Part shown: positions 1-41,161 of the stretch, piece after piece | How positions within the stretch are numbered: the stretch's first letter is position 1 | How the letters are laid out: each line of letters starts with the position of its first letter | UHGV virus genome: UHGV-0045963 | Strand: one strand, 5' to 3' | Length of the DNA stretch: 41,161 nt | From: a virus | Notes under the pieces: model-generated | The model's input: only the letters and a program-made list of their open reading frames with translations | Database searches by the model: none | What the model was told of the DNA's origin: nothing | Position numbers and translations under genes: made by a program

Positions 1-237
1 ATATATCAAACAAAATAACCCTGATTAATGAATTATTACGTTTATCATGTTAACTCATCATTATTACATCATCATTGTAAATAATTAAATTAACTTTCAT
101 AACATTAAAATATGTATCAACTGACGCTTTTTTACATAACGAAGAATTGACCATTTTGTCCTGTTGTGCCTTAATGTAAGTACCGTCCACGGCGTGGGAC
201 ATACTTCAAGGAACCTTTTGTGAGTCAGGCAACCAGT

Positions 238-411
238 ATGCGAAAACGACACCGATTTAACAGTCGCATGACCCGTATCGTACTGCTCATCAGCTTTATC
301 TTCTTCTTTGGCCGTTTTATCTACTCGTCCGTCGGTGCCTGGCAGCACCATCAGAGCAAAAAAGAAGCTCAGCAATCCACACTCTCCGTCGAATCACCGG
401 TACAACGTTAG
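238..411 (+). CDS. small putative membrane protein (about 57 aa from the first in-frame ATG; the ORF-track start at 220 is GTG)
   Basis: One hydrophobic segment (IVLLISFIFFFGRFIY) followed by a polar tail; AT-rich upstream region; no recognisable family. Confidence 0.25.
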   Translation: MRKRHRFNSRMTRIVLLISFIFFFGRFIYSSVGAWQHHQSKKEAQQSTLSVESPVQR

Positions 412-721
412 CGGTTACCTTCTCCACTCTCACAGAACATAACGGCACCTCGCTGTCGGATGCTTTTGCTCTTTGAGATTATCAAAGCGGCAGATATTCT
501 TTCATCTTAAATTTTACGTCTTTGTTCTGACTGAAGTTCATCCTGTTCGGCTGCGAAATAAATACATCATTAATACATATGTTGTGATGATGTATTTTTA
601 TAAATTATTTCCCGCATGAATTTTAATAAATTTAATCTATTCCTTTATACGCAATACATTTACTTTCCTCTTTTGATGATCTTAAATGTCTCATTTTTCG
701 TAATGTGTATAACAAGGAATA

Positions 722-1240
722 GTGATGAAATTTAAAAAATGTCTTCTGCCTGTGGCAATGTTAGCGTCATTCACTCTGGCAGGATGCCAGTCAAATGCTG
801 ATGATCATGCCGCCGATGTTTATCAAACCGATCAACTGAATACCAAACAAGAAACTAAAACCGTTAATATTATTTCCATTCTTCCCGCAAAAGTTGCCGT
901 AGACAACGCCCAAAATAAACGGAACGCACAAGCCTTCGGCGCGCTTATTGGCGCTGTCGCTGGCGGTGTTATCGGCCACAACGTCGGGTCTGGCAGCAAT
1001 TCCGGAACGACGGCAGGTGCAGTTGGCGGCGGAGCTGTAGGCGCGGCAGCGGGTTCGATGGTGAATGATAAAACCTTAGTGGAAGGTGTTTCTTTAACAT
1101 ATAAGGAAGGCACCAAAGTGTATACCTCCACCCAGGTGGGTAAAGAGTGCCAGTTTACGACAGGTTTAGCCGTTGTTATTACCACGACGTATAACGAAAC
1201 GCGTATTCAGCCAAATACCAAATGTCCTGAAAAGAGCTAA
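722..1240 (+). CDS. lipoprotein with glycine-zipper-like segment (YcfJ-like), cargo or host gene
   Basis: Signal peptide ending in lipobox LAGC; Gly/Ala-rich stretch GALIGAVAGGVIGHNVGSG; RBS AAGGAA upstream of ATG. Confidence 0.7.
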   Translation: MMKFKKCLLPVAMLASFTLAGCQSNADDHAADVYQTDQLNTKQETKTVNIISILPAKVAVDNAQNKRNAQAFGALIGAVAGGVIGHNVGSGSNSGTTAGAVGGGAVGAAAGSMVNDKTLVEGVSLTYKEGTKVYTSTQVGKECQFTTGLAVVITTTYNETRIQPNTKCPEKS

Positions 1241-1255
1241 TAATCAGGAGGAGTC

Positions 1256-1795
1256 ATGAAGAAAGTTTTTCTTTGCGCCATCTTAGCCTCCTTAAGCTAT
1301 CCGGCTATCGCCTCATCATTGCAGGATCAACTCTCGGCTGTCGCAGAAGCGGAACAGCAAGGTAAAAATGAAGAGCAAAGGCAGCATGACGAATGGGTCG
1401 CGGAGCGCAACAGGGAAATCCAGCAAGAGAAGCAACGTCGCGCAAACGCCCAGGCCGCGGCTAATAAAAGAGCGGCAACGGCAGCAGCGAATAAGAAAGC
1501 TCGTCAGGATAAACTGGACGCCGAAGCCACTGCGGACAAAAAACGCGATCAAAGTTATGAAGATGAGCTACGTAGCTTAGAGATTCAGAAACAAAAACTG
1601 GCGCTGGCGAAAGAAGAAGCCCGCGTCAAGCGCGAAAACGAATTTATCGATCAGGAACTGAAGCACAAAGCTGCGCAAACCGATGTGGTGCAATCTGAAG
1701 CTGACGCAAACAGAAATATGACTGAAGGCGGTCGCGATCTGATGAAAAGCGTGGGCAAAGCAGAAGAGAACAAATCGGACAGCTGGTTTAATTAA
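1256..1795 (+). CDS. secreted coiled-coil protein, unknown function
   Basis: Strong RBS AGGAGG 6 nt upstream; N-terminal signal peptide (MKKVFLCAILASLSYPAIA); Lys/Glu/Ala/Gln-rich remainder. Confidence 0.65.
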   Translation: MKKVFLCAILASLSYPAIASSLQDQLSAVAEAEQQGKNEEQRQHDEWVAERNREIQQEKQRRANAQAAANKRAATAAANKKARQDKLDAEATADKKRDQSYEDELRSLEIQKQKLALAKEEARVKRENEFIDQELKHKAAQTDVVQSEADANRNMTEGGRDLMKSVGKAEENKSDSWFN

Positions 1796-1833
1796 TCGAT
1801 GTAAGTAACTTCAAGCCTATAATTCTTGAAGAT

Positions 1834-1866
1834 AAAAAACCCTCTGTAGTAACAGAGGGTTTTGTT
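1834..1866. terminator. bidirectional intrinsic terminator between the cargo genes and the lysis cassette
   Basis: Stem CCCTCTGT / ACAGAGGG with 4-nt loop, flanked by an A-run upstream and a T-run downstream. Confidence 0.6.
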
Positions 1867-2014
1867 CATTCATAGTGCAGGGATCAAAATCATTCCCACT
1901 CAATTATTCACGGACACCATAACCAATTGAGTGATAACATTTTTCCAAAGATGAATTTTTCCCATACCGTTTTATATACCGTCACCGGAAATCAGTACCA
2001 TGAAAAATGCCATG

Positions 2015-2497
2015 CTATCTGGTCAGGGTGTCGTACTGTTTTTCGCAGACTCTTCCGGCTTCGGCTGCCCGGTCAGCATACTCTGCCAGTTGTCTGTTTC
2101 TCTCGAGAGATTTGCTGAGCACGTCGGCAAGCAAAACTCCGGTGTCTGCGGCTGACGACCCAGCGCCGACAATGGCGTTATAGTGCCTGAGCTGCTCACG
2201 GATGGCAACGAGCTGTTGCTGCAACCGGCCAGCGCGAGCGGCAGCATCAAGAGCATCATTGCGCGCCTGGTCGATCCTCTGCTGCGATTCACGTTCATTG
2301 ATCGCTTTCTCCTGTTCGTAGTGCTGACGAACTCTCTCATCTTCAGTTTTGCGGTCTTCTTTCGCCTGAGCATACCCGGCGTCGTACTGACGACTGCCGT
2401 GCACATTCCAGGCAACAACTCCTGATGTGGCAAGAACAGCAAGCATCGCCACGATAATCAAATGTTTCCAGTATGCTTTTACGAATGCCCAGATCAT
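2015..2497 (-). CDS. Rz-like i-spanin
   Basis: N-terminal TM segment then charged coiled-coil region; start overlaps the endolysin stop (ATGA); last gene of the lysis cassette. Confidence 0.75.
2023..2259 (-). CDS. Rz1-like o-spanin embedded in the +1 frame of Rz
   Basis: Internal Met gives [13 protein letters not shown] (lipobox LAGC) followed by a Pro/Ser-rich short protein; fully embedded in Rz as in lambda Rz/Rz1. Exact start uncertain. Confidence 0.5.
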   Translation of the reverse strand: MMLLMLPLALAGCSNSSLPSVSSSGTITPLSALGRQPQTPEFCLPTCSANLSRETDNWQSMLTGQPKPEESAKNSTTP

Positions 2498-3123
2498 ACA
2501 GCCAGCACCTTACTGGCAATGATGTATCGGGCGCGGCGGTCATCAATGCCGTTCCGGCCACCATTGATAATCAGAGTTACACGTGCAATATCGCCGGTAT
2601 ACTTCATGCAGCCTTTGCTGGAGAAGAACCAGGCCGCGCTACGGGCCGCGTATTCGTCCTGTGCCAGCAGTTCAGGATTCTCCAGCAGGTCAACTTTCAG
2701 ACCGTTTCCGCAGTCACGATAGTTATTCAAGCCGGTAATCTGGATAAGTCCGCGCCCACGGTAGTTCCAGCCATCACCAGGGGCATTGTTCCCCATGCGT
2801 TTGCTGTACACCAGATTGGCGATAGCGCGCTGTCGCTCAAGTGGTAATGCTGCTTCACCAGCACGGCGACCCAGTGCATTAGCCTGCCCCTGGGTGAGAC
2901 GCCCAGCCCGAACGAAGTTAGCCAGTCCGGTGACACTGTAGTTGAAATTTTCCTGCAACCGGGTGAAGCCCCCAGACTCATGCCCGACCTGAGCAATAAA
3001 CATTGCCTGATCTTCGGGTTTGCTGATTCCAAACTCTTTCATCGCAGAAGTTATATGCAAGAACCAGCGTTCGGCCAGCGCCTCGCTAATACCAGCAGCA
3101 CGCTGGAATTGTTTAATCTCCAT
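2494..3123 (-). CDS. endolysin, glycoside hydrolase family 19 (chitinase-like lysozyme)
   Basis: GH19-type motifs ([10 protein letters not shown]; [16 protein letters not shown]; AAWFFSS); RBS GAGG; sits between holin and Rz. Confidence 0.85.
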
Positions 3124-3421
3124 GTTTAGACCTCGTTATTTTGAAAATTTGAACGACGTTACCGCGAGTTTTAAGAACCGCAGCAAGCATGACAGCGTTA
3201 ATAATGACCTCAGATAAATCCACAGCCATTGGCGTACGTAACCAGATTGCATAGGCGACTCGAACAGGAATACTGGCCGCAGCAACAATCAGGAAATAAG
3301 CAAGCCATCCTCCCCACCTTCGGTGTTGAGAGCCGTTACGCCGGAATGTGACAACGCGAATTGCTATGCCAGTGCAAATAACTGCATTGGTGATAAGCAA
3401 AAAAAACTCATGCGTTACCAT
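3113..3421 (-). CDS. holin or antiholin-like small membrane protein
   Basis: 102 aa with 2-3 predicted TM segments; RBS GGGGAG; overlaps both neighbours. Confidence 0.5.
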
Positions 3422-3812
3422 CGTCTTTTCTCCCCGGAATTAACTCGCGTGGATTATCGGAAAGGTGATAGAGCCATATACCAATACGCACAGCGACAAT
3501 TGCTGACACGAATGCGCCTGCAGAGAAAACAATCCCTTTTTCAAAAGAGTCCTGCGTGATGGTAGGGATCAGGCTAGCTATGCCGATAAGAATTGATGCT
3601 GCTGGTTTGTAAAAGAGAAGGCCGCAAAGAAAGCTGAGCATCGACATGAGCACCCGGCGACGGATGGGGTACTCTACTGCAGAGGTAACAAAAATTACCG
3701 CCCCAGCCAAAGCCCCTAAAGCAACCTCCGGAGGGACACCTGCAATAACCGCAGCAAGAGAACCAAAACTAAGCAACTGATTTAATTGCTCACTTGTTAC
3801 TTGAGCAGACAT
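3408..3812 (-). CDS. holin-like membrane protein
   Basis: 134 aa with about four hydrophobic segments and a charged C-terminus; RBS AGGAGAAAGT; first gene of the lysis cassette. Confidence 0.6.
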   Translation of the reverse strand: MSAQVTSEQLNQLLSFGSLAAVIAGVPPEVALGALAGAVIFVTSAVEYPIRRRVLMSMLSFLCGLLFYKPAASILIGIASLIPTITQDSFEKGIVFSAGAFVSAIVAVRIGIWLYHLSDNPRELIPGRKDDGNA

Positions 3813-4118
3813 ACTTTCTCCTGTTTACTATCTATAAGCCAGTCAATTATTGATGACTAAACCCGCATAGTAAACCATATATGAATCATTATTGTTCCAT
3901 ATCATATATCTCAATAAAAGTACTAATTATTTTACAGAACGAGCCAGCAGAGTGGGGGCAGTTGTACAGGAACCATAGACTTAATTTTGTATTTAATAAT
4001 GCTATGGTGTAATAAACCTGAACATGTATTTAAAATACGTACTGATTCATGATAGAATTCAAAGATAACTTTTCACCAACTCCGTTTTTGATACCCGCAA
4101 AATATTGCGGGCTTTTTT

Positions 4119-7100
4119 TTAACGTTCTTCCAGAGACTGAATCCGCTCTTTTATCTTATCCATTTCTCTGCGCTGCCATGCTGCCTCGATATAGAATAAG
4201 AGATCAGGTCTGACCCCCCATCTAGATCCTGCTGGCGTTATTTCAACGCGCTCAATGATGTCTTCCATTACCATCACTGGATTATCATCCTCATCAACAA
4301 TGATGCTCCCGTCATTATCAGTCAGCTGTATTTCCCTTTGGCCAGTAATGACGTCATCATATACTGCGGGATAATCGTCATAGCAAAGAAAGGCATAGCG
4401 GCATGTTGTGCTTTCTTCTTCCATGAGTCCGTGAGAAATAAGAACATCACGAAGTTGCTGCGCGATTACACCATGATGTATCCTCGCCCCTTCTTCTCCC
4501 TTTATAGCGACAGCGTTCAGCCATTTATAAGCGATATACCTGACGTCACCCCAGGCATCCAGCAATGCTTCGTCAGGAGAGACCGGCTCTGTCTTTAATG
4601 TTCCGTCACTGGTAACCACAGGATTGGAGCCAAGATAAACTGTCGAGAACCTGTTTCCCGGACCACCAAGAGCATTTACATTATCAAGATAAGGTTTAAC
4701 ATCTCCGTTCTCAAAAAGATGTTCGAGTGCGTTATATACCGCGCGACGTGGAGTACTGCTTCCGGAACCATGCAACGTTATCATTGCACCATCTGCTGAA
4801 GACGTTGTTTCACCGCCGCTAACGATTAATCTCTGAGCGGTAACATCATCAGACGGTACTTTCTTCGCAATAATGGCGTAATTGCCCTCCAGTTTGACTT
4901 CCGCGCGAACTTGTCCTGATGTACCTGCATGGACAGTCAGTGACTGGACGGCAACATCATCTGTGAAATCAACGGGTACAGGAACCGTCCTCACGCCGGA
5001 CGTCGACATAAAAGTAGGAAGCGTTCTGTTAGGAGTGGCTCCGTAGACAAAATCCCTTGAAACAAATTCTTCCTGTTTAATTTTCACCCTGAAACAATAC
5101 AAATCAGCCGGGTGACCATCGTGAACATAAGGATATTTTCTGTTGTTATCCCCTATGCTCCATGGGTTTAGAAAGTCTTCCCCACCGAAAATGTAGTACA
5201 GCCAGTTGTCTTTGATACAAACTGAACCAACACCAACCGCAGAGTTAACTATTCCGCCCTGATAAATCTGATCAGTAACATTAACCCACTCTACATTATC
5301 CAGACTCCACTCATTGACGTTAACTCTGGTCATAAATGTTCTTGGATAATTTCCTGCATAACGGTTATCAGGTTCTCCTCCTTCCCACTCACCAAATGCG
5401 CGCTCACTGCCAAAAATAATCAGCTCATCGCCAACTTTGGCAAAAGGAAGGTTTGAGTGATGAACATTATTTGGGAAGCGAAGAGAATTCCATGATGCAC
5501 CTAAATCAGAGCTTCTGTGCAATGAACTACCGGGTTGAGTACTTAATGTCCCCCTGGTCGTCAGATACAGAATGCCATCATAATATTTTACACATGGCTC
5601 AGATGCATTCGCCTCATATTCTGCAGGTATGCGTCTGCGAACAAAGCTACCAGGAGAACCGAAAGCATCAGAGAAATAGAGTATCCCAAGCTCGCGTGGA
5701 CCAATATCACCATTATGGTAGCCAACAGCAAAACTGTTATCGCTAATCGTCGCAAAACTGTGAATCTCAGTAACAGGAGTGCTTCCGTCAACAAAAGAAG
5801 AAATAGTTCCAAGACTGGTTTTTCTCCATGGTGACGAGTGAAATGATGTACCAAAACTCCAGTATCTACCCTCGTTATTCTGATCCACATCCTGAGTATT
5901 TTGCGTCGTAACTGTAAAAGTATTTTTATCAATAACAGTAGTCACCGTCATATTCCCGGTAACACCTGTAACACCAGAGTTTGAGAAGTTGACAAAATCA
6001 CCAGCAAATAATCCGTGATCAGTAATGCGAATATAAGCGACTTGCTGATTTGCTGCTTTCGTTATACCACCATAAACGCGAAGGCTGCGACTCATTGGAC
6101 GATCCCACAACTCTGCAACCTGCAGTTTATTTCCGCGCACGGTCCGCGTCTCAATTACAGCAAAAAGGCGATTTCTGACAACCCCCATACTCATGCAGTG
6201 ATAGTTAACTGTGGGATAGTTTTCATGTAAATCTGTAAGCCATTCCGGCGTTGTCCAGGTCTTCCCGTCATCTCCTGAGCGAACCCATGCAACATGGAGG
6301 TTATTTACACCATGGCGGTCTCCAGCCATAAAAGGCGCATAGATGACATTGTCATATACAAACGTTTTATCCTGCGTCCAGGCGTTGTACCACGGTGTAT
6401 CTGTAATTTTAAATAACTCTCCCTGGATAAAATCTTCAGAAGCATAAAAAAGAGGCTGACCCGGTATTCTCTCAAATAAAAAACGAGCATTTTTAAATCG
6501 GCTGACATCCGGAAGAGTTGATACTTTAAAAGTAAGCCCTAATCCGTCAATTTTATAACCTGGAGATGAGGCTTCAAGGCACGCGCTTATTGCAGTGGAA
6601 TCGTCATTTATACCATCACCAACAGCTCCAAAATCTTTGGGGCTAATAGCATCACGCATTTTATCCTGGAACGTTCGGTATACTGCCCCAGAACCATACT
6701 GAATAAACCAACCAAAACCACCAACAACCCCGGCGATTGCAGCATCGACATAATTACGCATTGAGCGATTATTTACAGCGTCCTGTTCAAGTGATGGATC
6801 TGCAAGGTTAGAAATTCTGTTTTGCTTTGCATCGTAATATTTTGCAAGCAAAGATGGTTTCATCAATGCACGTCTGAACCATCCAAAACATTGCTGGATC
6901 AGCATCGTCAGGTAGTCAAAGGCATCTTCATGCACTTCGGGGAAAAACTTTCCCTGATTGCGAAGGTCTGTCTCCTGCACTACATCAAGCACACGATCTA
7001 TCGTAATTCTCCATCCAGTAGCAAGCGGCGACGGAAGAACCACAGAACCGCCACTATAAGTGCCCGCCCCAGTTACCGTATAACCGGTATCCAGAACCAA

Positions 7101-7238
7101 TTCTGTTACGTTCCCGTTCAGGTCAGACACCTGAACAACCAGGTCGGATTTTCTGAAAATTCGAAAAGTATACGGAAACGATGTCGTAACGCCGTTACCG
7201 GTGTATTCGTTGTGGTCAACTTCGGTTGAGACCGTCAT
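4119..7238 (-). CDS. tailspike with sialidase-like (endo-N-acetylneuraminidase-like) central domain and C-terminal intramolecular chaperone (peptidase S74-like) domain
   Basis: 1039 aa; two Asp-box motifs (SGDDGKTW, SSDLGASW); C-terminal TSDGTLK ... GVIAQQL pattern of self-cleaving chaperone domains; phage fibre-type N-terminus (TGNGVTTSFPYTF). Confidence 0.85.
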   Translation of the reverse strand: MTVSTEVDHNEYTGNGVTTSFPYTFRIFRKSDLVVQVSDLNGNVTELVLDTGYTVTGAGTYSGGSVVLPSPLATGWRITIDRVLDVVQETDLRNQGKFFPEVHEDAFDYLTMLIQQCFGWFRRALMKPSLLAKYYDAKQNRISNLADPSLEQDAVNNRSMRNYVDAAIAGVVGGFGWFIQYGSGAVYRTFQDKMRDAISPKDFGAVGDGINDDSTAISACLEASSPGYKIDGLGLTFKVSTLPDVSRFKNARFLFERIPGQPLFYASEDFIQGELFKITDTPWYNAWTQDKTFVYDNVIYAPFMAGDRHGVNNLHVAWVRSGDDGKTWTTPEWLTDLHENYPTVNYHCMSMGVVRNRLFAVIETRTVRGNKLQVAELWDRPMSRSLRVYGGITKAANQQVAYIRITDHGLFAGDFVNFSNSGVTGVTGNMTVTTVIDKNTFTVTTQNTQDVDQNNEGRYWSFGTSFHSSPWRKTSLGTISSFVDGSTPVTEIHSFATISDNSFAVGYHNGDIGPRELGILYFSDAFGSPGSFVRRRIPAEYEANASEPCVKYYDGILYLTTRGTLSTQPGSSLHRSSDLGASWNSLRFPNNVHHSNLPFAKVGDELIIFGSERAFGEWEGGEPDNRYAGNYPRTFMTRVNVNEWSLDNVEWVNVTDQIYQGGIVNSAVGVGSVCIKDNWLYYIFGGEDFLNPWSIGDNNRKYPYVHDGHPADLYCFRVKIKQEEFVSRDFVYGATPNRTLPTFMSTSGVRTVPVPVDFTDDVAVQSLTVHAGTSGQVRAEVKLEGNYAIIAKKVPSDDVTAQRLIVSGGETTSSADGAMITLHGSGSSTPRRAVYNALEHLFENGDVKPYLDNVNALGGPGNRFSTVYLGSNPVVTSDGTLKTEPVSPDEALLDAWGDVRYIAYKWLNAVAIKGEEGARIHHGVIAQQLRDVLISHGLMEEESTTCRYAFLCYDDYPAVYDDVITGQREIQLTDNDGSIIVDEDDNPVMVMEDIIERVEITPAGSRWGVRPDLLFYIEAAWQRREMDKIKERIQSLEER

Positions 7239-7341
7239 GTTAAATCTCCAGATAGTCGCAGCACCCGTTGCGCCGCATATCTGGTCATTCTATTACCTAA
7301 AAAACCACATATGGATAGAAAGACTGTGAATACGAATAGAT

Positions 7342-7358
7342 ATTACCTTTCGGGTAAT
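7342..7358. promoter_or_regulatory. 17-bp palindromic operator-like site ATTACCTTTCGGGTAAT
   Basis: Perfect inverted repeat of the ATTACC-N5-GGTAAT family; lies in the divergent region between tailspike and the LexA-box gene. Confidence 0.6.
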
Positions 7359-7394
7359 TTGCAAAACGTGCTGGATAGCAAACAAATTATTTGC

Positions 7395-7414
7395 TACTGT
7401 ATAAATATACAGTT
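7395..7414 (+). promoter_or_regulatory. LexA (SOS) box TACTGTATAAATATACAGTT
   Basis: CTGT-N8-ACAG with AT-rich centre, 18 of 20 matches to the consensus TACTGTATATATATACAGTA; ends 6 nt before the ATG at 7420. Confidence 0.7.
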
Positions 7415-7419
7415 ATTGC

Positions 7420-7692
7420 ATGGAGAATATTAAGATGCAGCAGTATCACTATCCACTGGAAGACGGATTTACCGAAAGGATTCACACGCCGGGAGGCGTC
7501 AGGTCACTGGTGGAGGGATCGCACTTGATGAAATTACTCCGGGATCTCGATAAGGATGGATTTAATGTCGATGGCCCACTTGCCGAACTGACTGCACTGA
7601 TTAACTACGTCACCAGCTCACAGATGTCTATGCAGGATCTGCAAACACATCTCGACTATTGTGCCGAACAATTACGAAAACAAACCCGGTAA
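7420..7692 (+). CDS. small antirepressor-like protein (standalone homologue of the Ant C-terminal domain); an alternative start is ATG 7435
   Basis: Residues RIHTPGGVRSLVEGSHLMKLLRDL...ELTALINYV...DLQTHLDYC align with the C-terminus of the 8843..9529 protein (LIHSPSGVLGLTENSLLMNLLNQL...ELTTMFCYI...DIQTHAEYI). Confidence 0.6.
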   Translation: MENIKMQQYHYPLEDGFTERIHTPGGVRSLVEGSHLMKLLRDLDKDGFNVDGPLAELTALINYVTSSQMSMQDLQTHLDYCAEQLRKQTR

Positions 7693-7698
7693 ATTTAA

Positions 7699-7716
7699 AG
7701 GCCGCAAGAGCGGCCT
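7699..7716. terminator. hairpin shared by the convergent genes 7420..7692 and 7715..8443
   Basis: AGGCCGC AAGA GCGGCCT stem-loop; overlaps the stop codon of the minus-strand gene. Confidence 0.45.
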
Positions 7717-8443
7717 ATCGTTTCGCTTTGTGCTCATCCCAGCACGTTTTGCACCATGCCATTAAGCCGTCCGCATTTTGATTATTAGGGTAAAAGCTGG
7801 TTCGTTTTCTGCGGACATTACAAATTGGGCACCACTTCATATGGCGTGTATTCTTTGGGCCATCGAGACACCTTGCACACCACTTAGTCAATCCATCTGG
7901 ATTTTTTGACGATTTCCTGAATTTTTCATATGGAAGGTTTATTCTGCATCGCAAGCACTGCTTGCTACCACTTGAAACTCTGTTAGCTGATTCTTCTTTT
8001 GGCGGCGATACAGAAGGTATTCTTGCTGGCTCTGATACTGCCTGAGGTGCTTTTTTAGATGACTGAGACGATATGTCATCACCAGGGAATCTTCCATGAT
8101 ATGCCGGACGCGTTGACACTCCAGGTGGAAGCTCAGCTGTAAACGGCTTTGGCTGAATCAGTTGCCTCTCTTTTGCTAACTCCTGCTGTTTATAATATGT
8201 CTGGATTACCGCACTATCATAAGCAGGAGGTGCGGAAATATTAGGCGCATTACCTCCAGTTTTTTGAAACTGAGTAGAGGTGTGTTCTATCACCTGTGTA
8301 CGATTAATCGTTATCTCCCCATCTTCGGTCTTTATCGTTTTGTTATGATTAACGACCGTACGATCAGAGATCTTAGTCTTGTTCTGGTTGATAACGTAAA
8401 TAATCACCGCAACCACACCAACAACTATCCAGAAAACTTCCAT
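7715..8443 (-). CDS. membrane-anchored protein with C-terminal tandem Cys4 zinc-ribbon-like repeats, unknown function
   Basis: N-terminal TM (VFWIVVGVVAVIIYVI), Ser/Pro/Gln-rich linker, two repeats C-x2-C ... WC-x-x-C (CLRCR...WCARC; CPICN...WCKTC); RBS GAGGAAAAGCA. Confidence 0.6.
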   Translation of the reverse strand: MEVFWIVVGVVAVIIYVINQNKTKISDRTVVNHNKTIKTEDGEITINRTQVIEHTSTQFQKTGGNAPNISAPPAYDSAVIQTYYKQQELAKERQLIQPKPFTAELPPGVSTRPAYHGRFPGDDISSQSSKKAPQAVSEPARIPSVSPPKEESANRVSSGSKQCLRCRINLPYEKFRKSSKNPDGLTKWCARCLDGPKNTRHMKWCPICNVRRKRTSFYPNNQNADGLMAWCKTCWDEHKAKR

Positions 8444-8462
8444 TGCTTTTCCTCACAATAAC

Positions 8463-8479
8463 ATTACCTTAAAGGTAAT
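8463..8479. promoter_or_regulatory. operator-like palindrome ATTACCTTAAAGGTAAT
   Basis: Perfect 17-bp inverted repeat between divergent genes 7715..8443 and ant. Confidence 0.6.
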
Positions 8480-8555
8480 ATCTTGCTTTCAGGTGATCAA
8501 GCGTTAAACGCAATCAACCAAATACGGTTGATTTTTATATTTATCAGCGTTTATC

Positions 8556-8572
8556 ATTACCTTTGCGGTAAA
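8556..8572. promoter_or_regulatory. operator-like palindrome ATTACCTTTGCGGTAAA
   Basis: Second copy 93 bp from the first, upstream of the ant leader. Confidence 0.55.
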
Positions 8573-8662
8573 TTTACATCGCACTCCTCTTGTGCCATAG
8601 TAATCGAGCACTGGCAAAATCCAGTGCCGGGATTTGCACCCCGGATTACTAAAAGGCGCATA

Positions 8663-8684
8663 CCACGCCAGACGTGGTTTTTTT
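8663..8684 (+). terminator. intrinsic terminator inside the ant leader
   Basis: Stem CCACG / CGTGG with loop CCAGA followed by T7; about 160 nt upstream of the ant ATG. Confidence 0.55.
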
Positions 8685-8842
8685 ATGCGTATAGCACAGT
8701 CATGCCAGAATTATGGTGGGACGTGCAGGGGCACCGAAAGGTGCGCCGGGTCCTTTTAGCCGGTAGTGCAAACCCTGTACGTCTCACCACCAACGAGATT
8801 TGCACCTCAGGTGGTGATTAACCATACTAAAAGGTGATTGCC

Positions 8843-9529
8843 ATGACTGCTAACGTAACCCCATCTGTTTTTCATTTTGAATCAGAAGCAACCATTCGAG
8901 CCATTGTTATTGATGGAAATCCTTGGTTTGTTGCCAAAGACGTTATTAAAGCTCTTCAACTGACAAACCCCACCATGTCAATCAAATCTCTTGATGATGA
9001 TGAAAGGGCTAAATTTAACTTAGGTCGTCAAGGCGAAACCAATATTATCAGCGAGTCAGGCCTCTACACACTGATCCTCCGCTGCCGCGATGCGGTGACA
9101 CCAGGCACTATCCCCTACCGCTTTCGTAAATGGGTTACAGGTGAGGTTCTTCCTCAGATCCGCCGCACCGGAAGTTACATTAAAAACTCGCTCCCGCAGG
9201 AAGAACGCATAAAGATGGTTGCCGACCAGGTAGCCAACGCCACAGCATCAGCAGTGATGCAGGCGATGAAGATAGAGAACAAAACCTACAGTGCCCCACT
9301 GAAGCCCGGCTACCGCAGCCTGATTCACTCGCCGTCTGGTGTTCTCGGCCTGACGGAGAACTCACTGCTGATGAATCTGTTGAACCAGTTACAGGAAGAC
9401 GGGCACGACGTATCGGGCGCGGCGGCGGAGCTGACCACCATGTTCTGCTACATCGTCGGTGTGAGCAAATGCCTGCGTGATATCCAGACTCACGCGGAGT
9501 ACATCAACGACAAAGCAGGATTCTTCTGA
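8843..9529 (+). CDS. antirepressor (Bro-N/Ant-type N-terminal domain plus C-terminal domain shared with 7420..7692)
   Basis: N-terminal Bro-N-like sequence (FHFESEATIRAIVIDGNPWFVAKDV...); RBS AAGGTG 6 nt before ATG 8843; the track start at 8834 is GTG. Confidence 0.75.
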   Translation: MTANVTPSVFHFESEATIRAIVIDGNPWFVAKDVIKALQLTNPTMSIKSLDDDERAKFNLGRQGETNIISESGLYTLILRCRDAVTPGTIPYRFRKWVTGEVLPQIRRTGSYIKNSLPQEERIKMVADQVANATASAVMQAMKIENKTYSAPLKPGYRSLIHSPSGVLGLTENSLLMNLLNQLQEDGHDVSGAAAELTTMFCYIVGVSKCLRDIQTHAEYINDKAGFF

Positions 9530-9600
9530 CGGGCGGCGGCACAGGGATGTGCCTTTAAATAATTCTGTACAGATTGCAGACTGGGGGTGAATAGAGTACT

Positions 9601-9617
9601 ATTACCCCAAAGGTAAA
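9601..9617. promoter_or_regulatory. operator-like palindrome ATTACCCCAAAGGTAAA
   Basis: Same family; 25 nt upstream of the 9643 ATG, near a candidate TTGCAG -35 element. Confidence 0.5.
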
Positions 9618-9642
9618 CCGAGAGTTTACATGAGGGGGAAAC

Positions 9643-9831
9643 ATGGAAATCAACATCATTACATTGCTGAAGGCCATTATTGGCGGAGCGGGCTTAGGCT
9701 TTGCCCTACCAGGCGGATTATCTTTCCTGCTTCCTGCTTTTACTGTTACAGCTGGGATAGCCTATGCATTTGCTGTGGCTGGTGCTGTTGCACTCCCTGC
9801 TATCTATGCCGCAAAGAAGTTAGCCAACTAA
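9643..9831 (+). CDS. small hydrophobic Gly/Ala-rich peptide with double-glycine-leader-like N-terminus
   Basis: 62 aa; MEINIITLLKAIIGG followed by a 47-aa Gly/Ala/Leu-rich hydrophobic region ending KKLAN; RBS GAGGGGG. Confidence 0.5.
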   Translation: MEINIITLLKAIIGGAGLGFALPGGLSFLLPAFTVTAGIAYAFAVAGAVALPAIYAAKKLAN

Positions 9832-9832
9832 A

Positions 9833-10165
9833 ATGCCTGATTTATCTTGGCTTGCGCCCAGAGATGCACAGCAATTGACAAGGTTTTATTTCATACTGTG
9901 CATTGCTTATCTTGCTGTTCATCTGATATGGGATGCCGTTTGCAAAGATACGCCTCCTTTTTCTTTGGATAAGTTGCAATACAAGATGAATGAGGTTTAT
10001 TCATCATCTACTTTTGCAACCAGCGCATTCTTCATTGTTATTCTGTTCGATATGAAGAATCCACTGAGAACTTCAGATGCTTTCATATTCCCATTAATTA
10101 TTGCTGCTCTAACTGGCTTTATGATCTCATTATCAGCAATAGTGCCAAAGAAAGTAAATAACTGA
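9833..10165 (+). CDS. polytopic small membrane protein (candidate immunity or partner protein of 9643..9831)
   Basis: 110 aa, three hydrophobic segments; start 1 nt after the preceding stop; followed by a terminator. Confidence 0.5.
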   Translation: MPDLSWLAPRDAQQLTRFYFILCIAYLAVHLIWDAVCKDTPPFSLDKLQYKMNEVYSSSTFATSAFFIVILFDMKNPLRTSDAFIFPLIIAALTGFMISLSAIVPKKVNN

Positions 10166-10168
10166 ATA

Positions 10169-10190
10169 AGCCCGCGTTGCGGGCTTTTTT
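10169..10190 (+). terminator. intrinsic terminator
   Basis: Stem AGCCCGC / GCGGGCT with loop GTT followed by T6. Confidence 0.7.
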
Positions 10191-10262
10191 ATGGACGAAA
10201 CAAAAGTCAGTGCTACACTCATTGACGCCACATCGAGGTGGCTTATAGATGGAAATGTCACA

Positions 10263-10424
10263 ATGAAAAAAGCATTTGCTGCACTGTTCGTTTTGTTGTC
10301 TCTGGTAGCTTCAACTCAGGCCTTTGCCGGTCGTTGTCAGCACGACAGCGACACTGCTGCTGACGGCTCCCGCTGCGGTGGGCGTTCTGCGGATTCCCGC
10401 CCGGGTGGCGGTGGCATTCGTTAA
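10263..10424 (+). CDS. small secreted Cys-containing peptide (about 53 aa)
   Basis: Signal peptide MKKAFAALFVLLSLVASTQAFA then a Gly/Ser/Asp-rich tail with two Cys; weak RBS; the track start at 10191 directly follows a terminator. Confidence 0.35.
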   Translation: MKKAFAALFVLLSLVASTQAFAGRCQHDSDTAADGSRCGGRSADSRPGGGGIR

Positions 10425-10455
10425 AAACAAGGCCGCGAAAGCGGCCTGTGACATG

Positions 10456-10836
10456 TCACGCAACGCAATTATTACCGCGCCATGTAACATTTTTAATAAT
10501 CTTATCAGCACCAAACTCAACGTAAACAGAGCAACTGAAATGGAGTGTATAACCGCCATCAGTTGTTGCGTATGTGTTTGAATATATAGTATTACCAATT
10601 AGATTAGACGTAGTATTATACGTTGTGGTTTGTGGTACGTTATAACTACCAGAGCTTGAGTAAACATACACTCTGTTTCCATCTGGAGATGTAAGCTCTC
10701 CCTGAGGATACCCCCACTGCTGAACCATTGCGTCTATACTCTGCCCGCGCCACGTAAGCATATTTCTTTCAAACTGTGCAGCTGACTGGCATCCAACGAG
10801 AAGCATAAATCCAAAAATCAAAAATACTTTTCTCAT
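10456..10836 (-). CDS. lipoprotein, candidate superinfection-exclusion or surface moron
   Basis: MRKVFLIFGFMLLVGC lipobox; Thr/Ser/Asn/Tyr-rich mature part; AT-rich context between virion genes and ant. Start could be 10851 or 10872. Confidence 0.6.
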   Translation of the reverse strand: MRKVFLIFGFMLLVGCQSAAQFERNMLTWRGQSIDAMVQQWGYPQGELTSPDGNRVYVYSSSGSYNVPQTTTYNTTSNLIGNTIYSNTYATTDGGYTLHFSCSVYVEFGADKIIKNVTWRGNNCVA

Positions 10837-10921
10837 AATTACCCCTATCATGGAAAAACAGCACCAATCCACAAATTAACTAGTTATTTTATTATTCTTC
10901 CGAACAATACAATTCCGAATA

Positions 10922-11047
10922 CTACAAAGCCGAACCATGCCGCTGCACGCAACAGAGATTCCAATTGAAACCCATTTTTATCAAAATGTATGAATAGCAT
11001 AAAAACGCTGCACATATTAGTACAATAAAAGTTATTTGAACCATCAT
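10922..11047 (-). CDS. very small hydrophobic ORF (41 aa), frame uncertain
   Basis: Strong RBS AAAGGAG 5 nt before ATGATG; hydrophobic product MMVQITFIVLICAAFL...; the ORF-track alternative is 10884..11072 in another frame with no RBS. Confidence 0.25.
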   Translation of the reverse strand: MMVQITFIVLICAAFLCYSYILIKMGFNWNLCCVQRHGSAL

Positions 11048-11055
11048 ATCTCCTT

Positions 11056-13530
11056 TTATTGCGGAGTGACATCCTGTGGTCGCCACCAGTATGTCTGGTT
11101 AAACTCTTTCTTCGAACGTTGCTCCATTTTACGCAAATAGCCTGGTGAAAAATACTCCTGCATCTGGTTAAAGATCATGTGATCGAGAGCCGCCTTCAAG
11201 TACCAGAGATTCGCACCAGGCATCAAACCTTTCCCCAGCTTCACCAGATCACCACCAGTCTGCTCACTCTTCCCTTCCACAGCATTTAACGGTATGCCCT
11301 GAGCAATCTTCACTACGTCATCAACCAGACCAGCTACCGGGCCAAGCATCGACGCCAGCGCGCCGCTTCCGTACCTAGTGTGATCTGACAATAAAAAGTC
11401 ACCGTAAAGGCCAAGACCACCACCTTTCAGTAGAGCACCAAGCCAGAATTTTGCGGCATCTTCTCCTGTCATCTCTCGAGGATTACGACCAGACGCAAGG
11501 TCGTTAAGTTGCTGCGACAAAGCGCCAAGAATGGTCGTACTGGCAATAAACGTCGCAATATATGCCGCACGCCCACCAGCAGACGGCATACCCATAGCGC
11601 GTGACCAGTGACGCATAACAACCGAGATAGGGAACGATTTAAACAGGAAAACACTTCTCGTTAATTCACCTTTCCATGTTCCACGCTGAATACCAGAACC
11701 GGTTATCAGTTGCTCACGTGCTCCCGGTGTAATAACAGCCATATCAACTTCTTCAGTTACGGCACCGAGCAGTTTACGCATTGCCTCAAATTTCACGCGT
11801 TCAGGCTCACCAAGATGTTTAACTGCTGAATCAGGGATACGCATAATGCTTTCCGGTGTCAGCATCGTATTATTACCGTTCCCCCAGTCCTCCTGTTTCG
11901 CCAGCTTCCATACGCTCCAGTCTGTGTCAGTAATCCCTTTGCTTTTCAGGATACGAAAATCAGAGTCATCGAGGCTACGAAGGTCTGGTGTCCGTGACAC
12001 TACTTCTCCCAGGCTTCCCATCATGGTTACGCCATAGGCGCGCTTGTGCGCATCTGACCATGCTGTAAGCCCACTGGCACGCATTACCGCCGTTGCCGCC
12101 CAACGAGACACTGACGGCCCCATATTATCCATCGCCCAGCGGTTAACGCTGCCAAGTAGAGATTCCATCGCCAGACCAGCGCGGCGCGCCCGCGCAAGTT
12201 CTGTACGGTTCGTTGGGTCCATAGCTTCAAGCTGGTTGCGGAATAACTGGTTCATTGGAAGGTTGGTAACCTTCGCAGACAGATACATGGTTCCAAGATC
12301 AGAGAACGATGACAGCAACGCGGATCCGAGTCTGCTGGCAACCAGCCAGTTGCGGATATTGTCAGACCATCGCGCGATGTGCGGATTCGCTACAGGCTGT
12401 GTCTTTCCGGAAATAAAGTTGTACAGATTCTCTGTGTTGTTCGCCAGCCGCTCGACTTTACCGGTTTTACTCGGGTTAGCTGTTGCCGTTTCTGCCTTCA
12501 CCTGATCAAGAAGAGAGCGGAAAACATGATCGGGGTTTGGGCCATATGTTTCCACCAGTGCAATATCTTTACTGATACCTTCCAGGTGACCGACCATGAT
12601 TTCCCATAGAGAGCGATCGCCATAAAGTTGCTGATATTGCAGATAGGAATCTGCATCTTTGAAATGTATCTGTCGTGATGCATTACCACGGTTAGCACGT
12701 GCGCCGGAAATTCGCATTCCGGTATCAGTAAGCTTATTCAGCCCACCAGTAGCGATCGTGTTATAAGCCTCTCCAAGAAATGAAGACAACTCGGCATCGT
12801 TCATCAGTTGTCCATCGGCTCGGATATAATATTTGCGATCCAGCCTACCTATAACATCGCTAACCCACTTATCCTTTGATACTGCCCCAACCTTTTCCAT
12901 AGAATGATGTTGAGGGATCCCCCAGTTTTCGAGATAGCCAATGTCCCCACCAGCATCATTAAACCGGCGGCGCAGCAGCTCTGTAACTTCTCTCCACGCC
13001 TTAGCACCGTTTCTTGCTTTAGCATTGCCAGTAGTTTGCCCCCGCATTTCATATACCAGGTCACGTACGCCCGCTTCATCTTCAAACAGACCAAAAAAGC
13101 GAGGATCAACTGCTTCGAATGCCTCCTGCAATTGACTCAATGCATAATCACGGGTGGCTTTTGTTCTGGATTCAACAGAGAGGAAATTAGATTTACCGTC
13201 TGCATTAAAAGCTATAGTACGGTTAAGAGCGCCAAGTTTCCCATCAGCCCCTTGATAGCTATTGATAAATTTATCCAATCTCTGACGCGCGGCTATAGTG
13301 AGAGCCACACGACGTTTCTTTAATGCCGCTTCTCGCTGTAATTCTTCAGATGCCAATTGTGCTGCTCGATATAGCCGCTCTGATTCGGAAAGTTGTCGCC
13401 ACGACATAGGGTCATCACGAGCAATGGAGCGCATATTTCGATAAATGCGGTCTTCAATGTTCTGTATTTCTCGCGCCGTTAACATGCGCTGCGCCGCCTG
13501 CTGAACCGCTTGTATACATTCCTGTCTCAT
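11056..13530 (-). CDS. large virion internal/ejection protein (podovirus core protein)
   Basis: 824 aa; last large gene of the coupled virion operon before the accessory island; RBS GAGAGG. Confidence 0.65.
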   Translation of the reverse strand: MRQECIQAVQQAAQRMLTAREIQNIEDRIYRNMRSIARDDPMSWRQLSESERLYRAAQLASEELQREAALKKRRVALTIAARQRLDKFINSYQGADGKLGALNRTIAFNADGKSNFLSVESRTKATRDYALSQLQEAFEAVDPRFFGLFEDEAGVRDLVYEMRGQTTGNAKARNGAKAWREVTELLRRRFNDAGGDIGYLENWGIPQHHSMEKVGAVSKDKWVSDVIGRLDRKYYIRADGQLMNDAELSSFLGEAYNTIATGGLNKLTDTGMRISGARANRGNASRQIHFKDADSYLQYQQLYGDRSLWEIMVGHLEGISKDIALVETYGPNPDHVFRSLLDQVKAETATANPSKTGKVERLANNTENLYNFISGKTQPVANPHIARWSDNIRNWLVASRLGSALLSSFSDLGTMYLSAKVTNLPMNQLFRNQLEAMDPTNRTELARARRAGLAMESLLGSVNRWAMDNMGPSVSRWAATAVMRASGLTAWSDAHKRAYGVTMMGSLGEVVSRTPDLRSLDDSDFRILKSKGITDTDWSVWKLAKQEDWGNGNNTMLTPESIMRIPDSAVKHLGEPERVKFEAMRKLLGAVTEEVDMAVITPGAREQLITGSGIQRGTWKGELTRSVFLFKSFPISVVMRHWSRAMGMPSAGGRAAYIATFIASTTILGALSQQLNDLASGRNPREMTGEDAAKFWLGALLKGGGLGLYGDFLLSDHTRYGSGALASMLGPVAGLVDDVVKIAQGIPLNAVEGKSEQTGGDLVKLGKGLMPGANLWYLKAALDHMIFNQMQEYFSPGYLRKMEQRSKKEFNQTYWWRPQDVTPQ

Positions 13531-13535
13531 TTAAT

Positions 13536-15338
13536 TTAACCTCTCAAGAAACACGCCACAGCGACATCAAACAGGCTGGAATCCTGTATTGCCTGCTCAC
13601 TTTCCCTGTTCGCTTCATCCAGTGCTTCACGCGCACTGCGCGATTGTGGATTACCATCATCATCCAGCACGGTGATTATCATGTCAGGTGATTCAAGCAG
13701 CGAGTCTTCAGCTATGCGCAAATCAATATCTCCTGCCTGATCTGACATCATTTTTTGTTCTGCCTGTTGCAATATTTTATCAGGCTCAAAAGGAGCTACT
13801 TCGTCTGGCGTCCTGACCTCTGCTGTTTTATAGAATGAAACAGCCTGAGCATTAAGTTCACTTTCTGCCTGCTGTCTCCGAGCCAGTTCTGCTCGAGCTT
13901 CAAAAAACTGACCGCCAGGCTCATGCGGTGCCAACGCGTTACGAGAAAATTCCAGGCGTTCTTGTGCCTGCCGGATTCGTTGGTCAATATCGCGAAGTCT
14001 GGCCTGTTTATCTGATCGAGCACGAGATAAAGCCTTACCGCTACCGGCTGGATCTTCTGCAAGAATTTGTGCGCGCTGTTCAGTGAGATTTTCAATAATT
14101 CGTTGGCTATTAGCGATTTCAGACTGGTAAACCTGTCTATCGCCACGCGGCAAAAGCTGCGCGGCCTGTTCTTCAAGCAACCGATTTTCTATAGCGCGCG
14201 CCGTTACTCCATCATCTACAGATGACAGAGCCTCATTAACTGCCTGAGACAGCAGACTCTTGCGTCCAGGAATTTCACTGAAAGATGCAGACTCAACAAT
14301 GCTGGCAACGTCTACAGGTCTCCCCTGGCTAACATCAGACATGGCTTTTCGCAGAGCCTGAATGTGCGAATTACGCGAAAGCACGTTGATCGGCACGCCG
14401 GGAGCAATATCAATTTCAGCATGATGAGCGGCATTCGCCGCCAGTGCAGCATCGATATCAACTGGTGAAAAATTTGGTGCGCTTGTAGACTCGCCGCGAG
14501 AGTTAATAAATCTGCCGACACCACCAAACGCCACCCCAAGAACAGCATCAATAGCAATTGCCTGTCGATCCAACACATCATACTGGTTAGCCATTTCGCT
14601 ATAGCCACCATCACGAAGCGTTTTTGCAGTAAGCCCACGCTGTGCCATACCGAACGCAATATTTGTACCTGCGGCATAGGCAATATCTGGCGTTGCACGT
14701 ACTGCTGTTGCTGCGGCGCGTCGCACTGAACTTTCACCCGTCCGCGCAAGCTGAGCCGCCACACCTTCCGCCAGCGCACCACCAGCACGTAACCCGAGGC
14801 TCATAGGGATCAGTGTTCCGGCACCAGCAGTAATACCCTGCACTAATCCCGCTTCCTGCGCCGTCCTGAAATCAACACCCTGTGCTGTAAGCCGTTCAAA
14901 CTCAGAAAAACCCTGTAGAGAAGTTACCGCCGCAGCACCTCCGACCGGACCACCGAGCGTTGTACCGACAACAGCCTGCCCGCCCATATCGAACAACCCA
15001 TAAAGGACCTGCCCGGCGGTTCCGGTTGTCGCGGCATCAGGCGTCAGCCGCTTAACCTGCTGCTCTGCTAGTTTTCTCTGCTCAGCAATGTATGAAACTG
15101 AAGTGTCATTGATCGAGGTGTTTTCGTTAACAAACTGAGCAATCGGGGATACGATTTTATCCATCCCTGCCCATAGCAACTGATCTGGCTTTGCCACCAG
15201 CCCGGAGTACAAACCAGACAATGCCGCTCCTACAGCATTGTCGAAAAAACCAACATCGCTGTTAAAGCCAGCTGGATTTGATGCTGCTTCGTCAAGCTGC
15301 TGATTCTGGTTTACTGGATTAAGGCCAAAGTAACTCAT
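13536..15338 (-). CDS. virion internal/ejection protein
   Basis: 600 aa, Gly/Ala-rich N-terminal half; start overlaps the upstream stop (ATGA). Confidence 0.65.
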   Translation of the reverse strand: MSYFGLNPVNQNQQLDEAASNPAGFNSDVGFFDNAVGAALSGLYSGLVAKPDQLLWAGMDKIVSPIAQFVNENTSINDTSVSYIAEQRKLAEQQVKRLTPDAATTGTAGQVLYGLFDMGGQAVVGTTLGGPVGGAAAVTSLQGFSEFERLTAQGVDFRTAQEAGLVQGITAGAGTLIPMSLGLRAGGALAEGVAAQLARTGESSVRRAAATAVRATPDIAYAAGTNIAFGMAQRGLTAKTLRDGGYSEMANQYDVLDRQAIAIDAVLGVAFGGVGRFINSRGESTSAPNFSPVDIDAALAANAAHHAEIDIAPGVPINVLSRNSHIQALRKAMSDVSQGRPVDVASIVESASFSEIPGRKSLLSQAVNEALSSVDDGVTARAIENRLLEEQAAQLLPRGDRQVYQSEIANSQRIIENLTEQRAQILAEDPAGSGKALSRARSDKQARLRDIDQRIRQAQERLEFSRNALAPHEPGGQFFEARAELARRQQAESELNAQAVSFYKTAEVRTPDEVAPFEPDKILQQAEQKMMSDQAGDIDLRIAEDSLLESPDMIITVLDDDGNPQSRSAREALDEANRESEQAIQDSSLFDVAVACFLRG

Positions 15339-17848
15339 TGCGGAATATCTCCGGAGAATCTCTGACGCTTCTGTGTCAGATTAAGAACAACGGGAGAACC
15401 ATCATCTTTCAGCAGATAACCAGTACCAAGTTTAACCAGGTACTGACTATCGCCGTAACTTTGCAAACCATACTGACCAGGCGGTGTTTTTATCCCGGAG
15501 CCGACAACTTGTTCATTCCAAGCCTGATTAACCTGCTTATCGAATTGCTCTGCAGACATTCCCCACGGCAAAAGGACATTCCCCATTCCGTTATAGTCAT
15601 GCACGCCACCTGTAGCTACGTTAACAGCCTGTTTCCAGACATCATTGTCAATTTCGCCTGATACCACGCCTTTTTTCGCCATCACACCAGCGTAATAATC
15701 CTTTGCGATCTCGTATGCCATTGATGCGCCCTGAGCGTCACCAGCAAATGCATCCTTCACCATGTCAGAAAACTCAAGGCGAAGATCAGCATCTTTAGGC
15801 ATCGGAATACCTTTCGCATCATCAGTACCTTTACGAGCCGCCGCGCCAGCAAGAATTGTCTGCGCAGCGGTTTCAGGAGACACGGAAACATCCGGATTAA
15901 ACCAGTTTTTTTCTGCCAAAATACCACCAGGCTTATCCATCAGTATCCCGGCAACGGCAGCAGATGGAGCGTTGGCACTGATCTGCTGTAGTGCTGACAT
16001 ATACACCTGCCCACCACCAGTGCTCTGCCTGATGGTATCGAGATATGCTGCCTGTTGGGAAACTGGAGCATCACGAAAGAAAACACCGATCTGATTGGCC
16101 TCGTCTTTGGAAAAGAACGTCAGTGGAGTGCCATATGACTTAGCAAGGTCACTGACCTGAGCGGCACGCAAGGCAACGCTCTGTCCAAAGTTATCCTTAT
16201 TGCTCATGTCGATAGGCTTTGCCTGTCCGGAGGCAAGAGAGAACTGCACAGGATCCGACTGCCGCTGCTTTATCACCTGATTTGCAGCCGAAACAACGTT
16301 GTCATAAAGAGCTGCGCGTGCCGCATACCCCTCCCCTGTTTCACCAGTATCCGGGCGTAATTGCTCAACATATGCTGTAATGCTGCTTGTCGGCATGTTG
16401 CGGAAAGAGCCGATATACTGTCCGGCGATCTGCGTATTCTTAAACTCGGTATATCGCAGGTTTCCTTCTCTGACTCCATAAGCTGCAATAAAATCATCCT
16501 CACCAGGTGGGTTAGGAAATTCAACGCCACGCATATACGCAGCCGTCGCATCGCGAACCCGGCTGTCGAGCATCGTTTTATATTCAGCCTGCTGTTGTCT
16601 GGCTAGTGCATCAGTCTGTCGCAACACGCTGGCCTGATCTGATTCACTTAAAGCATCGAACCAGGCTACACCGGTATAACGTTTATTTTTTGTCGGTAGC
16701 TGAGAAAGCCCCAGCGCAGCACTAACACCTGCAGTTAACTGCTGATCACTGTATGGCTGGCTACCGTTTTCATGATGGATAATGGCTGCACAAAGCGCCT
16801 TCAGGGTATCAGGATTTGATGCATCGAGAGGCTCATCAGCAGAAACGCCAAGTTGTTCGCACACTGCTTTGATATACGACATAGTGTCATTTTTATCAGT
16901 AGGCGGTGCCCAGCGATTAATTATCTCGCTGACGGTATCAATACCCTGCCGCTGATACGACATCAGGTTCCGCCCTAATGCACGAATACCGTGTTCAGGG
17001 GTTTCGAATTTGGCAAAGCGACCATCATCACCAGTCTGCCCAACCCACGGATTAGTTTTGCTGTATTCAAGATTGCCGGGGTTATTGTTGCGTATACCGC
17101 GGGTACGATCGGAAGAGCCACTATCTGCTACAGCACGGCGAGATCCAGCAGCAGTATCGCTTAACTCGCCGTTTTGCTGTCTTACCTGAAGATAGTTTGC
17201 TCCAATAGCATTTTGAGCAGTTGCTTTTGCTGTTGCTTCTTTAAACTCGATTTTCTTGGCCTGGATTTGCTCGTCACTCCAGCCATGTGCAATGCCGTAA
17301 TCCTCAATTTGCTGGAAAGTTTGCTTATTAGCCAATACGTATGCGACGTTGTCGCCATACAATGCTGCGGCATTTTTACCATTGTTCAGCAGCGTAGCCT
17401 GAAACTGGCCTTCTTCGTAGGCATTTATTTGCCCTATCTCGTGCCGCCCTGCCTGCGTAGTGAACTGAATGCGCTGCTGCTGCGCCTGCTGCATGAAAGC
17501 ATTACGAGCCTGTTCATCCGGCAGCGACATAGCCAGTTGTTCGACCTGAGCATCAAACTGCTGCGTATACTCCTGACCTTTTCCAATAGCATTTTTCCCT
17601 TTCAGGTTAAGCAATCCTGTTTCAGGATTATTCAGCAGATCACTGCTTATCTGACTGAGGTTAAGAGATGCCTCCTGAGCCAGAGCGATATTGGCACGCT
17701 GTTTTGCCTGACCAAAAACATCAATTGCCTCTGTCCCTGCCCGAACAAAAGCATCACCAATACCTGGCTGAGAAAACGTCTGCAAGCCTGCTGACTGAAC
17801 TCCACGGCTCTGAACCTGACGGCCGGATACTGTTGGTACGACTGGCAT
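15335..17848 (-). CDS. virion internal/ejection protein
   Basis: Start set at the internal ATG with RBS GGAGG, which overlaps the upstream stop by 1 nt (TAATG); the longer track ORF (to 17923) would overlap the upstream gene by 76 nt. Confidence 0.65.
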   Translation of the reverse strand: MPVVPTVSGRQVQSRGVQSAGLQTFSQPGIGDAFVRAGTEAIDVFGQAKQRANIALAQEASLNLSQISSDLLNNPETGLLNLKGKNAIGKGQEYTQQFDAQVEQLAMSLPDEQARNAFMQQAQQQRIQFTTQAGRHEIGQINAYEEGQFQATLLNNGKNAAALYGDNVAYVLANKQTFQQIEDYGIAHGWSDEQIQAKKIEFKEATAKATAQNAIGANYLQVRQQNGELSDTAAGSRRAVADSGSSDRTRGIRNNNPGNLEYSKTNPWVGQTGDDGRFAKFETPEHGIRALGRNLMSYQRQGIDTVSEIINRWAPPTDKNDTMSYIKAVCEQLGVSADEPLDASNPDTLKALCAAIIHHENGSQPYSDQQLTAGVSAALGLSQLPTKNKRYTGVAWFDALSESDQASVLRQTDALARQQQAEYKTMLDSRVRDATAAYMRGVEFPNPPGEDDFIAAYGVREGNLRYTEFKNTQIAGQYIGSFRNMPTSSITAYVEQLRPDTGETGEGYAARAALYDNVVSAANQVIKQRQSDPVQFSLASGQAKPIDMSNKDNFGQSVALRAAQVSDLAKSYGTPLTFFSKDEANQIGVFFRDAPVSQQAAYLDTIRQSTGGGQVYMSALQQISANAPSAAVAGILMDKPGGILAEKNWFNPDVSVSPETAAQTILAGAAARKGTDDAKGIPMPKDADLRLEFSDMVKDAFAGDAQGASMAYEIAKDYYAGVMAKKGVVSGEIDNDVWKQAVNVATGGVHDYNGMGNVLLPWGMSAEQFDKQVNQAWNEQVVGSGIKTPPGQYGLQSYGDSQYLVKLGTGYLLKDDGSPVVLNLTQKRQRFSGDIPQ

Positions 17849-18393
17849 TATAATCCTCCGGGTAATCTGGTTCCTGCTGCTGCCCCGATTGGCGCAGGGG
17901 TGCTTTGAGTAAACGGACTCCACGTCCCACCAAACATCTGGTACGCACCGTATGCCTTCAGAGGCGCAGTGAGCAATGTTGTTGCTGCTCCCACATTCCC
18001 CTGTTTACGGGCTGAACTGGCTTCTGCTTTATAGTTGGCAGCCTGAACCTGATAACCGTAAGCCTCGCGTTGCGCGTTATTCACCGTCGTCAGCGAATCA
18101 AGAGCGCCAAACTGAGCAGTGTCACCAAATATATCCAGCGCGTTACCTGTAGATAAATCGGCGCCGGTCGCCCCCATTGTCGCCGCCTGTGTACCAAGCC
18201 GCTGTCGGGTCTCTCTGCGCCGTTGCTCAGCTTCAGCGTTACCCCTGTTTATTGCATCATTTGCCTGAGCTGTGGCTATATCTGCGTTCGCTTCTGCAAC
18301 CTTCGAGGCATACCTTACCTGTTGGTACTGGGTGTATGCCTGAATGCCACTCATGGCGAGCATTGCGCCACCAGCAATAACCGGATCGCACAT
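17848..18393 (-). CDS. small virion internal protein (T7 gp14-like position)
   Basis: 181 aa, Ala/Gln-rich; 1-nt stop/start overlaps with both neighbours. Confidence 0.55.
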   Translation of the reverse strand: MCDPVIAGGAMLAMSGIQAYTQYQQVRYASKVAEANADIATAQANDAINRGNAEAEQRRRETRQRLGTQAATMGATGADLSTGNALDIFGDTAQFGALDSLTTVNNAQREAYGYQVQAANYKAEASSARKQGNVGAATTLLTAPLKAYGAYQMFGGTWSPFTQSTPAPIGAAAGTRLPGGL

Positions 18394-18857
18394 TATTTTC
18401 TCTCCATGTGAAATCTGTGGAAATTAAGACCAAGAGCACCATAAGGCGCGGCTTCTTCAAGCCTGAATCCAAGCCAGTGCAGCCATGCTTTGGCAACATG
18501 GTTTCGCTCGTCGACGTAGTTTTCCAGGCGCGGATAAACTGCCAGCATCTGCTGCAATACAGGGCGGCAGTGGCGAAGAAATGTCTTCTGATATTTTTCA
18601 ATACGGCTGGTTCCGACCAGCCAGGGCGTACCATTGCCACCGATCATTGACGCCGGAGATACGCCAAACATGGTTACCAGTTCTCCGTTCGCAAATCCTG
18701 ACCAAGCCATAGTCGCAGTACGCAGACCAACACGCAGCGCATCTTCGGTAGTCATCAGTGATACCGCATACAGTTCGTCAATATCAGCCTGACGAACATC
18801 CGGCAAAATCATCTGAAGATGCTCTTCGGTTGCGGGAATAATTTGAACATCGATCAT
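18393..18857 (-). CDS. virion-associated protein (T7 gp13-like position)
   Basis: 154 aa; translationally coupled between the tail tube B-like gene and the internal protein genes. Confidence 0.5.
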   Translation of the reverse strand: MIDVQIIPATEEHLQMILPDVRQADIDELYAVSLMTTEDALRVGLRTATMAWSGFANGELVTMFGVSPASMIGGNGTPWLVGTSRIEKYQKTFLRHCRPVLQQMLAVYPRLENYVDERNHVAKAWLHWLGFRLEEAAPYGALGLNFHRFHMERK

Positions 18858-21328
18858 CAGAATCCCCCAACAGTAAGACGAGGAATAACGGCAAGAACAG
18901 ACAGCGGCAACGGATCAAGCTGACGGATTTTTACACGTCCGTTTTTGCCCCAGTTACTGTCTAGTTTCACTTCTACTTTTCCGGTAGCATCATCAACAGG
19001 ATCATCGTAGAACTCGAATTCACGCTGTGGATATTCGTACCATTTACCGCCGGGCGTAGTCGCCCAGATGCCGCGACTGGCATTCACAACCAGAGTAACG
19101 GAGGGGATCACCTGTTTTTTGTCCAGCAGCGTTTCCTGTCCGTTAATGTTGATATCCAGTGTTTCGAATTCAGCAGTTATTGGCAGGCCGATGTGCACTA
19201 CAGCCCCCGGAGATTCCAGCGTGACGGCACCTCCGGAAACCACTTTCTGTGGTTCCACGTTCGCATCAGAGAGAATGTTTACGGTCTGGCCTTCAAGATG
19301 AGACAGGCCTCCAAATGTCCGGCGCGCCATCTGCCAGTTCGTGGTGGCCACATTCCTGAGGGATGGCGGGACGTTCCTGTTAGCACGAACCACTACAGCG
19401 GTATTGCTGGTTACAGAAATAATGTCGCAACGTAATTCTTTTGACACTTCATCGCCAGTATCAGGATCAGTTCCGGTATAAGGGAACTGTAGTTGCGCAC
19501 CGACATCACTACTGGTGAAGTACGCACCACCAGAAACACTGATTGTATATTCCGCGCGGTAATCCCATTCGCCAGAACCACCAGTGATTGTCATCGTTCT
19601 GTCAGACGTATTTCTTCCATCATAGCTAAGGCCAGAATCAACAAAGAAAGCGTCTTCATCGCTGGTAAATAAACGGCTGGACAGCCGCTCGATGTATCTC
19701 ACTGTTTGCCCGTTAACGGTTCGGTTAACGACGAAATACACCGCATCTTCATTGCCTTCGCTGATACTGCATGTGCTTTCATATTTTCCGGTACTGGATT
19801 GTGGTGCCCATGCAAAAACCTGCTGATCACGCAAATAGGTCATCACCAGTAATTTACCGTCATCACGAATGCAGAAGGCGCTGGAGTAAGGGACAATAGA
19901 GAAGCACCAGTCAACAATGCTGTGCTTCTGAAAAAGATGATTGGCAAGGATAGTAAGGTCGTTCCCCTGATAGCCGTCAACATCGAATGAATAGGCCAGA
20001 TCACGGACAACACTGCCTTTCTCCTGGACGAACAGAGCAATATTCGCCACGGCAATTGGTGGGACGTTGCTTGAGCCATTTGATCCCTGAGAGCTGAATG
20101 CAAATGATGATGGGGTTAACACTTTGTTCTGGTCGCCGGTGATGACGTACTCACCTCCGGAAGTCAGCGCCACCAGCGAACCAACATCAATCAGGTGGCG
20201 GATCTCATTAACCTGACGCCCGGCATAGGTGTAGATAATTCTGTCGTCATCCTGCGTAGGATTGCTTTTGCCAAAATCCTTATAATCCCCGGTACGGCTG
20301 GCCCAGATAGTCTGAGGGAACGCAGTCGATGCGGCGAAGTAAAGACGTTGTTGATAATAAACAACAGTGCCAGGATAACCATTAACACTGTTCCAGGCAT
20401 ATTTAGCCCATTTATAGCTGGCATTATCCTCGCCAACGACCTGCGAAGGAATATAGGAAATCACCTCGGCAGTTGCAGTAGTTCCATTTGCAGCAGTGAT
20501 ACGGGCAATGCCAAAACCACTGTGCAGATATTCCCACTCAATGCCAGTATCATCATCACCGGATCCACCCCAGCCATCCCATGATGTGCCTTCTGTATGC
20601 GAAGGGCGCAAAGTACCTGTTTTGCCTGCTGTAACGGCGCGATAGTAGTTACTGTCTGCACGGCGAATATCGCCAATCGACGTACTCTTACTGGTTTCCC
20701 ATACCGGCACTGAATCCACTGCAGGCTGTTCCAGATAGAACAATTTGCCTACCTGCTCCGCGCCAAAAATAGAGGCGCTTGCCGTTAACGTAATTGTCCC
20801 GGTGCTGGCGCTGGCATAAACCGTCACTGACTCGTCAATATTGATATCTTCAAATGGCCCGTTCTTCGTTACCACATCAACCAGTTGCCAGTTGTCATGA
20901 GCATAGCGACGCAACTCTTTCGGCGGGTATGCCGGATGAACAAGCGTAAGCACGTCGGCGCTTTGCGTGAATTTAATTCGGAACAGATCGGCTTCAGTAT
21001 ATGGCGTGGCAATTTCATAAATAACATTGCTGCTGTTCAGCACCAACGCACCATCTTTGATAACGCGCATGTACTGGTGTCCGAACTCCAGAGCATAGGT
21101 CTGAACCGTCGAGAACTGGAACGGGATCAGGCGGCATTTCCGATTTGGGTATTTGGCGGCACCGACAAAACGCGTACCTGGTCGATTCTCAACGCCGCCA
21201 TACTGCCGCACGATAAAGTTATCGCACTTGCGCAATGCCACCTGGTACTTCGCCATGTCAATACGCCCGTACAACGACGGTCCAATCTCACCACCGGCAA
21301 AGCTGGGCTGGATCCAACTGATAGCCAT
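18857..21328 (-). CDS. tail tubular protein B-like (nozzle)
   Basis: 823 aa, immediately downstream of and coupled to the tube A-like gene; size and position as in T7-like tails. Confidence 0.55.
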   Translation of the reverse strand: MAISWIQPSFAGGEIGPSLYGRIDMAKYQVALRKCDNFIVRQYGGVENRPGTRFVGAAKYPNRKCRLIPFQFSTVQTYALEFGHQYMRVIKDGALVLNSSNVIYEIATPYTEADLFRIKFTQSADVLTLVHPAYPPKELRRYAHDNWQLVDVVTKNGPFEDINIDESVTVYASASTGTITLTASASIFGAEQVGKLFYLEQPAVDSVPVWETSKSTSIGDIRRADSNYYRAVTAGKTGTLRPSHTEGTSWDGWGGSGDDDTGIEWEYLHSGFGIARITAANGTTATAEVISYIPSQVVGEDNASYKWAKYAWNSVNGYPGTVVYYQQRLYFAASTAFPQTIWASRTGDYKDFGKSNPTQDDDRIIYTYAGRQVNEIRHLIDVGSLVALTSGGEYVITGDQNKVLTPSSFAFSSQGSNGSSNVPPIAVANIALFVQEKGSVVRDLAYSFDVDGYQGNDLTILANHLFQKHSIVDWCFSIVPYSSAFCIRDDGKLLVMTYLRDQQVFAWAPQSSTGKYESTCSISEGNEDAVYFVVNRTVNGQTVRYIERLSSRLFTSDEDAFFVDSGLSYDGRNTSDRTMTITGGSGEWDYRAEYTISVSGGAYFTSSDVGAQLQFPYTGTDPDTGDEVSKELRCDIISVTSNTAVVVRANRNVPPSLRNVATTNWQMARRTFGGLSHLEGQTVNILSDANVEPQKVVSGGAVTLESPGAVVHIGLPITAEFETLDININGQETLLDKKQVIPSVTLVVNASRGIWATTPGGKWYEYPQREFEFYDDPVDDATGKVEVKLDSNWGKNGRVKIRQLDPLPLSVLAVIPRLTVGGF

Positions 21329-21933
21329 CAGGACAACCTCGCAATGGTAAACTCGTCAACCGGTGGCTGTGGTTCCTGTGATTCATTCTGGCTATGCGAG
21401 CCAGCACTAAGAATCACGCGATTGTACATATTGAGAGCAAATGTACCGAGATCCGCATTCCCAGTCAGCGCCATGTTAATGGCTGCCGCAAGACGCCAGG
21501 CCAGCGCCTCCATAAAAATGGCATCAAACATGTTTACATCTGAAACGCGAGAGACATACTTGAGCCATGCCTGCGGCTGGTCTGTGTAGATCAATTTTCC
21601 TGTTCCGTTGGTGTCTGCACCAACTTCGTACTGAACGCGCATTGCTGCTGTTGGATTGCGTACACCAGGAAGCATAATTTCAGTAATGCGCAGACAATCG
21701 GACGGGTACTGATACGCATATTCCCAGTCAGGCGGTGGATTGCTCGTATCTGCAAGCGCCACGCGTTTGGTAGCAAAGTTCCAGTCAAAATCAGAAAGCA
21801 CAGCATCACGGCAGGCCTCAAAGTGCAGCGAACATTCCCCCGCTTCCTTGCTGGCTTCCGTCAGGCTGTTAATGCTGCGGCTGTTGCCAATATTGGACAG
21901 CGCACGATTACAGATCTCTACTACAGAGGCCAT
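21328..21933 (-). CDS. tail tubular protein A-like (gatekeeper)
   Basis: About 200 aa; N-terminal EICNRALSNIGNS...INSLTEAS pattern resembling tube A proteins; RBS GGAGGTG. Confidence 0.55.
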   Translation of the reverse strand: MASVVEICNRALSNIGNSRSINSLTEASKEAGECSLHFEACRDAVLSDFDWNFATKRVALADTSNPPPDWEYAYQYPSDCLRITEIMLPGVRNPTAAMRVQYEVGADTNGTGKLIYTDQPQAWLKYVSRVSDVNMFDAIFMEALAWRLAAAINMALTGNADLGTFALNMYNRVILSAGSHSQNESQEPQPPVDEFTIARLS

Positions 21934-22256
21934 CACTCACCTCCGTTACCGTACAGAGTTTCAGCCGCTGATTTTTCTACATCCCCGGAAACAGGAGCGA
22001 TTGCCATATCAGTGATCTGCAGATCGGCGCTGCGATTAACACCATCGTCAGTTTCTCTGGCAGACAGGCCTCGAATAACAGCCTTTGCAGTTATCATCAC
22101 TTCTGTTCCGACGCCCTGAGGTTGCGCCTTCAGCTTATTCAATGTGTCGTTATTAAGAGTGATGCACAGCCCCCACGGGTATTCATCGCGAGTTCTGGTT
22201 TCTCCGCTCTCATCCTGGTAGCTGTCAGTGCCGGTTTTGAGGTTTACGAGTTCCAT
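21933..22256 (-). CDS. small head-tail joining or structural protein
   Basis: 107 aa from ATG with RBS AGGAG; the track start is GTG. Confidence 0.45.
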   Translation of the reverse strand: MELVNLKTGTDSYQDESGETRTRDEYPWGLCITLNNDTLNKLKAQPQGVGTEVMITAKAVIRGLSARETDDGVNRSADLQITDMAIAPVSGDVEKSAAETLYGNGGE

Positions 22257-22306
22257 ATACACTCCTGCAATAAAGGGGCCGAAGCCCCTTGTCGGATTCG
22301 CGAGGC

Positions 22307-22642
22307 TTACACGCCCAGTTCTTTACGCTTATCTGCGATCTTCTCGCGGAGCGTTTCGGCTTTAGCGTTATGGTGTGGCTTCTCGTTAAAGAGCAATTCG
22401 TACTCTTCACGGAGCTTATCCAGTTCACCATCATCTGACACATCATTGATGATTTTGGTGCTGGTTGCTGCCATTGACACCTTTCCTGCAACTTTTGCTT
22501 TTGCCTGTCTGGCTGCATCGTTAACAGGTTCCAGTGCGCTACCAGGCTCACCTTCGTATTCGATTTCTGCCCCCTCCGGCCACAGAGTGTTATGGATATG
22601 AGAGAGGCGCAGAACGAGGTATCTTGGTTTCTCACCTGACAT
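22307..22642 (-). CDS. small structural-module protein, unknown function
   Basis: 111 aa from ATG with RBS AAGGTG; a hairpin (GGGGC CGAA GCCCC) follows its stop. Confidence 0.45.
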   Translation of the reverse strand: MSGEKPRYLVLRLSHIHNTLWPEGAEIEYEGEPGSALEPVNDAARQAKAKVAGKVSMAATSTKIINDVSDDGELDKLREEYELLFNEKPHHNAKAETLREKIADKRKELGV

Positions 22643-22652
22643 CGATATCACC

Positions 22653-23090
22653 TTAACCAGTTACTTTTGAGCGGATCGGATACGGCGTATTGGCATCAAC
22701 ATCAAGACTGATACCAGCAGTGAATTCGCCAGCCGTTAGTGGGCCAGTTGCGACGGAGTAGTTAACACGCAGATATCGCTGAACACCGGCAGGCACCTTT
22801 GCAGAAACAACTCGTTTACCTGCTGTCAGGGCGGTCTTTGCCAGTGCGCCACTATCATAAATAGTGGTCCATGAGCTGTTATTTTCACTCGTCTGCAACT
22901 GGATGTTTACAGTTGCATCACCACTTGCCGTGGCGGCTGTGTTAACCAGCGCCCAAAACTCAAGCGGGTAACCAACGCCGATATCACGACGTTTTCCGTC
23001 AATTGGACCGAGATCGATTACGTCAGTAGAAGCCGCGGTATCAGTTACCGCCTGTGCTTCGGAGAACATCAACAGTTTGTCGGTGATCAT
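22653..23090 (-). CDS. putative capsid decoration or minor capsid protein
   Basis: 145 aa, Thr/Ala/Ser-rich; RBS GGAGAAAG; directly downstream of the capsid gene after a stem-loop. Confidence 0.5.
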   Translation of the reverse strand: MITDKLLMFSEAQAVTDTAASTDVIDLGPIDGKRRDIGVGYPLEFWALVNTAATASGDATVNIQLQTSENNSSWTTIYDSGALAKTALTAGKRVVSAKVPAGVQRYLRVNYSVATGPLTAGEFTAGISLDVDANTPYPIRSKVTG

Positions 23091-23141
23091 CTTCTTTCTC
23101 CATTAGTGGGTCTGTTACGACCCACAGGTTAATAACAGGCG

Positions 23142-24128
23142 TTACACCACGCGGGCTTCTGTTTCCAGAAGCGCATCAGTTTCACGGATTGGTACACCAC
23201 GGAATGAAGTCCACCACTCGCCTTCTGTCTCTTTTACGCTGATAGCCAGAGATGTTTTCTCCAGAGACTGCAGATCAAGAGCCTGGCCTACAGTGCGGTT
23301 CATGTAGAACACCGGGCGGCCCATGCCACGGTTTGGAATGCGATGTAGTGCTTTAACCATCAACTTCGCAATATTTGCGGCAGAGGATGGTTCTGAAAGA
23401 TTGCTGACATCGATGTTTGCAATGCGAACAACATAACGCCAGTCACGCAGAGCAAGTCCGTTGTCCCATTTGTAATGGGTACGGTAGCCTTCGTACTTGC
23501 CGCCATTAGCATCTTCCAGTGTCACCTGGCCTTTATCTTCCATCTGGATGCCAGCCTTCTGCCCTTTCGGGAAGATGCCATGCACGGTGTTTTCGCCCCA
23601 CACCACTAACCAGATTGAGGTGTTATCTGTACCCGTGCCACCAGCATCAATGATGTTCTGAGCATTACCCGCAGACAGGCTGGAATAGCGGGAGGACAGT
23701 CCCATAAACTGCTGAGGGTTAACGCTGGAATCACCATAAAACAGCGTCTGCGCCATCTGCTGATTCATCGCTTCAATAAATGCGCGGTCTTCAGACAGGC
23801 GGAATTCGGCGGTATTGCCGTTCAGATCAGCCAGTGACTTATCGACTTCCGCATAGGTTTCCAGCATGCCAACGGAATCGGTTACCTGCACTGTGGTTGA
23901 TTTGCTTGGCTGTACGCCATAGTTCAGCAAACGCCAGGTAGCTGAAGGTAAACCAGAACGAATGGTGGTTCGGTGTCCGGTAGGAAGGTTCCCTTCGACA
24001 AAAGGCATATCCTGAAGGATCGGGTTAGTTTGACCGAGAAGCTCGATAATCTTATCGACTTTCCCGTTTGGATCGACGCGCTTACCCCAGTCAGCCAGCG
24101 TCAGCGCAGTTAAGCCTTTAACAGCCAT
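23142..24128 (-). CDS. major capsid protein
   Basis: About 330 aa directly after the scaffold gene; followed by stem-loop GTGGGTC..GACCCAC; RBS AGAGAGGAA. Confidence 0.75.
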   Translation of the reverse strand: MAVKGLTALTLADWGKRVDPNGKVDKIIELLGQTNPILQDMPFVEGNLPTGHRTTIRSGLPSATWRLLNYGVQPSKSTTVQVTDSVGMLETYAEVDKSLADLNGNTAEFRLSEDRAFIEAMNQQMAQTLFYGDSSVNPQQFMGLSSRYSSLSAGNAQNIIDAGGTGTDNTSIWLVVWGENTVHGIFPKGQKAGIQMEDKGQVTLEDANGGKYEGYRTHYKWDNGLALRDWRYVVRIANIDVSNLSEPSSAANIAKLMVKALHRIPNRGMGRPVFYMNRTVGQALDLQSLEKTSLAISVKETEGEWWTSFRGVPIRETDALLETEARVV

Positions 24129-24142
24129 TGTCATTTCCTCTC

Positions 24143-24838
24143 TTATTTGCCATAGAGCACTTCGGCCGCACTACGCTGGCCTTCATTACCACCGGTGACC
24201 ATGCCATCTTCAGACATCGCCTTTCCGATTTTCACGAACGTTTTGACCAGATCAGGGTGATTACCCAGCCCGGTGGTGTTCAGATATTCTTTGAGTTCAG
24301 GTGTCCCGAACTGGTCAAGCGCACGCTGTGCGGCGCTAAGGTTAGAAATCAACTTGTCGCCACCGATTTCTTTGTCGGCTTTTACATCCGCAGCCCACTG
24401 CTCGGTTGTTTTCTGCCAGGCTTCTGCCTGGCGCTGCTGAACACCTGCCAGAATCTTCGGATAAGCATCAACCAGCTTTTGCGCTTGCTCGTTGGTCAGG
24501 TTTAGTTCTCGCGCCACCGGCTCGAATTCCTTCAACGCTTCTGTATCCAGCTCTACGCCTTCGGCAGCCTGAAACTCGTACTTTTCAGGCGCACCCTCTG
24601 GTTTATCGCCGTCCTTTTTTTCATCCTGCTTATCGTTTTCAGGCTTTTTGTCATCAGCAGGTTTATCGCCATCAGCAACAGGTTGTGGCTTATCACCTTC
24701 CTGTTGTGATGGATCACCAACTGGAGCAGGGTTATCACCTGCAGGCGCTGACGGTTCTGACGCAGCCGGAGCTGCTCCACCATCGACTGGTTGCTCATTG
24801 CAAATACGGCGATACAGCAAACGCTCAAATAAATTCAT
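24143..24838 (-). CDS. scaffolding protein
   Basis: Acidic, Pro/Asp/Lys-rich N-terminal half and helical C-terminal half; strong RBS AGGAG; between portal and capsid. Confidence 0.7.
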   Translation of the reverse strand: MNLFERLLYRRICNEQPVDGGAAPAASEPSAPAGDNPAPVGDPSQQEGDKPQPVADGDKPADDKKPENDKQDEKKDGDKPEGAPEKYEFQAAEGVELDTEALKEFEPVARELNLTNEQAQKLVDAYPKILAGVQQRQAEAWQKTTEQWAADVKADKEIGGDKLISNLSAAQRALDQFGTPELKEYLNTTGLGNHPDLVKTFVKIGKAMSEDGMVTGGNEGQRSAAEVLYGK

Positions 24839-24840
24839 GA

Positions 24841-25137
24841 TCACTCCTGTTCACTGGCCTCTTTGGCCATCTTCAAATACTGTTCAGGGCAATGCGCCAT
24901 AACGCGCTGAAACAGTTCCAGCGCCAGATTGCGTTGCCCCTCATTAAATGCCATTGCCATAGCGTCCATCGGTGAGATAGCGGAAAACACACGGCCTTTC
25001 TCCAGCACCGACCAGACAACGCGACGCCCCTGTTCACTGCTCATGACAAAGCGAATGTCATCAATTTCACGCTGCGCCATGTCACGTTGCTTACGGGCGT
25101 TTTCTTCTTTCAGTTGATCGTCTTCGTAATCTGTCAT
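24841..25137 (-). CDS. small acidic protein between portal and scaffold
   Basis: 98 aa; ATGA overlap with the portal stop. Confidence 0.5.
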   Translation of the reverse strand: MTDYEDDQLKEENARKQRDMAQREIDDIRFVMSSEQGRRVVWSVLEKGRVFSAISPMDAMAMAFNEGQRNLALELFQRVMAHCPEQYLKMAKEASEQE

Positions 25138-26813
25138 TGTGATTGCCCACCCTGACCACTAACTGCATTCGCCATAGCTGACAAAACACTCGGATCCGAA
25201 GTTTTAGCTTCACTTAGCGTCTTGGCACCCTGTGCCGCCGCCATCCCCATCGCCATCATTTGTTGCTGCTGTTGTTGCTGTGCCCGTTGCTGGCGAGCCT
25301 GCTCAACCTGTTCCTGCGGAACAATGACGGTTGGAGACACTCCGGACATATCAGCGAATGCATCGATCGCCTGATCAACGTTGAGTTTGTCGAGAGCTTC
25401 TGGTTTCGCTTGCGCAAGTTGACCAATGAAGTTAACCGTGGACGCCAGACTGGACAGGCCGATAGACTTCTGCGCCTGAGCCATGACGGAAATGTATTCG
25501 ACCTTCAGGGGCATGCCTTCCATCGCGTCAGGCGGTGGCGGCAGCATGTTTTTACGCACCATCATCGAGAAAGAGCGATCAATGAGAGGATTAAGACATT
25601 CGTCGTTCAGGCGCTCCAGAACCGGCCCCAACATCAGAAGTTTTTCTTCTTTCATTTCGATCACCGCTTCCACAGGCATCGAGCGGGTATTGATGTTCTG
25701 CAACATCATGAACAGATCGACAAAGTAGGCGCTGTTAATGATTTGACGAGTGTCCTGAATGTCTGCCACCAAATCTGCTGTACTGGGGTTAACCAGATAA
25801 GCAGGCCTGAAACCATCCTGACCAGTAATCTGATCGATATACGTGATGTCGCCAGGAAGAAGGGAGGCGCGCTGATTCTTGAGGGAAGTCGGAGCAACCA
25901 TCGGCGGATTGGTGGCTTTATCAATCAACTGCGACTTGCGCTTCTGGAGAAGCTGCAATGCCTTAACAGGTCCAAGCGCCAGCATACCCGGGCATGATGA
26001 TCCATAAACATCTTCGCCGTTAACTTCCCAGCGCGGAGCCATAATTGGAAACTCATCGAATCCGGACTCACGCAACAACTTGTCGTTATCGCCACCAACC
26101 TCGTAATAAACCGATTTGAATGGCTTGTTCTTGCTATCCAGCTTCGATGTATCGCGGTCAATGTTCGGGTAAACCGAATGCATCACTTCAATCCACTTCT
26201 CGTAGGTGCCGCTTTCCCACATGCTTTTTACGGATTCGCTGACGTTATTTAGCCCGAACTCCTGAACAAGCTGACGAACAGTCATAGAGAACTTGCGAAA
26301 ACAGGTGTCCACACTGCCACGAGGTGAGTTAGCCAGGTAGTAACTGCCTATCGGGAATGGCATTGTGCGAATGATGTCCTCGTCATCCTCCAGCACCGCC
26401 ATTGCACCAGTGCTGTATGTGCCGAGGCTTCCGTATAACTGCGGAAGAGACTGGTAGAGATTCGACTTATTGAACATATCGTTCATGCGGTTCTGCACCG
26501 CCTCGAGCCACAACTTAACAGGACCATAATCCATCATTTCAGGATCTGGCGTAGCCAGGCGAAACCACGGACGCGCAGGGCTTGTGATGCCTGACATCAT
26601 GCCGCTGGCGAGAGTGCGCGCCGCCATAGTCCCGGTCGAATCAATAATGCGTGTATTGCGTCGATCGTTACGGTTGACTTCAGAAGTCAGAAAGCGGGAA
26701 CCACGCGGGTTGATGTAATCACTCAACTCGCGCCAGTGCGGCTCGAACGACTGACGCTCGCTTTCAAGTTGTGCGAACTGTTTGTTCAATCGCTCTTTAG
26801 TTGTTTCCGCCAT
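25134..26813 (-). CDS. portal protein
   Basis: 559 aa, Gln-rich C-terminal tail; RBS GGAG; position between terminase and scaffold. Confidence 0.8.
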   Translation of the reverse strand: MAETTKERLNKQFAQLESERQSFEPHWRELSDYINPRGSRFLTSEVNRNDRRNTRIIDSTGTMAARTLASGMMSGITSPARPWFRLATPDPEMMDYGPVKLWLEAVQNRMNDMFNKSNLYQSLPQLYGSLGTYSTGAMAVLEDDEDIIRTMPFPIGSYYLANSPRGSVDTCFRKFSMTVRQLVQEFGLNNVSESVKSMWESGTYEKWIEVMHSVYPNIDRDTSKLDSKNKPFKSVYYEVGGDNDKLLRESGFDEFPIMAPRWEVNGEDVYGSSCPGMLALGPVKALQLLQKRKSQLIDKATNPPMVAPTSLKNQRASLLPGDITYIDQITGQDGFRPAYLVNPSTADLVADIQDTRQIINSAYFVDLFMMLQNINTRSMPVEAVIEMKEEKLLMLGPVLERLNDECLNPLIDRSFSMMVRKNMLPPPPDAMEGMPLKVEYISVMAQAQKSIGLSSLASTVNFIGQLAQAKPEALDKLNVDQAIDAFADMSGVSPTVIVPQEQVEQARQQRAQQQQQQQMMAMGMAAAQGAKTLSEAKTSDPSVLSAMANAVSGQGGQSQ

Positions 26814-26827
26814 TTCAATGACTCCGG

Positions 26828-27034
26828 TTACTGACCAAGCAGCGTTTTACCGCTGGTATTAGCGGTTGATGTGTCGCCCTGAGAACCGGTAAGCAGCGTA
26901 GAACTACGACCAGCAGCAGCGCGACGGCGACGTGTTTCTTCGTCGCGGGCATCAACAACGGCGGCATCCTGCTCCTGTGGTGCTGCCTGAACTTCTGGTG
27001 TTGCAGGCACTGATGGTGAGCTACCCATGCACAT
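26828..27034 (-). CDS. small protein upstream of portal
   Basis: 68 aa, Ala/Thr/Arg-rich; RBS GGAG 9 nt upstream. Confidence 0.4.
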   Translation of the reverse strand: MCMGSSPSVPATPEVQAAPQEQDAAVVDARDEETRRRRAAAGRSSTLLTGSQGDTSTANTSGKTLLGQ

Positions 27035-27123
27035 ATCAATGACTCCGTACGCAATTAAATTATTACCAATTTAACCACATATGATTTATTTATCGTAGAA
27101 GGTTGACATTTAACGCGTTAATT

Positions 27124-27140
27124 ATTACCTTTCAGGTAAC
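27124..27140. promoter_or_regulatory. operator-like palindrome ATTACCTTTCAGGTAAC
   Basis: Same family; preceded by TTGACA (27103..27108); in the intergenic region between the portal operon and the plus-strand tRNA unit. Confidence 0.55.
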
Positions 27141-27461
27141 CAAAGGGCTCATTCTGGTTACTAACCTGACTGGCTTGTCGTTAAATTAAACAGGTGGAGT
27201 GAGCTTTTATTTTGAGCAGTACGGCGTATGGCACATGCGCCGATAGCGGTCTGGATACGTTTAAGGGGCACCCTCCCTTGCTCGGGCAAACGAACCAGGT
27301 AGCCGGAATGTGCAAGTCGAGCGGTTTTATTCCGCGCACGGGGATTCACCATCCCGGCGATTCGGTGTGACGCCTCGGAAGAGACGAGGGTACAACGATG
27401 AGAGCATTTATGGAGCCGCGACAAAGTGTGGCGCCTTAACAGGCTAAGTGCTCTCAGCGTT

Positions 27462-27538
27462 GTGGCATTAGCTCAGTTGGACAGAGCAACCGCCTTCTAA
27501 GCGGTTGGTCGCAGGTTCGAATCCTGCATGCCACGCCA
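27462..27538 (+). tRNA. tRNA-Arg (anticodon UCU, decodes AGA)
   Basis: Hand-folded cloverleaf: 7-bp acceptor stem GTGGCAT/ATGCCAC, D-stem GCTC/GAGC, anticodon stem ACCGC/GCGGT with loop CTTCTAA, T-arm GCAGG-TTCGAAT-CCTGC, discriminator G and encoded CCA. Confidence 0.9.
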
Positions 27539-27581
27539 GAATCACGCCTAAGGACCGTGATGCCAGAAGTTCCAGGTGCTT

Positions 27582-27623
27582 GGCGGGGATAGTTTCCCTT
27601 GAAGGACTATCACCGCCCTTTTT
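27582..27623 (+). terminator. intrinsic terminator downstream of the tRNA
   Basis: 12-bp stem GGCGGGGATAGT / ACTATCACCGCC (one mismatch) followed by CTTTTT. Confidence 0.65.
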
Positions 27624-27701
27624 ACAGCAGGACGCCATTGCGATGACTTCATGCTGTAAACCCGTACAGCCACGGAAGGCATAACTCATTGCTTCCAGTT
27701 C

Positions 27702-27725
27702 GCCCGGTTCGCCGGGCATTTTTTT
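27702..27725 (+). terminator. terminator or attenuator hairpin immediately upstream of the 27737 RBS
   Basis: Stem GCCCGG / CCGGGC with loop TTCG followed by T7, then RBS AAGGTG and ATG. Confidence 0.55.
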
Positions 27726-27736
27726 AAGGTGAGATT

Positions 27737-28111
27737 ATGAACGACCAGCAAATCGAAAAAGAAATCGTTGAGAAAGGCAAAACCGCTCCGCGTGTAACAC
27801 CCGAGAAAATTGAAGGCCTCATTTGCAGTGAGCATTTTTTCACTGCTGCGCAGGGTGACCACCAGGCTAAAGAAGATGACCTTATTTATAATCCGGAGCC
27901 TTATGTCGAAGCCACCCCTGATGCTCTGCACCTTCTCACTTTCTGCGTATTGGTACTGAAGAATGGCTTCACCGTTACCGGAGAGAGTGCCTGTGCAAGC
28001 CCGGAAAACTTTGATGCAGAAATTGGTCGGAAGATTGCCCGGCAGAATGCTGTAAACAAAATCTGGATGCTCGAAGGTTACTTGCTGAAGCAGAAGTTAA
28101 GCGAGCAATAA
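27737..28111 (+). CDS. hypothetical 124-aa protein (moron-type gene next to the tRNA)
   Basis: RBS AAGGTG; opposite strand to the surrounding virion genes; no family recognised. Confidence 0.6.
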   Translation: MNDQQIEKEIVEKGKTAPRVTPEKIEGLICSEHFFTAAQGDHQAKEDDLIYNPEPYVEATPDALHLLTFCVLVLKNGFTVTGESACASPENFDAEIGRKIARQNAVNKIWMLEGYLLKQKLSEQ

Positions 28112-28132
28112 CACCGTGACATGTCACAAACA

Positions 28133-28160
28133 GCCAGCCGATGAGCTGGCTTTGTTTTAT
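28133..28160. terminator. terminator in the convergent region between 27737..28111 and the terminase large subunit
   Basis: Stem GCCAGC / GCTGGC with loop CGATGA followed by TTTGTTTTAT. Confidence 0.55.
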
Positions 28161-28201
28161 CCTCACCAGAGGATATCAGCAGTATTATCCCCACCAGCGG
28201 A

Positions 28202-29677
28202 TTAAGCATAAGGGTCATAATCCGTTATGGCCCTTCCCTGCTGGCTTTGCTGTCCAGGTATATTTATGCGTTTCGAGACCGGGAAAGCAAACGTCAGCAG
28301 TAGCGCATCGCCTTTACCAGGAGAACGCCCAAGTCGCTCTTTGATATCTTCCTTCGGTTCGATAACGATTTTACCGTCCACTCGAACTTTGTACTCTGCC
28401 GCCGACAGGTCGTCTGCTGTTTCCTGGTCATCCAGCATGCCGCCCAGCCTCAGCCATGTCTTGCATGAATTGAACATCTCCCCACGCTTGTTGAGCATCT
28501 GCGGGTCAGTAGACGCGCCACCGAACGGAACAAGTTGCCATGTACGACCCCAGCCGTCACCGATTGACTTCAAACCGGTTCCGTAACCGAAGTCGATGAA
28601 CACCGCGTCAGCCTGATACTGGTCTTCAAAGTCAGCGATACGCTTCGCCATAATCAGATCGTCGGTAGTCTTGTTGCCAGTCCACAGCACCTTACTGTGT
28701 AGCCCCTGCCGCAGGTATATCACAGCGTCATCAACGCCGGAGTATGCCGGGTCAACGCCGATTATCACCGGAGCATGTGCAACCTGCGCAGCGGTTACCA
28801 CCCGTTTCATTGCCTCGTCAGTAAGACCGGTAGGGATAAACTGCAATTCAGATGCATCAGGGAATATGCCACGCACACGGATTTTAACGAAGTCGCTGTC
28901 TTCCCCGTAGTCATCAACCCATTTCTGCAACTGCTGTTTGTTAGTGCCTTCCACCGTCCGGCTGTCAATCTGCGCAGTTTTCCAGCGGTGTTTATATTTG
29001 CGGAAACATTCGCGAAAACGCCCGGTGTTACGTGTAGGGTTTCCGAACGCCACCCAGATAATCTCAGTGTCTTCGTCCGTAAGCGCACCCTCGGCAACTT
29101 CCCACACCAGATCCGCAATGTTCGACGCTTCATCAAACACCACGATGATGCGTTTGCGCTCGTTGTGTAGTCCGGCGAATGCCTCGGTGTTGTGCTCAGA
29201 CCAGGGTATTGCGTCAGCCCGCCACCGCTTGTCGTGCCCTAGGTCATTGCTGTACATCGCGGTAGCGGTACAGGTAAACCAGTCTTTCGTGATAGCAAGG
29301 TTCGACCACTTGATAATTTCCGGCCAGGTCTTCGTTCGTAGCTGGTTGTCGGTGTTGGCGGTCACCACGACCTTACAATCCTCGCAAGTGGACATGCCCC
29401 AGTTGATCAGCATTGAGATGAATGCGGATTTACCAATACCGTGACCAGAAGCGCGTGCCAGCATAAGCGGCTGATAGCGCGTCTCTGGATTCTGCAGGTG
29501 ATCACGTATCTCTCGGAACGCATCAGCCTGCCACTGACGTGGGCCGGTGGCATGTGCCAGTTCAGTCCCCTCTTCCCCCCATGGGAACGCATAGAGGGCA
29601 TAGCCAAGCGGATCGTGAGTGAACCCTGCAATATCCTCGATTAACTGCTCTTCAGGAGATAACGCTGTATCTGTCAC
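28202..29677 (-). CDS. terminase large subunit
   Basis: Walker A-like ASGHGIGKS, Walker B-like IIVVFDEAS, C-terminal nuclease-type acidic motifs; GTG start overlapping the small-subunit stop (GTGA). Confidence 0.9.
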   Translation of the reverse strand: MTDTALSPEEQLIEDIAGFTHDPLGYALYAFPWGEEGTELAHATGPRQWQADAFREIRDHLQNPETRYQPLMLARASGHGIGKSAFISMLINWGMSTCEDCKVVVTANTDNQLRTKTWPEIIKWSNLAITKDWFTCTATAMYSNDLGHDKRWRADAIPWSEHNTEAFAGLHNERKRIIVVFDEASNIADLVWEVAEGALTDEDTEIIWVAFGNPTRNTGRFRECFRKYKHRWKTAQIDSRTVEGTNKQQLQKWVDDYGEDSDFVKIRVRGIFPDASELQFIPTGLTDEAMKRVVTAAQVAHAPVIIGVDPAYSGVDDAVIYLRQGLHSKVLWTGNKTTDDLIMAKRIADFEDQYQADAVFIDFGYGTGLKSIGDGWGRTWQLVPFGGASTDPQMLNKRGEMFNSCKTWLRLGGMLDDQETADDLSAAEYKVRVDGKIVIEPKEDIKERLGRSPGKGDALLLTFAFPVSKRINIPGQQSQQGRAITDYDPYA

Positions 29678-30270
29678 TGATTGCCATCCTGACGTTCTTT
29701 CAGTCTCTTCCTGGCTGCCGCTATGCGATCAGCAATTGTCACATTCACATTAACATCCAGGCGTTCTTTGAATGCGTTGACGTCGACGTGCTTACCAATC
29801 AGTTCGAGGTTCTTCACCTTGTCAGGCCATTTAATTTTTTTGAGGATTGTCTCTATCGAATCCTCGTTCATGTTCATGATGGTCGATGACAGATCAAAGC
29901 CACTAAGCGTAGTGCGCCAGATTTTCGGCCACTCGCGGATTGGCTTAAGGCTCCCATCGTCGTTGAGGATGTCGATCACGTCCATCTGGTCGATCTCCAC
30001 CAGGCGCATGAGAACGTAATCAGCACTGACGCGCATTCGTTTGTTGCGCTCTTCCATCAGCTCGGCAATCCGTTTTTGAATGCGTTCATCGCGCATCATG
30101 AGACTGGCTTTAACTGCCGCTGTATTTGGGGAGAATCCTGCGTTAATCGCAGCCTGAGTCTGGTTTTCAGGCGTTTGGATGTATGACTGGCAATAAGCCT
30201 CCTGCATTGCTGTTAGTGGCTTAAATTGCGTTGATTTGCGTTTATAGGTTTTAGGTTCAGCAGGCATCAT
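29674..30270 (-). CDS. terminase small subunit
   Basis: About 198 aa from the first in-frame ATG (track start is TTG); basic helical N-terminal region; coupled to the large subunit. Confidence 0.65.
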   Translation of the reverse strand: MMPAEPKTYKRKSTQFKPLTAMQEAYCQSYIQTPENQTQAAINAGFSPNTAAVKASLMMRDERIQKRIAELMEERNKRMRVSADYVLMRLVEIDQMDVIDILNDDGSLKPIREWPKIWRTTLSGFDLSSTIMNMNEDSIETILKKIKWPDKVKNLELIGKHVDVNAFKERLDVNVNVTIADRIAAARKRLKERQDGNQ

Positions 30271-30344
30271 AACCACCGTGGTAATAGTTACCGTTGTGGT
30301 AATAGTACCATGCAAAATAAAGCCGCCATAGTTGGCGGCAGTAT

Positions 30345-30557
30345 TCAAAGTCCATCAAATTCATCGTAAAAACTCTCGTCAAGATACCCTTCCCATTTAC
30401 CGCGAATGAAAATTACATCCTCGCCGCAAGGGTGCTGACTGTCGATAACTATATCCCTCCTGGCGCAACCATACTTATGCATGAGAAATTTAACCTCTTT
30501 CGGAAAATTTGCTGAGTTATCTCTCATATCTTCAAGGTCGTAGCGTATTTTTGGCAT
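30345..30557 (-). CDS. hypothetical small protein
   Basis: 70 aa from the internal ATG; the track start is GTG inside the 12-bp palindrome. Confidence 0.4.
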   Translation of the reverse strand: MPKIRYDLEDMRDNSANFPKEVKFLMHKYGCARRDIVIDSQHPCGEDVIFIRGKWEGYLDESFYDEFDGL

Positions 30558-30574
30558 AACACCTTCGTGACATG

Positions 30575-30913
30575 TCACACTATTAATTTCGTTTCATGCC
30601 AGCCTTTAGTCACCCAGCATTGCGAGTCACCATTACACGGGCATGAATTAACGGGAACTCTCTCGCCGCACTTACCGCAAAGTTTTCTGCTGATCGATTT
30701 TATACGCCCGCGCACACGTGCATCATCCTGGCGGATCAGCAGCGCGATGTACTCGGCCATTTCATAGGGATCGTGACCAGGGCGCCGGGCGGCGCAGTTC
30801 CGCGCCAGCATTTCCTGCTCCTGCTTATCCAGCACCAGTTCAATTTTGCGCTCACCGGCGGCGGACTGCCGAGCGCGCTGCGCGGCTTTGCGCTCTGCTG
30901 CTGATTTAGCCAT
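30575..30913 (-). CDS. small basic protein with C-terminal Cys-rich zinc-ribbon-like motif
   Basis: N-terminal MAKSAAERKAAQRARQ; C-terminal CGKCGERVPVNSCPCNGDSQC; RBS AAGGTG. Confidence 0.5.
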   Translation of the reverse strand: MAKSAAERKAAQRARQSAAGERKIELVLDKQEQEMLARNCAARRPGHDPYEMAEYIALLIRQDDARVRGRIKSISRKLCGKCGERVPVNSCPCNGDSQCWVTKGWHETKLIV

Positions 30914-31187
30914 CAATATTCACCTTTATAGCGAACACCTTTACCGGTTTATCGCCGAAGTGCGGATGTGTGATTGTCTTGATTTCATATCCGTCATACG
31001 GGACGTCAATTCTGCGGCTGGAATCGTCGCGCTTCGGATATCCCTTTGTGATAATCAGGCGGTCATACTCGCGGAACATAATTCGCTTATTCCAGTAGTC
31101 ATTACACAGGCGATACTCTTCCGTTTTCTCTCCGCGAATCATGGCATCGAAGTATTCACCTTTAACGGCAAGTTGCAGGTTAGCCAC
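30906..31187 (-). CDS. hypothetical protein, possibly PUA/ASCH-like
   Basis: 93 aa; GTG start with strong RBS AAGGAGG; the family assignment is from memory only. Confidence 0.45.
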   Translation of the reverse strand: MANLQLAVKGEYFDAMIRGEKTEEYRLCNDYWNKRIMFREYDRLIITKGYPKRDDSSRRIDVPYDGYEIKTITHPHFGDKPVKVFAIKVNIDG

Positions 31188-31464
31188 GACCTTCCTCCTT
31201 TGGCTTGTGAATTTGTATCGTCATGCCGCTTTGAGTGGTGACTACAACGACAGAACCAGGCTGAAGACTGTTAAGATTGAATGCTTCGTAAAACGAAGCC
31301 AAGGCCAGCGCTTTTTTATTCTTTCGGTTCCACCAACGCCATCCATTGCTACAGGCTACACTGACAATCCACTGTCCACTCCTGTAAGCCATATAAAACC
31401 AGATGAGCAAAACCTGAATGAATGCTATCCAGTCAATAATCGTATATTTCGCGAAGGAGACCAT
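31180..31464 (-). CDS. small membrane protein
   Basis: N-terminal TM (IIDWIAFIQVLLIWFYMAY); ATG overlaps the upstream stop by 1 nt. Confidence 0.45.
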   Translation of the reverse strand: MVSFAKYTIIDWIAFIQVLLIWFYMAYRSGQWIVSVACSNGWRWWNRKNKKALALASFYEAFNLNSLQPGSVVVVTTQSGMTIQIHKPKEEGRG

Positions 31465-32213
31465 CAATTAACCTCCTGCGGCGGTTCCGGTAGAGGCATC
31501 CAGTACAAGGCGTTCCCTAACCACGATAAAGTGCCGTCGCTCAACTCCACGTATTCCCCTTGTACCTGTCCTGCCATATACTCGCCGTGCTTTGAATAAA
31601 TTAAAATCCAATCATCTTGAGCGGGCATTCGCTCACTACAGCTTATCCAACCATCCGGAGTTACCGGATAGTTGCCAGCCTGAACAGTAGGCATATCAGG
31701 ACCTTTGCGAATCGCCCTGGCAAGATCGATTGGGTCGTCGTACAACCAGTCACCTGTTTGCGGATGATTGGCTTCTGCCAATTGTGCAGCCCACTCCAGG
31801 CCGTCTTTGTGTCCTTGCAGATAGTCCAGCGGTAACTCATCACTATTACTTACAGGTTCGGCCTGAAGCATGGCGGCGCGGCAGGCGTTCCAGCCTCTCA
31901 CCTCTGCAATAGCGGCAACAGCATCGACCGCGTACATTTTAAGAGGGTTAGGCATTGGTTTTTCTTCAGGTACTACTGGCACTGGAGGGGCGGCATAAAC
32001 AGGAATAACGTCCGATTGCTCTTTATTGCTTTCATCCGTCAAAGCCCAGAATAATTTCCCGGCCGGATGTTTGAAAATATAAGCAACTGGATCTGCTTCC
32101 AGCGATGCCAGTGCAATTTCATAAGCCCGGCGTTCAATATTGTCTCGAACGTCCAGGCTGCTGATACGCTCTTTGATTTCTTTAATCAGTTCTTTGTCGG
32201 TAAAAGTAGTCAT
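31464..32213 (-). CDS. DUF551-like domain protein (nin-region type)
   Basis: C-terminal GWISCSERMPAQDDWILIY...WMPLPEPP resembles the DUF551 module common in lambdoid prophages; RBS GAGGA. Confidence 0.55.
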   Translation of the reverse strand: MTTFTDKELIKEIKERISSLDVRDNIERRAYEIALASLEADPVAYIFKHPAGKLFWALTDESNKEQSDVIPVYAAPPVPVVPEEKPMPNPLKMYAVDAVAAIAEVRGWNACRAAMLQAEPVSNSDELPLDYLQGHKDGLEWAAQLAEANHPQTGDWLYDDPIDLARAIRKGPDMPTVQAGNYPVTPDGWISCSERMPAQDDWILIYSKHGEYMAGQVQGEYVELSDGTLSWLGNALYWMPLPEPPQEVN

Positions 32214-32216
32214 GTG

Positions 32217-32504
32217 TTAGTCCTCATCCACTTCAACGCCATCTTTCAGCGTGATGCCGTGCCAATCATCAGCCCAACTGGTTAGCCCTGGCGCATCAAT
32301 GCTAGGCATATAAACGCTTGCAGTGTGGTAGCCCTTATCGTTATCAATGCTGGCAACGTGCTCGCCGTTGTATGCGCTCAGCGTGTCCAGGACGCTATAA
32401 AACTTTCCTCCGGCTGCCCTGAAATCCTTTACAGCCTTCACAAGGCGATTCCACGCTTTTTCCTGTTCTGGCGTCAGGTCGATTAATTCCTGCAAAGTTG
32501 CCAT
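32217..32504 (-). CDS. hypothetical protein
   Basis: 95 aa from the ATG with strong RBS AAGGAG; the track start is TTG. Confidence 0.45.
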   Translation of the reverse strand: MATLQELIDLTPEQEKAWNRLVKAVKDFRAAGGKFYSVLDTLSAYNGEHVASIDNDKGYHTASVYMPSIDAPGLTSWADDWHGITLKDGVEVDED

Positions 32505-32505
32505 A

Positions 32506-33162
32506 TCACTCTCCTTTGATGCCAATGTTTACAGCCTGACAAGCCTCTTTGAGCACCCAGTCAACAGCGTCTTTCCATGCTCCGGTTTCGACTGGCGGAT
32601 TTTCACGCTTAACCTGTTCATAGAAGCGCACTGCTTTAACCAGTCCTTCCGGTACTACTGGCGATGGTTGTTTAGCTTCTAAATCAGCAATTCTGTCAAC
32701 CACGACATCTACGGCATCTGAAAAGCCGAACCAGTTACTCCACTCCGGCCTATCCCCGGTTGCTGCAAAGTACATATCAGCTAAAGCAGACTCAGCATGG
32801 TCACGCTCATCGATGAGTTGCTCTTCGCTTTTCTCCAGTTCAGCAATACGCTTACTCCCATCCGAGATAACACCTTCGTAATACTCACGCTGCTCGTTGA
32901 GTTTTGATTTTGTCTCCTCAAGCTCAACTCTCAGCTTCCCTACCGTTAGCGCAATATCCTCGTTCTCCTGGTCGCGGCGTTTGATGTATTGCTGGTTTCT
33001 TTCCAGTTCATCCAGCAGTGCCAGCGCGATATCTGGCGAAAAGTGCTTCATAAAATCGTTAAGCGCATTAATTCGCTGATCGAAGGGCATTACAGGTGCT
33101 TCACCAGCAATTTTTGTTTTTTCAGCGATTTCACGAAGCTTTTGATAATCAATCTTGCTCAC
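32506..33162 (-). CDS. coiled-coil protein, possibly Ea22-like
   Basis: 218 aa, charged helical central region; GTG start with strong RBS AAGGAGG overlapping the upstream stop. Confidence 0.45.
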   Translation of the reverse strand: MSKIDYQKLREIAEKTKIAGEAPVMPFDQRINALNDFMKHFSPDIALALLDELERNQQYIKRRDQENEDIALTVGKLRVELEETKSKLNEQREYYEGVISDGSKRIAELEKSEEQLIDERDHAESALADMYFAATGDRPEWSNWFGFSDAVDVVVDRIADLEAKQPSPVVPEGLVKAVRFYEQVKRENPPVETGAWKDAVDWVLKEACQAVNIGIKGE

Positions 33163-33677
33163 TGGTTGCCTCCTTTGCGAAGCTGGGCAGCAAAGTCAAC
33201 TAACCACTCAGTCATTTCAACCTTCCCTACCAGGTCTGAACCAGGGTGCATACAGCAATCACTCTGCGCCGCTTTGAAATCCTTATACTCATATTCTTGG
33301 GCCACCAGATTTTTTGCAGCTTCTATAGCAGCATCCACCCCCTGCGCCCGCACTTCAGACAGGAAAGCATCGGTGGCTGGCATATTTCCTGTTGCCTTCA
33401 TTGCCTCCAAAATAACCAGAACGCCATCTCGCCCAATCTCCTCGCAGATAACCTCGGTGCTGTCGCCAACAACATCGCAAAATGCCTGAACTGCTTTACG
33501 AGCCAGCGCATTCTCCGCAGCCAGCGCATTAGCACGCACCAGTTGCACTTCCAGTTGCGTTGCCAAATAGCTGATCAGCTTTGCCACACTGCGCATATCA
33601 ACGGCACCACATTCTGCTTTCAGTTCCGAAGCCATCTCATGCCCGGCGGCAACTAACCCTTTGATATTACTTTCCAT
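33159..33677 (-). CDS. hypothetical helical protein
   Basis: 172 aa; RBS GAGGG. Confidence 0.45.
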   Translation of the reverse strand: MESNIKGLVAAGHEMASELKAECGAVDMRSVAKLISYLATQLEVQLVRANALAAENALARKAVQAFCDVVGDSTEVICEEIGRDGVLVILEAMKATGNMPATDAFLSEVRAQGVDAAIEAAKNLVAQEYEYKDFKAAQSDCCMHPGSDLVGKVEMTEWLVDFAAQLRKGGNQ

Positions 33678-33738
33678 CTTTACCCTCGCTTATCCACATA
33701 ACTTATTGATTACATTGATAACTAAAAAGATCGTCGAT

Positions 33739-34086
33739 TCAGAACTCTTCGATGTTCCAGCCACCACCTGCTTTCTTTGGCTTAACCGTTACCCCGATGA
33801 TTCGGAACGGATACTGATCTGCGGCGACTTTGGTTTTCACTCTGGCGTCATCGGTCCAGAATCCCCCTTTCACTTCGTGCAGTTCCATCTCGCCGGTGGC
33901 GAGCATCACAGCAAAATCTGGCGTATAGAACGTGTTGTCAGCTAACCGCAGCTTGATACCCTCAAATCGATACCAGACGATTTCTCCTGCACGTTTACGC
34001 AGCTCAAGGTGCTGGCAATACGCAGATTCTGTTTTGTTCATCTGGCCTGTTTTGAGTCGACCAAGAGCCTGCATCTGTTTTCTCAT
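33739..34086 (-). CDS. putative PD-(D/E)XK-type nuclease (VRR-NUC/DUF1064-like)
   Basis: Motifs TPDF ... ELHEVKG consistent with a PD-(D/E)XK core; first gene after the terminator that follows the P-like gene. Confidence 0.5.
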   Translation of the reverse strand: MRKQMQALGRLKTGQMNKTESAYCQHLELRKRAGEIVWYRFEGIKLRLADNTFYTPDFAVMLATGEMELHEVKGGFWTDDARVKTKVAADQYPFRIIGVTVKPKKAGGGWNIEEF

Positions 34087-34088
34087 GA

Positions 34089-34105
34089 TTTACCCCTTAG
34101 GTAAT
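34089..34105. promoter_or_regulatory. operator-like palindrome TTTACCCCTTAGGTAAT
   Basis: TTACC-N5-GGTAA directly upstream of the 34086 start codon. Confidence 0.5.
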
Positions 34106-34150
34106 TAAAAACCACATAAGACACGAAATCAATAGATTTTAGAATATTTT

Positions 34151-34167
34151 ATTACCTCTAAGGTAAT
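34151..34167. promoter_or_regulatory. operator-like palindrome ATTACCTCTAAGGTAAT
   Basis: Perfect inverted repeat 46 bp from the previous site. Confidence 0.6.
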
Positions 34168-34203
34168 TATCGAGACGTAAAAAAATGCGCTATCGCGCTG
34201 GTA

Positions 34204-34986
34204 TTACTTGATAAATCCTGACGCCTTTCCCCGCCTGTATTCCTCCATCAGCCACTGCGCCGGTGTTATTCCCCCAAGGGTGGCGGCGTTAGGCATGCAC
34301 CCGAAACTTCGCCCTGGTGGATGGTAAACGTCTCTCCCTGTGTCCGGAGGCGTACTCATGGGTTCTGGCTTTGCCTGTATGCTGATCACCGGATCGGGTA
34401 TCTGCTGTCCGGAAGCCACCTTTTTCGCCCAATCATCGAGCAGCCTGCGCGCGTGTTTCTCAACCTCAATCTCGCTAAGCTGGCGCTGATACATTGCACG
34501 GCGGGTATCACATACGACCCAGTACATAACCGGATGTCGCCACGGGAATCTTTCGGGACCACCAGGATATAAACTTTTTTCCTTGCTGTACCGGTGAAAC
34601 TCCGCCATCACATCGTCAATGGTGACGCCAAGAACCATCTTGCTGTCTTTACACCACTTGATGAATTGCCCTGGCGACGGCCAGAACGGAGACTCACTGG
34701 CGCGGGCGTGGCGCATACCAGCGTTAACCTGTTCCATTGTTGTGATCCCATTCTCCAGAAACGCAAGCATCCATTGTTTTCGAAATTCGTTTAGCTTTCC
34801 TTGCTCGCTGATAGCAGCGATGCTGCCTGGAAATGCAGCCTGTAACTGGACAAACATTTCGTTGAAAATTCTTGCAACCTGCTCCTTCTTTGCCCTTTCA
34901 TCGTCAGCAGAAGCAACCGCCGTCGAGTGGTCATGCCCACCACGAAAGCGATCGTACTCATTAAGAAGTTCTGGAGTTGATTTCAT
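34204..34986 (-). CDS. replication protein P-like (replicative helicase loader)
   Basis: Clear similarity to lambda P in the region FRKQWMLAFLENGITTMEQVNAGMRHARA...PFWPSPGQFIKWCKD; follows the O-like gene; the longer track ORF starts at 34998. Confidence 0.85.
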   Translation of the reverse strand: MKSTPELLNEYDRFRGGHDHSTAVASADDERAKKEQVARIFNEMFVQLQAAFPGSIAAISEQGKLNEFRKQWMLAFLENGITTMEQVNAGMRHARASESPFWPSPGQFIKWCKDSKMVLGVTIDDVMAEFHRYSKEKSLYPGGPERFPWRHPVMYWVVCDTRRAMYQRQLSEIEVEKHARRLLDDWAKKVASGQQIPDPVISIQAKPEPMSTPPDTGRDVYHPPGRSFGCMPNAATLGGITPAQWLMEEYRRGKASGFIK

Positions 34987-35794
34987 CCCACACCTCATCT
35001 ATCCAGTCAGTGTTATGCCAGTCAAGGCTCTTTCTGACTTCACCTGATTTCTGTCTACAGAACTGGATGCGCCTTGCCAGCTTCTGCTCCCACTGTGCCT
35101 GATGGTATGCCTTACCCTCAGCCATCCAGTAAATTCTGAACTCTGCAAGTTCCTGTGCCGTTGGCAGACTGTCCAGGTAGATTCCCTGCAATGAGCTTTT
35201 CCGAAGAAAGTCATCTGATGGCTGCCATTGTTCATGCATGACAAATTTGCCTAATTGCCCTGGCCCACCAGGAGGAACAAAGTTATTCATCACGGCGTTG
35301 TTTGCGCCGGGGTCATGAGGCACAGAATCCCCGGTTTTTGTCCTGCTCTCCCTCTCTTGGTTAAATGACTGGTTATATGACTGGTTCTGGATCCCGTTTT
35401 TGGGATCATTCAACATCCCGTTTTTGGGATCATTCAACATCCCGTTTTTGGGTATATTCCCGTTTTCGGTAACATTACCGTTTTCGGGTTCATTGCCCCC
35501 CTCCCGGTTGCCTTTAATGTTCCCGTTTTTGGTTATATTAAGAGAGAAAACCCGCACTCTTTTTGTCGCTCCCTTTCTCTCTCCGGTATCTGAAATAAGC
35601 CCCATTTTCATGAGCGATATAAGCCCGGCCTGCACGGTTTTTTTATTCAGGCAAGTGTCTTTAACGAGGCGTTCTATGCTGGGGTAGCAGAGGTTATATT
35701 CATCGGCTCTGTCAGCCATCGAGAGCAGTATGAGCTTTAATGATGAGCTACCTGGATCTGTCTCCCAGGCCCAATCTGTTGCATGTCTGCTCAT
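34961..35794 (-). CDS. replication initiator (lambda O-like role) with iterons inside the gene
   Basis: N-terminal winged-helix-like DNA-binding region; Asn/Gly/Pro-rich repetitive linker encoded by the iterons; followed by the P-like gene. Confidence 0.75.
   Translation of the reverse strand: MSRHATDWAWETDPGSSSLKLILLSMADRADEYNLCYPSIERLVKDTCLNKKTVQAGLISLMKMGLISDTGERKGATKRVRVFSLNITKNGNIKGNREGGNEPENGNVTENGNIPKNGMLNDPKNGMLNDPKNGIQNQSYNQSFNQERESRTKTGDSVPHDPGANNAVMNNFVPPGGPGQLGKFVMHEQWQPSDDFLRKSSLQGIYLDSLPTAQELAEFRIYWMAEGKAYHQAQWEQKLARRIQFCRQKSGEVRKSLDWHNTDWIDEVWDEINSRTS
35391..35539. repeat. origin-type iterons (at least six copies of the core CCCGTTTT(T/C)GG)
   Basis: Three 24-bp-phased copies of ATCCCGTTTTTGGGATCATTCAAC-like units, then shorter 18-19-bp-phased copies, followed by a lower-GC stretch; all inside the initiator gene as in ori-lambda. 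Confidence 0.7.
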
Positions 35795-35809
35795 GATTAA
35801 TCTCCGCTA

Positions 35810-36010
35810 TCAGCTTGAGTGTTGTGGGGAGGAATTAATCATGATCTGCTTAATCTCTGCCCTGATGCGACGGTTTGATTCCATGGTGCACTCAACACAG
35901 TGTCCGTTGTAAACCCAGCGTTCACTGTCATGTCCATGCTTACATGGTTTTCCGGTGTAGTAGCGTTTAAGTCCGCGCTTTGCGGCATCAATACGTGTAA
36001 TGATTTCCAT
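35810..36010 (-). CDS. small Cys/His-containing protein in the cII-equivalent position, unknown function
   Basis: 66 aa from the ATG with RBS; contains C-x-H-G-H ... C-V-E-C; the longer track ORF runs to 36073. Confidence 0.4.
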   Translation of the reverse strand: MEIITRIDAAKRGLKRYYTGKPCKHGHDSERWVYNGHCVECTMESNRRIRAEIKQIMINSSPQHSS

Positions 36011-36089
36011 GGTAAGCCCTGTTATTAGTATTGGGATTACGGTCATTTTGTGCTGACACAAAAAAAAGATCAACCAGATTTGGTTTTTT

Positions 36090-36106
36090 ATTACCTTTGA
36101 GGTACG
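36090..36106. promoter_or_regulatory. operator-like site ATTACCTTTGAGGTACG
   Basis: Left half perfect, right half GGTAC; lies 19 bp from the artificial homopolymer/gap. Confidence 0.4.
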
Positions 36107-36124
36107 AATAGATATGAAAAGAAA

Positions 36125-36232
<108 letters not shown>

Positions 36233-36256
36233 TCTACAGAGGGTTGTAGCTGGATA

Positions 36257-36487
36257 TCATGAGTAGAAGAAGTATGCCAGTTCTGCTTTTGAGCGCAGCC
36301 ATTGTCTTGTTTTACAGGCTTTAAAAAGCCCATTCATCAATACCTTACCTGGCATTTTGCGCTTACCTGTTAAGTGAGTCTGGATATAGTGACTCGTCGT
36401 TCCGGCTTCCTGTGCGAAGGCTTCACGCTCATCCGGAGTAAGTGCAAGCCAGTGCTTTTTGAAATCGAAATGTCCGTTATCGCTCAT
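36257..36487 (-). CDS. Cro-like small HTH regulator
   Basis: 76 aa with HTH-like segment LTPDEREAFAQEAGTTSHYIQTHL; divergent from the repressor gene with operator-like sites between them. Confidence 0.6.
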   Translation of the reverse strand: MSDNGHFDFKKHWLALTPDEREAFAQEAGTTSHYIQTHLTGKRKMPGKVLMNGLFKACKTRQWLRSKAELAYFFYS

Positions 36488-36570
36488 AGCTATTGCCTGA
36501 TATTTATTTCAGATAATAAATATTCACCCATAAGGTAACAAAAATCAAGGATAGTTACCTACGGGGTGCA

Positions 36571-36587
36571 TTTACCTGTTGGGTAAT
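36571..36587. promoter_or_regulatory. operator-like site TTTACCTGTTGGGTAAT in the cro/cI divergent region
   Basis: TTACC-N5-GGTAA; additional half-sites GGTAAC (36534..36539) and GTTACC (36554..36559) nearby. Confidence 0.55.
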
Positions 36588-36641
36588 ATTGCTTTAAATT
36601 GAATCATCTACTGATTCATATATGAGGCGATTTTCCAGAAA

Positions 36642-37226
36642 ATGAAAAGTATCCAGGACGTCCGCAGGCAAAATCTCAACGACTTGATCGACCGTGAATT
36701 CAATGGTGTTCAGACGCGGATGGCAGAAAAACTTGGAACTCAGGCAAATCTGGTAAACCGCTGGGCTCTTGGCAAGAAGGTTATCGGCGACCAGGTTGCA
36801 CGAAAAATTGAAGCTGCCGCCAATAAACCCCGTAACTGGCTTGATATTGATCGTTCGCTTTCTCAGGAGGGTTTTCAGCCTGTCGGCCCGAGCGATATAG
36901 GTCAGCTGGCGGCTCACAACCTGGAACGCTGGATGAGCGAAAGCCGCGACCTTTCAACACAGGGAAAACTTCACCGCGCATCCGGCGTCGCCCAGGTGAC
37001 AATCAGCCGCCTGTTAAACAATGAGGTCAGCGTTTCCATTTCCACTCTGGAGAATGTTGCATCCGCATTCGGGCGTCACGGATATGAACTACTGATTCAC
37101 CCGCACGACCCTGCGACTATCAACTATGACCGCTCACGCTACGCATTGTTACCCGAAACCGAGAAAGCAAAGATCGAAAGTTACATTGAATTTGTCATCA
37201 ACCAGAACGAAAAAAGCAAACAATAA
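36642..37226 (+). CDS. CI-like repressor with two XRE-type HTH regions and no recognisable LexA-like autocleavage domain
   Basis: 194 aa; HTH-like segments near residues 25-45 and 115-135; no Ala-Gly/Cys-Gly plus Ser/Lys S24 motifs seen; no SD sequence before the ATG; followed by a terminator and OL-like operators. Confidence 0.65.
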   Translation: MKSIQDVRRQNLNDLIDREFNGVQTRMAEKLGTQANLVNRWALGKKVIGDQVARKIEAAANKPRNWLDIDRSLSQEGFQPVGPSDIGQLAAHNLERWMSESRDLSTQGKLHRASGVAQVTISRLLNNEVSVSISTLENVASAFGRHGYELLIHPHDPATINYDRSRYALLPETEKAKIESYIEFVINQNEKSKQ

Positions 37227-37248
37227 AACTATAGTTTTCAGTAAGTAA

Positions 37249-37269
37249 GCCGCCTCATGCGGCTTTTTT
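37249..37269 (+). terminator. intrinsic terminator after the repressor gene
   Basis: Stem GCCGC / GCGGC with loop CTCAT followed by T6. Confidence 0.7.
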
Positions 37270-37282
37270 ATTGCCAGATAGA

Positions 37283-37299
37283 TTACCTTACGGGTAATT
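37283..37299. promoter_or_regulatory. operator-like palindrome ATTACCTTACGGGTAAT (OL-like)
   Basis: Perfect inverted repeat just after the repressor terminator. Confidence 0.6.
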
Positions 37300-37343
37300 T
37301 TTTTAACTCATATCTATTGACACCAAACCAAATAAGCATAATT

Positions 37344-37360
37344 ATTACCTCAACGGTAAC
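37344..37360. promoter_or_regulatory. operator-like palindrome ATTACCTCAACGGTAAC overlapping a pL-like promoter
   Basis: TTGACA at 37317..37322, a -10-like CATAATTAT about 15 nt downstream, operator overlapping and just downstream; precedes the leftward early genes. Confidence 0.6.
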
Positions 37361-37378
37361 AGACCGAGGTAACAAGTT

Positions 37379-37531
37379 ATGCAGTGGAAAATCATCAACG
37401 GTTGGTACTGCGTTACTGCATGCGGATTCATGAGCTGGAAGTTCCGCACCTTACAGGAAGGCATTAAGTGGGCTTTCGTCAGCAAAGAAGCTCGCGATGT
37501 AGCCAACGATAACGAGATATGGGAGGGCTGA
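37379..37531 (+). CDS. small ORF (50 aa), first gene of the leftward operon
   Basis: RBS GAGGT 9 nt upstream; stop overlaps the RBS of the next gene; below the 60-aa ORF-track cutoff. Confidence 0.3.
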   Translation: MQWKIINGWYCVTACGFMSWKFRTLQEGIKWAFVSKEARDVANDNEIWEG

Positions 37532-37533
37532 TA

Positions 37534-37833
37534 ATGAACGTTAATCAGCAGAAAAATCTTCAAAAAATCATGCTGGCATTCGACAAGGACTACCGCCTGT
37601 CAGAACAGCTATATGACCGACAAGTTGAACTGATTGAGAGCATCCGACTTCATCAACTGTCCTCAACTTTCGACGTTGTAACAGGCAAAGGCGTTCGTCA
37701 GGAAGTGCTGGAGGCTGCTAAAGACAGCCCTGAGTTCGAAGAACTGATAGATTCCTACCGGCGCGAGGCAATGGCAATTATCGCCCGCTGGGATCTGGCG
37801 GATCGGATTGATGGGCAGAGGGAAGCGGCATGA
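37534..37833 (+). CDS. hypothetical early protein
   Basis: 99 aa from the ATG preceded by RBS GGGAGGG; the track start is 37519. Confidence 0.45.
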   Translation: MNVNQQKNLQKIMLAFDKDYRLSEQLYDRQVELIESIRLHQLSSTFDVVTGKGVRQEVLEAAKDSPEFEELIDSYRREAMAIIARWDLADRIDGQREAA

Positions 37834-38729
37834 TGCAGAACGCTGGAATCATGGATAGAACAAAATACATCGGAGGAAGCGATGTTGCAGGGATTCTTGG
37901 AATTAGCCCATGGCGCACCCCGCTTGAGGTTTATCTGGATAAGGTCCAGCCACGTGTCAAACCAGTAGACCAAAGCAAGCAGAAAGTTTTCACGCGTGGC
38001 CAGCGTATGGAGCCATACGTAATAGACCTGCTTTCTGAGGAAACAGGGATGGAAATCGTTCATCGCGGAAACCGCTATATCCACCGTGATTACGATTTTA
38101 TTGCAGCTGAGATCGATGCAGAAGCAGCGTCAGGCGAGAACATTGAGATCAAAACAGTTAGTCCGTTCAAAGCCAAAGAATGGGGAGAAATCCAGACAGA
38201 TGCAATTCCTGTGCATTACACGGCCCAGGCCATGCACGGGTTGATGGTTACAAACAAACAGGTATGCGTTTTCGGTGTGCTTATCGGTGGCGACGACTTC
38301 CGAATCTATCGGGTTGAGCGTGATGAAGAAACTATCCAGGCGATCTTAGAAAAAGAAATCGCTTTCTGGGACCGAGTGAAAAATCTTAACCCGCCGGAAG
38401 CTACCAGCGTAAGCGATGTATCGCTGATGTTTGAGAAAGATGCCGGGACAAGTATCGAGGCTGACGGAAAGGCACTCGCACTATTCAACGATCTACGAGA
38501 CATGAAGTCACGCAGAAAATCACTGGAAGAAGAAATAGCTATATCAGAAGAGAAGCTGAAGATGTACATGCAAGAGCACTCAGTCCTGACCCTGGACGGA
38601 AAGCCGCTCTGCACATGGAAATCTCAGATCAGCAACAGATTCGACCAGAAGCTATTCCAGTCAGTACACCCTGAGTTATTCGAAAAATTCAAAACAACAA
38701 CGACACAACGCGTCTTCAGAATGAAGTAA
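37830..38729 (+). CDS. YqaJ-type recombination exonuclease (lambda Exo-like)
   Basis: N-terminal YIGGSDVAGILGISPWRTPLEVYLDK signature of YqaJ viral recombinase domains; directly upstream of recT. Confidence 0.8.
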   Translation: MMQNAGIMDRTKYIGGSDVAGILGISPWRTPLEVYLDKVQPRVKPVDQSKQKVFTRGQRMEPYVIDLLSEETGMEIVHRGNRYIHRDYDFIAAEIDAEAASGENIEIKTVSPFKAKEWGEIQTDAIPVHYTAQAMHGLMVTNKQVCVFGVLIGGDDFRIYRVERDEETIQAILEKEIAFWDRVKNLNPPEATSVSDVSLMFEKDAGTSIEADGKALALFNDLRDMKSRRKSLEEEIAISEEKLKMYMQEHSVLTLDGKPLCTWKSQISNRFDQKLFQSVHPELFEKFKTTTTQRVFRMK

Positions 38730-38738
38730 GGAGAAAAA

Positions 38739-39761
38739 ATGTCTATCAATGCACTTAAGGCAGCGGCTACCGGTAACCAAGTTGCACATCATAATGAGAA
38801 ACCAACAACTCTGGCCGGACTTCTGGCAGACCCAAAAATTAAAGCTCAGATGGCTTTGGCACTTCCAAAGCACATGACAGCAGACCGTCTGGCGCGCATA
38901 GCAACCACAGAGATCCGAAAGGTTCCAAAACTTGCATCATGCGACCAAGCCAGCTTCCTGGGGGCAATTATGCAATGTGCCCAATTGGGTCTTGAACCAG
39001 GCGGAGCTCTTGGACACGCTTACCTGATACCGTTCGACAAACGCCAGAAAGTAAATGGAAGATGGGAAACCGTATCTACAGAAGCACAGCTGATTATCGG
39101 CTATCGCGGAATGATTGACCTTGCCCGCCGCTCTGGGCAGATCCTGAGTATCTCGGCTCGTACCGTACATACAAACGACAAATTCAGCTACTCATACGGC
39201 CTGGAAGAAACGCTCGAGCATTTACCTTGCGAAACAGGTGACCGCGGAGAATTAACGCACGTTTACGCCGTTGCACGACTGAAAGATGGCGGAGTCCAAT
39301 TTGAAGTTATGAGCCGGGCAGACATTGAGAAAGTTCGTGCACTGAGCAAAGCCGGTAGCAGTGGCCCATGGGTTGATCACTTCGATGAGATGGCTAAAAA
39401 AACAGTAATTCGCCGACTATTCAAATATCTTCCTGTTTCTATTGAAATGCAGAAGGCTGTTGTTATGGATGAGCGCGCTGAAGCTGGACTTAGCCAAGAT
39501 AACGCAGCTGTTATCACTGGTGAATATTCCGTAGTTGACGATGAGCGTCAACACCTGTCGCCAATTTCAGATTCAGAACGAGAAGAAGCTCGAGAATATA
39601 TCATCGCGATACTTAATAGCCTGGATCCATCTGCTGAAGATGCAAAAACGATGTTCAAGCGCGCTGAAAATGAGATTAACACCATGGCTGAAAAGCTCGG
39701 TGATGAATATCACCAAAAATTCATGATGACGCTTAACGATATGCGTCCAGAATTCGAGTAA
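38739..39761 (+). CDS. recT: RecT-family single-strand annealing recombinase
   Basis: Strong similarity to E. coli RecT in ALPKHMTADRLARIATTEIRKVP ... GHAYLIPF ... LIIGYRGMIDLARRSGQI ... THVYAVARLKDGG ... AIRRLFKYLPVSIEMQ; RBS TAAGGAG. Confidence 0.9.
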   Translation: MSINALKAAATGNQVAHHNEKPTTLAGLLADPKIKAQMALALPKHMTADRLARIATTEIRKVPKLASCDQASFLGAIMQCAQLGLEPGGALGHAYLIPFDKRQKVNGRWETVSTEAQLIIGYRGMIDLARRSGQILSISARTVHTNDKFSYSYGLEETLEHLPCETGDRGELTHVYAVARLKDGGVQFEVMSRADIEKVRALSKAGSSGPWVDHFDEMAKKTVIRRLFKYLPVSIEMQKAVVMDERAEAGLSQDNAAVITGEYSVVDDERQHLSPISDSEREEAREYIIAILNSLDPSAEDAKTMFKRAENEINTMAEKLGDEYHQKFMMTLNDMRPEFE

Positions 39762-39810
39762 CCACCACCGCGGTGCCACACGCGCCGCACTGCAACCAAG
39801 AGAGGTATTT

Positions 39811-40059
39811 ATGAAAGGTGCATTAGGTAAGAAGGAACTCCTGGCGGTGGTGCCACTGTCATGGAGCACTATCGACCGTATGGAGCGCGCAGGGGAATTT
39901 CCTAAACGCTGGTATATCACTGACAAACGCTGCGCATGGAACCGTGACGAAGTTGAGCGTTGGCTTGATGAACGTCAGGCAGCAAGCCCGGCAGAGTTCC
40001 AGGGTAAAAAACCTCCTGTTCAGCAACGTGTATATCGTCCCGTGAGCAACGCTGCATGA
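39811..40059 (+). CDS. AlpA-family small DNA-binding protein (possible excisionase or regulator)
   Basis: AlpA-like HTH pattern LLAVVPLSWSTIDRMERAGEFPKRWYITDKRCAWNRDEVERWL; RBS AGAGAGG. Confidence 0.6.
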   Translation: MKGALGKKELLAVVPLSWSTIDRMERAGEFPKRWYITDKRCAWNRDEVERWLDERQAASPAEFQGKKPPVQQRVYRPVSNAA

Positions 40060-40168
40060 GTGCGCTGCTAAGGAACTGGATCAAATGGTCAGGATGGTAC
40101 TTATTCCTGGCCTCTGTTTCAGCATGGCTTTATCTGCTGGCATTAATTTTCAGAGAGGGTTGGATTAA

Positions 40169-40468
40169 GTGAGAAAGTTAAGCCGACTTGAAAAATATCA
40201 CATGAATAAGGTTTCAATGCGCAGTCCGTCAAAGATTGTCGCCGTTACTCCTGCGGCGATAGAGATCGAAAAACGCGCGATTGAAAGAGAGAAAAAAGGG
40301 CAGTTCCGCATTGCCGCTCACCTTTGGCTTCAGTGTATGGATGTTGCTTCTGGTGATGTTGAGCGTGCAAGGATCGCGGTTCGCAGGGACCAATGTATCA
40401 CAAAAGGTAACGGCCTTCGCCGTGGAGACTATAGCGGTATAGGATGTTGCGGGGTGGTTTATGACTAA
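40169..40468 (+). CDS. small regulator-like protein, possibly PerC/ANR-like
   Basis: 99 aa, GTG start with RBS GAGAGGG; weak resemblance to small PerC/ANR-type regulators (FRIAAHLWLQCM). Confidence 0.35.
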   Translation: MRKLSRLEKYHMNKVSMRSPSKIVAVTPAAIEIEKRAIEREKKGQFRIAAHLWLQCMDVASGDVERARIAVRRDQCITKGNGLRRGDYSGIGCCGVVYD

Positions 40469-41111
40469 GAAATACACACTAATCTATGCAGATCCACCCT
40501 GGGTATACCGGGACAAAGCCGCAGATGGTAATCGCGGTGCCGGTTTTAAATATCCGGTTATGAGTGTGCTGGATATCTGCCGCCTTCCTGTGTGGGATTT
40601 GGCCGATGAAAACTGTCTGTTGGCCATGTGGTGGGTGCCAACACAACCACTCGAAGCACTAAAAGTTGTTGAAGCCTGGGGATTCCGTCTGATGACGATG
40701 AAGGGCTTCACGTGGATAAAATGTGGTAGTCGACAACCAGATAAACTGGTTATGGGTATGGGACACATGACTCGCGCCAATAGTGAAGATTGCCTGTTTG
40801 CGGTAAAGGGAAAACTACCTACGCGCATTAATGCAGGGATCGTTCAGTCATTTACCGCACCGCGGCTTGAGCATTCAAGAAAGCCAGATATCGTTCGTGA
40901 AAAACTTGTGCAATTATTAGGCGATGTTTCTCGCATTGAACTGTTCGCCCGCCAGACGTCTCATGGCTTCGATGTTTGGGGTAATCAGTGCGAAGACCCG
41001 GCAGTGCAACTACACCCTGGATACGCGTTGGATATTGGCGGATTAACAAATGCATTCAGCAATGCTCCGCTGTCACCAACAGACAACCAGGGGCGGGAGC
41101 GTGCTGCATGA
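40461..41111 (+). CDS. MT-A70-family N6-adenine DNA methyltransferase
   Basis: Catalytic DPPW motif in LIYADPPWVY near the N-terminus; RBS GGGGTGG; overlaps the upstream stop. Confidence 0.85.
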   Translation: MTKKYTLIYADPPWVYRDKAADGNRGAGFKYPVMSVLDICRLPVWDLADENCLLAMWWVPTQPLEALKVVEAWGFRLMTMKGFTWIKCGSRQPDKLVMGMGHMTRANSEDCLFAVKGKLPTRINAGIVQSFTAPRLEHSRKPDIVREKLVQLLGDVSRIELFARQTSHGFDVWGNQCEDPAVQLHPGYALDIGGLTNAFSNAPLSPTDNQGRERAA

Positions 41112-41161
41112 ACAGGGCATCACCAGCAGATTTAAGAAAATGCCTTGAAACTGCAAACATG
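41108..41161 (+). CDS. 5-prime end of an ORF truncated by the window edge
   Basis: ATG overlaps the methyltransferase stop (ATGA); only 18 codons visible. Confidence 0.3.
   Translation, partial: MNRASPADLRKCLETANM

Follow-up and report, generated by a model that had tools for sequence, protein, structure and literature searches.

Predicted K1 endosialidase tailspike of an ε15-like prophage: a Uetakevirus anchoring module joined to CUS-3 catalytic and chaperone modules

A tailspike gene in the window (the whole stretch of viral DNA analysed, 41,161 nucleotides of UHGV virus genome UHGV-0045963) very probably (probability about 0.93) specifies a receptor-destroying protein that cleaves the K1 capsule and releases its own chaperone, in an integrated temperate podovirus of the ε15-like group that infects E. 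coli K1. The gene is a mosaic: its anchoring module is of the Uetakevirus type, and the catalytic and chaperone modules joined to it are those of CUS-3, a P22-like prophage. The gene itself is already known, because it is published in phage vB_EcoP_ZX5 and dozens of E. coli K1 genomes have it annotated. The mechanism is likewise nothing new, because the enzyme family, the self-cleaving chaperone and the exact gene in ZX5 are all published. The present analysis adds the mosaic map, the co-residence of the prophages and the finding that neuO was left untransferred. The domain content, the conservation of residues, the near-identity to characterised relatives, the breakpoints and the prophage context were computed in this work. 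The features are listed in Table 1.

Table 1. Coordinates of the tailspike gene, its domains and motifs, and neighbouring features in the window
Feature	Position	Strand	Basis or remark
GGAG ribosome-binding site	7246..7249	-	Sequence read; 7 nt upstream of tailspike ATG
Tailspike gene	4119..7238	-	ORF list; ATG start; 1039 aa; 115.7 kDa precursor
Uetakevirus-type tail-anchoring module, residues 1-199 (β-sandwich and coiled-coil neck)	6642..7238	-	Homology to phiv142-3 and Carin-1
Junction segment, residues 200-232	6543..6641	-	Starts endosialidase N-terminal extension; contains GDG..DD motif
End_N_terminal domain, residues 205-271	6426..6626	-	PF12218, E=5.9e-32; endoNF crystal constructs start at the aligned position
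Block in common with CUS-3 siaK1, gene nt 699-3091	4148..6540	-	22 differences in 2393 nt, 99.1% nt identity
Six-bladed β-propeller (catalytic), residues 272-721	5076..6425	-	PF12217 End_beta_propel, E=3.6e-232
Asp-box 1 SGDDGKTW, residues 321-328	6255..6278	-	Motif search and endoNF alignment
β-Barrel inserted in propeller, residues 383-465	5844..6092	-	PF12195 End_beta_barrel, E=3.2e-46
Asp-box 2 SSDLGASW, residues 576-583	5490..5513	-	Motif search; A581, versus T in CUS-3 and ZX5
Stalk (triple β-helix region), residues 722-876	4611..5075	-	PF12219 End_tail_spike, E=8.5e-78; includes R863
Self-cleavage centre S877-D-G-T-L-K882	4593..4610	-	Aligns with endoNF S911...K916; scissile bond T876/S877
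Intramolecular chaperone/Peptidase_S74 domain, residues 877-1039, 18.7 kDa	4122..4610	-	Predicted to be released
G+C-rich hairpin just beyond tailspike stop	4094..4111		Sequence read
Prophage att core ATTGAGTGGGAATGATT	1888..1904	-	Core sequence from PMC9782041; host yfgH, yfgI to the left

The protein matches PHROG 1171 'tail spike protein' over its full length. When Pfam was scanned with the curated cut-offs, four endosialidase domains of GH58 are each matched end to end, with scores (110-770 bits) far above these cut-offs. The endoNF structures 1v0e, 3gvl and 3ju4 are matched by phmmer over residues 205-876 with E=0 and an identity of about 65%. The resemblance to phage endosialidases, as judged from the sequence, is far beyond chance. 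The generic Asp-box pattern S.D.G..[WFY] has exactly two sites in the tailspike, and both align with the boxes SGDDGQTW and SRDIGQTW of K1F endoNF. The catalytic residues H350, R549, E581, R596 and R647 of endoNF (listed in PMC12632334) are all conserved, as H309, R515, E547, R562 and R613 respectively. Alignment indicates that Q330, K585 and N699 of endoNF are likewise conserved. The position of Q853 of endoNF, which we take to be a stalk-site residue, is occupied by M, as in CUS-3. The position of K410 of endoNF is occupied by G, which is common to CUS-3. K410 is dispensable in the phage according to the mutational scan of K1F, and the β-barrel of endoNF is a polysialic-acid binding site (PMC12632334). 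EndoNF (gp17 of K1F) has the same fold and belongs to the same mechanism class, with an identity of about 65% in the catalytic part and 54% in the chaperone. The window protein has two insertions relative to endoNF, one of 7 residues near residues 481-487 and one of 8 residues in the chaperone domain. It also has the Uetakevirus module, whereas endoNF, the protein of a lytic Autographiviridae phage, has a T7-type N-terminal adaptor.

The Peptidase_S74 profile (PF13884) matches residues 877-937, directly after the stalk, with E=1.7e-10 and 41.4 bits (cut-off 22), and the structure of the endoNF stalk and chaperone, 3gw6, is matched by phmmer over residues 757-1038 with E=2.9e-94. The motifs TSDGTLK, LLDAWGDVRYIAYKW and IHHGVIAQQL are located at residues 876-882, 892-906 and 920-929 respectively. 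The dyad S877/K882 has the same 5-residue spacing as S911/K916 of endoNF, R863 of the stalk corresponds to the conserved R897, and T876 corresponds to the conserved T910. The position of N912 of endoNF is D878, as in CUS-3. The roles of the dyad, of the stalk arginine and of the other residues in the cleavage mechanism are taken from PMC3828593 and PMC8326128, in which a hydrogen bond that joins T910 to N912 of endoNF is proposed to strain the scissile bond. The eukaryotic MRF homologues, which cleave nonetheless, likewise do not conserve the N912 position. The masses predicted for the two cleavage products are 97.0 and 18.7 kDa. The earlier note had read a sialidase-like domain and a self-cleaving chaperone from two Asp-boxes and the C-terminal S74 motifs. 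All five motifs that it quoted are present where it placed them, the GH58 and Peptidase_S74 profiles that it proposed as a check all score above the curated cut-offs, and the conserved Ser/Lys dyad is present.

The N-terminal module is identical to the tail fibre of phiv142-3 at 197 of 199 positions (99%), and the DNA homology to phiv142-3 spans gene nt -453..596. This module is also homologous to D1-D2 of the Carin-1 tailspike Dpo31, of which D1 attaches to the tail, with a match to Dpo31 residues 1-215 (PDB 28lx/8ck1; E=1.8e-35), and is 67.7% identical to the tailspike of Salmonella phage SPN1S. A head-binding N-terminus of the P22 gp9 type is not found; in a forced alignment, residues 1-199 share only 25% identity with the N-terminus of CUS-3. 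The DNA homology to CUS-3 begins only at gene nt 699. Residues 233-1025 correspond to the CUS-3 endosialidase SiaK1 (ABQ88383.1; P22-like, Lederbergvirus) with 98.7% amino acid identity, only 10 positions being different, and the two proteins share the propeller, β-barrel, stalk and chaperone. The GenBank record of CUS-3 cites direct-assay evidence for endo-alpha-sialidase activity. Gene nt 597-698 fall between the homology blocks of phiv142-3 and CUS-3, and residues 200-232 are 45% identical to CUS-3 and 48% identical to phiv142-3. When a donor of this 102-nt junction was searched for in the phage collection by sensitive blastn, only the same gene, in the ZX5 and Phi05 records, contained it. 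The last 14 residues of the tailspike are also unlike CUS-3. Both junctions include a short stretch for which no close parent is seen.

The Uetakeviruses phiv142-3, phiV10, ε15 and SPN1S have the same N-terminal anchoring module and the same virion backbone. Their receptor-binding parts target O-antigens (O157 in the case of phiV10), and an O-acetyltransferase is encoded in their genomes. In the window tailspike, the endosialidase stands in place of this O-antigen-targeting part. CUS-3 has the phase-variable neuO gene beside its tailspike gene, whereas the heptanucleotide repeats of neuO are not found in the window. The gap between the tailspike and holin genes contains neither an overlapping ORF longer than 54 aa nor a conversion gene. 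Thus, neuO of CUS-3 was not transferred with the tailspike. The hairpin beyond the tailspike stop has a T-run on the + strand, and on the strand of the tailspike gene an A-run precedes it.

Collinear with ZX5, phiV10 and phiv142-3, the window represents an integrated prophage, in which homology to phage records starts at the att core. ZX5, a temperate ε15-like Uetakevirus, has the same att core at guaA and lysogenises its host (PMC9782041), such that the temperate nature claimed in the earlier note is borne out. A CUS-3-type copy is integrated at the tRNA-Arg gene next to yfdC, whereas the window prophage is integrated at guaA. Throughout the structural and lysis region, the window and ZX5 are collinear, with about 97.8% identity. 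ZX5 covers 78% of the window, leaving 22% uncovered; accessory genes are extra or different as compared to ZX5, for example at 7715..8443, and the window ends ahead of the integrase gene. The portal is a member of PF12236, a family of the T7 type, and the T7_gp14 cut-off is exceeded by one core protein. The nozzle, the adaptor and three large internal proteins match no Pfam family and are matched only by PDB 8ck1 (Carin-1) and 9efk, with 8ck1, the Carin-1 virion structure, as the only match of the nozzle and adaptor. Because the Pfam scan yielded no family for these tail proteins, a direct homology of the 'tube' proteins to T7 is not demonstrable by profile. Phage_T7_tail (PF03906) scores only 18.2 bits on the tailspike N-terminus (cut-off 25.2; best alignment at residues 135-161), no stretch passes alone, and the full-length scan gives no hit at E<=0.1. 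Thus, the tail is 'T7-like', as it had been described, only in a loose sense. This description holds for the portal and the T7_gp14-type protein, but not for the nozzle and adaptor, the tailspike N-terminus or the membership in the Uetakeviruses.

The tailspike is most closely represented by ORF7 of ZX5, to which it is 99.2% identical at the nucleotide level and 99.4% identical over 1039 residues at the amino acid level, with the same flanking genes. The six differences between ZX5 and the window tailspike are R141K, L150F, S480P, A581T, I970M and Q971P. The 2022 paper on ZX5 names the same three parts, a tail-fibre N-terminus, an endosialidase and an intramolecular chaperone. The earlier reading of an endosialidase and a chaperone on such a tail is therefore correct but not a new observation, because that paper already states the combination. 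The full-length gene is present in 72 of 5,426 complete genomes, in which there are also roughly 150 genes of the CUS-3 type; strains carrying the window prophage include APEC E19035 and FDAARGOS_1303. Loci of RefSeq WP_000218910.1 are 100% identical to it, as are copies in several independent E. coli K1 chromosomes. Identical copies are found in one chromosome with the label O2:K1:H5, and in E. coli isolated from humans and poultry. CUS-3-type and Uetakevirus-type copies share the same K1 chromosomes. Ongoing gene conversion between them is rejected, because the two copies within FDAARGOS_1303 differ at 23 of 2393 nt, as against 22 for copies taken from different genomes, and are thus no closer to each other.

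By analogy with endoNF, we infer as follows how the protein would trimerise, cleave itself and dock, and which substrate it would cut. Three 115.7-kDa chains would trimerise, driven by the chaperone domain, which would template the folding of the stalk. After the stalk has folded, K882 would deprotonate S877, and S877 would attack the T876-S877 bond with the assistance of R863. The 18.7-kDa chaperone would then depart, leaving a stable 97.0-kDa mature subunit, and residues 1-199 would dock the trimer to the tail at the adaptor and nozzle. The β-propeller would cleave α2,8-linked polysialic acid, aided by binding sites in the β-barrel and stalk, such that the virion could reach the outer membrane by tunnelling across the K1 capsule. 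This endosialidase activity would restrict the phage to K1 strains. The K1 polysialic-acid specificity, which the earlier note had raised as a possibility, is supported by the near-identity to CUS-3, by the growth of ZX5 on a K1 host and by the identical copy in the O2:K1:H5 chromosome.

Other readings of the gene are much less probable. That the protein is a depolymerase of another class, such as a β-helix of the pectate-lyase fold, or an exo-sialidase of the GH33 type with superficial Asp-boxes, has a negligible probability. Pect-lyase_RHGA_epim does match 21 residues (201-221) with 14.9 bits, and the generic BNR sialidase profile BNR_2 reaches 17.7 bits, but both scores are below the cut-offs (27 and 31.4 respectively), as opposed to 110-770 bits for the GH58 domains and about 65% identity to solved endosialidases. 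Both classes are refuted by these Pfam scores and the structure matches, and the pectate-lyase fold, which had been named as the alternative, did not win. A dead gene, left over in a defective prophage and providing its host with no functional tailspike, is also very improbable. Tailspikes of prophages do decay, as exemplified by the co-resident CUS-3-type copy in FDAARGOS_1303, which is interrupted by a stop at codon 225, and the end of the window ahead of the integrase gene and the 22% of the window outside ZX5 would fit such a decay. In contrast, the frame of 1039 codons is intact and preceded by its GGAG site, the gene is 100% identical in several independent chromosomes and only six residues away from that of the functional ZX5, and the whole structural and lysis region keeps its collinearity with ZX5.

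It is quite improbable that the protein, though of the endosialidase fold, prefers a substrate other than plain K1, such as O-acetylated polysialic acid or the K92 polymer (α2,8/α2,9); the 10 substitutions as compared to CUS-3 and the different N-terminal junction would be the source of such a shift. Among these substitutions are A581T, located in Asp-box 2, and the stalk changes G826R and T866I, and substitutions in the stalk and β-barrel of K1F alter the discrimination among K1 strains (PMC12632334). In addition, an acyltransferase gene (neuO in the CUS-3 record) adjoins the tailspike gene in the co-resident CUS-3-type prophages. However, the catalytic residues are all unchanged, and the carriers for which record titles state the serotype are K1. 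ZX5, which forms plaques on a strain typed as O87:H52:K1 (PMC9782041), shares only four of the 10 differences from CUS-3 (L233, A266, R368 and A891) and is identical to CUS-3 at the other six positions. A K1 endosialidase tailspike remains the preferred reading. We tentatively consider, as a rather unlikely extension of it, that a single recombination between a Uetakevirus and a CUS-3-type prophage in one K1 chromosome produced the chimera, with neuO left behind, and that the chimera occupies the site at which its relatives have a serotype-conversion gene. The ε15-like lineage would then be devoid of a receptor-modifying immunity, and its substitutions might allow attack on the O-acetylated capsule of CUS-3 lysogens. 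If true, this attack would explain the frequent co-occurrence of both prophages.

Endosialidase tailspikes serve as polysialic-acid reagents and as leads for anti-capsule therapy, and much of the virulence of neonatal-meningitis, urinary and avian pathogenic E. coli depends on the K1 capsule as a major factor. Prophages with a K1 endosialidase are common among E. coli, the catalytic module being present in about 3% of the complete genomes. The tailspike gene represents a clean, datable case of the exchange of a receptor-binding module between unrelated lineages of temperate podoviruses, P22-like and ε15-like, which share the same host chromosomes.

The gene at the centre of this analysis encodes a K1 endosialidase tailspike, which has been published previously and is annotated widely (RefSeq label: 'endosialidase catalytic beta-propeller domain-containing protein'). 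The closely related tail protein gene of Escherichia phage vB_EcoP_ZX5 (ZX5) shares 99.2% of its DNA and 99.4% of its protein sequence. ZX5 is a 39.6-kb temperate Uetakevirus that was isolated on an O87:H52:K1 strain and has its integration site at the 3' end of guaA (PMC9782041). In the description of the ZX5 ORF, an N-terminus like that of T7-like tail fibres precedes an endosialidase part and a C-terminal endosialidase intramolecular chaperone (PMC9782041). At least 80% of the gene is carried by 72 of 5,426 complete genomes. The observation of the earlier note, a sialidase-like tailspike with a self-cleaving chaperone, is borne out, and the evidence supports the way in which it was interpreted. 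What the analysis shows directly is which domains the protein contains, that the key residues are conserved, that characterised proteins are nearly identical to it, where the mosaic breaks and in what prophage context the gene lies. The only additions made here, which are modest, are the exact breakpoints of the chimera between Uetakevirus and CUS-3 (a P22-like prophage with the endosialidase gene siaK1) and the co-residence of both prophage types in K1 chromosomes.

Features of the tailspike gene and its surroundings (residues and gene nt are those of the tailspike)
Feature	Position	Strand	Remarks
Tailspike ORF	7238 to 4119	minus	uninterrupted, ATG start, 1039 aa
GGAG site	7 nt 5' of tailspike ATG		sequence read
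SGDDGKTW	residues 321-328
SSDLGASW	residues 576-583
TSDGTLK	residues 876-882
LLDAWGDVRYIAYKW	residues 892-906
IHHGVIAQQL	residues 920-929
End_N_terminal	residues 205-271		profile search, E=5.9e-32
End_beta_propel	residues 272-721		profile search, 3.6e-232
End_beta_barrel	residues 383-465		inserted; profile search, 3.2e-46
End_tail_spike	residues 722-876		profile search, 8.5e-78
Peptidase_S74	residues 877-937		profile search, 1.7e-10; 41.4 bits, cut-off 22
Mosaic segment	gene nt -453 to 596 (residues 1-199)		Uetakevirus backbone; phiv142-3: 96.9% nt, 197/199 aa
Mosaic segment	gene nt 597-698 (residues 200-232)		no close parent in phage collection outside same gene
Mosaic segment	gene nt 699-3091 (residues 233-1025)		CUS-3 siaK1; 99.1% nt, 22 differences in 2393 nt
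Mosaic segment	gene nt 3092-3401 (residues 1026-1039, hairpin, spacer)		no close parent
Mosaic segment	gene nt 3402 onward (holin genes)		Uetakevirus backbone again
Host DNA (yfgH, yfgI)	window 1-1887
att core ATTGAGTGGGAATGATT	1888..1904
Two endosialidase copies, NZ_CP070045.1	L007 5001..7946; L008 1501..4620

All motifs quoted in the earlier note are present in the tailspike. Both Asp-boxes, the only two found by a generic Asp-box pattern in the whole protein, line up with the two boxes of endoNF (gp17 of the lytic phage K1F). The profile search matches the endosialidase domains and Peptidase_S74 unambiguously. The endoNF structures 1v0e, 3gvl and 3ju4 align end to end with residues 205-876 (E=0), the stalk-plus-chaperone structure 3gw6 aligns with residues 757-1038 (2.9e-94), and a PHROG 1171 match spans the entire tailspike. 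It is unlikely that the tailspike represents a different enzyme class; the profiles of the two named alternatives both stay sub-threshold, pectate-lyase with 14.9 bits over 21 residues (cut-off 27) and generic BNR with 17.7 bits (cut-off 31.4). It is also unlikely that this gene is a dead prophage gene; its ORF is uninterrupted, and several complete E. coli chromosomes, among them that of an O2:K1:H5 avian pathogenic strain, carry it with 100% identity.

Functional residues of endoNF were taken from papers and mapped by MAFFT alignment with K1F gp17. The catalytic and binding residues H350, R549, E581, R596 and R647, plus Q330, K585 and N699 (K1F deep mutational scan, PMC12632334), correspond to H309, R515, E547, R562 and R613, plus Q289, K551 and N665, and all are conserved. 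The cleavage centre consists of S911/K916 with R897 and T910/N912 (PMC8326128, PMC3828593), and R897, T910, S911 and K916 are conserved as R863, T876, S877 and K882. The Ser-Lys dyad, the absence of which the earlier note named as refuting its reading, is therefore present. Two paper-derived positions differ, K410 (G369), which was dispensable in the phage context in the same mutational scan (PMC12632334), and N912 (D878). The predicted cleavage at T876/S877 would split the precursor of 115.7 kDa, leaving a mature chain of 97.0 kDa and releasing a chaperone fragment of 18.7 kDa (computed masses). Q853 of endoNF, presumably a stalk binding-site residue, aligns with M819. CUS-3 has the same residues as the tailspike at the K410, N912 and Q853 positions. 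A shifted substrate preference is unlikely.

The prophage extends from 1888 to the end of the window and is collinear with ZX5, which covers 78% of the window, with ~97.8% identity in the lysis, tailspike and structural region. The same att core is reported for ZX5, phiV10 and ε15 (PMC9782041). Because host DNA adjoins this core and the prophage is collinear with ZX5, the designation 'temperate' is right. By the order of genes in ZX5, the integrase gene would lie just past the window end. The early-region segments 30914..32501, 35031..36067 and 37834..39757 have no megablast coverage by ZX5, and the prophage therefore departs from the published phage in its replication, recombination and accessory genes; this is ordinary temperate-phage mosaicism. 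A gene between the tailspike and anti-repressor genes (7715..8443, minus strand) encodes a protein of 242 aa that has a hydrophobic segment at its N-terminus and Cys-rich repeats at its C-terminus. This protein fully matches PHROG 6762 (unknown function) and weakly matches endonuclease VII-like and Lar-like proteins. The gene is absent from ZX5 (7693-8556 uncovered) but present in the prophage of E. coli APEC E19035. A tRNA-Arg gene (anticodon TCT, 27462..27538, plus strand) between the terminase and portal regions is annotated in the APEC E19035 copy too.

The tail is T7-like only in a loose sense. The portal is a member of PF12236 and one of the internal proteins exceeds the T7_gp14 threshold, but the nozzle (18857..21328) and adaptor (21328..21936) match no family in the Pfam scan, and the tailspike N-terminus scores 18.2 bits against the Phage_T7_tail threshold of 25.2. 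The sole PDB matches of nozzle and adaptor are 8ck1 and 9efk, the former with the nozzle (E=4.9e-218) and connector (E=2.9e-26) of the marine podovirus Carin-1. The tailspike N-terminus matches residues 1-215 of the Carin-1 tailspike Dpo31 (E=1.8e-35), in which D1 is a β-sandwich attaching to the tail and D2 a coiled coil (PMC13317679). A large internal virion protein (15335..17923, minus strand) matches endolysin and 'tail injection transglycosylase' PHROGs and no Pfam family, which suggests that it may be a T7 gp16-like cell-wall-degrading ejection protein.

The left mosaic junction coincides with the start of the crystallised endoNF fragment and is where the enzyme naturally parts from the particle-binding module. 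A GDG..DD..A motif at this junction is common to different tailspikes in the alignment. A G+C-rich hairpin (4094..4111) immediately follows the stop codon; its 8-T run is on the plus strand and its A-run on the gene's strand, so that its orientation, judged by consensus, is that of a terminator for transcripts arriving from the opposite direction. Surface-modifying genes lie nearby in relatives: the homologous region of phiV10 includes an O-acetyltransferase gene, phiv142-3 has Orf5 in the same tailspike-holin gap, and CUS-3 has neuO just downstream of its tailspike gene (record). In the window, no ORF of more than 54 aa overlaps this gap (3813..4118), no AAGACTC repeat array is present, and neuO was not transferred along with the endosialidase module. 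At this position, the prophage seems to have no gene for modifying the capsule or O-antigen.

Among the 5,426 complete genomes, 194 have the catalytic module (181 at >=80% coverage), and a CUS-3-specific junction probe detects 154 at >=80% coverage. These 154 and the 72 with the Uetakevirus-type gene add up to more than 194, so that both types must occur together in a minimum of about 30 genomes. Some K1 chromosomes, demonstrably that of E. coli FDAARGOS_1303, contain a CUS-3-type (P22-like) and a Uetakevirus-type endosialidase prophage. In FDAARGOS_1303, the Uetakevirus-type gene is at 2.828 Mb; the CUS-3-type gene, at 2.659 Mb, adjoins acyltransferase, integrase and tRNA-Arg genes and is a pseudogene, its codon 225 being a stop. 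Between the two copies there are 23 differences in 2393 positions, largely those that also distinguish the module from the CUS-3 reference. Continuing gene conversion is rejected on this result, which points to one older exchange and separate descent thereafter.

By analogy with endoNF and CUS-3, the chaperone would drive trimerisation of the tailspike, Ser-Lys self-cleavage would follow folding of the stalk, and residues 1-199 would serve as the docking part. The tailspike would then endo-cleave α2,8-polysialic acid, such that the virion may cross the K1 capsule.

Follow-up and report, generated by a model that had tools for sequence, protein, structure and literature searches.

Repressor operators and a conserved 14-bp dyad in the promoter regions of an epsilon15/phiV10-type prophage

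The window analysed here (the whole 41,161-nucleotide stretch of the virus genome UHGV-0045963) carries three regions, upstream of the minus-strand tailspike, portal and nuclease units, that are, judged by sequence, three of at least seven repressor-controlled promoter regions. In each of them sites predicted to bind the lysogenic repressor Rep accompany a 14-bp dyad. This dyad turns up at the majority of promoters in this phage group, and prophages from more than 10 genera retain it while their flanks diverge. The window is, by sequence, a Uetakevirus (epsilon15/phiV10-type) temperate podophage prophage, with a DNA identity of 96–97% to phiV10-group phages and 76–81% to epsilon15. The operator spacing, the 14-bp element and its placement within promoters go beyond the epsilon15 record.

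Results

Organization of the tailspike, portal and nuclease regions

The features of the three regions are as follows; operators are given without a strand.

7342..7358: tailspike distal Rep operator ATTACCcgaaaGGTAAT, a 17-bp palindrome between the divergent ant and tailspike genes
7303..7316, minus strand: tailspike 14-bp dyad ATCCATATGTGGTT (PWM score 22.2 bits), including TATGTGGTT at 7303-7311
7291..7297, minus strand: predicted half-site GGTAATA, the proximal site of the tailspike region; the distal operator has its right half 50 bp away
27124..27140: portal distal Rep operator, which also covers the -10 of the divergent promoter
27103-27108 (-35) and 27126-27131 (-10), plus strand: divergent promoter TTGACA-17-TACCTT, from a consensus scan
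27073..27086, minus strand: portal 14-bp dyad AATCATATGTGGTT (20.0 bits), including TATGTGGTT at 27073-27081
27061..27067, minus strand: predicted half-site GGTAATA, the proximal site of the portal region; the distal operator has its right half 62 bp away, and the gp3 start is at 27034
34151..34167: nuclease (DUF1064) distal Rep operator; its epsilon15 homologue, 35906-35922, carries a repressor-site annotation
34104..34132, minus strand: predicted nuclease sigma-70 promoter, TTGATT (34127-34132)-17-TTTAAT (34104-34109)
34110-34123, minus strand: nuclease 14-mer TGTCTTATGTGGTT, filling the promoter spacer, with TATGTGGTT at 34110-34118
34089..34105: second full Rep operator of the nuclease region, proximal and spaced 62 bp from its distal partner; it overlaps the -10, the ribosome-binding site and the probable start site, with the ATG at 34086

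All three share the order described in the initial annotation, namely a 17-mer, a gap, a 9-mer, a gap, and a second operator or half-site ahead of the gene. The distances needed correction: the operator-to-box gap measures 30, 42 and 32 nt (27–38 nt had been given), and the gap from the box to the second site 5, 5 and 4 nt (given as 3–4 nt). Beyond the operators and the element, the three modules have no similarity to one another.

The operators are predicted Rep sites

The window encodes the components of the induction switch studied in phage SPC32H:

36642..37226, plus strand: rep, encoding the repressor expected to bind the 17-bp operators
7420-7692, plus strand: ant, encoding the antirepressor that releases Rep, from homology to SPC32H Ant
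7397-7412, plus strand: LexA box CTGTATATTTATACAG, preceding ant

Full-length homology was obtained for both proteins, Rep matching SPC32H Rep (PDB 5D50_A) with E = 3.5e-42 and Ant matching PDB 5D50_E with E = 4.4e-47. According to the SPC32H literature, DNA damage causes LexA to let go of ant, and Ant then strips Rep from the DNA. Published work describes Rep as a tetramer when DNA-bound, with a tetramerisation domain of the looping type, and it has been likened to Rco of plasmid pLS20 (PMC9986798).

The full operator, the 17-bp palindrome ATTACC-N5-GGTAAT, matches the repressor sites annotated in the epsilon15 record (NC_004775), where they stand before terS, gp3/portal, the tailspike gene, PL and the nuclease gene, and the sites of the window occupy homologous positions; the counterpart of the tailspike distal operator, at 19895-19911, is labelled 'protein_bind repressor'. 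Since epsilon15 GenBank marks the homologous distal palindromes as repressor sites, and homologues of Rep and Ant are encoded, the operators are, on this homology, already known sites of the lysogenic repressor and not a late-specific system. Of the three regions, only the distal sites are marked in the epsilon15 record; the proximal half-sites, the proximal nuclease operator, the 62-bp pairing and the dyad are absent from its annotation.

TTACC-N5-GGTAA occurs 14 times in the window (11 exact matches and three with one mismatch; 0.71 expected), every time outside genes (14/14, P = 8e-15, with an intergenic share of 9.9% by the gene map), and GGTAATA 16 times against 2.8 expected. The set is thus larger than the three regions first proposed, with operators at 14 places and the box or dyad at seven intergenic places, PL and the early pre-gp40 promoter included.

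Operator pairs lie 62 bp apart at both the nuclease promoter and PL, and the half-sites follow at 62 bp (portal) and 50 bp (tailspike); the portal half-site coincides exactly with the place that a proximal operator would give to its right half. Nearly all relatives that have pairs at the nuclease promoter or PL keep a spacing of 61–63 bp (PL has 74 bp in Rahnella and Pantoea). For the nuclease pair the distance is 62 bp in 10 of 11 loci and 61 bp in the other, and relatives lacking this pair have two abutting operators at the same place. Such conserved spacing fits clamping or looping by tetrameric Rep, and the lysogenic repressor appears, from the position of these predicted sites, to sit directly on late operons, in paired sites.

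The 50-bp spacing at the tailspike amounts to a non-integral number of helical turns, which counts against the paired-operator reading.

A 14-bp dyad includes the conserved box

The 9-mer TATGTGGTT has three exact matches in the window, all on the minus strand and at the places first reported (0.28 expected; none of 100 shuffles reached three). Extended 5 nt upstream, this box yields the 14-bp dyad, the quasi-palindrome ATyCATA|TrTGGTT, whose invariant right half it forms. A matrix scan for the dyad gave 8 sites (9 strand hits), compared with about two in shuffled sequence, and 7 of the 8 are intergenic (P = 7e-7); these are the tailspike, portal, nuclease, lysis, PL, pre-gp40 and immI-like sites, and the remaining 14-mer lies in a coding region (35936-35949). 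The sites outside the three modules are listed below.

3873..3886, minus strand: lysis dyad ATTCATATATGGTT (23.7 bits), ahead of the lysis cassette, ATG at 3812
37282..37360, plus strand: PL region, operators 37282-37298 and 37344-37360, 62 bp apart
37317 (TTGACA) and 37340 (AATTAT), plus strand: predicted PL promoter TTGACA-17-AATTAT, total score 11.8
37326-37339, reverse orientation: PL dyad ATGCTTATTTGGTT, filling the promoter spacer
36045..36105, minus strand: pre-gp40 region, with a one-mismatch operator at 36091-36105
36072-36085, minus strand: pre-gp40 dyad AACCAAATCTGGTT, abutting the -35 of TTGATC-17-CAAAAT
8463..8572, no strand: immI-like divergent control region, operators 8463-8479 and 8556-8572, dyad AACCGTATTTGGTT at 8516-8529

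Ahead of the lysis genes the box occurs as a fourth copy, TATATGGTT, at 3873-3881. This copy has no operator in the window, whereas epsilon15, SPC32H, Tyrion, BUCT554 and 65FD do have one; its absence is a point against the model favoured below. The pre-gp40 promoter was predicted in 8/8 genomes tested, and 11 of 13 relatives have a dyad match at the corresponding place; in the immI-like region a plus-strand promoter, TTGATT-18-TATCAT, is predicted to lead to isrK/C4-like RNAs and a second antirepressor.

Across 39 instances, columns A1, C4, A7, T8, G11, G12, T13 and T14 are invariant or nearly so. Among these, the pairs C4/G11, A1/T14 and A7/T8 show that the dyad symmetry itself is conserved across independent sites, C4 and A1 lying outside the 9-mer used for finding the late sites. 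Self-complementary pairs number 4.2–5.4 of 7 in five of six site classes, compared with about 1.75 as background; the symmetry at PL, pre-gp40 and nuclease sites is partly circular, because the selecting matrix included the left half. Conservation is clearly lower in this half than in the right one, and symmetry is weak among the nuclease copies (mean 3.2/7).

The element also survives alignment with homologous prophages, a test set by the initial annotation. The arrangement is kept in epsilon15, SPC32H, Tyrion, BUCT554, 65FD and a Klebsiella prophage, as well as in prophages of Erwinia, Scandinavium, Buttiauxella, Rahnella, Pantoea, Citrobacter, Kluyvera, Superficieibacter and Pseudescherichia. 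No annotation of the dyad was found in the records and literature searched; the primary epsilon15 and SPC32H papers, which lay outside that search, may say more.

Position of the dyad relative to predicted promoters

By consensus scoring the dyad lies within or across predicted core promoters and takes one of three registers, spaced at intervals of about 10 bp. Its centre is predicted near -19.5 at the nuclease promoter and PL, where it fills the 17-bp spacer; near -29.5 at the tailspike and probably the portal, where its left half supplies the sole -35-like hexamer; and near -40.5, immediately next to the -35, at the immI-like and pre-gp40 promoters.

At the nuclease gene the predicted promoter appears to be of the ordinary sigma-70 kind, and its orthologues score 8.7–11.9 (TTGAww-18-TAAATT). 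At the portal and tailspike promoters, the predicted -35 hexamers are weak or absent. The tailspike promoter TCCATA-17-TAGAAT scores 7.1 (orthologues up to 11.1), its TCCATA being the left half of the dyad; the predicted -10, TAGAAT at 7287-7292, adjoins the half-site GGTAATA, and TAnAAT is kept in 6 of 7 genomes, with TAAACT in the seventh. The portal dyad lies within a conserved block of about 50 nt ahead of gp3 and the portal gene, a region in which no promoter passed the consensus scan. Portal and lysis regions each hold two or three competing candidates under this scoring. The distance from box to -10 is fixed at 10 nt at the tailspike (7 genomes) and could be the same at the portal; it differs at the lysis, nuclease and Rahnella portal sites. 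Of the single promoter family first suggested, what stands is thus a shared, conserved cis-architecture upstream of transcription units, while the three promoters are unlike: a regular sigma-70 promoter at the nuclease gene, a dyad-supplied -35 at the tailspike and none by scan at the portal.

The portal distal operator is present as described, but it also extends over the -10 of a divergent promoter on the plus strand, a strong one whose total score of 12.5 exceeds that of every other region scanned. TTGACA-17-TACCYT is present in the five genomes inspected by eye, and its GTCAAT block is conserved in the alignment of relatives, Pantoea deviating.

Candidates for the dyad-binding protein

Conservation of the dyad leads us to infer a second dimeric regulator that reads it. 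The suggestion of a dedicated factor holds in so far as something other than the repressor may bind the box; no such factor was identified. A gp49-like protein was rejected, having failed the co-occurrence test, with ZF40 and Chlobot encoding close versions (67–78% identity) without boxes above chance. The other candidate regulator genes occur in every relative, hence co-occurrence does not discriminate among them.

Discussion

We narrowly favour a model in which Rep pairs bracket the promoters and the dyad is read by a second dimeric protein. In the lysogen, one Rep tetramer would grip the distal and the proximal operator or half-site around the core promoter, which would shut each unit directly, late operons included. 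Upon induction, LexA would free ant and Ant would remove Rep, as in the SPC32H literature. The second conserved dimeric DNA-binding protein, of phage or host, would occupy the dyad on one face of the helix and modulate the promoters once Rep is gone, its likely effect being to help the -35-poor late promoters and to damp PL and the nuclease promoter. A bolder version, which we advance tentatively and with more doubt than confidence, is that the dyad, placed near -19.5, -29.5 or -40.5 in almost all promoters of the phage, defines a second and so far undescribed Uetakevirus regulon, whose dimeric reader would order early, middle and late transcription after Rep, repressing from the spacer and activating from a position next to the -35 or in its place.

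The box could instead mark the transcription start, a reading that we consider unlikely although several observations agree with it. A -10-like hexamer would end 6 nt upstream of the purine in TAT[R]TGGTT, where transcription would begin; TGGTT would be a conserved initial transcribed sequence at the foot of leader hairpins, the proximal half-site would lie at +12 to +17, and the distal operator would overlap or abut the -35 region. Hexamers exactly 6 nt upstream are present at the portal (AATAAT in at least 8 genomes, AATAAA in the window, AAATAT in Rahnella, AATAAT in Pantoea) and at the lysis site (TTGAGA-18-AATGAT in the window, TTGTAG-16-TATGAT in SPC32H), and the variable box base is always a purine at both. 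A strong lysis leader hairpin starts from GGUUUA (z = -5.6 to -6.9), and the different sequence of the window also pairs (z = -2.8), but such hairpins could come from read-through transcripts. The tailspike leader hairpin begins 2–3 nt past TAGAAT, which is awkward for TAGAAT as a -10, and at the lysis promoters of relatives the single operator would overlap the -35 region. The reading misfits at the nuclease, PL and pre-gp40 sites, where good sigma-70 promoters would have the element fall within the spacer or ahead of the -35; at the tailspike the hexamers found upstream (TTCTAT, AACGAT, TTCGGT) are poor ones, and the invariant C4 and the dyad symmetry are left unexplained.

It is less probable still that the box is a sigma-70 element alone, an extended -10 (T-R-T-G-n) followed by a TTWAAT-type hexamer, with no extra factor and a recurrence that reflects a common promoter design. 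The extended -10 consensus is TRTGn, and columns 8–12 of the element, T-R-T-G-G, fit it; TGTGG plus TTAAAT at the portal, TTGTCA-18-TTAAAT in Rahnella and TGGTCA-17-TTTAAT in Pantoea also speak for this reading. However, the following hexamer is acceptable at the portal only, being TTTTTT at the tailspike, TTTTTA at the nuclease, TTTGGT at PL and, at pre-gp40, TTGATC, which serves there as the -35; all have T in place of the near-invariant A at -11, and the consensus scan left the portal region itself without a promoter. As for a functionless box, inherited with old duplicates of one cassette or arising as chance AT-rich palindromes, we regard it as very improbable. The element has at its centre a self-complementary, AT-rich string, CATATATG, of a kind that arises easily, and one match is the coding one noted above; yet the modules are dissimilar outside operators and element, the same columns are fixed at orthologous sites in more than 10 genera while flanks diverge, and the dyad has a strong intergenic bias. 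Moreover, in the one relative that has its lysis genes directly after the tailspike gene, with no divergent genes between, decay has left TAAACGGTT as the upstream part of the box, so that a separate promoter may be dispensable there.

Were the dyad a mere start-site or promoter signature, the result would be ordinary. The literature searched contains no account of late-gene timing in epsilon15/phiV10-type phages, only the Rep-Ant-LexA induction switch having been studied. These phages serve as reporter and typing phages for Salmonella and E. coli O157. The promoters worth mapping now have coordinates, and the conserved 14-bp element offers a concrete target for mutagenesis or a bait for the missing regulator.

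The closest known system is that of the epsilon15 sites (NC_004775) and the SPC32H Rep-Ant-LexA switch (PDB 5D4Z/5D50), with the same palindrome and positions, homologous Rep and Ant, and a LexA box before ant. For phage P1 C1 and the stoperators of mycobacteriophage L5, one repressor has more than 10 sites genome-wide, at many units including late functions. The predicted repressor sites of the window are likewise dispersed beyond the immunity region and placed directly at transcription units, but they are symmetric and mostly paired at a fixed distance around promoters, whereas P1 and L5 sites are asymmetric and those of L5 orientation-biased, acting within transcription units. Lambda CI at OL-OR and pLS20 Rco (operators 75 bp apart, TetDloop domain) are also tetrameric and use two fixed-distance operators flanking a promoter; the putative loop here would be very short (62 bp) and repeated at several promoters. 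Promoter-embedded boxes for phage switch proteins are known from the T4 MotA box at -30, the P1 late-promoter element at -22 (Lpa) and phi29 p4. The element resembles these in being short, conserved and situated in the spacer or in or in place of the -35 where the -35 is poor, and it may act oppositely at early and late promoters; unlike them, it is a dyad, takes three registers and also occurs at promoters with a good -35.

A 14-bp dyad element at late and early control regions

In the regions upstream of the minus-strand tailspike gene (7291-7358), portal operon (27061-27140) and nuclease gene (34089-34167), the order of parts given by the initial annotation, a 17-bp operator, a conserved box, a second operator or half-site and then the gene, is borne out by the sequence. 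Its gap lengths needed correction, the operator and the box being separated by 30, 42 and 32 nt, and the box and the second site by 5, 5 and 4 nt. The box, TATGTGGTT, has three matches in the window (0.28 expected), all on the minus strand and all at these regions, a count matched by 0 of 100 shuffles.

Alignment of all copies of the box showed five more constrained positions upstream of it, giving the full element A-T-y-C-A-T-A/T-r-T-G-G-T-T. Eight columns stand out in the 39 distinct instances, which come from six site classes: C4, T8, G11 and T14 never vary, and A1, A7, G12 and T13 hardly do. Since C4 and A1 both lie outside the 9-mer used to find the late sites, their constancy constitutes independent evidence. 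The element forms 4.2-5.4 self-complementary pairs out of 7 in five site classes and 3.2 in the weaker nuclease-promoter class, against a window-wide mean of about 1.75, with only 1.4% of 14-mers reaching 5.

A weight matrix built from the late sites found eight places in the window, compared with about two matches in shuffles, and seven of the eight are intergenic (P = 7e-7):

3873-3886, dyad of the lysis region
7303-7316, dyad of the tailspike region
8516-8529, dyad of the immI-like control region
27073-27086, dyad of the portal region
34110-34123, dyad of the nuclease region
36072-36085, dyad of the pre-gp40 region
37326-37339, dyad of PL

The eighth match, within the gp40 coding region, is probably due to chance. 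Scanning epsilon15, SPC32H, Tyrion, BUCT554 and 65FD gave the same picture. The initial annotation's suggestion of a family of similarly regulated promoters is partly right: the shared regions are real, yet their three promoters are unlike one another and the family has more than three members. The sites of DnaA, IHF, CRP, PhoP and NarL, compared by eye using their consensus sequences, did not fit the dyad.

Conservation across prophages

Relatives were obtained from a terL-centred search of species-representative genomes, which yielded prophages of Erwinia, Scandinavium, Klebsiella, Buttiauxella, Rahnella, Citrobacter, Superficieibacter, Pantoea, Kluyvera and Pseudescherichia; a portal-protein search of IMG/VR gave 99-100% identical copies only. 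A Rahnella-like copy was also seen on a contig binned as Advenella. The shared element survives in these homologues, the portal copy being present in all 13 prophages with Rep operators (Rep being the lysogenic repressor), and 11 of the 13 have a match at the pre-gp40 position. In an alignment of 12 portal sequences three parts do not vary: both halves of the operator, a GTCAAT block, and everything from AAATAA to the end of TGGTTAAATTGGTAATAATTTAA. The leader and the 15 nt separating the operator from GTCAAT vary freely. The Klebsiella prophage has its lysis genes directly 3' of the tailspike gene, with the box decayed to TAAACGGTT and the leader hairpin kept. The observation is real and under selection.

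The lysis control region of the window (3813-4118) carries the dyad without a Rep operator, which is present in epsilon15, SPC32H, Tyrion, BUCT554 and 65FD; the stretch 1-4100 of the window also differs from most relatives.

Rep, its antirepressors and paired operators

Over most of its length the window displays 96-97% DNA identity to the phiV10-group E. coli phages PAS61, phiv142-3, HEMP4, phiV10 and TL-2011b, and 76-81% to the Salmonella phages epsilon15 and SPN1S and the Enterobacter phage Tyrion. Because of this identity to the phiV10 and epsilon15 groups it is assigned to the temperate podophages of Uetakevirus type; the late genes are on its minus strand. Its repressor and antirepressor loci are:

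36642-37226, plus strand, rep, full-length match to the crystallised SPC32H repressor (PDB 5D50_A, E = 3.5e-42)
7397-7412, perfect LexA box CTGTATATTTATACAG, immediately 5' of ant
7420-7692, plus strand, ant, 90-aa ORF matching the SPC32H antirepressor (5D50_E, E = 4.4e-47)
8608-8684, plus strand, isrK Hfq-binding RNA (Rfam, 67 bits)
8709-8794, plus strand, C4 antisense RNA of P1/P7 immI (Rfam, 78 bits)
8834-9529, plus strand, second antirepressor of 231 aa, with a C-terminus from the family of the small SPC32H-type Ant

The window resembles SPC32H in having the LexA box directly 5' of ant, which Kim and Ryu (2013) reportedly placed under LexA repression. The LexA box and ant occupy the same intergenic region as the tailspike module. 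With the isrK and C4 matches followed in order by the 231-aa antirepressor, the prophage thus carries a second, RNA-controlled antirepressor cassette, itself bracketed by Rep operators. An exact Rep operator at 9601-9617 lies 3' of this antirepressor and just 5' of plus-strand ORFs (9630-10424).

The Rep operator TTACC-N5-GGTAA has 11 exact and 3 one-mismatch matches in the window, where 0.71 are expected, and the half-site GGTAATA has 16 (2.8 expected). All 14 operator matches are intergenic, intergenic DNA making up 9.9% of the window by the gene map used here. The operators, half of the observation, are already known: the epsilon15 GenBank record labels as 'protein_bind: repressor (lysogeny)' sites at 12-27 before terS and 2931-2947 before gp3/portal, and gives the same label to sites at 19895-19911 before the tailspike gene, three at PL and one at 35906-35922 before the resolvase gene. 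These include the homologues of the distal operators (those farther from the gene) of all three window regions. No description of the 14-bp dyad or of the paired-operator geometry was found in the epsilon15 record or the accessible literature; the mechanism of the dyad we infer.

In the window, two operator pairs have a spacing of 62 bp: 34090/34152 (nuclease promoter) and 37283/37345 (PL). Of the 11 loci with the nuclease pair, 10 share the 62-bp spacing and one has 61 bp; several other relatives have two abutting operators in its place. At PL the nine pairs read are 62-63 bp apart, with Rahnella and Pantoea at 74 bp. At the portal, the distance between the half-site GGTAAT and the distal operator's right half is 62 bp, which puts the half-site exactly at the position expected for a proximal operator's right half; for the half-site at the tailspike this distance is 50 bp in six of six genomes (counted by eye). 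The SPC32H Rep binds DNA as a tetramer, which is dismantled by tetrameric Ant. From N- to C-terminus, Rep has domains for DNA binding, dimerisation and tetramerisation, the last of the looping-regulator Rco type (PMC9986798). The pair geometry and a tetrameric repressor fit one tetramer clamping two sites around a promoter; DNA looping by Rep we likewise infer.

Predicted promoters and the position of the dyad

Promoters were assigned by consensus scoring only. The predicted nuclease promoter of the window is TTGATT-17-TTTAAT; most relatives have TTGAww-18-TAAATT, at 8.7-11.9 bits, a score reached by about 0.1% or fewer of positions. The dyad occupies its spacer and the proximal operator begins at -8. 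The same geometry is found at the predicted plus-strand PL (TTGACA-17-AATTAT). At the predicted pre-gp40 promoter, TTGATC-17-CAAAAT in every genome tested, the dyad abuts the -35, an arrangement shared by the predicted immI-like plus-strand promoter (TTGATT-18-TATCAT). For the tailspike, the same candidate ranks best in 7/7 genomes, TTCATA-17-TAGAAT, with TCCATA replacing TTCATA in the window, and TACAAT (65FD) or TAAACT (BUCT554) replacing TAGAAT; its -35-like hexamer is formed by dyad positions 2-7, and a GGTAA half-site lies at -17 to -13. On these predicted assignments the dyad centre would lie at about -19.5, -29.5 or -40.5, in steps of about one helical turn. No promoter of the portal region passed the consensus scan, and three weak registers compete there (AATAAT/AATAAA ending 6 nt before the box purine, ACGAyA-17-TAAATT and ATCATA-17-TAATTT). 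Lysis candidates differ inconsistently among genomes.

The box might instead mark the transcription start, at its purine. A -10-like hexamer ends exactly 6 nt 5' of this purine at most portal and lysis sites, and two leader hairpins bear on the point:

3823-3875, minus strand, lysis leader hairpin, ending at or within the Shine-Dalgarno sequence that precedes the first lysis gene (very stable in relatives, z about -6)
7248-7284, minus strand, tailspike leader hairpin, ending within the tailspike gene's Shine-Dalgarno sequence

The strong lysis hairpin has its 5' arm from the box GGUUUA (z = -5.6 to -6.9), and the window's lysis leader, of unrelated sequence, pairs from the same point (z = -2.8). 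The tailspike hairpin starts 2-3 nt after TAGAAT. These features point to starts no further downstream than the box at the lysis genes, perhaps also at the tailspike. A start at the box does not work at the nuclease promoter, PL or the pre-gp40 promoter and leaves C4 and the dyad symmetry unexplained, and we therefore ranked it second. Literature searches for transcription-start data on these phages returned none. In a -35 hexamer selected by sigma-70, a G at the C4 position is expected at least sometimes; G was never found there. An extended -10 was rejected as a general explanation of the box, the following hexamers being inconsistent. A nut-site or terminator reading was rejected for the PL copy, which lies upstream of the predicted start, and for the pre-gp40 copy, where the T-run that follows is the spacer of the conserved promoter. 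The lysis leader hairpin is labelled an RNase III site in the epsilon15 record.

Candidates for a dyad-reading factor

The initial annotation had raised a dedicated factor. Candidates for a protein reading the dyad are the cro-like gp39, which shows weak similarity to the N-terminal HTH of Rep, the zinc-ribbon gp40, a PerC-family protein, an AlpA-like protein and the product of the last early gene before terS:

30575-30916, gp49-like gene, PHROG 'transcriptional regulator'

The gp49-like protein was rejected, as dyad sites are not above chance in Pectobacterium phage ZF40 and the lambdoid Chlobot, which carry close homologues. Its family is unannotated, Pfam and PDB searches gave no match, no fold was recognisable by sequence and its AlphaFold model is poor (pLDDT 68). 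Presence/absence profiling among the relatives did not discriminate between candidates, because Rep, gp39, gp40 and the gp49-like protein occur in every relative whose region was covered, and the PerC-like and AlpA-like genes lie mostly outside the flanks compared. The dyad may also be read by a host protein.

Other features of the control regions

A near-consensus divergent plus-strand promoter predicted at the portal (TTGACA at 27103-27108, 17 nt, TACCTT at 27126-27131) scored 12.5, the best of all regions scanned, and TTGACA-17-TACCYT also occurs in epsilon15, Tyrion, BUCT554 and the Klebsiella phage. The -35 hexamer of this predicted promoter is the GTCAAT block that is conserved at the portal, and its -10 is covered by the portal distal operator; the tailspike distal operator likewise lies within the divergent ant-tailspike region. 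The portal divergent promoter points to tRNA-Arg(tct) (27462-27538, plus strand), on the strand opposite the late genes.

An inverted repeat, ATATTTAT-N7-ATAAATAT (36495-36525, minus strand), lies in the cro-like gene's leader; it shows conservation in Tyrion, BUCT554 and the Pseudescherichia prophage, and none in epsilon15-type phages. Between this gene and gp40, 36130-36225 has a run of N (about 36153-36198) flanked by long homopolymers of C, G and T, and resembles an assembly gap or a product of masking rather than a biological feature. Neither a dyad nor a convincing promoter was found upstream of terS (30268-30339, minus strand). This region contains an intrinsic terminator, gccgccaactatggcggc followed by a T-run (30314-30339, minus strand), 3' of which two abutting operators (30270-30302) reach the terS start codon.

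What the first reader, a model, noticed from the sequence alone, without database searches (positions are those of the whole stretch)
7342..7692. Near-consensus LexA box directly upstream of a standalone antirepressor-domain gene
TACTGTATAAATATACAGTT (7395..7414) is an almost perfect SOS box and ends 6 nt before the ATG of the 7420..7692 ORF. That ORF's product aligns with the C-terminal domain of the Bro-N antirepressor at 8843..9529. The CI-like repressor (36642..37226) has two HTH regions but no recognisable S24 autocleavage motifs. Together this suggests SOS induction by LexA-derepressed antirepressor expression rather than RecA-stimulated repressor cleavage, as described for some Gifsy-type and 186/N15-type phages. 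A phage operator copy (7342..7358) sits 37 bp upstream of the LexA box, so this promoter may integrate host and phage control.
Basis: partly seen in the sequence, partly recalled or inferred. Interest (0 to 1): 0.65.

Follow-up and report, generated by a model that had tools for sequence, protein, structure and literature searches.

The report
LexA-controlled antirepressor of an epsilon15-like phage
This is the E. coli version of an already studied phage switch, in which DNA damage removes the host LexA protein from a small phage gene whose product then disables the phage repressor; it is real and well conserved, but not new.

Summary
TACTGTATAAATATACAGTT (7395-7414) is the only sequence in the window within 3 mismatches of the 20-nt LexA consensus; no shuffle produced one. 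It lies just upstream of a small gene. That gene's product is 40% identical (E 8e-16) to the C-terminus of the Bro-N protein at 8843-9529. The 194-aa repressor has two HTH regions and no S24 peptidase domain.

The window is a Uetakevirus (epsilon15/phiV10-like). The small protein is 88% identical to Ant of Salmonella phage SPC32H (PDB 5D50 chain E, E 4e-47). The repressor matches SPC32H Rep over its full length (5D50 chain A, E 3.5e-42). That is the published LexA-Ant-Rep switch of Kim and Ryu 2013 and Kim et al. 2016.

Two corrections:
- The true start is ATG 7435 (85 aa, GGAG at 7422-7425), not 7420.
- The upstream operator palindrome (7342-7358) is real and conserved in 16 of 17 related loci (one substitution in phiV10). 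It also belongs to a motif arrangement that faces the divergent tailspike gene, so dual control of ant is unproven.

A side finding: the Bro-N/Ant-like gene sits behind isrK and C4 antisense RNA elements, a layout like P1 immI.

Interest is low.

The parts
7395..7414 (.). LexA (SOS) box TACTGTATAAATATACAGTT
   Evidence: 18 of 20 positions match the consensus, and it is the only such site in the window with 0 of 100 shuffles giving one. It is present at a fixed distance from the ant ATG in 17 of 17 related loci.
7372..7400 (+). Candidate ant promoter: -35 TGGATA (7372-7377), a 17-nt spacer, and an extended -10 TGcTACTGT (7392-7400) that overlaps the left half of the LexA box
   Evidence: This is inference. 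CTGGA and T.TG.TA are invariant in all 17 loci. The simple sigma-70 scan did not report it. An alternative is TTGCAA 7359-7364, 17 nt, ACAAAT, whose -10 is not conserved.
7422..7425 (+). Shine-Dalgarno GGAG, 9 nt before ATG 7435
   Evidence: GGAG is present before the ant ATG in 16 of the 17 related loci; the Erwinia dacicola prophage L012 reads GGAA.
7435..7692 (+). ant: an 85-aa antirepressor, ortholog of SPC32H Ant
   Evidence: tblastn gives 88% identity to the KC911856 gene annotated 'ant: anti-repressor protein'. It matches PDB 5D50 chain E at E 4.1e-47 over residues 2-84. It falls in PHROG 450.
7699..7716 (.). GC-rich hairpin AGGCCGCAAGAGCGGCCT, a likely bidirectional terminator shared with the convergent gene 7715-8443
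   Evidence: The terminator scan reported it on the minus strand. The equivalent position is annotated as a terminator in epsilon15.
7342..7358 (.). 17-bp operator-type palindrome ATTACC-N5-GGTAAT
   Evidence: Nine loci in the window match it against 0.07 expected. The equivalent site in the epsilon15 GenBank record is annotated 'protein_bind: repressor, lysogeny'. It lies 72-76 nt before the ant ATG in 16 of 17 loci, with one substitution in phiV10.
7287..7313 (-). Conserved tailspike-side block on the minus strand: CATATGTGGTTTTTTAGGTAATAGAAT. It contains an operator half-site and a -10-like TAGAAT.
   Evidence: TATTACC and ATATG.AT are invariant in 17 loci. The same operator / TATGTGGTT / half-operator or full-operator order recurs upstream of two other minus-strand genes.
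36642..37226 (+). rep: a 194-aa repressor with tandem HTH domains and no S24 domain, the presumed target of Ant
   Evidence: It matches PDB 5D50 chain A at E 3.5e-42 over residues 1-190. Pfam finds HTH_3 and no peptidase S24. It is 42.7% identical to SPC32H rep and 99.5% identical to the phiV10 and ZX5 repressors.
37282..37360 (+). Early promoter beside rep: operator ATTACCTTACGGGTAAT (37282-37298), TTGACA (37318-37323), then operator ATTACCTCAACGGTAAC (37344-37360)
   Evidence: Read directly from the sequence. It supports the palindrome being the Rep operator.
36571..36587 (.). Operator copy TTTACCTGTTGGGTAAT, 54 nt upstream of rep
8843..9529 (+). Second, larger antirepressor-type gene: Bro-N domain plus an Ant-like C-terminal domain
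   Evidence: Pfam Bro-N at E 1.5e-19. The C-terminal 78 aa are 40% identical to Ant. PHROG 130 'anti-repressor Ant' and PHROG 450 both match. It is 83% identical to ZX5 ORF4 and identical over residues 80-231.
8608..8794 (+). isrK-type (8608-8684) and C4 antisense RNA (8709-8794) elements in the leader of the Bro-N/Ant-like gene
   Evidence: Both pass the Rfam gathering threshold: isrK 67.4 bits and C4 77.8 bits. Both are also present in phiV10 and ZX5. The C4 sequence CCTTTTAG (8752-8759) is complementary to CTAAAAGG (8827-8834) at the ribosome-binding site.
8463..8572 (.). Two operator copies (8463-8479 and 8556-8572) flanking promoter-like sites upstream of isrK/C4

Best explanation
This is the ant arm of the SPC32H-type LexA-Ant-Rep lysis-lysogeny switch of epsilon15-like (Uetakevirus) phages.

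In the lysogen, host LexA sits on the SOS box (7395-7414). The box overlaps the -10 and start region of the ant promoter, so ant is silent. Rep (36642-37226) holds the phage promoters off through its ATTACC-N5-GGTAAT operators. Rep has no S24 self-cleavage domain, so RecA cannot inactivate it directly.

DNA damage makes LexA cleave itself. The 85-aa Ant (7435-7692) is then made, binds Rep and takes it off the DNA, and lytic genes are expressed.

Shown here:
- the SOS box and its conservation;
- orthology of Ant and Rep to the SPC32H pair crystallised as a complex;
- absence of S24 in Rep;
- co-occurrence of the two genes.

Inferred from the SPC32H work, and not tested for this phage:
- LexA binding to the box;
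- Ant-Rep binding;
- the exact promoter position.
For: - **Taxonomy.** The window is a Uetakevirus: the ant locus (7240-7720) is 95-98% identical to the same locus in phiV10, PAS61, ZX5 and TL-2011b.
- **Ant orthology.** Ant is 88% identical to the annotated ant gene of SPC32H and matches PDB 5D50 chain E, 'Anti-repressor protein', at E 4e-47.
- **Rep orthology.** Rep matches 5D50 chain A, 'Repressor', over residues 1-190 at E 3.5e-42.
- **No self-cleavage domain.** No S24 hit was found in Rep.
- **SOS box statistics.** The SOS box is unique in the window, and no shuffle produced one.
- **Shared layout.** The SPC32H ant upstream region has the same order: operator, TTGCAT, SOS box, GGAG, ATG.
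- **Conservation.** SOS box spacing and ATG are kept in all 17 distinct loci, and GGAG in 16 of them, with Ant identity down to about 60%.
- **Co-occurrence.** Ant was found in 35 phage records and Rep in 36. The listed rows name the same Uetakevirus-like phages, with one extra Rep-only record.
- **Literature.** LexA cleavage leads to Ant, which inactivates the repressor (PMC7380047). The Ant tetramer binds two Rep dimers and breaks the DNA-binding tetramer (PMC9638917; PMC9986798).
Against: - Nothing was measured for this phage.
- Rep is only 43% identical to SPC32H Rep, and 47.5% identical in the C-terminal tail said to contact Ant. Ant-Rep binding is therefore extrapolated.
- The simple promoter scan found no canonical sigma-70 promoter for ant.
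- The two primary papers (PMC3807360, PMC4983836) were not available to read. Details of the SPC32H experiments rest on secondary citations, PDB molecule names and GenBank annotation.
- A second antirepressor-type gene is present (8843-9529), so Ant may not be the only route to induction.
Confidence: 0.9

Rival explanations
1. Dual control: the ant promoter is repressed by both LexA and Rep through the operator at 7342-7358. Ant expression would then need loss of both, or Rep would tune or boost Ant output as positive feedback once some Rep is removed.
For: - The operator is exact, and its family is far above chance.
- It abuts a -35-like TTGCAA and keeps a fixed distance to the SOS box and ATG in 16 of 17 loci.
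- The equivalent epsilon15 site is annotated as a repressor site.
Against: - With the best-conserved promoter candidate (TGGATA, 17 nt, TGcTACTGT), the operator is centred near -57, outside the core promoter.
- The same arrangement of operator, TATGTGGTT and half-operator recurs on the minus strand upstream of two other genes that have no ant gene or SOS box. This points to control of the divergent tailspike promoter.
- Full Rep repression of ant would block SOS induction, which contradicts the SPC32H model.
Confidence: 0.3
2. The larger Bro-N/Ant-like protein (8843-9529) is the main antirepressor of the E. coli phages, and the small LexA-controlled Ant is auxiliary or redundant.
For: - In ZX5, overexpression of ORF4 lowered lysogen counts from 10^9 to 10^6 (PMC9782041). 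ORF4 is identical to the window protein over residues 80-231.
- Its C-terminal domain is homologous to Ant.
Against: - SPC32H and epsilon15 contain only one Ant-like sequence each, the small ant gene (one place per record), so the Ant-like Bro-N fusion seen here is missing there.
- No SOS box lies near the fusion gene. Its leader carries C4 and isrK elements and Rep-type operators, which is the wiring of an immunity or anti-immunity module rather than a DNA-damage sensor.
- The small ant gene and its SOS box are under strong conservation in 17 loci.
Confidence: 0.1
3. The SOS-box-like palindrome is a chance AT-rich palindrome or a promoter element with no LexA role, and the small protein does something other than antirepression.
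For: - There is no direct binding data for this phage.
- Pfam has no family for the protein, and PHROG 450 is labelled 'unknown function'.
Against: - No shuffle in 100 gave a site this close to the consensus.
- The half-sites (C/A)TGT and ACAG are kept in 17 distinct sequences while the spacer and flanks vary.
- The protein is 88% identical to a protein crystallised in complex with its repressor.
Confidence: 0.03

Closest known systems
Salmonella phage SPC32H Rep-Ant-LexA antirepression system (Kim & Ryu 2013, J Virol 87:11775; Kim et al. 2016, PNAS 113:E2480; PDB 5D4Z and 5D50)
   Same: - Same genus (Uetakevirus).
- Ant is 88% identical and of the same length.
- Same position, divergent from the tailspike gene.
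- Same upstream order: operator palindrome, SOS box, GGAG, ATG.
- Rep is homologous over its full length and lacks S24.
   Different: - Rep is only 43% identical, so this may be a different immunity type.
- The E. coli phages add a second Ant-like domain fused to Bro-N behind isrK/C4 RNA elements; SPC32H and epsilon15 lack this fusion.
- The ortholog here is unannotated: it is called 'hypothetical protein' in phiV10, ZX5 and epsilon15, and in the E. coli genome records listed out of 529 carrying it.
Coliphage 186 Tum, N15 AntC and the Gifsy antirepressors (LexA-controlled antirepressors)
   Same: Same logic: a LexA box gates a small antirepressor that inactivates a non-cleavable repressor by protein-protein contact (PMC7380047).
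   Different: No sequence relationship was detected. tblastn with Ant at E<=1e-3 hit only 35 records; all rows are Uetakevirus-like phages of Escherichia, Salmonella, Enterobacter and Klebsiella, plus one unnamed phage record. These systems are analogues, not family members.
P1/P7 immI module (c4 antisense RNA controlling ant) and the Gifsy-1 isrK locus
   Same: For the neighbouring Bro-N/Ant-like gene only. Rfam C4 and isrK matches above gathering score lie in its leader. A C4 segment is complementary to its ribosome-binding site.
   Different: This does not concern the LexA-controlled ant gene. An icd-like gene and RNA processing were not examined. The antirepressor here carries the SPC32H-Ant-like C-terminal domain.
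Lambda CI / P22 C2 type repressors (RecA-stimulated S24 autocleavage)
   Same: Rep is an HTH repressor that maintains lysogeny.
   Different: Rep has no S24 domain. Instead it has a second HTH region and the SPC32H-type C-terminal tail.

Membership tests
SPC32H-type LexA-Ant-Rep antirepression module | Small (about 86 aa) Ant protein homologous to SPC32H Ant | tested here: met
   88% identity by tblastn. PDB 5D50_E matches at E 4.1e-47 over residues 2-84.
SPC32H-type LexA-Ant-Rep antirepression module | Rep homolog with an N-terminal HTH, a second HTH-like domain and a C-terminal tetramerisation/Ant-binding tail, and no peptidase S24 | tested here: met
   5D50_A matches at E 3.5e-42 over residues 1-190. 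Pfam finds HTH_3 and no S24 at E<=1. The test is at sequence level only.
SPC32H-type LexA-Ant-Rep antirepression module | SOS box in the ant promoter region | tested here: met
   18/20 match to the consensus and unique in the window. The SPC32H sequence has the box at the same place. It is kept in 17 of 17 loci.
SPC32H-type LexA-Ant-Rep antirepression module | Synteny: ant is divergent from the tailspike gene and followed by a terminator | tested here: met
SPC32H-type LexA-Ant-Rep antirepression module | LexA binds the box and represses ant; ant is induced by the SOS response | not testable with these tools
   Needs a gel shift or footprint and expression assays.
SPC32H-type LexA-Ant-Rep antirepression module | Ant binds Rep and releases it from operator DNA | not testable with these tools
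   Supported only by homology to the 5D50 complex. The Rep C-tail is 47.5% identical.
186 Tum / N15 AntC / Gifsy antirepressor proteins | Sequence homology to Tum-type antirepressors | tested here: not met
   tblastn of Ant against 50,697 phage records at E<=1e-3 hit only Uetakevirus-like phages. No direct pairwise test against Tum was run.
186 Tum / N15 AntC / Gifsy antirepressor proteins | LexA box gating an antirepressor of a non-cleavable repressor (the functional logic) | tested here: met
   This shows that it works like these systems, not that it is a member.
Lambda CI/LexA-type autocleaving repressors | Peptidase S24 domain with a cleavage site and Ser/Lys dyad | tested here: not met
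   No S24 hit at E<=1. The whole length is accounted for by the alignment to SPC32H Rep.
P1 immI-type c4 RNA-controlled antirepressor (for gene 8843-9529 only) | C4 antisense RNA upstream of ant, in the same transcript, with complementarity to the ribosome-binding region | tested here: met
   RF01695 at 77.8 bits against a gathering score of 45. There is 8-nt complementarity to CTAAAAGG at 8827-8834; an 8-mer arose in 87 of 2000 shuffles, so this part is weak on its own.

The most novel reading that the evidence does not exclude
E. coli Uetakeviruses may run a two-tier antirepressor circuit built from one portable Rep-binding domain. A LexA-gated stand-alone Ant would trigger induction. A second copy of the same domain, fused to a Bro-N DNA-binding domain, would be gated by Rep-type operators plus C4/isrK RNAs. 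That second copy would then lock the switch or act as an anti-immunity factor on superinfection. The operator next to the SOS box would tie ant and the divergent tailspike promoter into the same Rep-dependent loop.
Probability: 0.25. Interest if true: 0.4.

Novelty: already known. Interest (0 to 1): 0.15.

Why it matters
The mechanism was worked out genetically and structurally for SPC32H, a phage of the same genus, so this adds no new biology.

The practical value is annotation:
- The ant gene is labelled 'hypothetical protein' in phiV10, epsilon15 and ZX5, and its PHROG family (450) is labelled 'unknown function'.
- The same label appears in the listed rows among the 529 of 5,426 complete E. 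coli genomes that carry the locus.
- A 2022 study of the near-identical phage ZX5 tested only the Bro-N protein as 'the' antirepressor, and its text never mentions SPC32H.

Recognising the LexA-gated Ant predicts that these common prophages, including those of K1 and O157 strains, are induced through LexA cleavage rather than repressor cleavage. It also predicts that lexA(Ind-) hosts or ant deletions should be non-inducible.

Tried and rejected
- **Primary papers.** I tried to read the two primary SPC32H papers (PMC3807360, PMC4983836) and the epsilon15 genome paper (PMC2698709). None is held. Details of the LexA footprint, the transcription start and the Rep operators in SPC32H could not be checked, and I relied on secondary citations, PDB molecule names and GenBank features.
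- **Promoter scan.** The consensus sigma-70 scan found no ant promoter on the + strand in 7240-7434. The promoter I propose rests on conservation only.
- **Loose SOS core.** The core CTGT-N8-ACAG with 1 mismatch is not enriched in the window. The two other exact cores (23112, 27654) have GC-rich spacers, do not come within 3 mismatches of the 20-nt consensus, and were dismissed.
- **Pfam on Ant.** This gave only a sub-threshold DUF724 hit, which I treat as spurious.
- **ATG 7420 as the start.** Rejected: there is no Shine-Dalgarno sequence, and its frame and presence are not conserved.
- **S24 autocleavage of Rep.** Considered and rejected.
- **Membership in the Tum family.** Considered and rejected.
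- **Searches not run.** I did not run the large protein database searches or structure prediction, because the PDB match at E 4e-47 already settles identity.

Full report
**What the window is.** The ant locus (7240-7720) is 95-98% identical to the same locus in Escherichia phages vB_EcoP_PAS61, ZX5, TL-2011b and phiV10. These are epsilon15-like podophages of the genus Uetakevirus. The 401 bases around the finding occur in 529 of 5,426 complete E. coli genomes. In every row listed they are annotated 'hypothetical protein'.

**Checking the observation.**
- The sequence TACTGTATAAATATACAGTT is at 7395-7414.
- It differs at 2 of 20 positions from the LexA consensus TACTGTATATATATACAGTA. It is the only site in the 41-kb window within 3 mismatches, and none of 100 dinucleotide-preserving shuffles gave one.
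- The loose core CTGT-N8-ACAG with one mismatch is not enriched (17 found, 14.6 expected). The weight therefore rests on the full 20-mer and on conservation.
- The downstream ORF is real, but its start is misplaced. ATG 7420 has no Shine-Dalgarno sequence.
- ATG 7435 is preceded by GGAG at 7422-7425. It is the annotated start in phiV10 and SPC32H and matches the N-terminus of the crystallised protein.
- The upstream ATG is out of frame in SPC32H and missing in the Klebsiella phages.
- The product is therefore 85 aa (7435-7692), and the box ends 20 nt before the start.
- The similarity to the Bro-N protein is confirmed: 31 of 78 residues identical with residues 150-227, E 8e-16. Bro-N (PF02498) covers residues 21-107 of that protein.
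- The 194-aa repressor shows HTH_3 at 106-147 and an HTH-type hit at 21-61. There is no peptidase S24 hit even at E<=1.
- The palindrome ATTACCTTTCGGGTAAT at 7342-7358 is exact. Nine loci in the window match it within 3 mismatches against 0.07 expected.

**What it is.**
- The small protein is 88% identical to the gene annotated 'ant: anti-repressor protein' of Salmonella phage SPC32H. It matches PDB 5D50 chain E ('Anti-repressor protein', 86 aa) at E 4.1e-47.
- The repressor matches 5D50 chain A ('Repressor') over residues 1-190 at E 3.5e-42. It is 42.7% identical to SPC32H rep and 99.5% identical to the phiV10 and ZX5 repressors.
- By segment, identity to SPC32H Rep is 54% in the first HTH region, 33% in the second, and 47.5% in the C-terminal tail.
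- The SPC32H ant upstream region has the same order of elements: ATTACCTTACAGGTAAT, TTGCAT, TACTGTATGTTTATACAGTG, GGAG, ATG.
- I aligned 9 phages and then added 8 prophages found in Citrobacter, Erwinia, Superficieibacter, Pseudocitrobacter, Scandinavium, Kluyvera and Klebsiella genomes.
- All 17 sequences are distinct. All 17 keep an SOS box 17-20 nt before the ATG. Sixteen keep the operator 72-76 nt before it, and phiV10 has one substitution there.
- In several Klebsiella-type sequences the left half-site is ATGT instead of CTGT.
- Ant and Rep turn up in essentially the same set of phage records, 35 and 36.

**How it most likely works.**
- Secondary literature states that in these Salmonella phages LexA self-cleavage allows synthesis of an antirepressor. 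That protein inactivates the lytic repressor by protein-protein contact, citing Kim and Ryu 2013 (PMC7380047).
- The SPC32H Ant tetramer binds two Rep dimers and breaks the DNA-binding tetramer (PMC9638917).
- The Rep C-terminal domain mediates both tetramerisation and Ant binding (PMC9986798).
- By orthology, the same applies here. LexA on 7395-7414 keeps ant off. DNA damage removes LexA. Ant is made and strips Rep, which cannot self-cleave, from its operators.
- The promoter is inferred. The invariant blocks CTGGA and T.TG.TA fit a -35 TGGATA (7372-7377), a 17-nt spacer and an extended -10 TGcTACTGT (7392-7400). The SOS box would then cover the -10 hexamer and the transcription start.
- The simple scan did not report this promoter. 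An alternative (TTGCAA 7359-7364 with ACAAAT) has a non-conserved -10.
- LexA binding, Ant-Rep binding and the transcription start were not tested for this phage.

**The operator next to the SOS box.**
- The palindrome family is very likely the Rep operator. Two copies bracket a consensus TTGACA promoter immediately downstream of rep (37282-37360), and one lies 54 nt upstream of rep (36571-36587).
- The epsilon15 GenBank record annotates the equivalent sites, including the one before its ant homolog gp19, as 'protein_bind: repressor, lysogeny'.
- Whether this copy controls ant is unclear. With the conserved promoter candidate it is centred near -57, outside the core promoter.
- Read on the minus strand, the intergenic region has the order: operator, about 28 nt, CATATGTGGTTTTTT, half-operator GGTAAT, TAGAAT, then the tailspike start.
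- The same order (operator, 28-40 nt, TATGTGGTT, half or full operator) recurs upstream of two other minus-strand genes, those starting at 34086 and 27034. Neither has an ant gene or an SOS box.
- The tailspike-side blocks TATTACC and ATATG.AT are invariant in all 17 loci.
- The operator therefore belongs at least to the tailspike promoter. Dual LexA/Rep control of ant remains a possibility, not a finding.

**The second Ant-like gene.**
- The Bro-N protein (ATG 8843-9529) carries an Ant-like C-terminal domain.
- Its leader contains Rfam isrK (8608-8684, 67.4 bits) and C4 antisense RNA (8709-8794, 77.8 bits), both above the gathering score. Both are also present in phiV10 and ZX5.
- CCTTTTAG in C4 (8752-8759) is complementary to CTAAAAGG at the ribosome-binding site (8827-8834). 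An 8-mer match arose in 87 of 2000 shuffles, so this is only suggestive.
- Two operator copies (8463-8479, 8556-8572) flank promoter-like sites upstream.
- This is the layout of the P1 immI (c4-ant) module; that comparison rests on my own knowledge.
- The protein is identical over residues 80-231 to ZX5 ORF4. Overexpression of ZX5 ORF4 lowered lysogen counts about 1000-fold (PMC9782041). The text of that paper never mentions SPC32H, and the small ant gene is 'hypothetical protein' in the ZX5 record.
- SPC32H and epsilon15 show only one Ant-like place per record, so they lack this fusion.

**Comparison with known systems.**
- Membership in the SPC32H-type module is met for every sequence-level criterion: the Ant ortholog, the Rep homolog without S24, the SOS box, and synteny. 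The biochemical criteria cannot be tested here.
- The 186 Tum, N15 and Gifsy antirepressors share the logic. No sequence relationship was detected, so they are analogues.
- Lambda-type autocleaving repression is excluded by the absence of S24.

**Verdict.** The system is already known from a phage of the same genus, down to a crystal structure of the Ant-Rep complex. What remains of value is a corrected start codon, an annotation gap that affects about a tenth of complete E. coli genomes, and two side observations: the ambiguous role of the operator, and the C4/isrK-gated Bro-N/Ant-like fusion. Interest is low.

Noticed in passing
window 8608-8794 and 8843-9529: Rfam isrK (8608-8684) and C4 antisense RNA (8709-8794) sit in the leader of the Bro-N/Ant-like gene. 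A C4 segment (8752-8759) is complementary to its ribosome-binding site (8827-8834), which gives a P1 immI-like layout. The same pair of RNA elements is present in phiV10 (L001 4532-4717) and ZX5 (L018 652-837).
   Followed up: partly
window 7287-7358, 34089-34167, 27040-27140 (minus strand): A recurring arrangement lies upstream of three minus-strand genes (starts at 7238, 34086 and 27034): a full operator, 28-40 nt, TATGTGGTT, then a half or full operator. It may be a Rep-controlled promoter type of these phages. The role of TATGTGGTT is unknown.
   Followed up: partly
window 7715-8443 (-): A 242-aa ORF with an N-terminal hydrophobic segment and repeated CxxC motifs. It gives weak Stc1 and endonuclease VII-like zinc-finger hits and matches PHROG 6762 (unknown function). 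It is inserted between ant and the isrK/C4 leader and is absent at this place in ZX5 and phiV10. A perfect operator (8463-8479) lies 19 nt upstream of its start.
   Followed up: no
window 7435-7692 versus 36642-37226: Ant is far more conserved than its presumed target: 88% identity to SPC32H Ant against 43% for Rep. This suggests either that Ant recognises a small conserved Rep surface and may cross-react between immunity types, or that Ant is constrained by its own tetramer.
   Followed up: partly
window 27462-27538 (+): A tRNA-Arg (anticodon TCT) on the strand opposite to the surrounding late genes. The ZX5 paper also mentions a single tRNA in that phage.
   Followed up: no
window 4119-7238 (-): A 1039-aa tailspike. 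The ZX5 paper describes the same-length (3,120-nt) ORF7 at the equivalent position in ZX5 as having an endosialidase middle domain and a C-terminal intramolecular chaperone. The ant locus is 100% identical to prophages in O2:K1:H5 APEC and other E. coli chromosomes, so this is probably a K1-capsule-specific Uetakevirus.
   Followed up: no
window 37282-37360: A near-consensus early promoter (TTGACA at 37318-37323) bracketed by two operators immediately downstream of rep. It is probably the main Rep-repressed early promoter.
   Followed up: partly

Follow-up and report, generated by a model that had tools for sequence, protein, structure and literature searches.

The immI region of phages P1 and P7 comprises c4 antisense RNA, icd, and ant1/2, and the study behind it is reportedly that of Citron and Schuster from 1990. 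The immI circuit governs superinfection immunity, not the induction of a resident prophage. In P1, control of Ant involves C1, C4 antisense RNA, and Icd (PMC8201110). In the isrK-orf45-anrP locus of Gifsy-1, the isrK read-through mRNA is transcribed but not translated; when short IsrK is provided in trans, it is activated 139-fold (Hershko-Shalev et al. 2016, PMC4825925).

In Salmonella phage SPC32H, Ant is characterised as a LexA-controlled antirepressor of the repressor Rep: the protein is reported to be a tetramer that binds the C-terminal domain of Rep and releases Rep from DNA (Kim and Ryu 2013; Kim et al. 2016; PDB 5D4Z, 5D50). In the E. coli Uetakevirus vB_EcoP_ZX5, ORF4 is treated as the sole antirepressor of the phage. 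Overexpression of the GST-tagged full-length ORF4 protein, with domains not separated, reduced the prophage titre from 1e9 to 1e6 and lysogeny approximately 1000-fold (PMC9782041). The ZX5 paper mentions neither a small LexA-controlled Ant nor a shared module or an RNA leader, and the word "LexA" occurs in it 0 times (PMC9782041).

The window, i.e., the whole analysed stretch of 41,161 nucleotides (UHGV virus genome UHGV-0045963), is an E. coli prophage of the epsilon15/phiV10 group (Uetakevirus). Its small Ant and a large protein with a Bro-N domain are probably the products of two antirepressor genes with one common Rep-directed module. Most likely, small Ant serves SOS induction, large Ant is an immI-type anti-immunity arm, and the same Rep is hit by both. 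The individual parts are already known; only the combination of a LexA-controlled small Ant with an antisense-RNA-controlled large Ant is new.

The small antirepressor gene and the repressor Rep

The small gene (7435..7692, + strand) encodes an 85-aa ortholog of SPC32H Ant, with which it shares 88% identity and which is annotated "ant: anti-repressor protein" in the SPC32H record. Residues 2-84 matched residues 3-85 of PDB 5D50 chain E, i.e., the full length (E = 4e-47), and the protein also matched phrog_450 (E = 3e-48). The gene is under purifying selection (dN/dS ~0.05). The family was not found in Pfam or NCBIfam, and the gene is listed as "hypothetical protein" in RefSeq and most phage records, including that of ZX5, and as "unknown function" in PHROGs. 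The start at 7420 given in the earlier note is 5 codons too early. The true start is almost certainly ATG 7435, because GGAG is located 9 nt upstream of it and the resulting length agrees with annotated orthologs and with the 86-aa crystallised protein. Downstream, a GC-rich hairpin at 7699..7716, a terminator-like site and likely a bidirectional terminator, is positioned between the small ant gene and the convergent gene 7715..8443 (- strand).

A predicted LexA (SOS) box, TACTGTATAAATATACAGTT (7395..7414, + strand), overlaps what is likely the -10 region of the promoter of small ant. It contains a perfect CTGT-N8-ACAG (7397-7412), agrees at 18 of 20 positions with the LexA consensus, and is conserved in phiV10, SPC32H, and one further E. 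coli prophage, so the LexA box reported earlier in front of the standalone copy was confirmed. The box aligned with that of SPC32H, where the ant promoter is reportedly overlapped by a LexA site, as Kim and Ryu are said to have described in 2013. Two further CTGT-N8-ACAG matches in the window, at 23112 and 27654, are at chance level.

The prophage repressor Rep (194 aa, 36642..37226, + strand) matched PDB 5D50 chain A, the SPC32H Rep, over its full length (E = 3.5e-42). Rep is 99.5% identical to the Rep of phiV10/ZX5. The palindrome TTACC-N5-GGTAA occurred 14 times in the window (0.7 expected) and flanks the rep gene in both this phage and SPC32H; here, operator pairs are found at 36524-36586 and 37283-37359. 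One exact match, TTACCTTTCGGGTAA (7343..7357), is located 40 bp upstream of the small ant LexA box and has a conserved counterpart upstream of SPC32H ant. This operator was missing from the earlier note, and the small gene thus also has a Rep-type operator besides its LexA box.

The locus therefore resembles SPC32H in the size of the small gene, in its place between the tailspike and ejection-protein genes, and in having the LexA box, the upstream operator, and a Rep homolog with TTACC-N5-GGTAA operators. It differs in that SPC32H lacks both a second antirepressor and the isrK/C4 cassette, and in that the Rep proteins are only 43% identical although the Ant proteins are 88% identical. By analogy with SPC32H, LexA would sit on the small ant promoter until DNA damage removes it, whereupon Ant would be made and Rep stripped from its operators; the parts of this arm were identified by sequence, and its mechanism is taken from SPC32H. 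Tum of phage 186 and GfoA, GfhA, and GftA of Gifsy phages follow the same logic as the small gene: the repressor cannot be cleaved, and its inactivator is a small protein under LexA repression (PMC3121763). As Kim and Ryu are said to have described in 2013, Tum and the GfoA-type antirepressors reportedly belong to different protein families.

A common C-terminal module in the large protein

The large antirepressor (228 aa, 8843..9529, + strand) consists of Bro-N, a helical linker, and an Ant-like C-terminal module, here called AntC. Bro-N (PF02498) covers aa 18-104 (nt 8894-9154; E = 1.5e-19, 70.8 bits vs. a cut-off of 25.6), and the fusion of one module copy to Bro-N proposed earlier is thus borne out. 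Bro-N was the sole domain that the Pfam search gave for the large protein; neither ANT/KilAC nor AntA was found. AntC (aa 147-223, nt 9281-9511, + strand) matched residues 3-79 of 5D50 chain E (E = 1e-13).

In a direct BLASTP comparison of 7420..7689 with 8843..9526, 32 of 77 positions were identical (42%) without gaps (E = 3e-16), aligning residues 4-80 of the small ORF, numbered from the 7420 start, with residues 144-220 of the large protein. With the 7435 start, identity was ~40% over 78 residues (E ~7e-15; large-protein residues 147-224). The Smith-Waterman score of 161 was far above those of 2000 shuffles (26.6 ± 4.4, maximum 65; z = 30.6). All motifs of the series that the earlier note had named were present in both proteins (small/large: IHTPGGV/IHSPSGV, LMKLL/LMNLL, AELT/AELT, and DLQTHLDY/DIQTHAEY), and the alignment of the small and large subfamilies had 16 invariant columns. 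No similarity between the two copies was detectable at the DNA level.

The large protein was modelled with AlphaFold2 using a 25-sequence alignment. The Bro-N part was predicted with pLDDT 70-82; the linker and AntC reached only 32-67, with 45-67 in the C-terminal part. As the model of this part is poor, a fold common to both copies rests on the sequence matches to 5D50, which suggest that AntC and small Ant have the same fold. Homology at ~40% identity likewise suggests that AntC binds Rep, the presumed target common to the small and large antirepressors. The direct ortholog of the large gene is ZX5 ORF4, and ZX5 shares its isrK/C4 leader and its Rep with this phage; the two proteins are 83% identical overall and identical over the last 150 aa.

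The isrK/C4 leader of the large gene

Two phage operators had been noted before the large gene, and both are exact TTACC-N5-GGTAA palindromes. The one at 8464..8478 adjoins the start of the inserted minus-strand gene 7715..8443 and is found only in relatives with this insertion (TL-2011b). The other, at 8557..8571, is located 51 nt upstream of the isrK 5' end, with equal spacing in Enterobacter phage Tyrion and a Klebsiella phage, and touches the -35 element of the putative isrK promoter. This promoter-like site (8573..8601, + strand; TTTACA, 17 nt, TG-CATAGT) is placed for a transcription start at the isrK 5' end. Promoter-like sites were no more common in the scan than expected from shuffles (4 found vs. 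4.4 expected), and this promoter was therefore assigned from where it lies with respect to the Rfam isrK match.

The leader proved to be composed of two known RNA families, isrK and C4 (Rfam). The isrK-like RNA (8608..8684, + strand; RF01394, 67.4 bits vs. a gathering score of 50) ends at an intrinsic terminator found by terminator search (8662-8684, + strand), in line with the terminator-containing leader described before. The C4-type antisense RNA element follows at 8709..8794 (+ strand; RF01695, 77.8 bits vs. a gathering score of 45, full-length match) and has an MFE fold of -49 kcal/mol. In the window, as in all relatives with large ant, both families scored well above their gathering scores; neither was found in SPC32H by the Rfam search.

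Two C4 segments, single-stranded a' GTGCAAA (8766-8772, + strand) and loop b' CCTTTTAG (8752-8759, + strand), have exact complements of 7 and 8 nt, respectively, both upstream and downstream. The upstream complements are the candidate decoy sites in isrK, a1 TTTGCAC (8633-8639, + strand) and b1 CTAAAAGG (8649-8656, + strand). The downstream ones are the predicted target sites in the large-gene Shine-Dalgarno region, a2 TTTGCAC (8799-8805, + strand) and b2 CTAAAAGG (8827-8834, + strand), the latter overlapping the Shine-Dalgarno sequence itself. The a'/b' alleles co-varied with their a1/b1 and a2/b2 targets in 7 loci: among three a' and four b' alleles, the targets changed in step except for one b1 mismatch in Tyrion. 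No ORF in the leader was convincing as an icd-like ORF translationally coupled to ant. The conserved ATG 8713 is followed by a stop after 17 codons here and by 35 codons to a TAA before ant in TL-2011b, and a 39-codon ORF in another frame (8702..8821) had no family match.

As in P1/P7 immI, the antirepressor gene has a C4-family RNA in its leader, complements of two short C4 segments are found both upstream and downstream, the downstream site covers the ribosome-binding site, a main-repressor operator is found at the promoter, and the specificity alleles co-vary. The locus differs from immI in that the large protein is unrelated to P1 Ant, having Bro-N and an SPC32H-Ant-like module in place of a KilAC/ANT domain, in that the leader may lack an icd-like ORF, and in that the phage is a podovirus with an extra LexA-controlled antirepressor using the same module. 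The large-gene cassette may work like immI, but the encoded protein is not P1 Ant. Gifsy-1 shares the isrK-family RNA with its terminator as well as the read-through leader and antirepressor-like gene downstream of it, and its silent, IsrK-activated behaviour fits the pairing scheme read here. In Gifsy-1, however, translation of the upstream ORF orf45 is required, and the coupling step may differ here, as the leader ORF from ATG 8713 is cut short; the downstream protein and the target repressor are also from a different phage type.

In the proposed scheme, the promoter adjoining the Rep operator would drive the isrK-like RNA up to its terminator, and read-through transcripts would extend into the C4 element. 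The exposed C4 segments would pair either with the isrK decoys or with the sites over the large-gene ribosome-binding site. Translation of the large gene would be off by default and on if C4 were outcompeted or if the C4 allele of an incoming genome were mismatched. The RNA parts and their pairing are predicted from sequence and covariation, and the on/off behaviour is borrowed from P1 and Gifsy-1. E. coli relatives with near-identical Rep carry different, internally matched C4 alleles, and the large antirepressor is for this reason, by analogy with P1/P7, most likely an anti-immunity/heteroimmunity device acting on superinfection, not a second trigger of the resident prophage.

Distribution, origin, and biological meaning

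In a search of 50,697 phage records, the module was present in 35, every one of which has a Rep homolog as well; wherever the large type was found, so was the small type. Word-indexed protein searches returned only close relatives (136 proteins for small Ant and 25 for AntC), and an exhaustive profile search indicated that the module family is genuinely small, with 63 representatives at 50% clustering. Stand-alone proteins of the large type (e.g., P0130, 95 aa) do not make a good case for a subfamily of their own, being located at the edges of degraded prophages and preceded by ~1 kb of DNA without called genes.

The small copies form one old clade and the large copies another, and both clades are conserved among phages of Escherichia, Enterobacter, and Klebsiella. 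The domain duplication first suggested did not hold in the sense of a local event: the amino acid identity is ~37-42%, and the lack of DNA similarity together with separate clades across three host genera rules out duplication in place. When relatives were compared, the Salmonella members (SPC32H and epsilon15) had only the small copy and no isrK/C4 module. In E. coli relatives, AntC is 91-100% conserved, and the N-terminus is Bro-N, AntA, or ORF6N; in more distant members, a Rha N-terminal domain precedes AntC. The separate clades, the absence from Salmonella members, and the swapped N-terminal domains indicate that the large gene belongs to a cassette that recombines and has been inherited on its own.

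This distribution bears on the idea that a within-phage duplication produced two inducers of the resident prophage, one responding to SOS via LexA and the other to a physiological cue via the leader RNA. The modules are indeed homologous and differently controlled (LexA vs. Rep operators and an RNA leader), and that part of the proposed splitting of induction inputs stands. In resident Gifsy-1, a rise in IsrK activates the downstream antirepressor and lytic-type genes (PMC4825925), which makes a host-signal input via an Hfq-binding sRNA conceivable. We nevertheless consider this explanation unlikely, and two separate induction inputs doubtful, given the P1 immI-type antisense circuit of the large copy: the copies fall into old, separate clades without DNA similarity, the Salmonella members lack a large cassette that elsewhere recombines its N-terminus, and co-varying C4 alleles among same-Rep phages fit immunity specificity and are unexpected for a host-signal sensor.

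The shared module could alternatively be a tetramerisation domain only, with the large protein acting through Bro-N on DNA or another target and not on Rep. Bro-N, AntA, ORF6N, and Rha are reportedly putative DNA-binding domains, a view ascribed to Iyer, Koonin, and Aravind in 2002, and the tetrameric state of SPC32H Ant means that part of the residue conservation must be due to oligomerisation. This explanation is improbable, as no genome was found to have the module without a Rep homolog, the constant module and exchanged N-terminal domain are the opposite of what an N-terminal effector predicts, and the ZX5 ortholog opposes lysogeny. It is highly improbable that the large gene is a decaying remnant without present function: its frameshifts in phiV10 and in O157 typing phages and the stand-alone large-type fragments in degraded prophages such as P0130 would fit, but most of the 470 complete E. 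coli genomes that carry the gene have it intact, AntC is under purifying selection (dN/dS 0.2-0.4), the RNA pairing sites are kept through compensatory changes, and the ZX5 ortholog is active.

With two antirepressors sharing a Rep-directed module as the preferred explanation, it is likely that the C-terminal module supplies Rep specificity and that the N-terminal domain is an interchangeable accessory. The frameshift in phiV10 counts against this explanation, as it makes the large gene dispensable for a viable phage. A broader proposal, to which we give slightly less than even credence, is that the SPC32H-Ant fold is a portable Rep-specific warhead that epsilon15-like phages of Escherichia, Enterobacter, Klebsiella, and beyond use twice: bare under LexA, and fused to a swappable Bro-N, AntA, ORF6N, or Rha domain, with an RNA lock of allelic C4 and IsrK as its control. 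Rep-identical phages would then form RNA-defined heteroimmunity groups able to induce each other on superinfection, and in multi-domain "Ant/Bro" proteins, the variable C-terminal domain would set the repressor specificity.

The comparison offers a structure-backed function (PDB 5D50) for the C-terminal part, so far uncharacterised, of Bro-N/AntA/ORF6N/Rha proteins, which are a common class, and would extend P1-type antisense immunity control to a podovirus group. Prophages of this type are present in approximately one tenth of complete E. coli genomes (529 of 5426 with the small gene and 470 with the large module), and among them are phages that modify the O-antigen or target the K1 capsule. 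Should one Rep be the target of both antirepressors, prophage induction would depend not only on the SOS response but also on the identity of the related phage that superinfects, which is relevant to prophage cross-induction and to the use of temperate phages of this group as tools.

Shared module of the two antirepressors and its repressor

The 85-aa product of 7435..7692(+) (small Ant) and the 228-aa product of 8843..9529(+) (large Ant) were aligned by BLASTP without gaps (32/77 identities, E = 3e-16), and the common C-terminal motif series described in the earlier note is real homology. The comparison with shuffled controls proposed there was run, and the Smith-Waterman score of 161 was far above that of 2000 shuffles (26.6 ± 4.4). 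The Bro-N domain reported on the large protein was located at residues 18–104. Small Ant is 88% identical to the SPC32H gene product annotated as "ant: anti-repressor protein" (SPC32H is a Salmonella epsilon15-like phage), and matched PDB 5D50 chain E ("Anti-repressor protein") over its full length (E = 4e-47). The whole of the same chain was matched by residues 147–223 of large Ant (E = 1e-13), the Ant-like C-terminal module referred to here as AntC. No model covering the Ant/AntC module was found in Pfam or NCBIfam, and the family of the small protein, phrog_450, is listed as "unknown function" in PHROGs. An exhaustive profile search retrieved only 63 members among 1.84 billion representatives; the module either stands alone (about 85–95 aa) or forms the C-terminal part of a longer protein whose N-terminal domain is Bro-N, AntA, ORF6N or Rha. 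The C-terminal half of the AlphaFold model of large Ant was poor.

The small gene is a predicted antirepressor of the known SPC32H Ant type. Its ORF had been started at ATG 7420, just 7 nt downstream of the LexA box; the true start is almost certainly ATG 7435, which has GGAG 9 nt upstream and agrees with annotated orthologs and with the 86-aa crystallised protein. The LexA box noted ahead of the gene is a perfect CTGT-N8-ACAG (7397–7412). The ant gene of SPC32H is placed identically, between the tailspike and ejection-protein genes, and the LexA box and the operator upstream of it can be aligned between SPC32H and the window. As related in reviews and citing papers, SPC32H Rep escapes cleavage, Ant inactivates Rep, and LexA represses Ant synthesis. 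The small gene is under purifying selection (dN/dS about 0.05).

The protein encoded at 36642..37226(+) matched 5D50 chain A (E = 3.5e-42), shares 43% identity with SPC32H Rep and 99.5% with its phiV10 and ZX5 counterparts, and is the predicted repressor matching small Ant. The two operators noted ahead of the large gene were located at 8464 and 8557 as exact copies of TTACC-N5-GGTAA, of which the window holds 14 (0.7 expected). The motif was named the Rep operator from its position, because it also flanks the repressor gene in both the window and SPC32H. Further copies, spread across the entire genome, were located at 9602–9616, 27125, 30270/30288, 34090/34152, 36091, 36524/36572 and 37283/37345, often paired 48–62 bp apart, one of them immediately upstream of small membrane-protein ORFs (9643..10165); many separate transcription units, beyond one early region, seem to be under Rep control. 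Comparison of E. coli with Salmonella members gives 88% identity for the antirepressor and only 43% for the repressor (53% in its DNA-binding part, 40% in its Ant-binding part); despite this divergence both sets have identical operator half-sites, and cross-reactivity of Ant between them seems possible.

A 242-aa gene (7715..8443, −; phrog_6762) lies between the two antirepressor cassettes and carries its own Rep-type operator (8464). Its product combines a membrane helix at the N-terminus with two CxxC zinc-ribbon-like repeats at the C-terminus, and gave weak Stc1 and endonuclease VII-like matches. The counterpart in TL-2011b is a pseudogene-like "misc_feature", and phiV10, ZX5 and most relatives lack the gene.

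The isrK/C4 leader of the large gene

The large gene had been described as having a terminator-containing leader. A structured leader is indeed present, and it is better described as a P1-type antisense circuit. Rfam models of isrK (8608–8684, +; 67 bits) and the C4 antisense RNA (8709–8794, +; 78 bits) were both matched at full length over the gathering score. The pair precedes the large gene in all relatives examined and is absent from SPC32H. A promoter-like site (8573–8601, +) ends 7 nt 5' of isrK, with the operator at 8557–8571 abutting its −35 element; the operator-to-isrK spacing is 51 nt in the window, Tyrion and a Klebsiella phage alike.

Within C4, the b' segment CCTTTTAG (8752–8759, +) forms a hairpin loop and is followed by the a' segment GTGCAAA (8766–8772, +). 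Exact complements of b' were found at 8649–8656, inside isrK, and downstream at 8827–8834, in overlap with the Shine-Dalgarno sequence that serves ATG 8843; those of a' were found at 8633–8639, inside isrK, and downstream at 8799–8805. Seven loci carry three a' alleles (GTGCAAA, ACGCCAA and AGACCAA) and four b' alleles (CCTTTTAG, CCACTTAG, CTACTAG and CCTTTGTAG), and the upstream and downstream targets change to match in every locus, with a single exception, a mismatch in Tyrion's isrK copy. The leader thereby follows the scheme known from the P1/P7 c4 repressor (a1/b1, a'/b', a2/b2), reportedly laid out by Citron and Schuster in 1990. The P1 immI region is summarised in PMC8201110.

Experiments on Gifsy-1 fit this pairing scheme: its isrK read-through mRNA is transcribed and untranslated, and short IsrK supplied in trans raises translation of the downstream antirepressor 139-fold (PMC4825925). 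A leader ORF is required for coupling in Gifsy-1; in the window it is cut short by a stop arising within the a' allele. The ATG at the C4 5' end (TATGGTGGG) is invariant in all loci and equals in position the first AUG of Gifsy-1 orf45. In TL-2011b it starts a 35-codon ORF that ends just 5' of ant; in the window (8713..8766) the a' allele (GGTAGTGCAAA) yields TAG after 17 codons, and a putative 39-codon ORF in another frame (8702..8821) ends at the same TAA. A few kb past its antirepressor cassette, TL-2011b also has a match to the P22-type sar antisense RNA (7417–7484 of its locus; 44.8 bits, gathering score 43); Rfam gave no sar match in the window.

Setting, domain exchange and origin of the copies

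The antirepressor region is bordered by the tailspike gene (4119..7238, −) and the large ejection-protein gene (11056..13530, −). The tailspike-to-ejection-protein region was matched at 92–95% nucleotide identity by Uetakevirus phages of E. coli (the epsilon15/phiV10 group), such as TL-2011b, ZX5 and phiV10, and at 100% by chromosomal DNA of E. coli FDAARGOS_1303. The tailspike has the complete set of endosialidase domains (End_N_terminal, beta-propeller, beta-barrel, tail-spike and S74 chaperone), and K1-capsulated E. coli is therefore the expected target of the prophage. A phage-borne tRNA-Arg (anticodon UCT) lies at 27462–27538 (+). A run of N at 36125–36235 is bordered by long G, A and C homopolymers and separates the cro-like gene from the next ORF; it looks like an artefact of assembly or masking, and ORF calls are disrupted there.

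In E. coli prophages of the group, AntC of the second gene is 91–100% identical to the window copy, and the N-terminus is AntA, ORF6N or one of two Bro-N variants (70% identical). This gene order is found again, with a Rha domain, in a more remote relative with only 43% identity in small Ant: tail fibre gene, LexA-like box, small Ant, isrK, C4, Rha::AntC. As the C-terminus is constant and the N-terminus exchanged, the pattern points to a C-terminal module tied to the repressor of the phage group. Co-occurrence agrees with such a tie: the module was found in 35 of 50,697 phage records, all 35 encoding a Rep homolog. The large type, present in 19 records, is accompanied by the small type in every one. 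AntC is under purifying selection (dN/dS 0.2–0.4). ZX5 ORF4 shares 83% identity with large Ant over the whole length, and the last 150 residues are the same in both. When full-length ORF4 was overexpressed, the prophage titre fell from 1e9 to 1e6, with free phage still at 1e10 (PMC9782041), which is direct experimental support for the large gene from a close relative. Small Ant, LexA and the RNA leader are all unmentioned in that paper (PMC9782041). In phiV10 the large gene is frameshifted and is therefore dispensable.

The phiV10 "anti-immunity protein" p23 and the 29-aa p22 (3765..4444 of its locus) make up a single large ant gene, split by a frameshift that falls within the Ant-like module; the same two-piece match was obtained for O157 typing phages 9 and 10. 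A single prophage at the E. coli MLI109 locus carries ORF6N::AntC (2767..3486) and, slightly farther along on the opposite strand, a second large-type gene, AntA::AntC (4756..5076; WP_001555611), with a YafO-type toxin gene in between, making three module copies with small Ant; up to 3 module places were counted per E. coli genome. In a distant prophage (locus L014), a 319-aa "Rha" gene call (10001..10960) is spuriously extended at its N-terminus over isrK and C4 (10003–10189); Rha itself starts at residue 100. The 279-aa versions of the large protein look like the same error.

The earlier note took the two copies for a domain duplication. A local event was rejected: the small and large copies have no DNA similarity, they form separate clades with parallel branching, and the cassette is wholly absent from Salmonella members. 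The window and the Klebsiella phage share 62% identity in the small copy, 52% in the large copy and 45% in Rep. The copies are old paralogs. Among 5426 complete E. coli genomes, 529 carry the small gene and 470 the large module, so the two-gene layout is the norm in E. coli. Overall, the observation is confirmed and its first interpretation partly supported. SPC32H Ant, ZX5 ORF4 and the C4 and isrK RNAs are known components; in the literature searched, no description was found of two genes sharing one Rep-directed module, of the N-terminal domain swapping, or of an allelic C4 circuit in the epsilon15/phiV10 group.

Proposed working of the two antirepressors

Ant, Rep, the LexA box, the operators, isrK, C4 and the pairing sites are identified at the sequence level. 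By homology, Ant would bind and disable Rep, LexA would repress ant, and a C4-type RNA would cover the ribosome-binding site, with IsrK lifting the masking. Small Ant would be the SOS trigger of the resident prophage. The prophage's own C4 may keep large Ant untranslated, and the main role of large Ant may lie in superinfection, because C4 alleles, each self-consistent, differ among E. coli phages whose Rep is essentially the same; P1 and P7 owe their heteroimmunity to such an arrangement. If a relative whose C4 allele does not match entered the lysogen, it could express its antirepressor there and inactivate the shared Rep.

What the first reader, a model, noticed from the sequence alone, without database searches (positions are those of the whole stretch)
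7715..8443. Membrane-anchored protein with tandem zinc-ribbon-like repeats
The protein has a single N-terminal TM helix, a long Ser/Pro/Gln-rich linker and two C-terminal repeats of the form C-x2-C ... WC-x-x-C rich in Lys and Arg. I cannot place this architecture in a known phage family. It sits where P22-like phages carry superinfection-exclusion genes, is divergent from ant, and is convergent with the LexA-box gene. It could be a membrane-tethered regulator, an exclusion protein or an anti-sigma-like factor.
Basis: seen in the sequence. Interest (0 to 1): 0.55.

Follow-up and report, generated by a model that had tools for sequence, protein, structure and literature searches.

The report
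Membrane-tethered zinc-finger prophage protein
A prophage gene encodes a small protein anchored in the inner membrane that holds two DNA-binding-type zinc fingers in the cytoplasm on a long flexible tether; the family is uncharacterised, and it nearly always sits beside phage immunity genes, so it is a credible candidate for a new way of blocking rival phages.

Summary
ORF 7715-8443 (-) is a real 242-aa gene with an N-terminal transmembrane helix, a conserved juxtamembrane segment, a disordered Ser/Pro/Gln-rich linker of about 100 aa, and two Cys4 modules. All eight Cys are invariant in homologues down to about 25% identity.

The modules are treble-clef fingers, not classical zinc ribbons. They are related to the Stc1-like fingers found in arrays on viral HNH nucleases, helicases and primases. 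They carry no catalytic residues and a conserved net charge of +10 to +19. Charge distribution places the N-terminus outside and the fingers in the cytoplasm.

The host phage is epsilon15/phiV10-like, not P22-like. No characterised family matches; only phrog_6762 (function unknown) does.

Context is the new evidence. In distant lineages the gene lies directly downstream of the CI repressor gene, which is the lambda rexAB position. In enterobacterial podovirus prophages it lies among antirepressor genes between the tailspike and ejection-protein genes, which is the P22 sieA position.

My best reading, at about 0.4 confidence, is a membrane-tethered nucleic-acid-binding protein used in conflict between phages. 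One result cuts against a role in the lysogen: in this window its promoter is overlapped by the phage's own operator.

The parts
7715..8443 (-). Coding sequence, 242 aa plus stop codon
   Evidence: PGAP WP_000451759.1 at the same coordinates; phrog_6762 matches full length at E 1e-150
8384..8437 (-). N-terminal transmembrane anchor (residues 3-20), preceded only by Met-Glu
   Evidence: KD 2.33; AF2 helix 3-20 with pLDDT about 90. Across the family there are 0 K/R before the helix and a mean of 3.3 K/R in the 15 aa after it, which implies N-terminus out and C-terminus in
8270..8383 (-). Conserved juxtamembrane segment (residues 21-58, NQNKTK...TIKTEDGEITINRTQV), predicted as a beta-hairpin with low confidence
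   Evidence: conserved in A1 and A3; AF2 strands 26-39 and 42-55 with pLDDT 43-53
7970..8269 (-). Disordered Ser/Pro/Gln-rich linker (residues 59-158); sequence and length vary between homologues (about 48-106 aa)
7850..7969 (-). Cys4 treble-clef finger 1 (residues 159-198; C163, C166, C189, C192)
   Evidence: pLDDT above 90; Cys invariant; hits to the finger regions of 'endonuclease VII'/HNH phrogs
7718..7849 (-). Cys4 treble-clef finger 2 (residues 199-242; C205, C208, C231, C234)
8463..8479 (.). Perfect 17-bp palindrome ATTACCTTAAAGGTAAT, read as a phage operator; it ends 19 nt before the ATG and contains the putative -10
   Evidence: 15 such sites in the window against 1.5 expected. The same motif flanks the repressor gene. 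The position is kept in homologues while the half-site changes in Providencia phages
8472..8500 (-). Putative sigma-70 promoter: -35 TTGATC (8500-8495), 17-nt spacer, -10 TACCTT (8477-8472)
   Evidence: read from the sequence. TTGA-N17-TACCTT is conserved across otherwise divergent upstream regions. The consensus scanner did not call it; this is an inference
8556..8572 (.). Second operator copy in the divergent intergenic region; it overlaps the promoter-like sites of the isrK/C4/BRO-N operon
7699..7716 (.). GC-rich hairpin shared by the convergent genes (terminator-like); it overlaps the stop codon

Best explanation
**What it is.** It is an accessory ('moron') protein of a temperate phage. 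[quoted passage not shown]

**How it is built.**
- A short conserved juxtamembrane element may drive self-association.
- A disordered tether of about 100 residues holds two strongly basic, zinc-stabilised treble-clef fingers at the cytoplasmic face.
- These fingers are the non-catalytic Stc1-like modules that viruses use in arrays on HNH nucleases, helicases and primases. The most likely ligand is therefore nucleic acid.

**Proposed action.** The protein binds DNA, or a DNA-protein complex, that appears at the membrane, which is above all the genome of an infecting phage as it leaves the ejection channel. It holds that DNA there, or blocks its completion, and so excludes competitors.
- This uses the 'location defines non-self' logic of the membrane nuclease SNIPE, but without a nuclease.
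- It occupies the genomic positions of lambda RexAB and P22 SieA.

**Shown versus inferred.**
- Shown: the gene, the family, the invariant Cys, the confident fold, homology to nuclease-associated fingers, absence of catalytic residues, the charge pattern, and synteny with cI and antirepressor genes.
- Inferred: topology, zinc binding, DNA binding, timing of expression, and the exclusion function.
For: **Architecture and conservation.**

**Topology.** Across 31 diverse members there are no K/R before the helix and a mean of 3.3 within 15 aa after it. Position 2 is acidic in 26 of the 31.

**What the fingers resemble.**
- PHROG 'endonuclease VII', HNH and primase families match at E 2e-11 to 3e-3.
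- Relatives with 2-10 modules are fused to HNH, SF1 or SF2 helicases, or an HTH, and they score above the Pfam Stc1 threshold.
- 40 BFVD hits at E<=1e-3 include many viral HNH, beta-beta-alpha-Me and Stc1 proteins.
- The finger domain carries net charge +10 to +19 in every member checked.

**Context, across 28 lineages at 80% identity.**
- In 7-8 lineages the gene lies 15-63 nt downstream of a CI gene on the same strand. The CI proteins are HTH + Peptidase_S24.
- In L097 there is no terminator between cI and the gene, and a strong one follows immediately after it.
- In 2 more lineages cI is nearby.
- In 12 lineages an antirepressor-type gene lies within 3 kb.

**Positional precedents.**
- The window position, between ejection-protein genes and the tailspike gene, matches that of P22 sieA.
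- SNIPE shows that an N-out, single-pass, cytoplasmic DNA-binding protein can act on DNA during injection (PMC13190303).

**Signs of an acquired accessory gene.**
- GC is 43.6% and GC3 39%, against 51% and 53% for core genes.
- The gene has its own promoter and terminator.
- It is present in only 129 of 5426 complete E. coli genomes.
Against: - No experiment exists, and no homologue has a known function.
- In this window and in the other enterobacterial podovirus prophages, the promoter's -10 lies inside the phage operator that also flanks the repressor gene. The gene should therefore be off in a stable lysogen and on only after infection or induction. That fits exclusion during lytic growth, as with T4 Imm (my knowledge), but not classical lysogen-expressed exclusion. 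It is also the opposite of the expression implied by the cI-linked homologues.
- A non-specific DNA binder would also meet the host chromosome, and no basis for discrimination is visible.
- Treble-clef fingers are often protein-binding modules (RING, LIM), so the ligand could be a protein.
- PADLOC has no match.
- Known exclusion proteins such as SieA have quite different architectures.
- The link to immunity modules may only reflect shared insertion hot spots.
Confidence: 0.4

Rival explanations
1. It modulates the lysis-lysogeny switch. It would bind and hold at the membrane a component of the immunity circuit (repressor, antirepressor, LexA or operator DNA), or act as a membrane-tethered DNA-binding regulator. 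That would tune induction or the establishment of lysogeny.
For: - About 22 of 28 lineages carry the gene within 3 kb of cI or an antirepressor-type gene, often directly adjacent.
- In the window it sits between an SOS-controlled stand-alone Ant C-domain gene and a C4/isrK-controlled BRO-N ant gene, and it shares their operator.
- The one period when both context types would express it is early infection, when the lysis-lysogeny decision is made.
- Lambda RexA, at the same position, biases the switch.
Against: - The conserved parts of the protein are shared among phages with unrelated repressor types (S24-type CI, and the HTH-only repressor here) and with different operators. A specific partner in the circuit is therefore unlikely.
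- There is no extracytoplasmic domain to receive a signal, since only 2 residues lie outside.
- The fingers are homologous to nuclease-associated modules, not to known regulators.
Confidence: 0.2
2. It is an early lytic function that attaches the phage's own replicating or newly entered DNA to the membrane. This would resemble phi29 p16.7 (N-terminal anchor, spacer, C-terminal DNA-binding domain; my knowledge).
For: The architecture has the same logic. In the window the promoter is operator-controlled, so expression would be early after infection or induction. The finger domain is basic.
Against: - The gene is sporadic and accessory. It is absent from most phiV10-like phages and found in 2.4% of E. 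coli genomes.
- It has foreign base composition.
- It lies outside the replication module.
- In other lineages it is co-transcribed with cI, so it would be expressed when the phage is not replicating.
Confidence: 0.13
3. It is a host-takeover or anti-defence factor. The fingers would bind a host or defence protein (for example a sigma factor, RNA polymerase, a nuclease or a division protein) and inactivate it by holding it at the membrane. This covers the first reader's anti-sigma-like idea.
For: - Early operator-controlled accessory genes of temperate phages are often anti-defence genes (my knowledge).
- There is a weak PHROG hit to a family annotated 'Lar-like restriction alleviation' (E 3e-9).
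- One relative is fused to a DnaJ domain.
Against: - No Pfam hit to Lar_restr_allev or to zf-HC2 anti-sigma domains, even with the E-value limit at 10.
- The H-x3-C-x2-C string is not conserved.
- The domain order is the reverse of that in membrane anti-sigma factors.
- Co-transcription with cI in many lineages fits poorly with takeover of the host.
Confidence: 0.12
4. The topology is the other way round (N-in, C-out). The Cys-rich domain would then be a disulfide-bonded periplasmic module acting on the envelope or on incoming virions.
For: Eight cysteines could form four disulfides. Many exclusion proteins act in the periplasm (my knowledge).
Against: - The positive-inside rule argues strongly against it in all 31 members examined.
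- There is no basic n-region before the helix.
- The fingers are homologous to cytoplasmic zinc modules of nucleases and helicases.
Confidence: 0.04

Closest known systems
Stc1-like / HNH-associated Cys4 fingers (Pfam PF12898; finger regions of phage 'endonuclease VII', HNH, primase and helicase proteins)
   Same: They share the signature C-x2-C...F...DG...(W)C-x2-C, the treble-clef fold and the tandem arrangement. Homology is significant.
   Different: This protein has exactly two modules, no enzymatic domain, and a membrane anchor plus a disordered tether. It scores below the Pfam threshold (21 bits against 24.8).
SNIPE (membrane-bound GIY-YIG nuclease that cleaves phage DNA during injection; PMC13190303)
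   Same: Both are N-out single-pass anchors with a cytoplasmic, positively charged DNA-binding region. Both are found on mobile elements.
   Different: This protein has no DUF4041 and no nuclease domain, and there is no sequence similarity. If it acts on entering DNA, it must do so by binding rather than cutting.
Lambda RexA/RexB
   Same: The genomic position is the same, directly downstream of cI on the same strand, in at least 7 lineages. The Rex pair combines a DNA-binding part and a membrane part.
   Different: This is one polypeptide rather than two. It has one transmembrane helix rather than a multi-pass channel protein, it has zinc fingers, and there is no homology.
P22 SieA
   Same: It is an inner-membrane protein encoded between the ejection-protein genes and the tailspike gene, next to the ant region.
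   Different: SieA has three transmembrane segments and no zinc fingers. It is expressed from the prophage and is found only in P22-like phages. There is no similarity: the only 'Sie-like' PHROG hit has E 0.88.
phi29 p16.7 (my knowledge)
   Same: It has an N-terminal membrane anchor, a spacer and a C-terminal non-specific DNA-binding domain, and it is an early gene.
   Different: It has a different fold (helical dimer), a coiled-coil spacer, and is a conserved replication accessory in a lytic phage of Gram-positive bacteria. There is no homology.

Membership tests
phrog_6762 (PHROGs, unknown function) | Full-length profile match | tested here: met
   E 1.1e-150; residues 1-242 match profile positions 1-242
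Stc1 domain (Pfam PF12898) | Score at or above the Pfam gathering cut-off (24.8 bits) | tested here: not met
   21 bits, E 5e-4. Soluble multi-module relatives pass, with P0060 at 33.9 and P0086 at 41 bits. The relation is therefore real, but formal membership is not met for this protein
Stc1 domain (Pfam PF12898) | Tandem Cys4 fingers with a treble-clef (LIM-like) fold | tested here: met
   AF2 pLDDT 89-94, with a knuckle plus a helix N-terminus in each module. BFVD hits include proteins annotated 'Stc1 domain'
HNH / beta-beta-alpha-Me nucleases (including endonuclease VII, PacI, Hpy99I) | Catalytic His (general base) and a metal-binding Asn/His in the beta-beta-alpha core | tested here: not met
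   No conserved His or Asn in either module across A3. Beyond the Cys, only Gly and Trp are invariant, with Lys, Phe, Asp, Arg and Leu near-invariant. No Pfam HNH hit. The structural match is to the Cys4 zinc sites only
P22 SieA-type exclusion proteins | Three-transmembrane inner-membrane protein homologous to SieA | tested here: not met
   One transmembrane helix. SieA is described in PMC10883804. No sequence hit
P22 SieA-type exclusion proteins | Blocks DNA injection by related phages | not testable with these tools
   Needs plating, K+ efflux and DNA-entry assays
Zinc-binding anti-sigma factors (ZAS) | Conserved H-x3-C-x2-C within an N-terminal helical anti-sigma domain, followed by a transmembrane segment | tested here: not met
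   H201-x3-C205-x2-C208 exists in this protein, but the His is not conserved in A3. The fold is a treble clef, the anchor is N-terminal, and there is no zf-HC2 hit
SNIPE | DUF4041 plus a GIY-YIG nuclease domain | tested here: not met
   No such Pfam or PADLOC hits
Lar-type restriction alleviation proteins | Match to Pfam Lar_restr_allev | tested here: not met
   Only a finger-level hit to phrog_5558. No Pfam hit with the E-value limit at 10
Zinc-binding protein (general) | Bound Zn2+ in each Cys4 site | not testable with these tools
   Inferred from invariant Cys geometry and homology; needs metal analysis

The most novel reading that the evidence does not exclude
This would be a one-protein, nuclease-free exclusion or immunity device. 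Zinc fingers tethered at the inner face of the membrane would recognise DNA simply because it arrives through the membrane, and would trap it. The family would have been moved repeatedly between the cI operon and the antirepressor region of unrelated temperate phages across Gammaproteobacteria. A variant reading is that the same tether links the lysis-lysogeny switch to events at the membrane.
Probability: 0.25. Interest if true: 0.75.

Novelty: new variant of a known kind. Interest (0 to 1): 0.55.

Why it matters
- If the protein excludes phages by binding entering DNA at the membrane, it would be a second, simpler example of the 'location defines non-self' principle just described for SNIPE, and it would work without cutting.
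- It would give a function to a family found in prophages of Escherichia, Salmonella, Citrobacter, Enterobacter, Serratia, Providencia, Yersinia, Edwardsiella, Pectobacterium, Aeromonas, Shewanella and Acinetobacter.
- It would also show what the very common viral Stc1-like finger does when freed from a nuclease.
- Practically, about 2% of complete E. coli genomes carry it, including K1 and APEC strains with this endosialidase-bearing prophage. It could therefore affect the outcome of phage therapy or phage typing.
- Whatever the function turns out to be, the synteny rule (next to cI or next to antirepressor genes) is a usable guide for finding more such genes.

Tried and rejected
- **Full-length model against PDB (Foldseek).** Nothing meaningful, because the long disordered linker spoils the comparison. 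I re-predicted the C-terminal 87 aa alone and used that model.
- **afdb50 fold library.** Not available.
- **PDB by sequence.** Nothing significant with either the single domain or the family profile; PacI scored E 1.7.
- **PADLOC and NCBIfam.** No match.
- **PLSDB plasmids.** No match.
- **Species-representative genomes.** Only 4 loci.
- **Literature.** Nothing on the accession, the PHROG family, or 'Stc1 domain' together with phage. A search for zinc plus transmembrane plus superinfection exclusion found nothing relevant.
- **Degenerate HNH nuclease.** Rejected because there are no conserved catalytic residues.
- **LexA control of the gene itself.** Rejected. The canonical LexA box (7397-7412) belongs to the convergent neighbour. 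The CTG-N9-CAG palindromes upstream of the Serratia-type homologues are one base short of LexA spacing.
- **A fixed partner gene.** Rejected because the downstream neighbours differ between lineages.
- **Promoter scanner.** It does not call the promoter I propose. That promoter rests on conservation across loci.

Full report
**The observation**

The ORF at 7715-8443 on the minus strand is real. It starts with ATG, has the Shine-Dalgarno sequence GAGGAA upstream, and encodes 242 aa. NCBI's pipeline annotates the same coordinates in identical E. coli prophages as a hypothetical protein.

- Residues 3-19 are the only hydrophobic stretch.
- Residues 59-158 contain 35 Ser/Pro/Gln out of 100.
- The tail carries C163-x2-C166...W-C189-x2-C192 and C205-x2-C208...W-C231-x2-C234, with 20 Lys/Arg in 84 residues.
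- AlphaFold2 with a 28-sequence alignment gives four regions: a confident helix at 3-20; a low-confidence beta-hairpin at 26-55; disorder up to residue 158 apart from one low-confidence helix (77-94); and two confident modules with pLDDT above 90.

**More than chance**

- 33 close homologues were found across Enterobacterales.
- A profile search of 1.84 billion representatives gave 1663 hits. Roughly 50 of them have the same full architecture.
- All eight Cys and both Trp are invariant in the close set and in 31 sequences of about 30% mean identity.
- The linker varies freely in sequence and in length.

**What the modules are**

Each module has a CxxC knuckle in a beta-hairpin and a second CxxC at the start of a helix. 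That is a treble-clef finger, not a classical zinc ribbon.

- Both modules hit the finger regions of PHROG families annotated endonuclease VII, HNH endonuclease and primase, at E 2e-11 to 3e-3.
- In the large profile search the same module occurs 2-10 times in soluble proteins. Those I scanned also carry HNH nuclease, SF1 or SF2 helicase or DnaJ domains, and some score above the Pfam threshold for the Stc1 domain. Several unscanned ones end in a sigma-like HTH by eye. The window protein itself reaches only 21 bits against a cut-off of 24.8.
- Foldseek against viral models gives 40 hits at E<=1e-3, many of them viral HNH, beta-beta-alpha-Me, endonuclease VII and 'Stc1 domain' proteins.
- No His or Asn is conserved, so the modules are not nucleases.
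- The net charge of the finger domain is +10 to +19 in every member examined.

The reasonable inference is a nucleic-acid-binding module, though protein binding cannot be excluded.

**Topology**

In all 31 diverse members there is no Lys or Arg before the helix. Position 2 is Glu or Asp in 26 of the 31, and on average 3.3 Lys/Arg follow within 15 residues. By the positive-inside rule the two N-terminal residues face the periplasm and everything else is cytoplasmic. This also fits a zinc site made of free cysteines. It is an inference, not a measurement.

**The phage and the neighbourhood**

The window holds host genes yfgG-yfgI followed by a prophage with a phiV10/epsilon15-like backbone (Uetakevirus type) and an endosialidase tailspike. 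It is not P22-like. The gene lies in the variable stretch between the tailspike gene (4119-7238) and the ejection or internal virion protein genes (from 11056).

- **Downstream, convergent.** An 85-aa gene (7435-7692) follows a near-consensus LexA box at 7397-7412. Its product is 40% identical to the C-terminal 78 residues of the neighbouring BRO-N antirepressor. It is therefore most likely an SOS-controlled antirepressor.
- **Upstream, divergent.** The BRO-N ant gene (8843-9529) is preceded by Rfam matches to isrK and to the C4 antisense RNA. This is a P1-type immI arrangement.
- **Composition.** The gene has lower GC than the core genes (43.6% against about 51%; GC3 39% against 53%). It has its own terminator.
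- **Distribution.** It occurs in 129 of 5426 complete E. coli genomes and in only six phage records.

**Regulation in this window**

A 17-bp palindrome, ATTACC-N5-GGTAAT, occurs 15 times at two or fewer mismatches, against 1.5 expected.

- Copies lie between the HTH repressor gene (36642-37226) and the divergent cro-like gene.
- Copies overlap a strong leftward-early-type promoter just after the repressor gene.
- Copies lie in front of the LexA-box gene (7342), the C4/ant operon (8556) and this gene (8463-8479, a perfect copy ending 19 nt before the ATG).

I read the promoter of this gene as TTGATC-N17-TACCTT, with the -10 inside the operator. The consensus scanner does not call it.

Upstream regions of homologues from IMG/VR loci support this reading. 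TTGA-N17-TACCTT and the palindrome are the only conserved blocks in otherwise divergent sequence. In Providencia phages the half-site changes to TTAACC/GGTTAA at the same position and recurs elsewhere in the accessory region.

The gene is therefore most likely repressed by the phage's own repressor in a stable lysogen, and expressed after infection or induction. This is an inference from sequence.

**Context elsewhere**

I collected loci with the close and the distant alignments and clustered the gene into 28 lineages at 80% identity.

- In 7-8 lineages it lies 15-63 nt downstream of a CI-type repressor gene on the same strand, with a divergent cro-like gene on the other side of cI.
  - Examples are Aeromonas phage phiARM81mr, Acinetobacter sp. 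HY1485 and several viral contigs.
  - Six of the eight repressors scanned have HTH plus Peptidase_S24 or Peptidase_S24 alone; the L104 repressor has both.
  - In L097 there is no terminator between cI and the gene, and a strong hairpin follows it directly.
  - This is the position of rexAB in lambda, and it implies expression together with the repressor.
- In two more lineages cI is nearby.
- In 12 lineages, including the window, an antirepressor-type gene (BRO-N, Rha, or the small Ant C-domain gene) lies within 3 kb.
- No second gene accompanies it consistently, so it appears to act alone.

**Interpretation**

The solid part is this: a phage accessory protein anchored in the inner membrane, presenting a basic pair of zinc fingers of a nuclease-associated, DNA-binding type on a long flexible tether at the cytoplasmic face.

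For the function I rely on association. Exclusion genes are typically attached to immunity modules.

- Lambda cI-rexA-rexB is one example.
- P22 sieA lies beside mnt-arc-ant, between gene 16 and gene 9.
- From my own knowledge, P1 sim lies beside c4-ant, and lactococcal sie genes lie beside the repressor.

Exclusion proteins are also usually membrane proteins. The recently described SNIPE shows that an N-out, single-pass protein with a cytoplasmic DNA-binding surface can act on phage DNA as it enters.

I therefore favour action on incoming DNA at the membrane by capture rather than cleavage, at about 0.4 confidence.

The main difficulty is the operator-controlled promoter in the enterobacterial versions. 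It predicts expression only during infection or induction, whereas the cI-linked versions predict expression in lysogens. Exclusion during lytic growth would reconcile the two. So would a role at the decision stage, which is why a switch-modulating role is the first rival (0.2). The other rivals are:

- a p16.7-like tether for the phage's own DNA (0.13);
- a factor that sequesters a protein, for host takeover or anti-defence, which includes the anti-sigma idea (0.12);
- inverted topology (0.04).

**Comparison with known families**

- The protein belongs to phrog_6762, function unknown.
- Its fingers are related to Stc1-like, HNH-associated fingers, but it fails the Pfam threshold and lacks any enzyme domain.
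- It is not a member of the SieA, Rex, SNIPE, ZAS anti-sigma or Lar families. The defining features were tested and not met.
- It resembles SNIPE and phi29 p16.7 in architecture, and RexAB and SieA in position.

**Verdict**

The finding is real and was correctly described, and the family is uncharacterised. I rate it as a new variant of a known kind: a phage immunity-region membrane protein with an architecture not described before. Interest is moderate to fairly high (0.55) because the hypothesis is now sharply testable with simple experiments.

Noticed in passing
window 7395-7414 and 7435-7692 (+): A near-consensus LexA box (TACTGTATAAATATACAGTT) precedes an 85-aa gene. Its product is 40% identical to the C-terminal 78 aa of the neighbouring BRO-N antirepressor (E 9e-16). 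The phage repressor (36642-37226) has HTH domains but no S24 peptidase domain. Induction therefore probably runs through an SOS-controlled stand-alone antirepressor domain, as in Gifsy and 186-type phages.
   Followed up: partly
window 8608-8684 and 8709-8794 (+): There are Rfam matches above gathering score to isrK (67 bits) and to the C4 antisense RNA (78 bits), directly upstream of the BRO-N ant gene 8843-9529. This is a P1/P7-type immI control region inside an epsilon15/phiV10-like podovirus prophage.
   Followed up: partly
window 7342, 8463, 8556, 9601, 27124, 30269, 30287, 34089, 34151, 36090, 36571, 37282, 37344 (17-bp sites): The palindrome ATTACC-N5-GGTAAT occurs 15 times at two or fewer mismatches, against 1.5 expected. 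Sites lie at the repressor/cro region, at an early promoter, and in front of several accessory genes. It looks like a repressor regulon scattered over the genome, as in P1.
   Followed up: partly
window 36128-36232: A run of homopolymers and Ns (C, G, N, A, C, G) makes the window 96 nt longer than the otherwise identical chromosome NZ_CP070045.1. It looks like a masking or assembly artefact, not biology.
   Followed up: no
window 4119-7238 (-): A 1039-aa tailspike with an endosialidase beta-propeller (specific for the K1 capsule) sits on a phiV10-like backbone. Related phages carry other tail fibres and an O-acetyltransferase here.
   Followed up: no
window 9643-9831, 9833-10165, 10263-10424 (+), 10456-10836 (-): Four more small accessory genes lie in the same variable stretch. 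Three encode small hydrophobic proteins and one a probable lipoprotein (lipobox LLVGC). All are PHROG families without an assigned function; one is only labelled 'membrane associated protein'. They are further candidates for envelope-level exclusion.
   Followed up: no
L128 6654-7307 and L135 6654-7307 (+): In two viral contigs the homologue downstream of cI is followed, with a 34-nt overlap, by a gene for a probably secreted (N-terminal hydrophobic leader) SNase plus Excalibur nuclease. This would pair a membrane DNA binder with an extracytoplasmic nuclease.
   Followed up: partly
L065-L071, about 60-75 nt upstream of the homologue's ATG: A second palindrome, TGTGACATGTCACA, lies just upstream of the -35 in the Citrobacter/Enterobacter-type versions and is absent from the window. 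Serratia-type versions instead carry CTG-N9-CAG palindromes, one base short of LexA-box spacing.
   Followed up: no
L006 / L092 (Buttiauxella gaviniae): One homologue lies not in a tailed prophage but in a small integrated element. That element carries an S24 repressor, two serine recombinases and a YagK/YfjJ-type protein, so the gene moves between kinds of mobile element.
   Followed up: no

What the first reader, a model, noticed from the sequence alone, without database searches (positions are those of the whole stretch)
8573..8842. Structured 270-nt leader with an internal terminator upstream of the antirepressor
Between the operators and the ant start codon lie two hairpins (8608..8627 and 8627..8644), a canonical terminator (8663..8684, T7 tail), a repeated 10-mer GATTTGCACC (8631..8640 and 8797..8806) and a long stem (TCACCACC / GGTGGTGA) next to the RBS. 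Ant expression therefore appears to require read-through or antitermination, or the promoter-proximal part encodes a short regulatory RNA of about 100 nt. P22 controls ant with an antisense RNA, so a comparable layer is plausible.
Basis: partly seen in the sequence, partly recalled or inferred. Interest (0 to 1): 0.5.

Follow-up and report, generated by a model that had tools for sequence, protein, structure and literature searches.

The report
P1-type c4/IsrK RNA switch guarding antirepressor
The "structured leader" is a known kind of phage RNA switch: a short terminated RNA, then a tRNA-like c4 antisense RNA cut from the same transcript, which very probably pairs with the antirepressor's ribosome-binding site and keeps the prophage quiet; it is real and well conserved, but ordinary.

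Summary
Positions 8709-8794 match Rfam C4 antisense RNA (77.8 bits, gathering score 45), and 8608-8684 match Rfam isrK (67.4 bits, gathering score 50).

The repeated 10-mer carries the a1 and a2 target sites (TTTGCAC). A second repeat, TACTAAAAGG, carries b1 and b2. Both are exactly complementary to the two exposed segments of c4: a' GTGCAAA (8766-8772) and b' CCTTTTAG (8752-8759). Site b2 overlaps the Shine-Dalgarno sequence of the Bro-N antirepressor gene (ATG 8843).

Across 54 specificity types from P1, P7, phiV10, Gifsy-1 relatives and viral contigs, the c4 loops and their four targets change together at fixed positions. The promoter, the terminator, the c4 fold and the TCACCACC/GGTGGTGA hairpin are all conserved, with compensatory changes.

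The most likely mechanism follows P1 immI. A read-through transcript yields a 77-nt c4 RNA, probably cut by RNase P, that blocks ant translation. The terminated 77-nt IsrK-like RNA carries decoy sites and probably counteracts c4, as in Gifsy-1.

Unlike P1 (icd) and Gifsy-1 (orf45), there is no leader ORF here: c4 targets the ant ribosome-binding site directly.

Verdict: a new member of a known kind, of modest interest.

The parts
8463..8479 (.). Perfect palindrome ATTACCTTAAAGGTAAT. Putative operator of the prophage repressor, placed next to the divergent leftward gene.
   Evidence: The motif ATTACC-N5-GGTAAT (up to 2 mismatches) occurs 15 times in the window against 1.5 expected. Copies flank an HTH_3 repressor candidate at 36642-37226. 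Binding is inferred.
8556..8572 (.). Second operator copy, ATTACCTTTGCGGTAAA, abutting the -35 hexamer of the leader promoter.
   Evidence: repeat D1, inverted repeat I1. The same operator-then-TTTACA arrangement is found in the epsilon15-like relatives L034, L040, L076, L067, L043 and ZX5.
8573..8601 (+). Sigma-70 promoter-like site, TTTACA-17-CATAGT with an upstream TG. The predicted start is about 8608.
   Evidence: A -35/-10 pair sits at the same distance before hairpin 1 in all relatives, including the annotated P1 promoter P1c4 (former P51b).
8608..8684 (+). IsrK-like short RNA, also the a1b1 leader module. It comprises 5' hairpin 1 (8608-8627), hairpin 2 (8628-8643) displaying a1 TTTGCAC (8633-8639) in its loop, single-stranded b1 CTAAAAGG (8649-8656), and the intrinsic terminator (8662-8678 plus U7 at 8678-8684).
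   Evidence: Rfam isrK RF01394 scores 67.4 bits (gathering score 50, model positions 1-77). c4-a1b1 RF03163 scores 36 bits, below its gathering score of 46.7. Hairpin 1 is 90.4% paired with 6 of 7 pairs changed on both sides; hairpin 2 is 99.5% paired. A terminator is found in 45 of 54 relatives.
8656..8690 (+). Outer helix GCGCAT (8656-8661) / ATGCGT (8685-8690) enclosing the terminator hairpin and U-tract. It can form only in read-through transcripts.
   Evidence: It appears in the minimum-energy fold. An enclosing helix of at least 4 bp is predicted in 49 of 51 distinct relatives, with different arm sequences: GCGACA/TGTCGT, GGCGAT/ATCGTC, and GCGGACA/TGTCCGT in P1.
8715..8791 (+). c4 antisense RNA, predicted mature form 77 nt. 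It has a 16-bp closing stem (8715-8730/8773-8788), hairpin 1 (8731-8744), hairpin 2 (8745-8764) with b' CCTTTTAG (8752-8759) in its loop, a' GTGCAAA (8766-8772) in the single-stranded junction, and a 3' ACC tail. The predicted RNase P site is AAUUAU|GG at 8714|8715.
   Evidence: Rfam C4 RF01695 scores 77.8 bits (gathering score 45, full model, 8709-8794). The fold is -48.5 kcal/mol, z -7.19. The helices are 99.5%, 92.9% and 100% paired, with many compensatory changes. The ends are placed by alignment with the annotated 77-nt P1 c4.
8784..8817 (+). Hairpin displaying a2. The outer stem is TCACCACC (8784-8791, which is also the 3' strand and tail of c4) with GGTGGTGA (8810-8817). The inner stem is GAG/CTC (8795-8797/8806-8808). 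Site a2, TTTGCAC (8799-8805), lies in the loop. This hairpin cannot coexist with the complete c4 closing stem.
   Evidence: I9, I14. A stem of at least 6 bp is found in 45 of 54 relatives. The outer stem is 90.1% and the inner stem 90.5% paired, with changes on both sides.
8827..8837 (+). Site b2, CTAAAAGG (8827-8834), overlapping the ant Shine-Dalgarno sequence AAGGTGA (8831-8837).
   Evidence: It is exactly complementary to b' (I8). In relatives the b2 site ends 6-16 nt before the start codon of the next gene. CTAAAAGG occurs on the + strand of the whole window only at b1 and b2.
8843..9529 (+). ant, the regulated gene. It encodes a 228-aa protein with a Bro-N domain and is the putative antirepressor.
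   Evidence: Pfam Bro-N, E 1.5e-19. It is 83% identical to ORF4 of phage vB_EcoP_ZX5. Overexpressing that protein lowered lysogeny about 1000-fold (PMC9782041).

Best explanation
The region is a P1/P7 immI-type c4 antisense-RNA cassette fused to an IsrK-type terminated leader. It sits in an epsilon15/phiV10-like prophage and controls a Bro-N antirepressor.

Proposed sequence of events:
1. One promoter (8573-8601), flanked by a repressor operator, starts transcription at about 8608.
2. Most transcripts stop at the intrinsic terminator. This gives a roughly 77-nt IsrK-like RNA that carries target copies a1 and b1.
3. Read-through transcripts continue through the tRNA-like c4 domain (8715-8791). 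This is released as a stable 77-nt RNA, with its 5' end cut by RNase P as in P1.
4. The two exposed segments of c4 pair with the transcript just downstream. Segment a' (GTGCAAA) pairs with a2, which sits in a hairpin loop. Segment b' (CCTTTTAG) pairs with b2, which overlaps the ant Shine-Dalgarno sequence.
5. This blocks ribosome binding, so no Ant is made in a lysogen. By analogy with P1, it also exposes the mRNA to premature termination or decay.
6. Ant of an incoming phage with the same a/b specificity is silenced in the same way.
7. The short RNA's a1/b1 copies compete for c4. The ratio of termination to read-through, together with the relative stabilities of the RNAs, would then set whether Ant escapes repression.

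Shown here: family membership, the fold, the complementarities, and their co-variation in relatives.
Inferred: transcription, processing, repression and the decoy role.
For: - Rfam matches above gathering score and over the full models: C4 at 77.8 bits (threshold 45) and isrK at 67.4 bits (threshold 50).
- Exact complementarity of a' to a1 and a2 (7 nt) and of b' to b1 and b2 (8 nt). The composite a-then-b motif occurs nowhere else in 41 kb.
- The layout matches the annotated P1 locus element for element: promoter, a1, b1, terminator-like hairpin, 77-nt c4, a2, b2 at the ribosome-binding site. Site lengths are the same (7 and 8 nt) and the spacings are similar.
- Co-variation in 54 distinct (b', a') types, with 34 different loops and 15 different junctions. 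Cognate a'-a2 complementarity of at least 7 nt is found in 100% of types against 5.9% for non-cognate pairs. For b'-b2 the figures are 94% against 3.4%. For a'-a1 the cognate figure is 91%, and for b'-b1 it is 67%. All sites sit at fixed positions.
- The loci were collected with a pattern in the c4 5' arm, not in the loops or the targets, so this co-variation is not built in by the search.
- Site b2 lies immediately before the start codon of the next gene in nearly all relatives.
- The c4 fold, hairpin 1, the a1 hairpin and the a2 hairpin are all supported by compensatory changes.
- Published experiments on homologues:
  - P1 c4 is a 77-nt RNA processed by RNase P, and its b' loop occludes the ribosome-binding site (summarised in PMC5320573).
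  - In Gifsy-1, a subset of transcripts from the isrK promoter reads through the terminator. The long mRNA is translationally silent, and IsrK supplied in trans activates it.
  - The compensatory mutants G28A/C162U and G31A/C159U map exactly onto the a1-a' pairing.
  - IsrK and the c4-equivalent RNA STnc1160 are both abundant in lysogens.
- The Ant homologue of phage ZX5 (83% identical) promotes the lytic cycle when overexpressed.
Against: - No expression, processing or repression data exist for this phage.
- The operator abuts the -35 hexamer rather than overlapping it, so repressor control of this promoter is uncertain.
- The P1 model (c4 represses) and the Gifsy-1 model (IsrK activates, and the c4 region was read as the coding sequence orf45) have never been reconciled by experiment. 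In Gifsy-1, co-expressing the c4-equivalent region with IsrK did not relieve toxicity as a simple titration model would predict.
- The a2 hairpin cannot form once c4 is excised, so its role does not fit neatly into the model.
- Cognate b'-b1 complementarity is weaker than b'-b2 across the family (mean 6.9 against 8.35 nt). In this window the two are equal.
Confidence: 0.82

Rival explanations
1. Gifsy-1-type activation only. The long transcript is silent purely because of its own cis structure. The short IsrK-like RNA is a trans-activator that opens it. The 8715-8791 segment is not an independent repressor RNA but part of a leader ORF that is translationally coupled to ant.
For: The Gifsy-1 locus is homologous: isrK scores 79.3 bits and C4 69 bits. 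Published genetics there were interpreted in exactly this way.
Against: - The frame that starts at the conserved UUAUGG (8713) stops after 17 codons at 8764-8766, 77 nt before the ant ATG.
- The minimum-energy fold keeps the IsrK and c4 domains separate, with no long-range a1-a' helix.
- The c4 stems change by compensatory double substitutions, which is the pattern of an RNA and not of a protein.
- This model does not explain the conservation and co-variation of a2 and b2 at the ribosome-binding site.
- The activator role of the short RNA is kept within the best explanation, as an anti-c4 decoy.
Confidence: 0.1
2. A plain attenuator. The terminator is the main control point, and Ant expression needs a phage or host antitermination factor or a metabolite-sensing alternative structure. 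The remaining hairpins would be incidental.
For: A terminator-like hairpin with a U7 tail lies between the only + strand promoter-like sites and ant.
Against: - No leader or riboswitch family matches the region.
- The conserved helix around the terminator encloses it rather than competing with it, so no antiterminator alternative is evident.
- This model does not explain the c4 match, nor the loop-target co-variation.
- In Gifsy-1, read-through occurs without a dedicated factor.
Confidence: 0.04
3. P22 sar-like control. A small RNA transcribed from the opposite strand across the ant start pairs with the ant mRNA.
For: One terminator-like pattern on the - strand at 8669-8655 is the mirror image of part of the + strand structure.
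Against: - No promoter-like site on the - strand between 8221 and 10000.
- No match to the Rfam sar family at E<=1.
- Neither neighbouring ORF tested (7420-7692 and 7715-8443) matched an Arc/Mnt family in Pfam.
- All conserved structure and covariation read on the + strand.
Confidence: 0.01
4. The segment is protein-coding. Phage ZX5, for example, carries an 'ash family protein' CDS annotated over the c4 homologue.
For: A CDS is annotated at L126 1672-1785. Mechanical ORFs overlap the region: 8483-8821 on the + strand and 8683-8805 on the - strand.
Against: - The substitution pattern is paired compensatory change in the stems, together with hypervariable loops that track their RNA targets.
- The covariance-model scores lie far above threshold.
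Confidence: 0.01

Closest known systems
immI operon of phages P1 and P7 (c4 antisense RNA, icd, ant; Citron & Schuster 1990; Rfam RF01695 and RF03163)
   Same: - The order of elements on one strand is the same: promoter, a1, b1, terminator-like hairpin, 77-nt c4 with b' in a hairpin loop and a' in the junction, a2 just after c4 in a hairpin loop, and b2 over a ribosome-binding site.
- The a site is 7 nt and the b site 8 nt in both.
- The sequence around the RNase P site is identical (AAUUAU|GGUGGG), and both have a 3' ACC tail.
- An operator of the main repressor sits upstream.
- Specificity varies mainly in a' between close relatives. The window has GTGCAAA where phiV10 and ZX5 have ACGCCAA, with b' unchanged. 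P1 and P7 differ in the same way.
   Different: - There is no icd-like leader ORF. Site b2 covers the ant Shine-Dalgarno sequence itself.
- The regulated protein is a Bro-N protein with no detectable similarity to P1 Ant1 (E 0.11).
- The terminator is a tighter canonical hairpin (5-nt loop, U7), whereas P1 has a loop of about 10 nt.
- The host phage is an epsilon15-like integrated podovirus, not a plasmid prophage.
- The operator is a palindrome of a different sequence.
isrK-orf45-anrP locus of Salmonella prophage Gifsy-1 (Hershko-Shalev et al. 2016, PMC4825925; Rfam RF01394)
   Same: - The three-hairpin terminated sRNA is homologous.
- The same C4-family domain lies downstream, where it is known as STnc1160/orf45.
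- Site b2 lies over the antirepressor ribosome-binding site.
- Read-through of the terminator is needed for the mRNA.
   Different: - Gifsy-1 has a 45-codon ORF that starts at the c4 5' end and is coupled to anrP. The window's frame stops after 17 codons.
- The a and b specificities differ: TTGGCGT and ATCACCG in Gifsy-1.
- AnrP is unrelated in sequence to the window's Ant.
- The Gifsy-1 locus lies next to the Q antiterminator gene in a lambdoid late region.
c4 and isrK pair upstream of a Bro-N gene in APSE phages of Hamiltonella (Rouil et al. 2020, PMC7313666)
   Same: The same two Rfam families sit in tandem directly upstream of a Bro-N gene in a short-tailed temperate phage. The a' and b' regions match the region upstream of that gene. 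This is the closest published description of this exact arrangement.
   Different: DNA identity is only about 73-75% over roughly half of the leader. The specificities differ. The APSE authors treat IsrK as a separate sRNA of unclear role.
P4 CI RNA with seqA and seqC (cited as the structural analogue in PMC4825925)
   Same: A small RNA processed from the leader of the operon it controls. It pairs with complementary sites both upstream and downstream of itself on the same transcript.
   Different: According to that paper, the outcome in P4 is premature transcription termination of the replication genes, not occlusion of an antirepressor ribosome-binding site. No sequence comparison was made here.
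P22 immI (mnt, arc, ant, sar RNA)
   Same: The biological role is the same: keeping an antirepressor silent in a lysogen with the help of a small RNA. The map position is also comparable, in that the ant gene lies next to the tailspike gene (here ORF 4119-7238); the P22 gene order is from my own knowledge.
   Different: sar is a cis-antisense RNA from the opposite strand, and P22 adds the Arc and Mnt repressors (my own knowledge). Neither feature was found here.

Membership tests
C4 antisense RNA (Rfam RF01695; P1/P7 c4) | Match to the family covariance model at or above the curated gathering score, over the full length. | tested here: met
   77.8 bits against a gathering score of 45, model positions 1-87 of 87, window 8709-8794, + strand.
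C4 antisense RNA (Rfam RF01695; P1/P7 c4) | A long closing stem enclosing two hairpins, supported by covariation. | tested here: met
   Minimum free energy -48.5 kcal/mol, z -7.19. In 49 relatives the three helices are 99.5%, 92.9% and 100% paired, with 7, 4 and 1 pairs changed on both sides.
C4 antisense RNA (Rfam RF01695; P1/P7 c4) | Exposed segments a' and b' complementary to sites a2 and b2 downstream on the same strand, with b2 at a ribosome-binding site. | tested here: met
   a' 8766-8772 pairs with a2 8799-8805. b' 8752-8759 pairs with b2 8827-8834, which overlaps the Shine-Dalgarno sequence at 8831-8837. Cognate-specific co-variation is seen across 54 types.
C4 antisense RNA (Rfam RF01695; P1/P7 c4) | A second copy of the targets (a1, b1) upstream of c4. 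| tested here: met
   a1 at 8633-8639 and b1 at 8649-8656. The c4-a1b1 model scores only 36 bits against a gathering score of 46.7, but the positions match P1 and the relatives.
C4 antisense RNA (Rfam RF01695; P1/P7 c4) | The mature 77-nt RNA is released from a longer transcript by RNase P. | not testable with these tools
   Only the sequence determinants could be checked. The AAUUAU|GGUGGG context is identical to P1, and the acceptor-like stem is followed by ACC(A). The TTATGG columns were fixed by the search pattern, so their invariance in the alignment carries no weight.
C4 antisense RNA (Rfam RF01695; P1/P7 c4) | Represses antirepressor synthesis and confers superinfection immunity. | not testable with these tools
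   Inferred from homology. A genetic test is needed.
P1 immI operon (c4-icd-ant) | b2 covers the ribosome-binding site of a small leader gene (icd) whose translation is needed for ant expression. | tested here: not met
   The ORF that starts 8 nt after b2 is the 228-aa Bro-N protein itself. Icd-like ORFs of 56-81 aa follow b2 only in P1-like relatives and a few others.
IsrK sRNA (Rfam RF01394; Gifsy-1) | Full-length match to the covariance model above the gathering score: two 5' hairpins and a Rho-independent terminator. | tested here: met
   67.4 bits against a gathering score of 50, model positions 1-77 of 77, window 8608-8684. The terminator is confirmed.
IsrK sRNA (Rfam RF01394; Gifsy-1) | Read-through of its terminator produces the mRNA of a downstream antirepressor-like gene. 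| tested here: inconclusive
   The arrangement fits: there is no other + strand promoter-like site before ant. Transcripts were not observed.
IsrK sRNA (Rfam RF01394; Gifsy-1) | An upstream ORF (orf45) starting at the c4 5' end and translationally coupled to the antirepressor. | tested here: not met
   The frame from ATG 8713 ends at TAG 8764-8766 after 17 codons.
IsrK sRNA (Rfam RF01394; Gifsy-1) | Hfq binding. | not testable with these tools
   No assay is available.
P22-type sar antisense control of ant | A small RNA encoded on the strand opposite to ant and overlapping its start, with arc and mnt nearby. | tested here: not met
   No promoter-like site on the - strand between 8221 and 10000. 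No sar match at E<=1. Neither neighbouring ORF tested (7420-7692 and 7715-8443) matched an Arc/Mnt family in Pfam.

The most novel reading that the evidence does not exclude
The promoter-proximal terminated RNA (IsrK, which is the a1b1 module) may be a built-in decoy for c4 in every c4 cassette, P1 included. One promoter would then make three interacting RNAs: the decoy, the antisense RNA and the target. The strength of the terminator would set the decoy-to-c4 ratio and so decide whether the antirepressor is made.

This reading would unite the P1 model and the Gifsy-1 model. The Gifsy-1 paper does not cite the P1 work, and Rfam keeps isrK outside the c4 clan. It would also reinterpret orf45/STnc1160 as c4, and the published IsrK compensatory mutants as a1-a' pairs.
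Probability: 0.4. Interest if true: 0.5.

Novelty: new member of a known kind. Interest (0 to 1): 0.3.

Why it matters
For this window, the finding turns 235 nt of "structured leader" into a fully parsed regulatory cassette, and it assigns the Bro-N gene a P1-style RNA immunity layer.

This layer is not annotated in any of the following:
- the identical prophages of K1/APEC E. coli, where PGAP lists only proteins;
- phiV10;
- phage ZX5, where the c4 homologue is annotated as an "ash family protein" and the authors call antirepressor control unresolved.

The practical consequence is a prediction. This prophage and phiV10/ZX5-type phages share b but differ in a (TTTGCAC against TTGGCGT). They should therefore be heteroimmune at this layer, as P1 and P7 are.

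More generally, the comparison shows that IsrK in Gifsy-1 and the a1b1 leader of P1 are the same module. It also shows that the terminator, a helix enclosing it, and an a2-displaying hairpin that overlaps the c4 3' strand are conserved parts of the cassette. These are testable refinements of a known system, not a new one.

Tried and rejected
1. A long-range helix between 8697-8707, just 5' of c4, and 8839-8849, across the ant ATG. It is 11 nt at 91% complementarity (I2) and is present in the minimum-energy fold. It looked like a cis lock on the start codon, but it is not conserved. Cognate best helices average 5.71 nt against 5.40 for non-cognate pairs, and helices of at least 7 nt occur in 11 of 51 loci against a 13% background. 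I treat it as chance or lineage-specific.

2. My first assignment of the a and b sites was swapped. Comparison with the annotated P1 record corrected it.

3. My first parse of c4 3' ends cut CACCACC too early and hid the a' matches. It was fixed.

4. The fold of the ant 5' UTR alone (8795-8860) is not better than shuffles (z -0.75). No autonomous structure sequesters the ribosome-binding site.

5. Columns for the terminator stem in the MAFFT alignment give only 53% pairing because the stems are out of register. The per-sequence scan and per-sequence folds were used instead.

6. Weak Rfam hits at 10096-10200 (MicC, Trp and Thr leaders) are far below their gathering scores. I read them, without a further test, as reflecting the hairpin and T-run visible in the MicC alignment of that call.

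7. Two look-ups of P1 papers failed or were not held. P1 facts are therefore taken from the GenBank annotation and from a secondary summary.

8. P22-like, attenuator-only and protein-coding readings were considered and rejected. See the rival explanations.
Full report
**1. The observation**

- Hairpin 1, GCACTGG/CCAGTGC, at 8608-8627.
- Hairpin 2, CCGGG/CCCGG, at 8627-8644.
- A terminator, ACCACG/CGTGGT, at 8662-8678 with seven T at 8678-8684.
- The 10-mer GATTTGCACC at 8631-8640 and 8797-8806.
- The stem TCACCACC (8784-8791) / GGTGGTGA (8810-8817).

The RNA 8608-8860 folds far better than shuffled sequence: -104.1 against -75.6 +/- 5.1 kcal/mol, z -5.55.

Two corrections are needed. Positions 8573-8601 are a promoter-like site (TTTACA-17-CATAGT), so the transcribed leader is about 235 nt. 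The ant ATG is at 8843.

**2.

A scan against Rfam gives two full-length matches above the curated thresholds:
- C4 antisense RNA (RF01695) at 8709-8794, 77.8 bits against a gathering score of 45.
- isrK (RF01394) at 8608-8684, 67.4 bits against a gathering score of 50.

The a1b1 target motif (RF03163) also matches at 8595-8647, but below its threshold (36 bits against 46.7).

The c4 segment is the most stable element of the leader (-48.5 kcal/mol, z -7.19). It has a 16-bp closing stem, two hairpins, an unpaired junction and a 3' ACC tail.

**3. Anatomy by comparison with P1**

The P1 record annotates, in order, the operator Oc4, the promoters, a1, b1, the 77-nt c4, a2, b2 and icd (sequence). 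The window aligns with it element by element:

| Element | Window | Note |
|---|---|---|
| a sites | TTTGCAC: a1 8633-8639, a2 8799-8805 | a1 lies in the loop of hairpin 2 |
| a' | GTGCAAA, 8766-8772 | in the c4 junction |
| b sites | CTAAAAGG: b1 8649-8656, b2 8827-8834 | |
| b' | CCTTTTAG, 8752-8759 | in the loop of the second c4 hairpin |

- Site lengths match P1 (7 and 8 nt). The predicted c4 is 77 nt, as in P1.
- The sequence around the P1 RNase P site is identical (AAUUAU|GGUGGG).
- Site b2 overlaps the ant Shine-Dalgarno sequence (AAGGTGA, 8831-8837), 8 nt before the ATG.
- In the whole 41-kb window, the composite "a then b" motif occurs only at these two places. CTAAAAGG occurs on the + strand only at b1 and b2.

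**4. Comparative test**

A pattern placed in the c4 5' arm, not in the loops or the targets, retrieved 120 viral contigs. I added P1, phiV10 and TL-2011b. In all, 112 loci could be parsed. They fall into 54 distinct (b', a') combinations, with 34 different b' loops and 15 different a' junctions.

Each c4 matches its own targets and not those of other loci:

| Pairing | Cognate, at least 7 nt | Non-cognate, at least 7 nt |
|---|---|---|
| a'-a2 | 100% | 5.9% |
| b'-b2 | 94% | 3.4% |
| a'-a1 | 91% | 7.1% |
| b'-b1 | 67% | 1.9% |

The sites sit at fixed positions in most loci. Relative to the c4 start, a1 is near -82 and b1 near -66. After the c4 end, a2 is at +4 to +11 and b2 at +33 to +42.

Other conserved features:
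- Site b2 ends 6-16 nt before the start codon of the next gene in nearly every locus. That gene may be Icd-like, Rha-like or Bro-N, so the RNA cassette is modular with respect to its cargo.
- A -35/-10 pair lies at a constant distance before hairpin 1 in all loci. It coincides with the annotated P1 promoter P1c4, formerly P51b.
- On a 49-sequence alignment of whole leaders, the c4 helices are 99.5%, 92.9% and 100% paired. Hairpin 1 is 90.4% paired, with 6 of 7 pairs changed on both sides. The a1 hairpin is 99.5% paired.
- A terminator-like hairpin lies between b1 and c4 in 45 of 54 types, with different stem sequences. The nine exceptions are P1/P7-like. These carry a hairpin with a longer loop followed by ATTTTTGT.

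**5. The long stem**

TCACCACC is the 3' strand and tail of c4. Its alternative partner, GGTGGTGA, lies just beyond a2. Together with an inner GAG/CTC stem, this forms a hairpin that displays a2 in an 8-nt loop. That loop is identical to the a1 loop (ATTTGCAC).

The hairpin is conserved: a stem of at least 6 bp in 45 of 54 types, with the outer stem 90.1% and the inner stem 90.5% paired. One covarying pair cannot be explained by the c4 fold. Alignment column 201 varies between U and C, and its c4 partner is a G that pairs with either. Its hairpin partner, column 240, nevertheless switches between A and G to match.

This hairpin cannot coexist with the complete c4 closing stem. Its role remains open. 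It may act before processing, or it may present a2 for loop-junction pairing.

**6. A further conserved element**

A helix, GCGCAT 8656-8661 / ATGCGT 8685-8690, encloses the terminator hairpin and the U-tract. An equivalent helix is predicted in 49 of 51 distinct relatives with different arm sequences, P1 included.

Its 3' strand lies beyond the termination point, so it can form only in read-through RNA. It starts at the last base of b1. Site b1 may therefore be more exposed in the short RNA than in the long one. That is an inference.

**7. Link to Gifsy-1 IsrK**

The Gifsy-1 locus carries isrK (79.3 bits), c4-a1b1 (48.1 bits) and C4 (69 bits) in the same order. Mapping the numbering of the published paper onto the sequence gives three results:
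- G28 and G31 of IsrK lie in a1 (TTGGCGT).
- C162 and C159 lie in a' (ACGCCAA) of the c4 homologue.
- The first AUG of "orf45" is the conserved UUAUGG at the c4 5' end.

The published compensatory mutants G28A/C162U and G31A/C159U are therefore experimental evidence for a1-a' pairing. The processed stable RNA STnc1160 lies downstream of IsrK, where Rfam places the c4 match, so it is probably the c4 homologue.

That paper shows several things:
- A subset of transcripts from the isrK promoter reads through the terminator.
- The long mRNA is transcribed but not translated.
- IsrK in trans activates translation more than 100-fold.
- IsrK G28A and G31A are inactive.

It never mentions P1 c4. Read in the P1 framework, IsrK acts as a decoy that occupies c4.

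In the window, the frame equivalent to orf45 stops after 17 codons (8713-8766). The translational-coupling part of the Gifsy-1 model therefore cannot apply here.

**8. The regulated gene and the phage**

The 228-aa product has a Bro-N domain (E 1.5e-19). It is 83% identical to ORF4 of the Uetakevirus vB_EcoP_ZX5. Overexpressing that protein lowered the prophage titre from 10^9 to 10^6. The product is unrelated in sequence to P1 Ant1 and to Gifsy-1 AnrP.

The locus resembles phiV10 and TL-2011b. It is 100% identical to prophages in K1/APEC E. coli genomes, where no RNA gene is annotated.

ZX5 and phiV10 share the b sites with the window but carry TTGGCGT/ACGCCAA at a1, a2 and a'. This coordinated three-site change is the kind of difference that separates P1 from P7.

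**9. Operators**

The palindrome ATTACC-N5-GGTAAT occurs 15 times in the window against 1.5 expected. Copies include 8463-8479 and 8556-8572, the latter abutting the -35 hexamer. Others lie on both sides of an HTH_3 protein at 36642-37226.

Binding has not been tested.

**10. Mechanism, with the basis for each step**

- *Shown by sequence and comparison:* family membership, the fold, the four complementarities and their co-variation, the position of b2 on the Shine-Dalgarno sequence, the conserved promoter and the conserved terminator.
- *From established knowledge of P1 (GenBank annotation; summary in PMC5320573):* c4 is cut out by RNase P, and its b' loop occludes the ribosome-binding site while a' gives specificity.
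- *From the Gifsy-1 experiments:* partial read-through, a silent long mRNA, and activation by the short RNA.
- *Inferred for this phage:* all of the above happen here, and the short RNA works by titrating c4.

**11. Comparison and verdict**

The closest published description of this exact arrangement, c4 plus isrK directly upstream of a Bro-N gene in a short-tailed temperate phage, is for the APSE phages.

The window's cassette is a clear member of the c4 and IsrK families. It is a variant of the P1 operon only in lacking a leader ORF. It names the wrong model (P22 sar) and overlooks c4.

Novelty: a new member of a known kind. Interest: modest.

The one point that may interest specialists is the unification of the IsrK and a1b1/c4 literatures, together with the conserved extra helices. 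I could not find that link in the papers I searched.

Noticed in passing
window 3453-37360 (15 sites, e.g. 7342-7358, 8463-8479, 8556-8572, 9601-9617, 27124-27140, 30269-30303, 34089-34167, 36571-36587, 37282-37360): A 17-bp palindromic motif, ATTACC-N5-GGTAAT, is scattered over the whole window: 15 copies against 1.5 expected by chance. It often sits at the starts of transcription units and on both sides of an HTH_3 (Cro/CI-type) protein at 36642-37226. This looks like a dispersed operator set for the prophage repressor, reminiscent of the scattered C1 operators of P1.
   Followed up: partly
window 7420-7692 (+): A 90-aa ORF just upstream, preceded by its own operator copy at 7342-7358, is 42% identical (E 4e-20) to residues 144-220 of the antirepressor. 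It is a free-standing paralogue of the Ant C-terminal domain. phiV10, TL-2011b and ZX5 have an 85-aa hypothetical gene at the same place. It might modulate Ant or mimic it; this was not analysed.
   Followed up: partly
window 8656-8661 / 8685-8690: A helix encloses the terminator hairpin and its U-tract, so it can form only in read-through transcripts. It is predicted in 49 of 51 relatives, including P1, with different arm sequences. I did not find it mentioned in the papers I read.
   Followed up: yes
window 8697-8707 / 8839-8849: An 11-nt, 91% complementary pair of segments brackets c4 and covers the ant start codon. It is part of the minimum-energy fold but is not conserved above background in 51 relatives.
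   Followed up: yes
L032 9756-11106 (IMGVR_UViG_2671181028_000005): Three c4 cassettes lie in tandem, 656 nt apart. Each has a different a'/b' specificity and each is followed by a similar gene of about 120 aa (MATVPTSPFLKIEVVNGKAV...). This is an array of differently addressed c4-gene modules in one phage.
   Followed up: no
L126 1672-1785 (phage vB_EcoP_ZX5, MW722083): A CDS annotated as 'ash family protein' lies entirely over the c4 homologue and its a2 hairpin. It is probably a mis-annotation of an RNA gene.
   Followed up: partly
L125 1087-1176 (Gifsy-1): Rfam isrK (RF01394) and c4-a1b1 (RF03163, clan CL00128) both match the same DNA above their gathering scores, yet isrK is not listed in that clan. 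The two families appear to describe one module.
   Followed up: partly
window 7715-8443 (-): The divergent 242-aa ORF has a hydrophobic N-terminus and a Cys-rich C-terminus. Its only Pfam match is weak and below threshold (Stc1 domain, 21 bits against 24.8). Its start lies next to the operator at 8463-8479. TL-2011b carries only a 'similar to hypothetical protein' misc_feature there.
   Followed up: no
window 4119-7238 (-) and 27462-27538 (+): A 1039-aa tailspike-like ORF lies next to the ant locus. The identical prophage region occurs in O2:K1:H5 and other avian and human E. coli, so a K1-capsule specificity is possible but was not tested. A tRNA-Arg(TCT) gene lies at 27462-27538.
   Followed up: no
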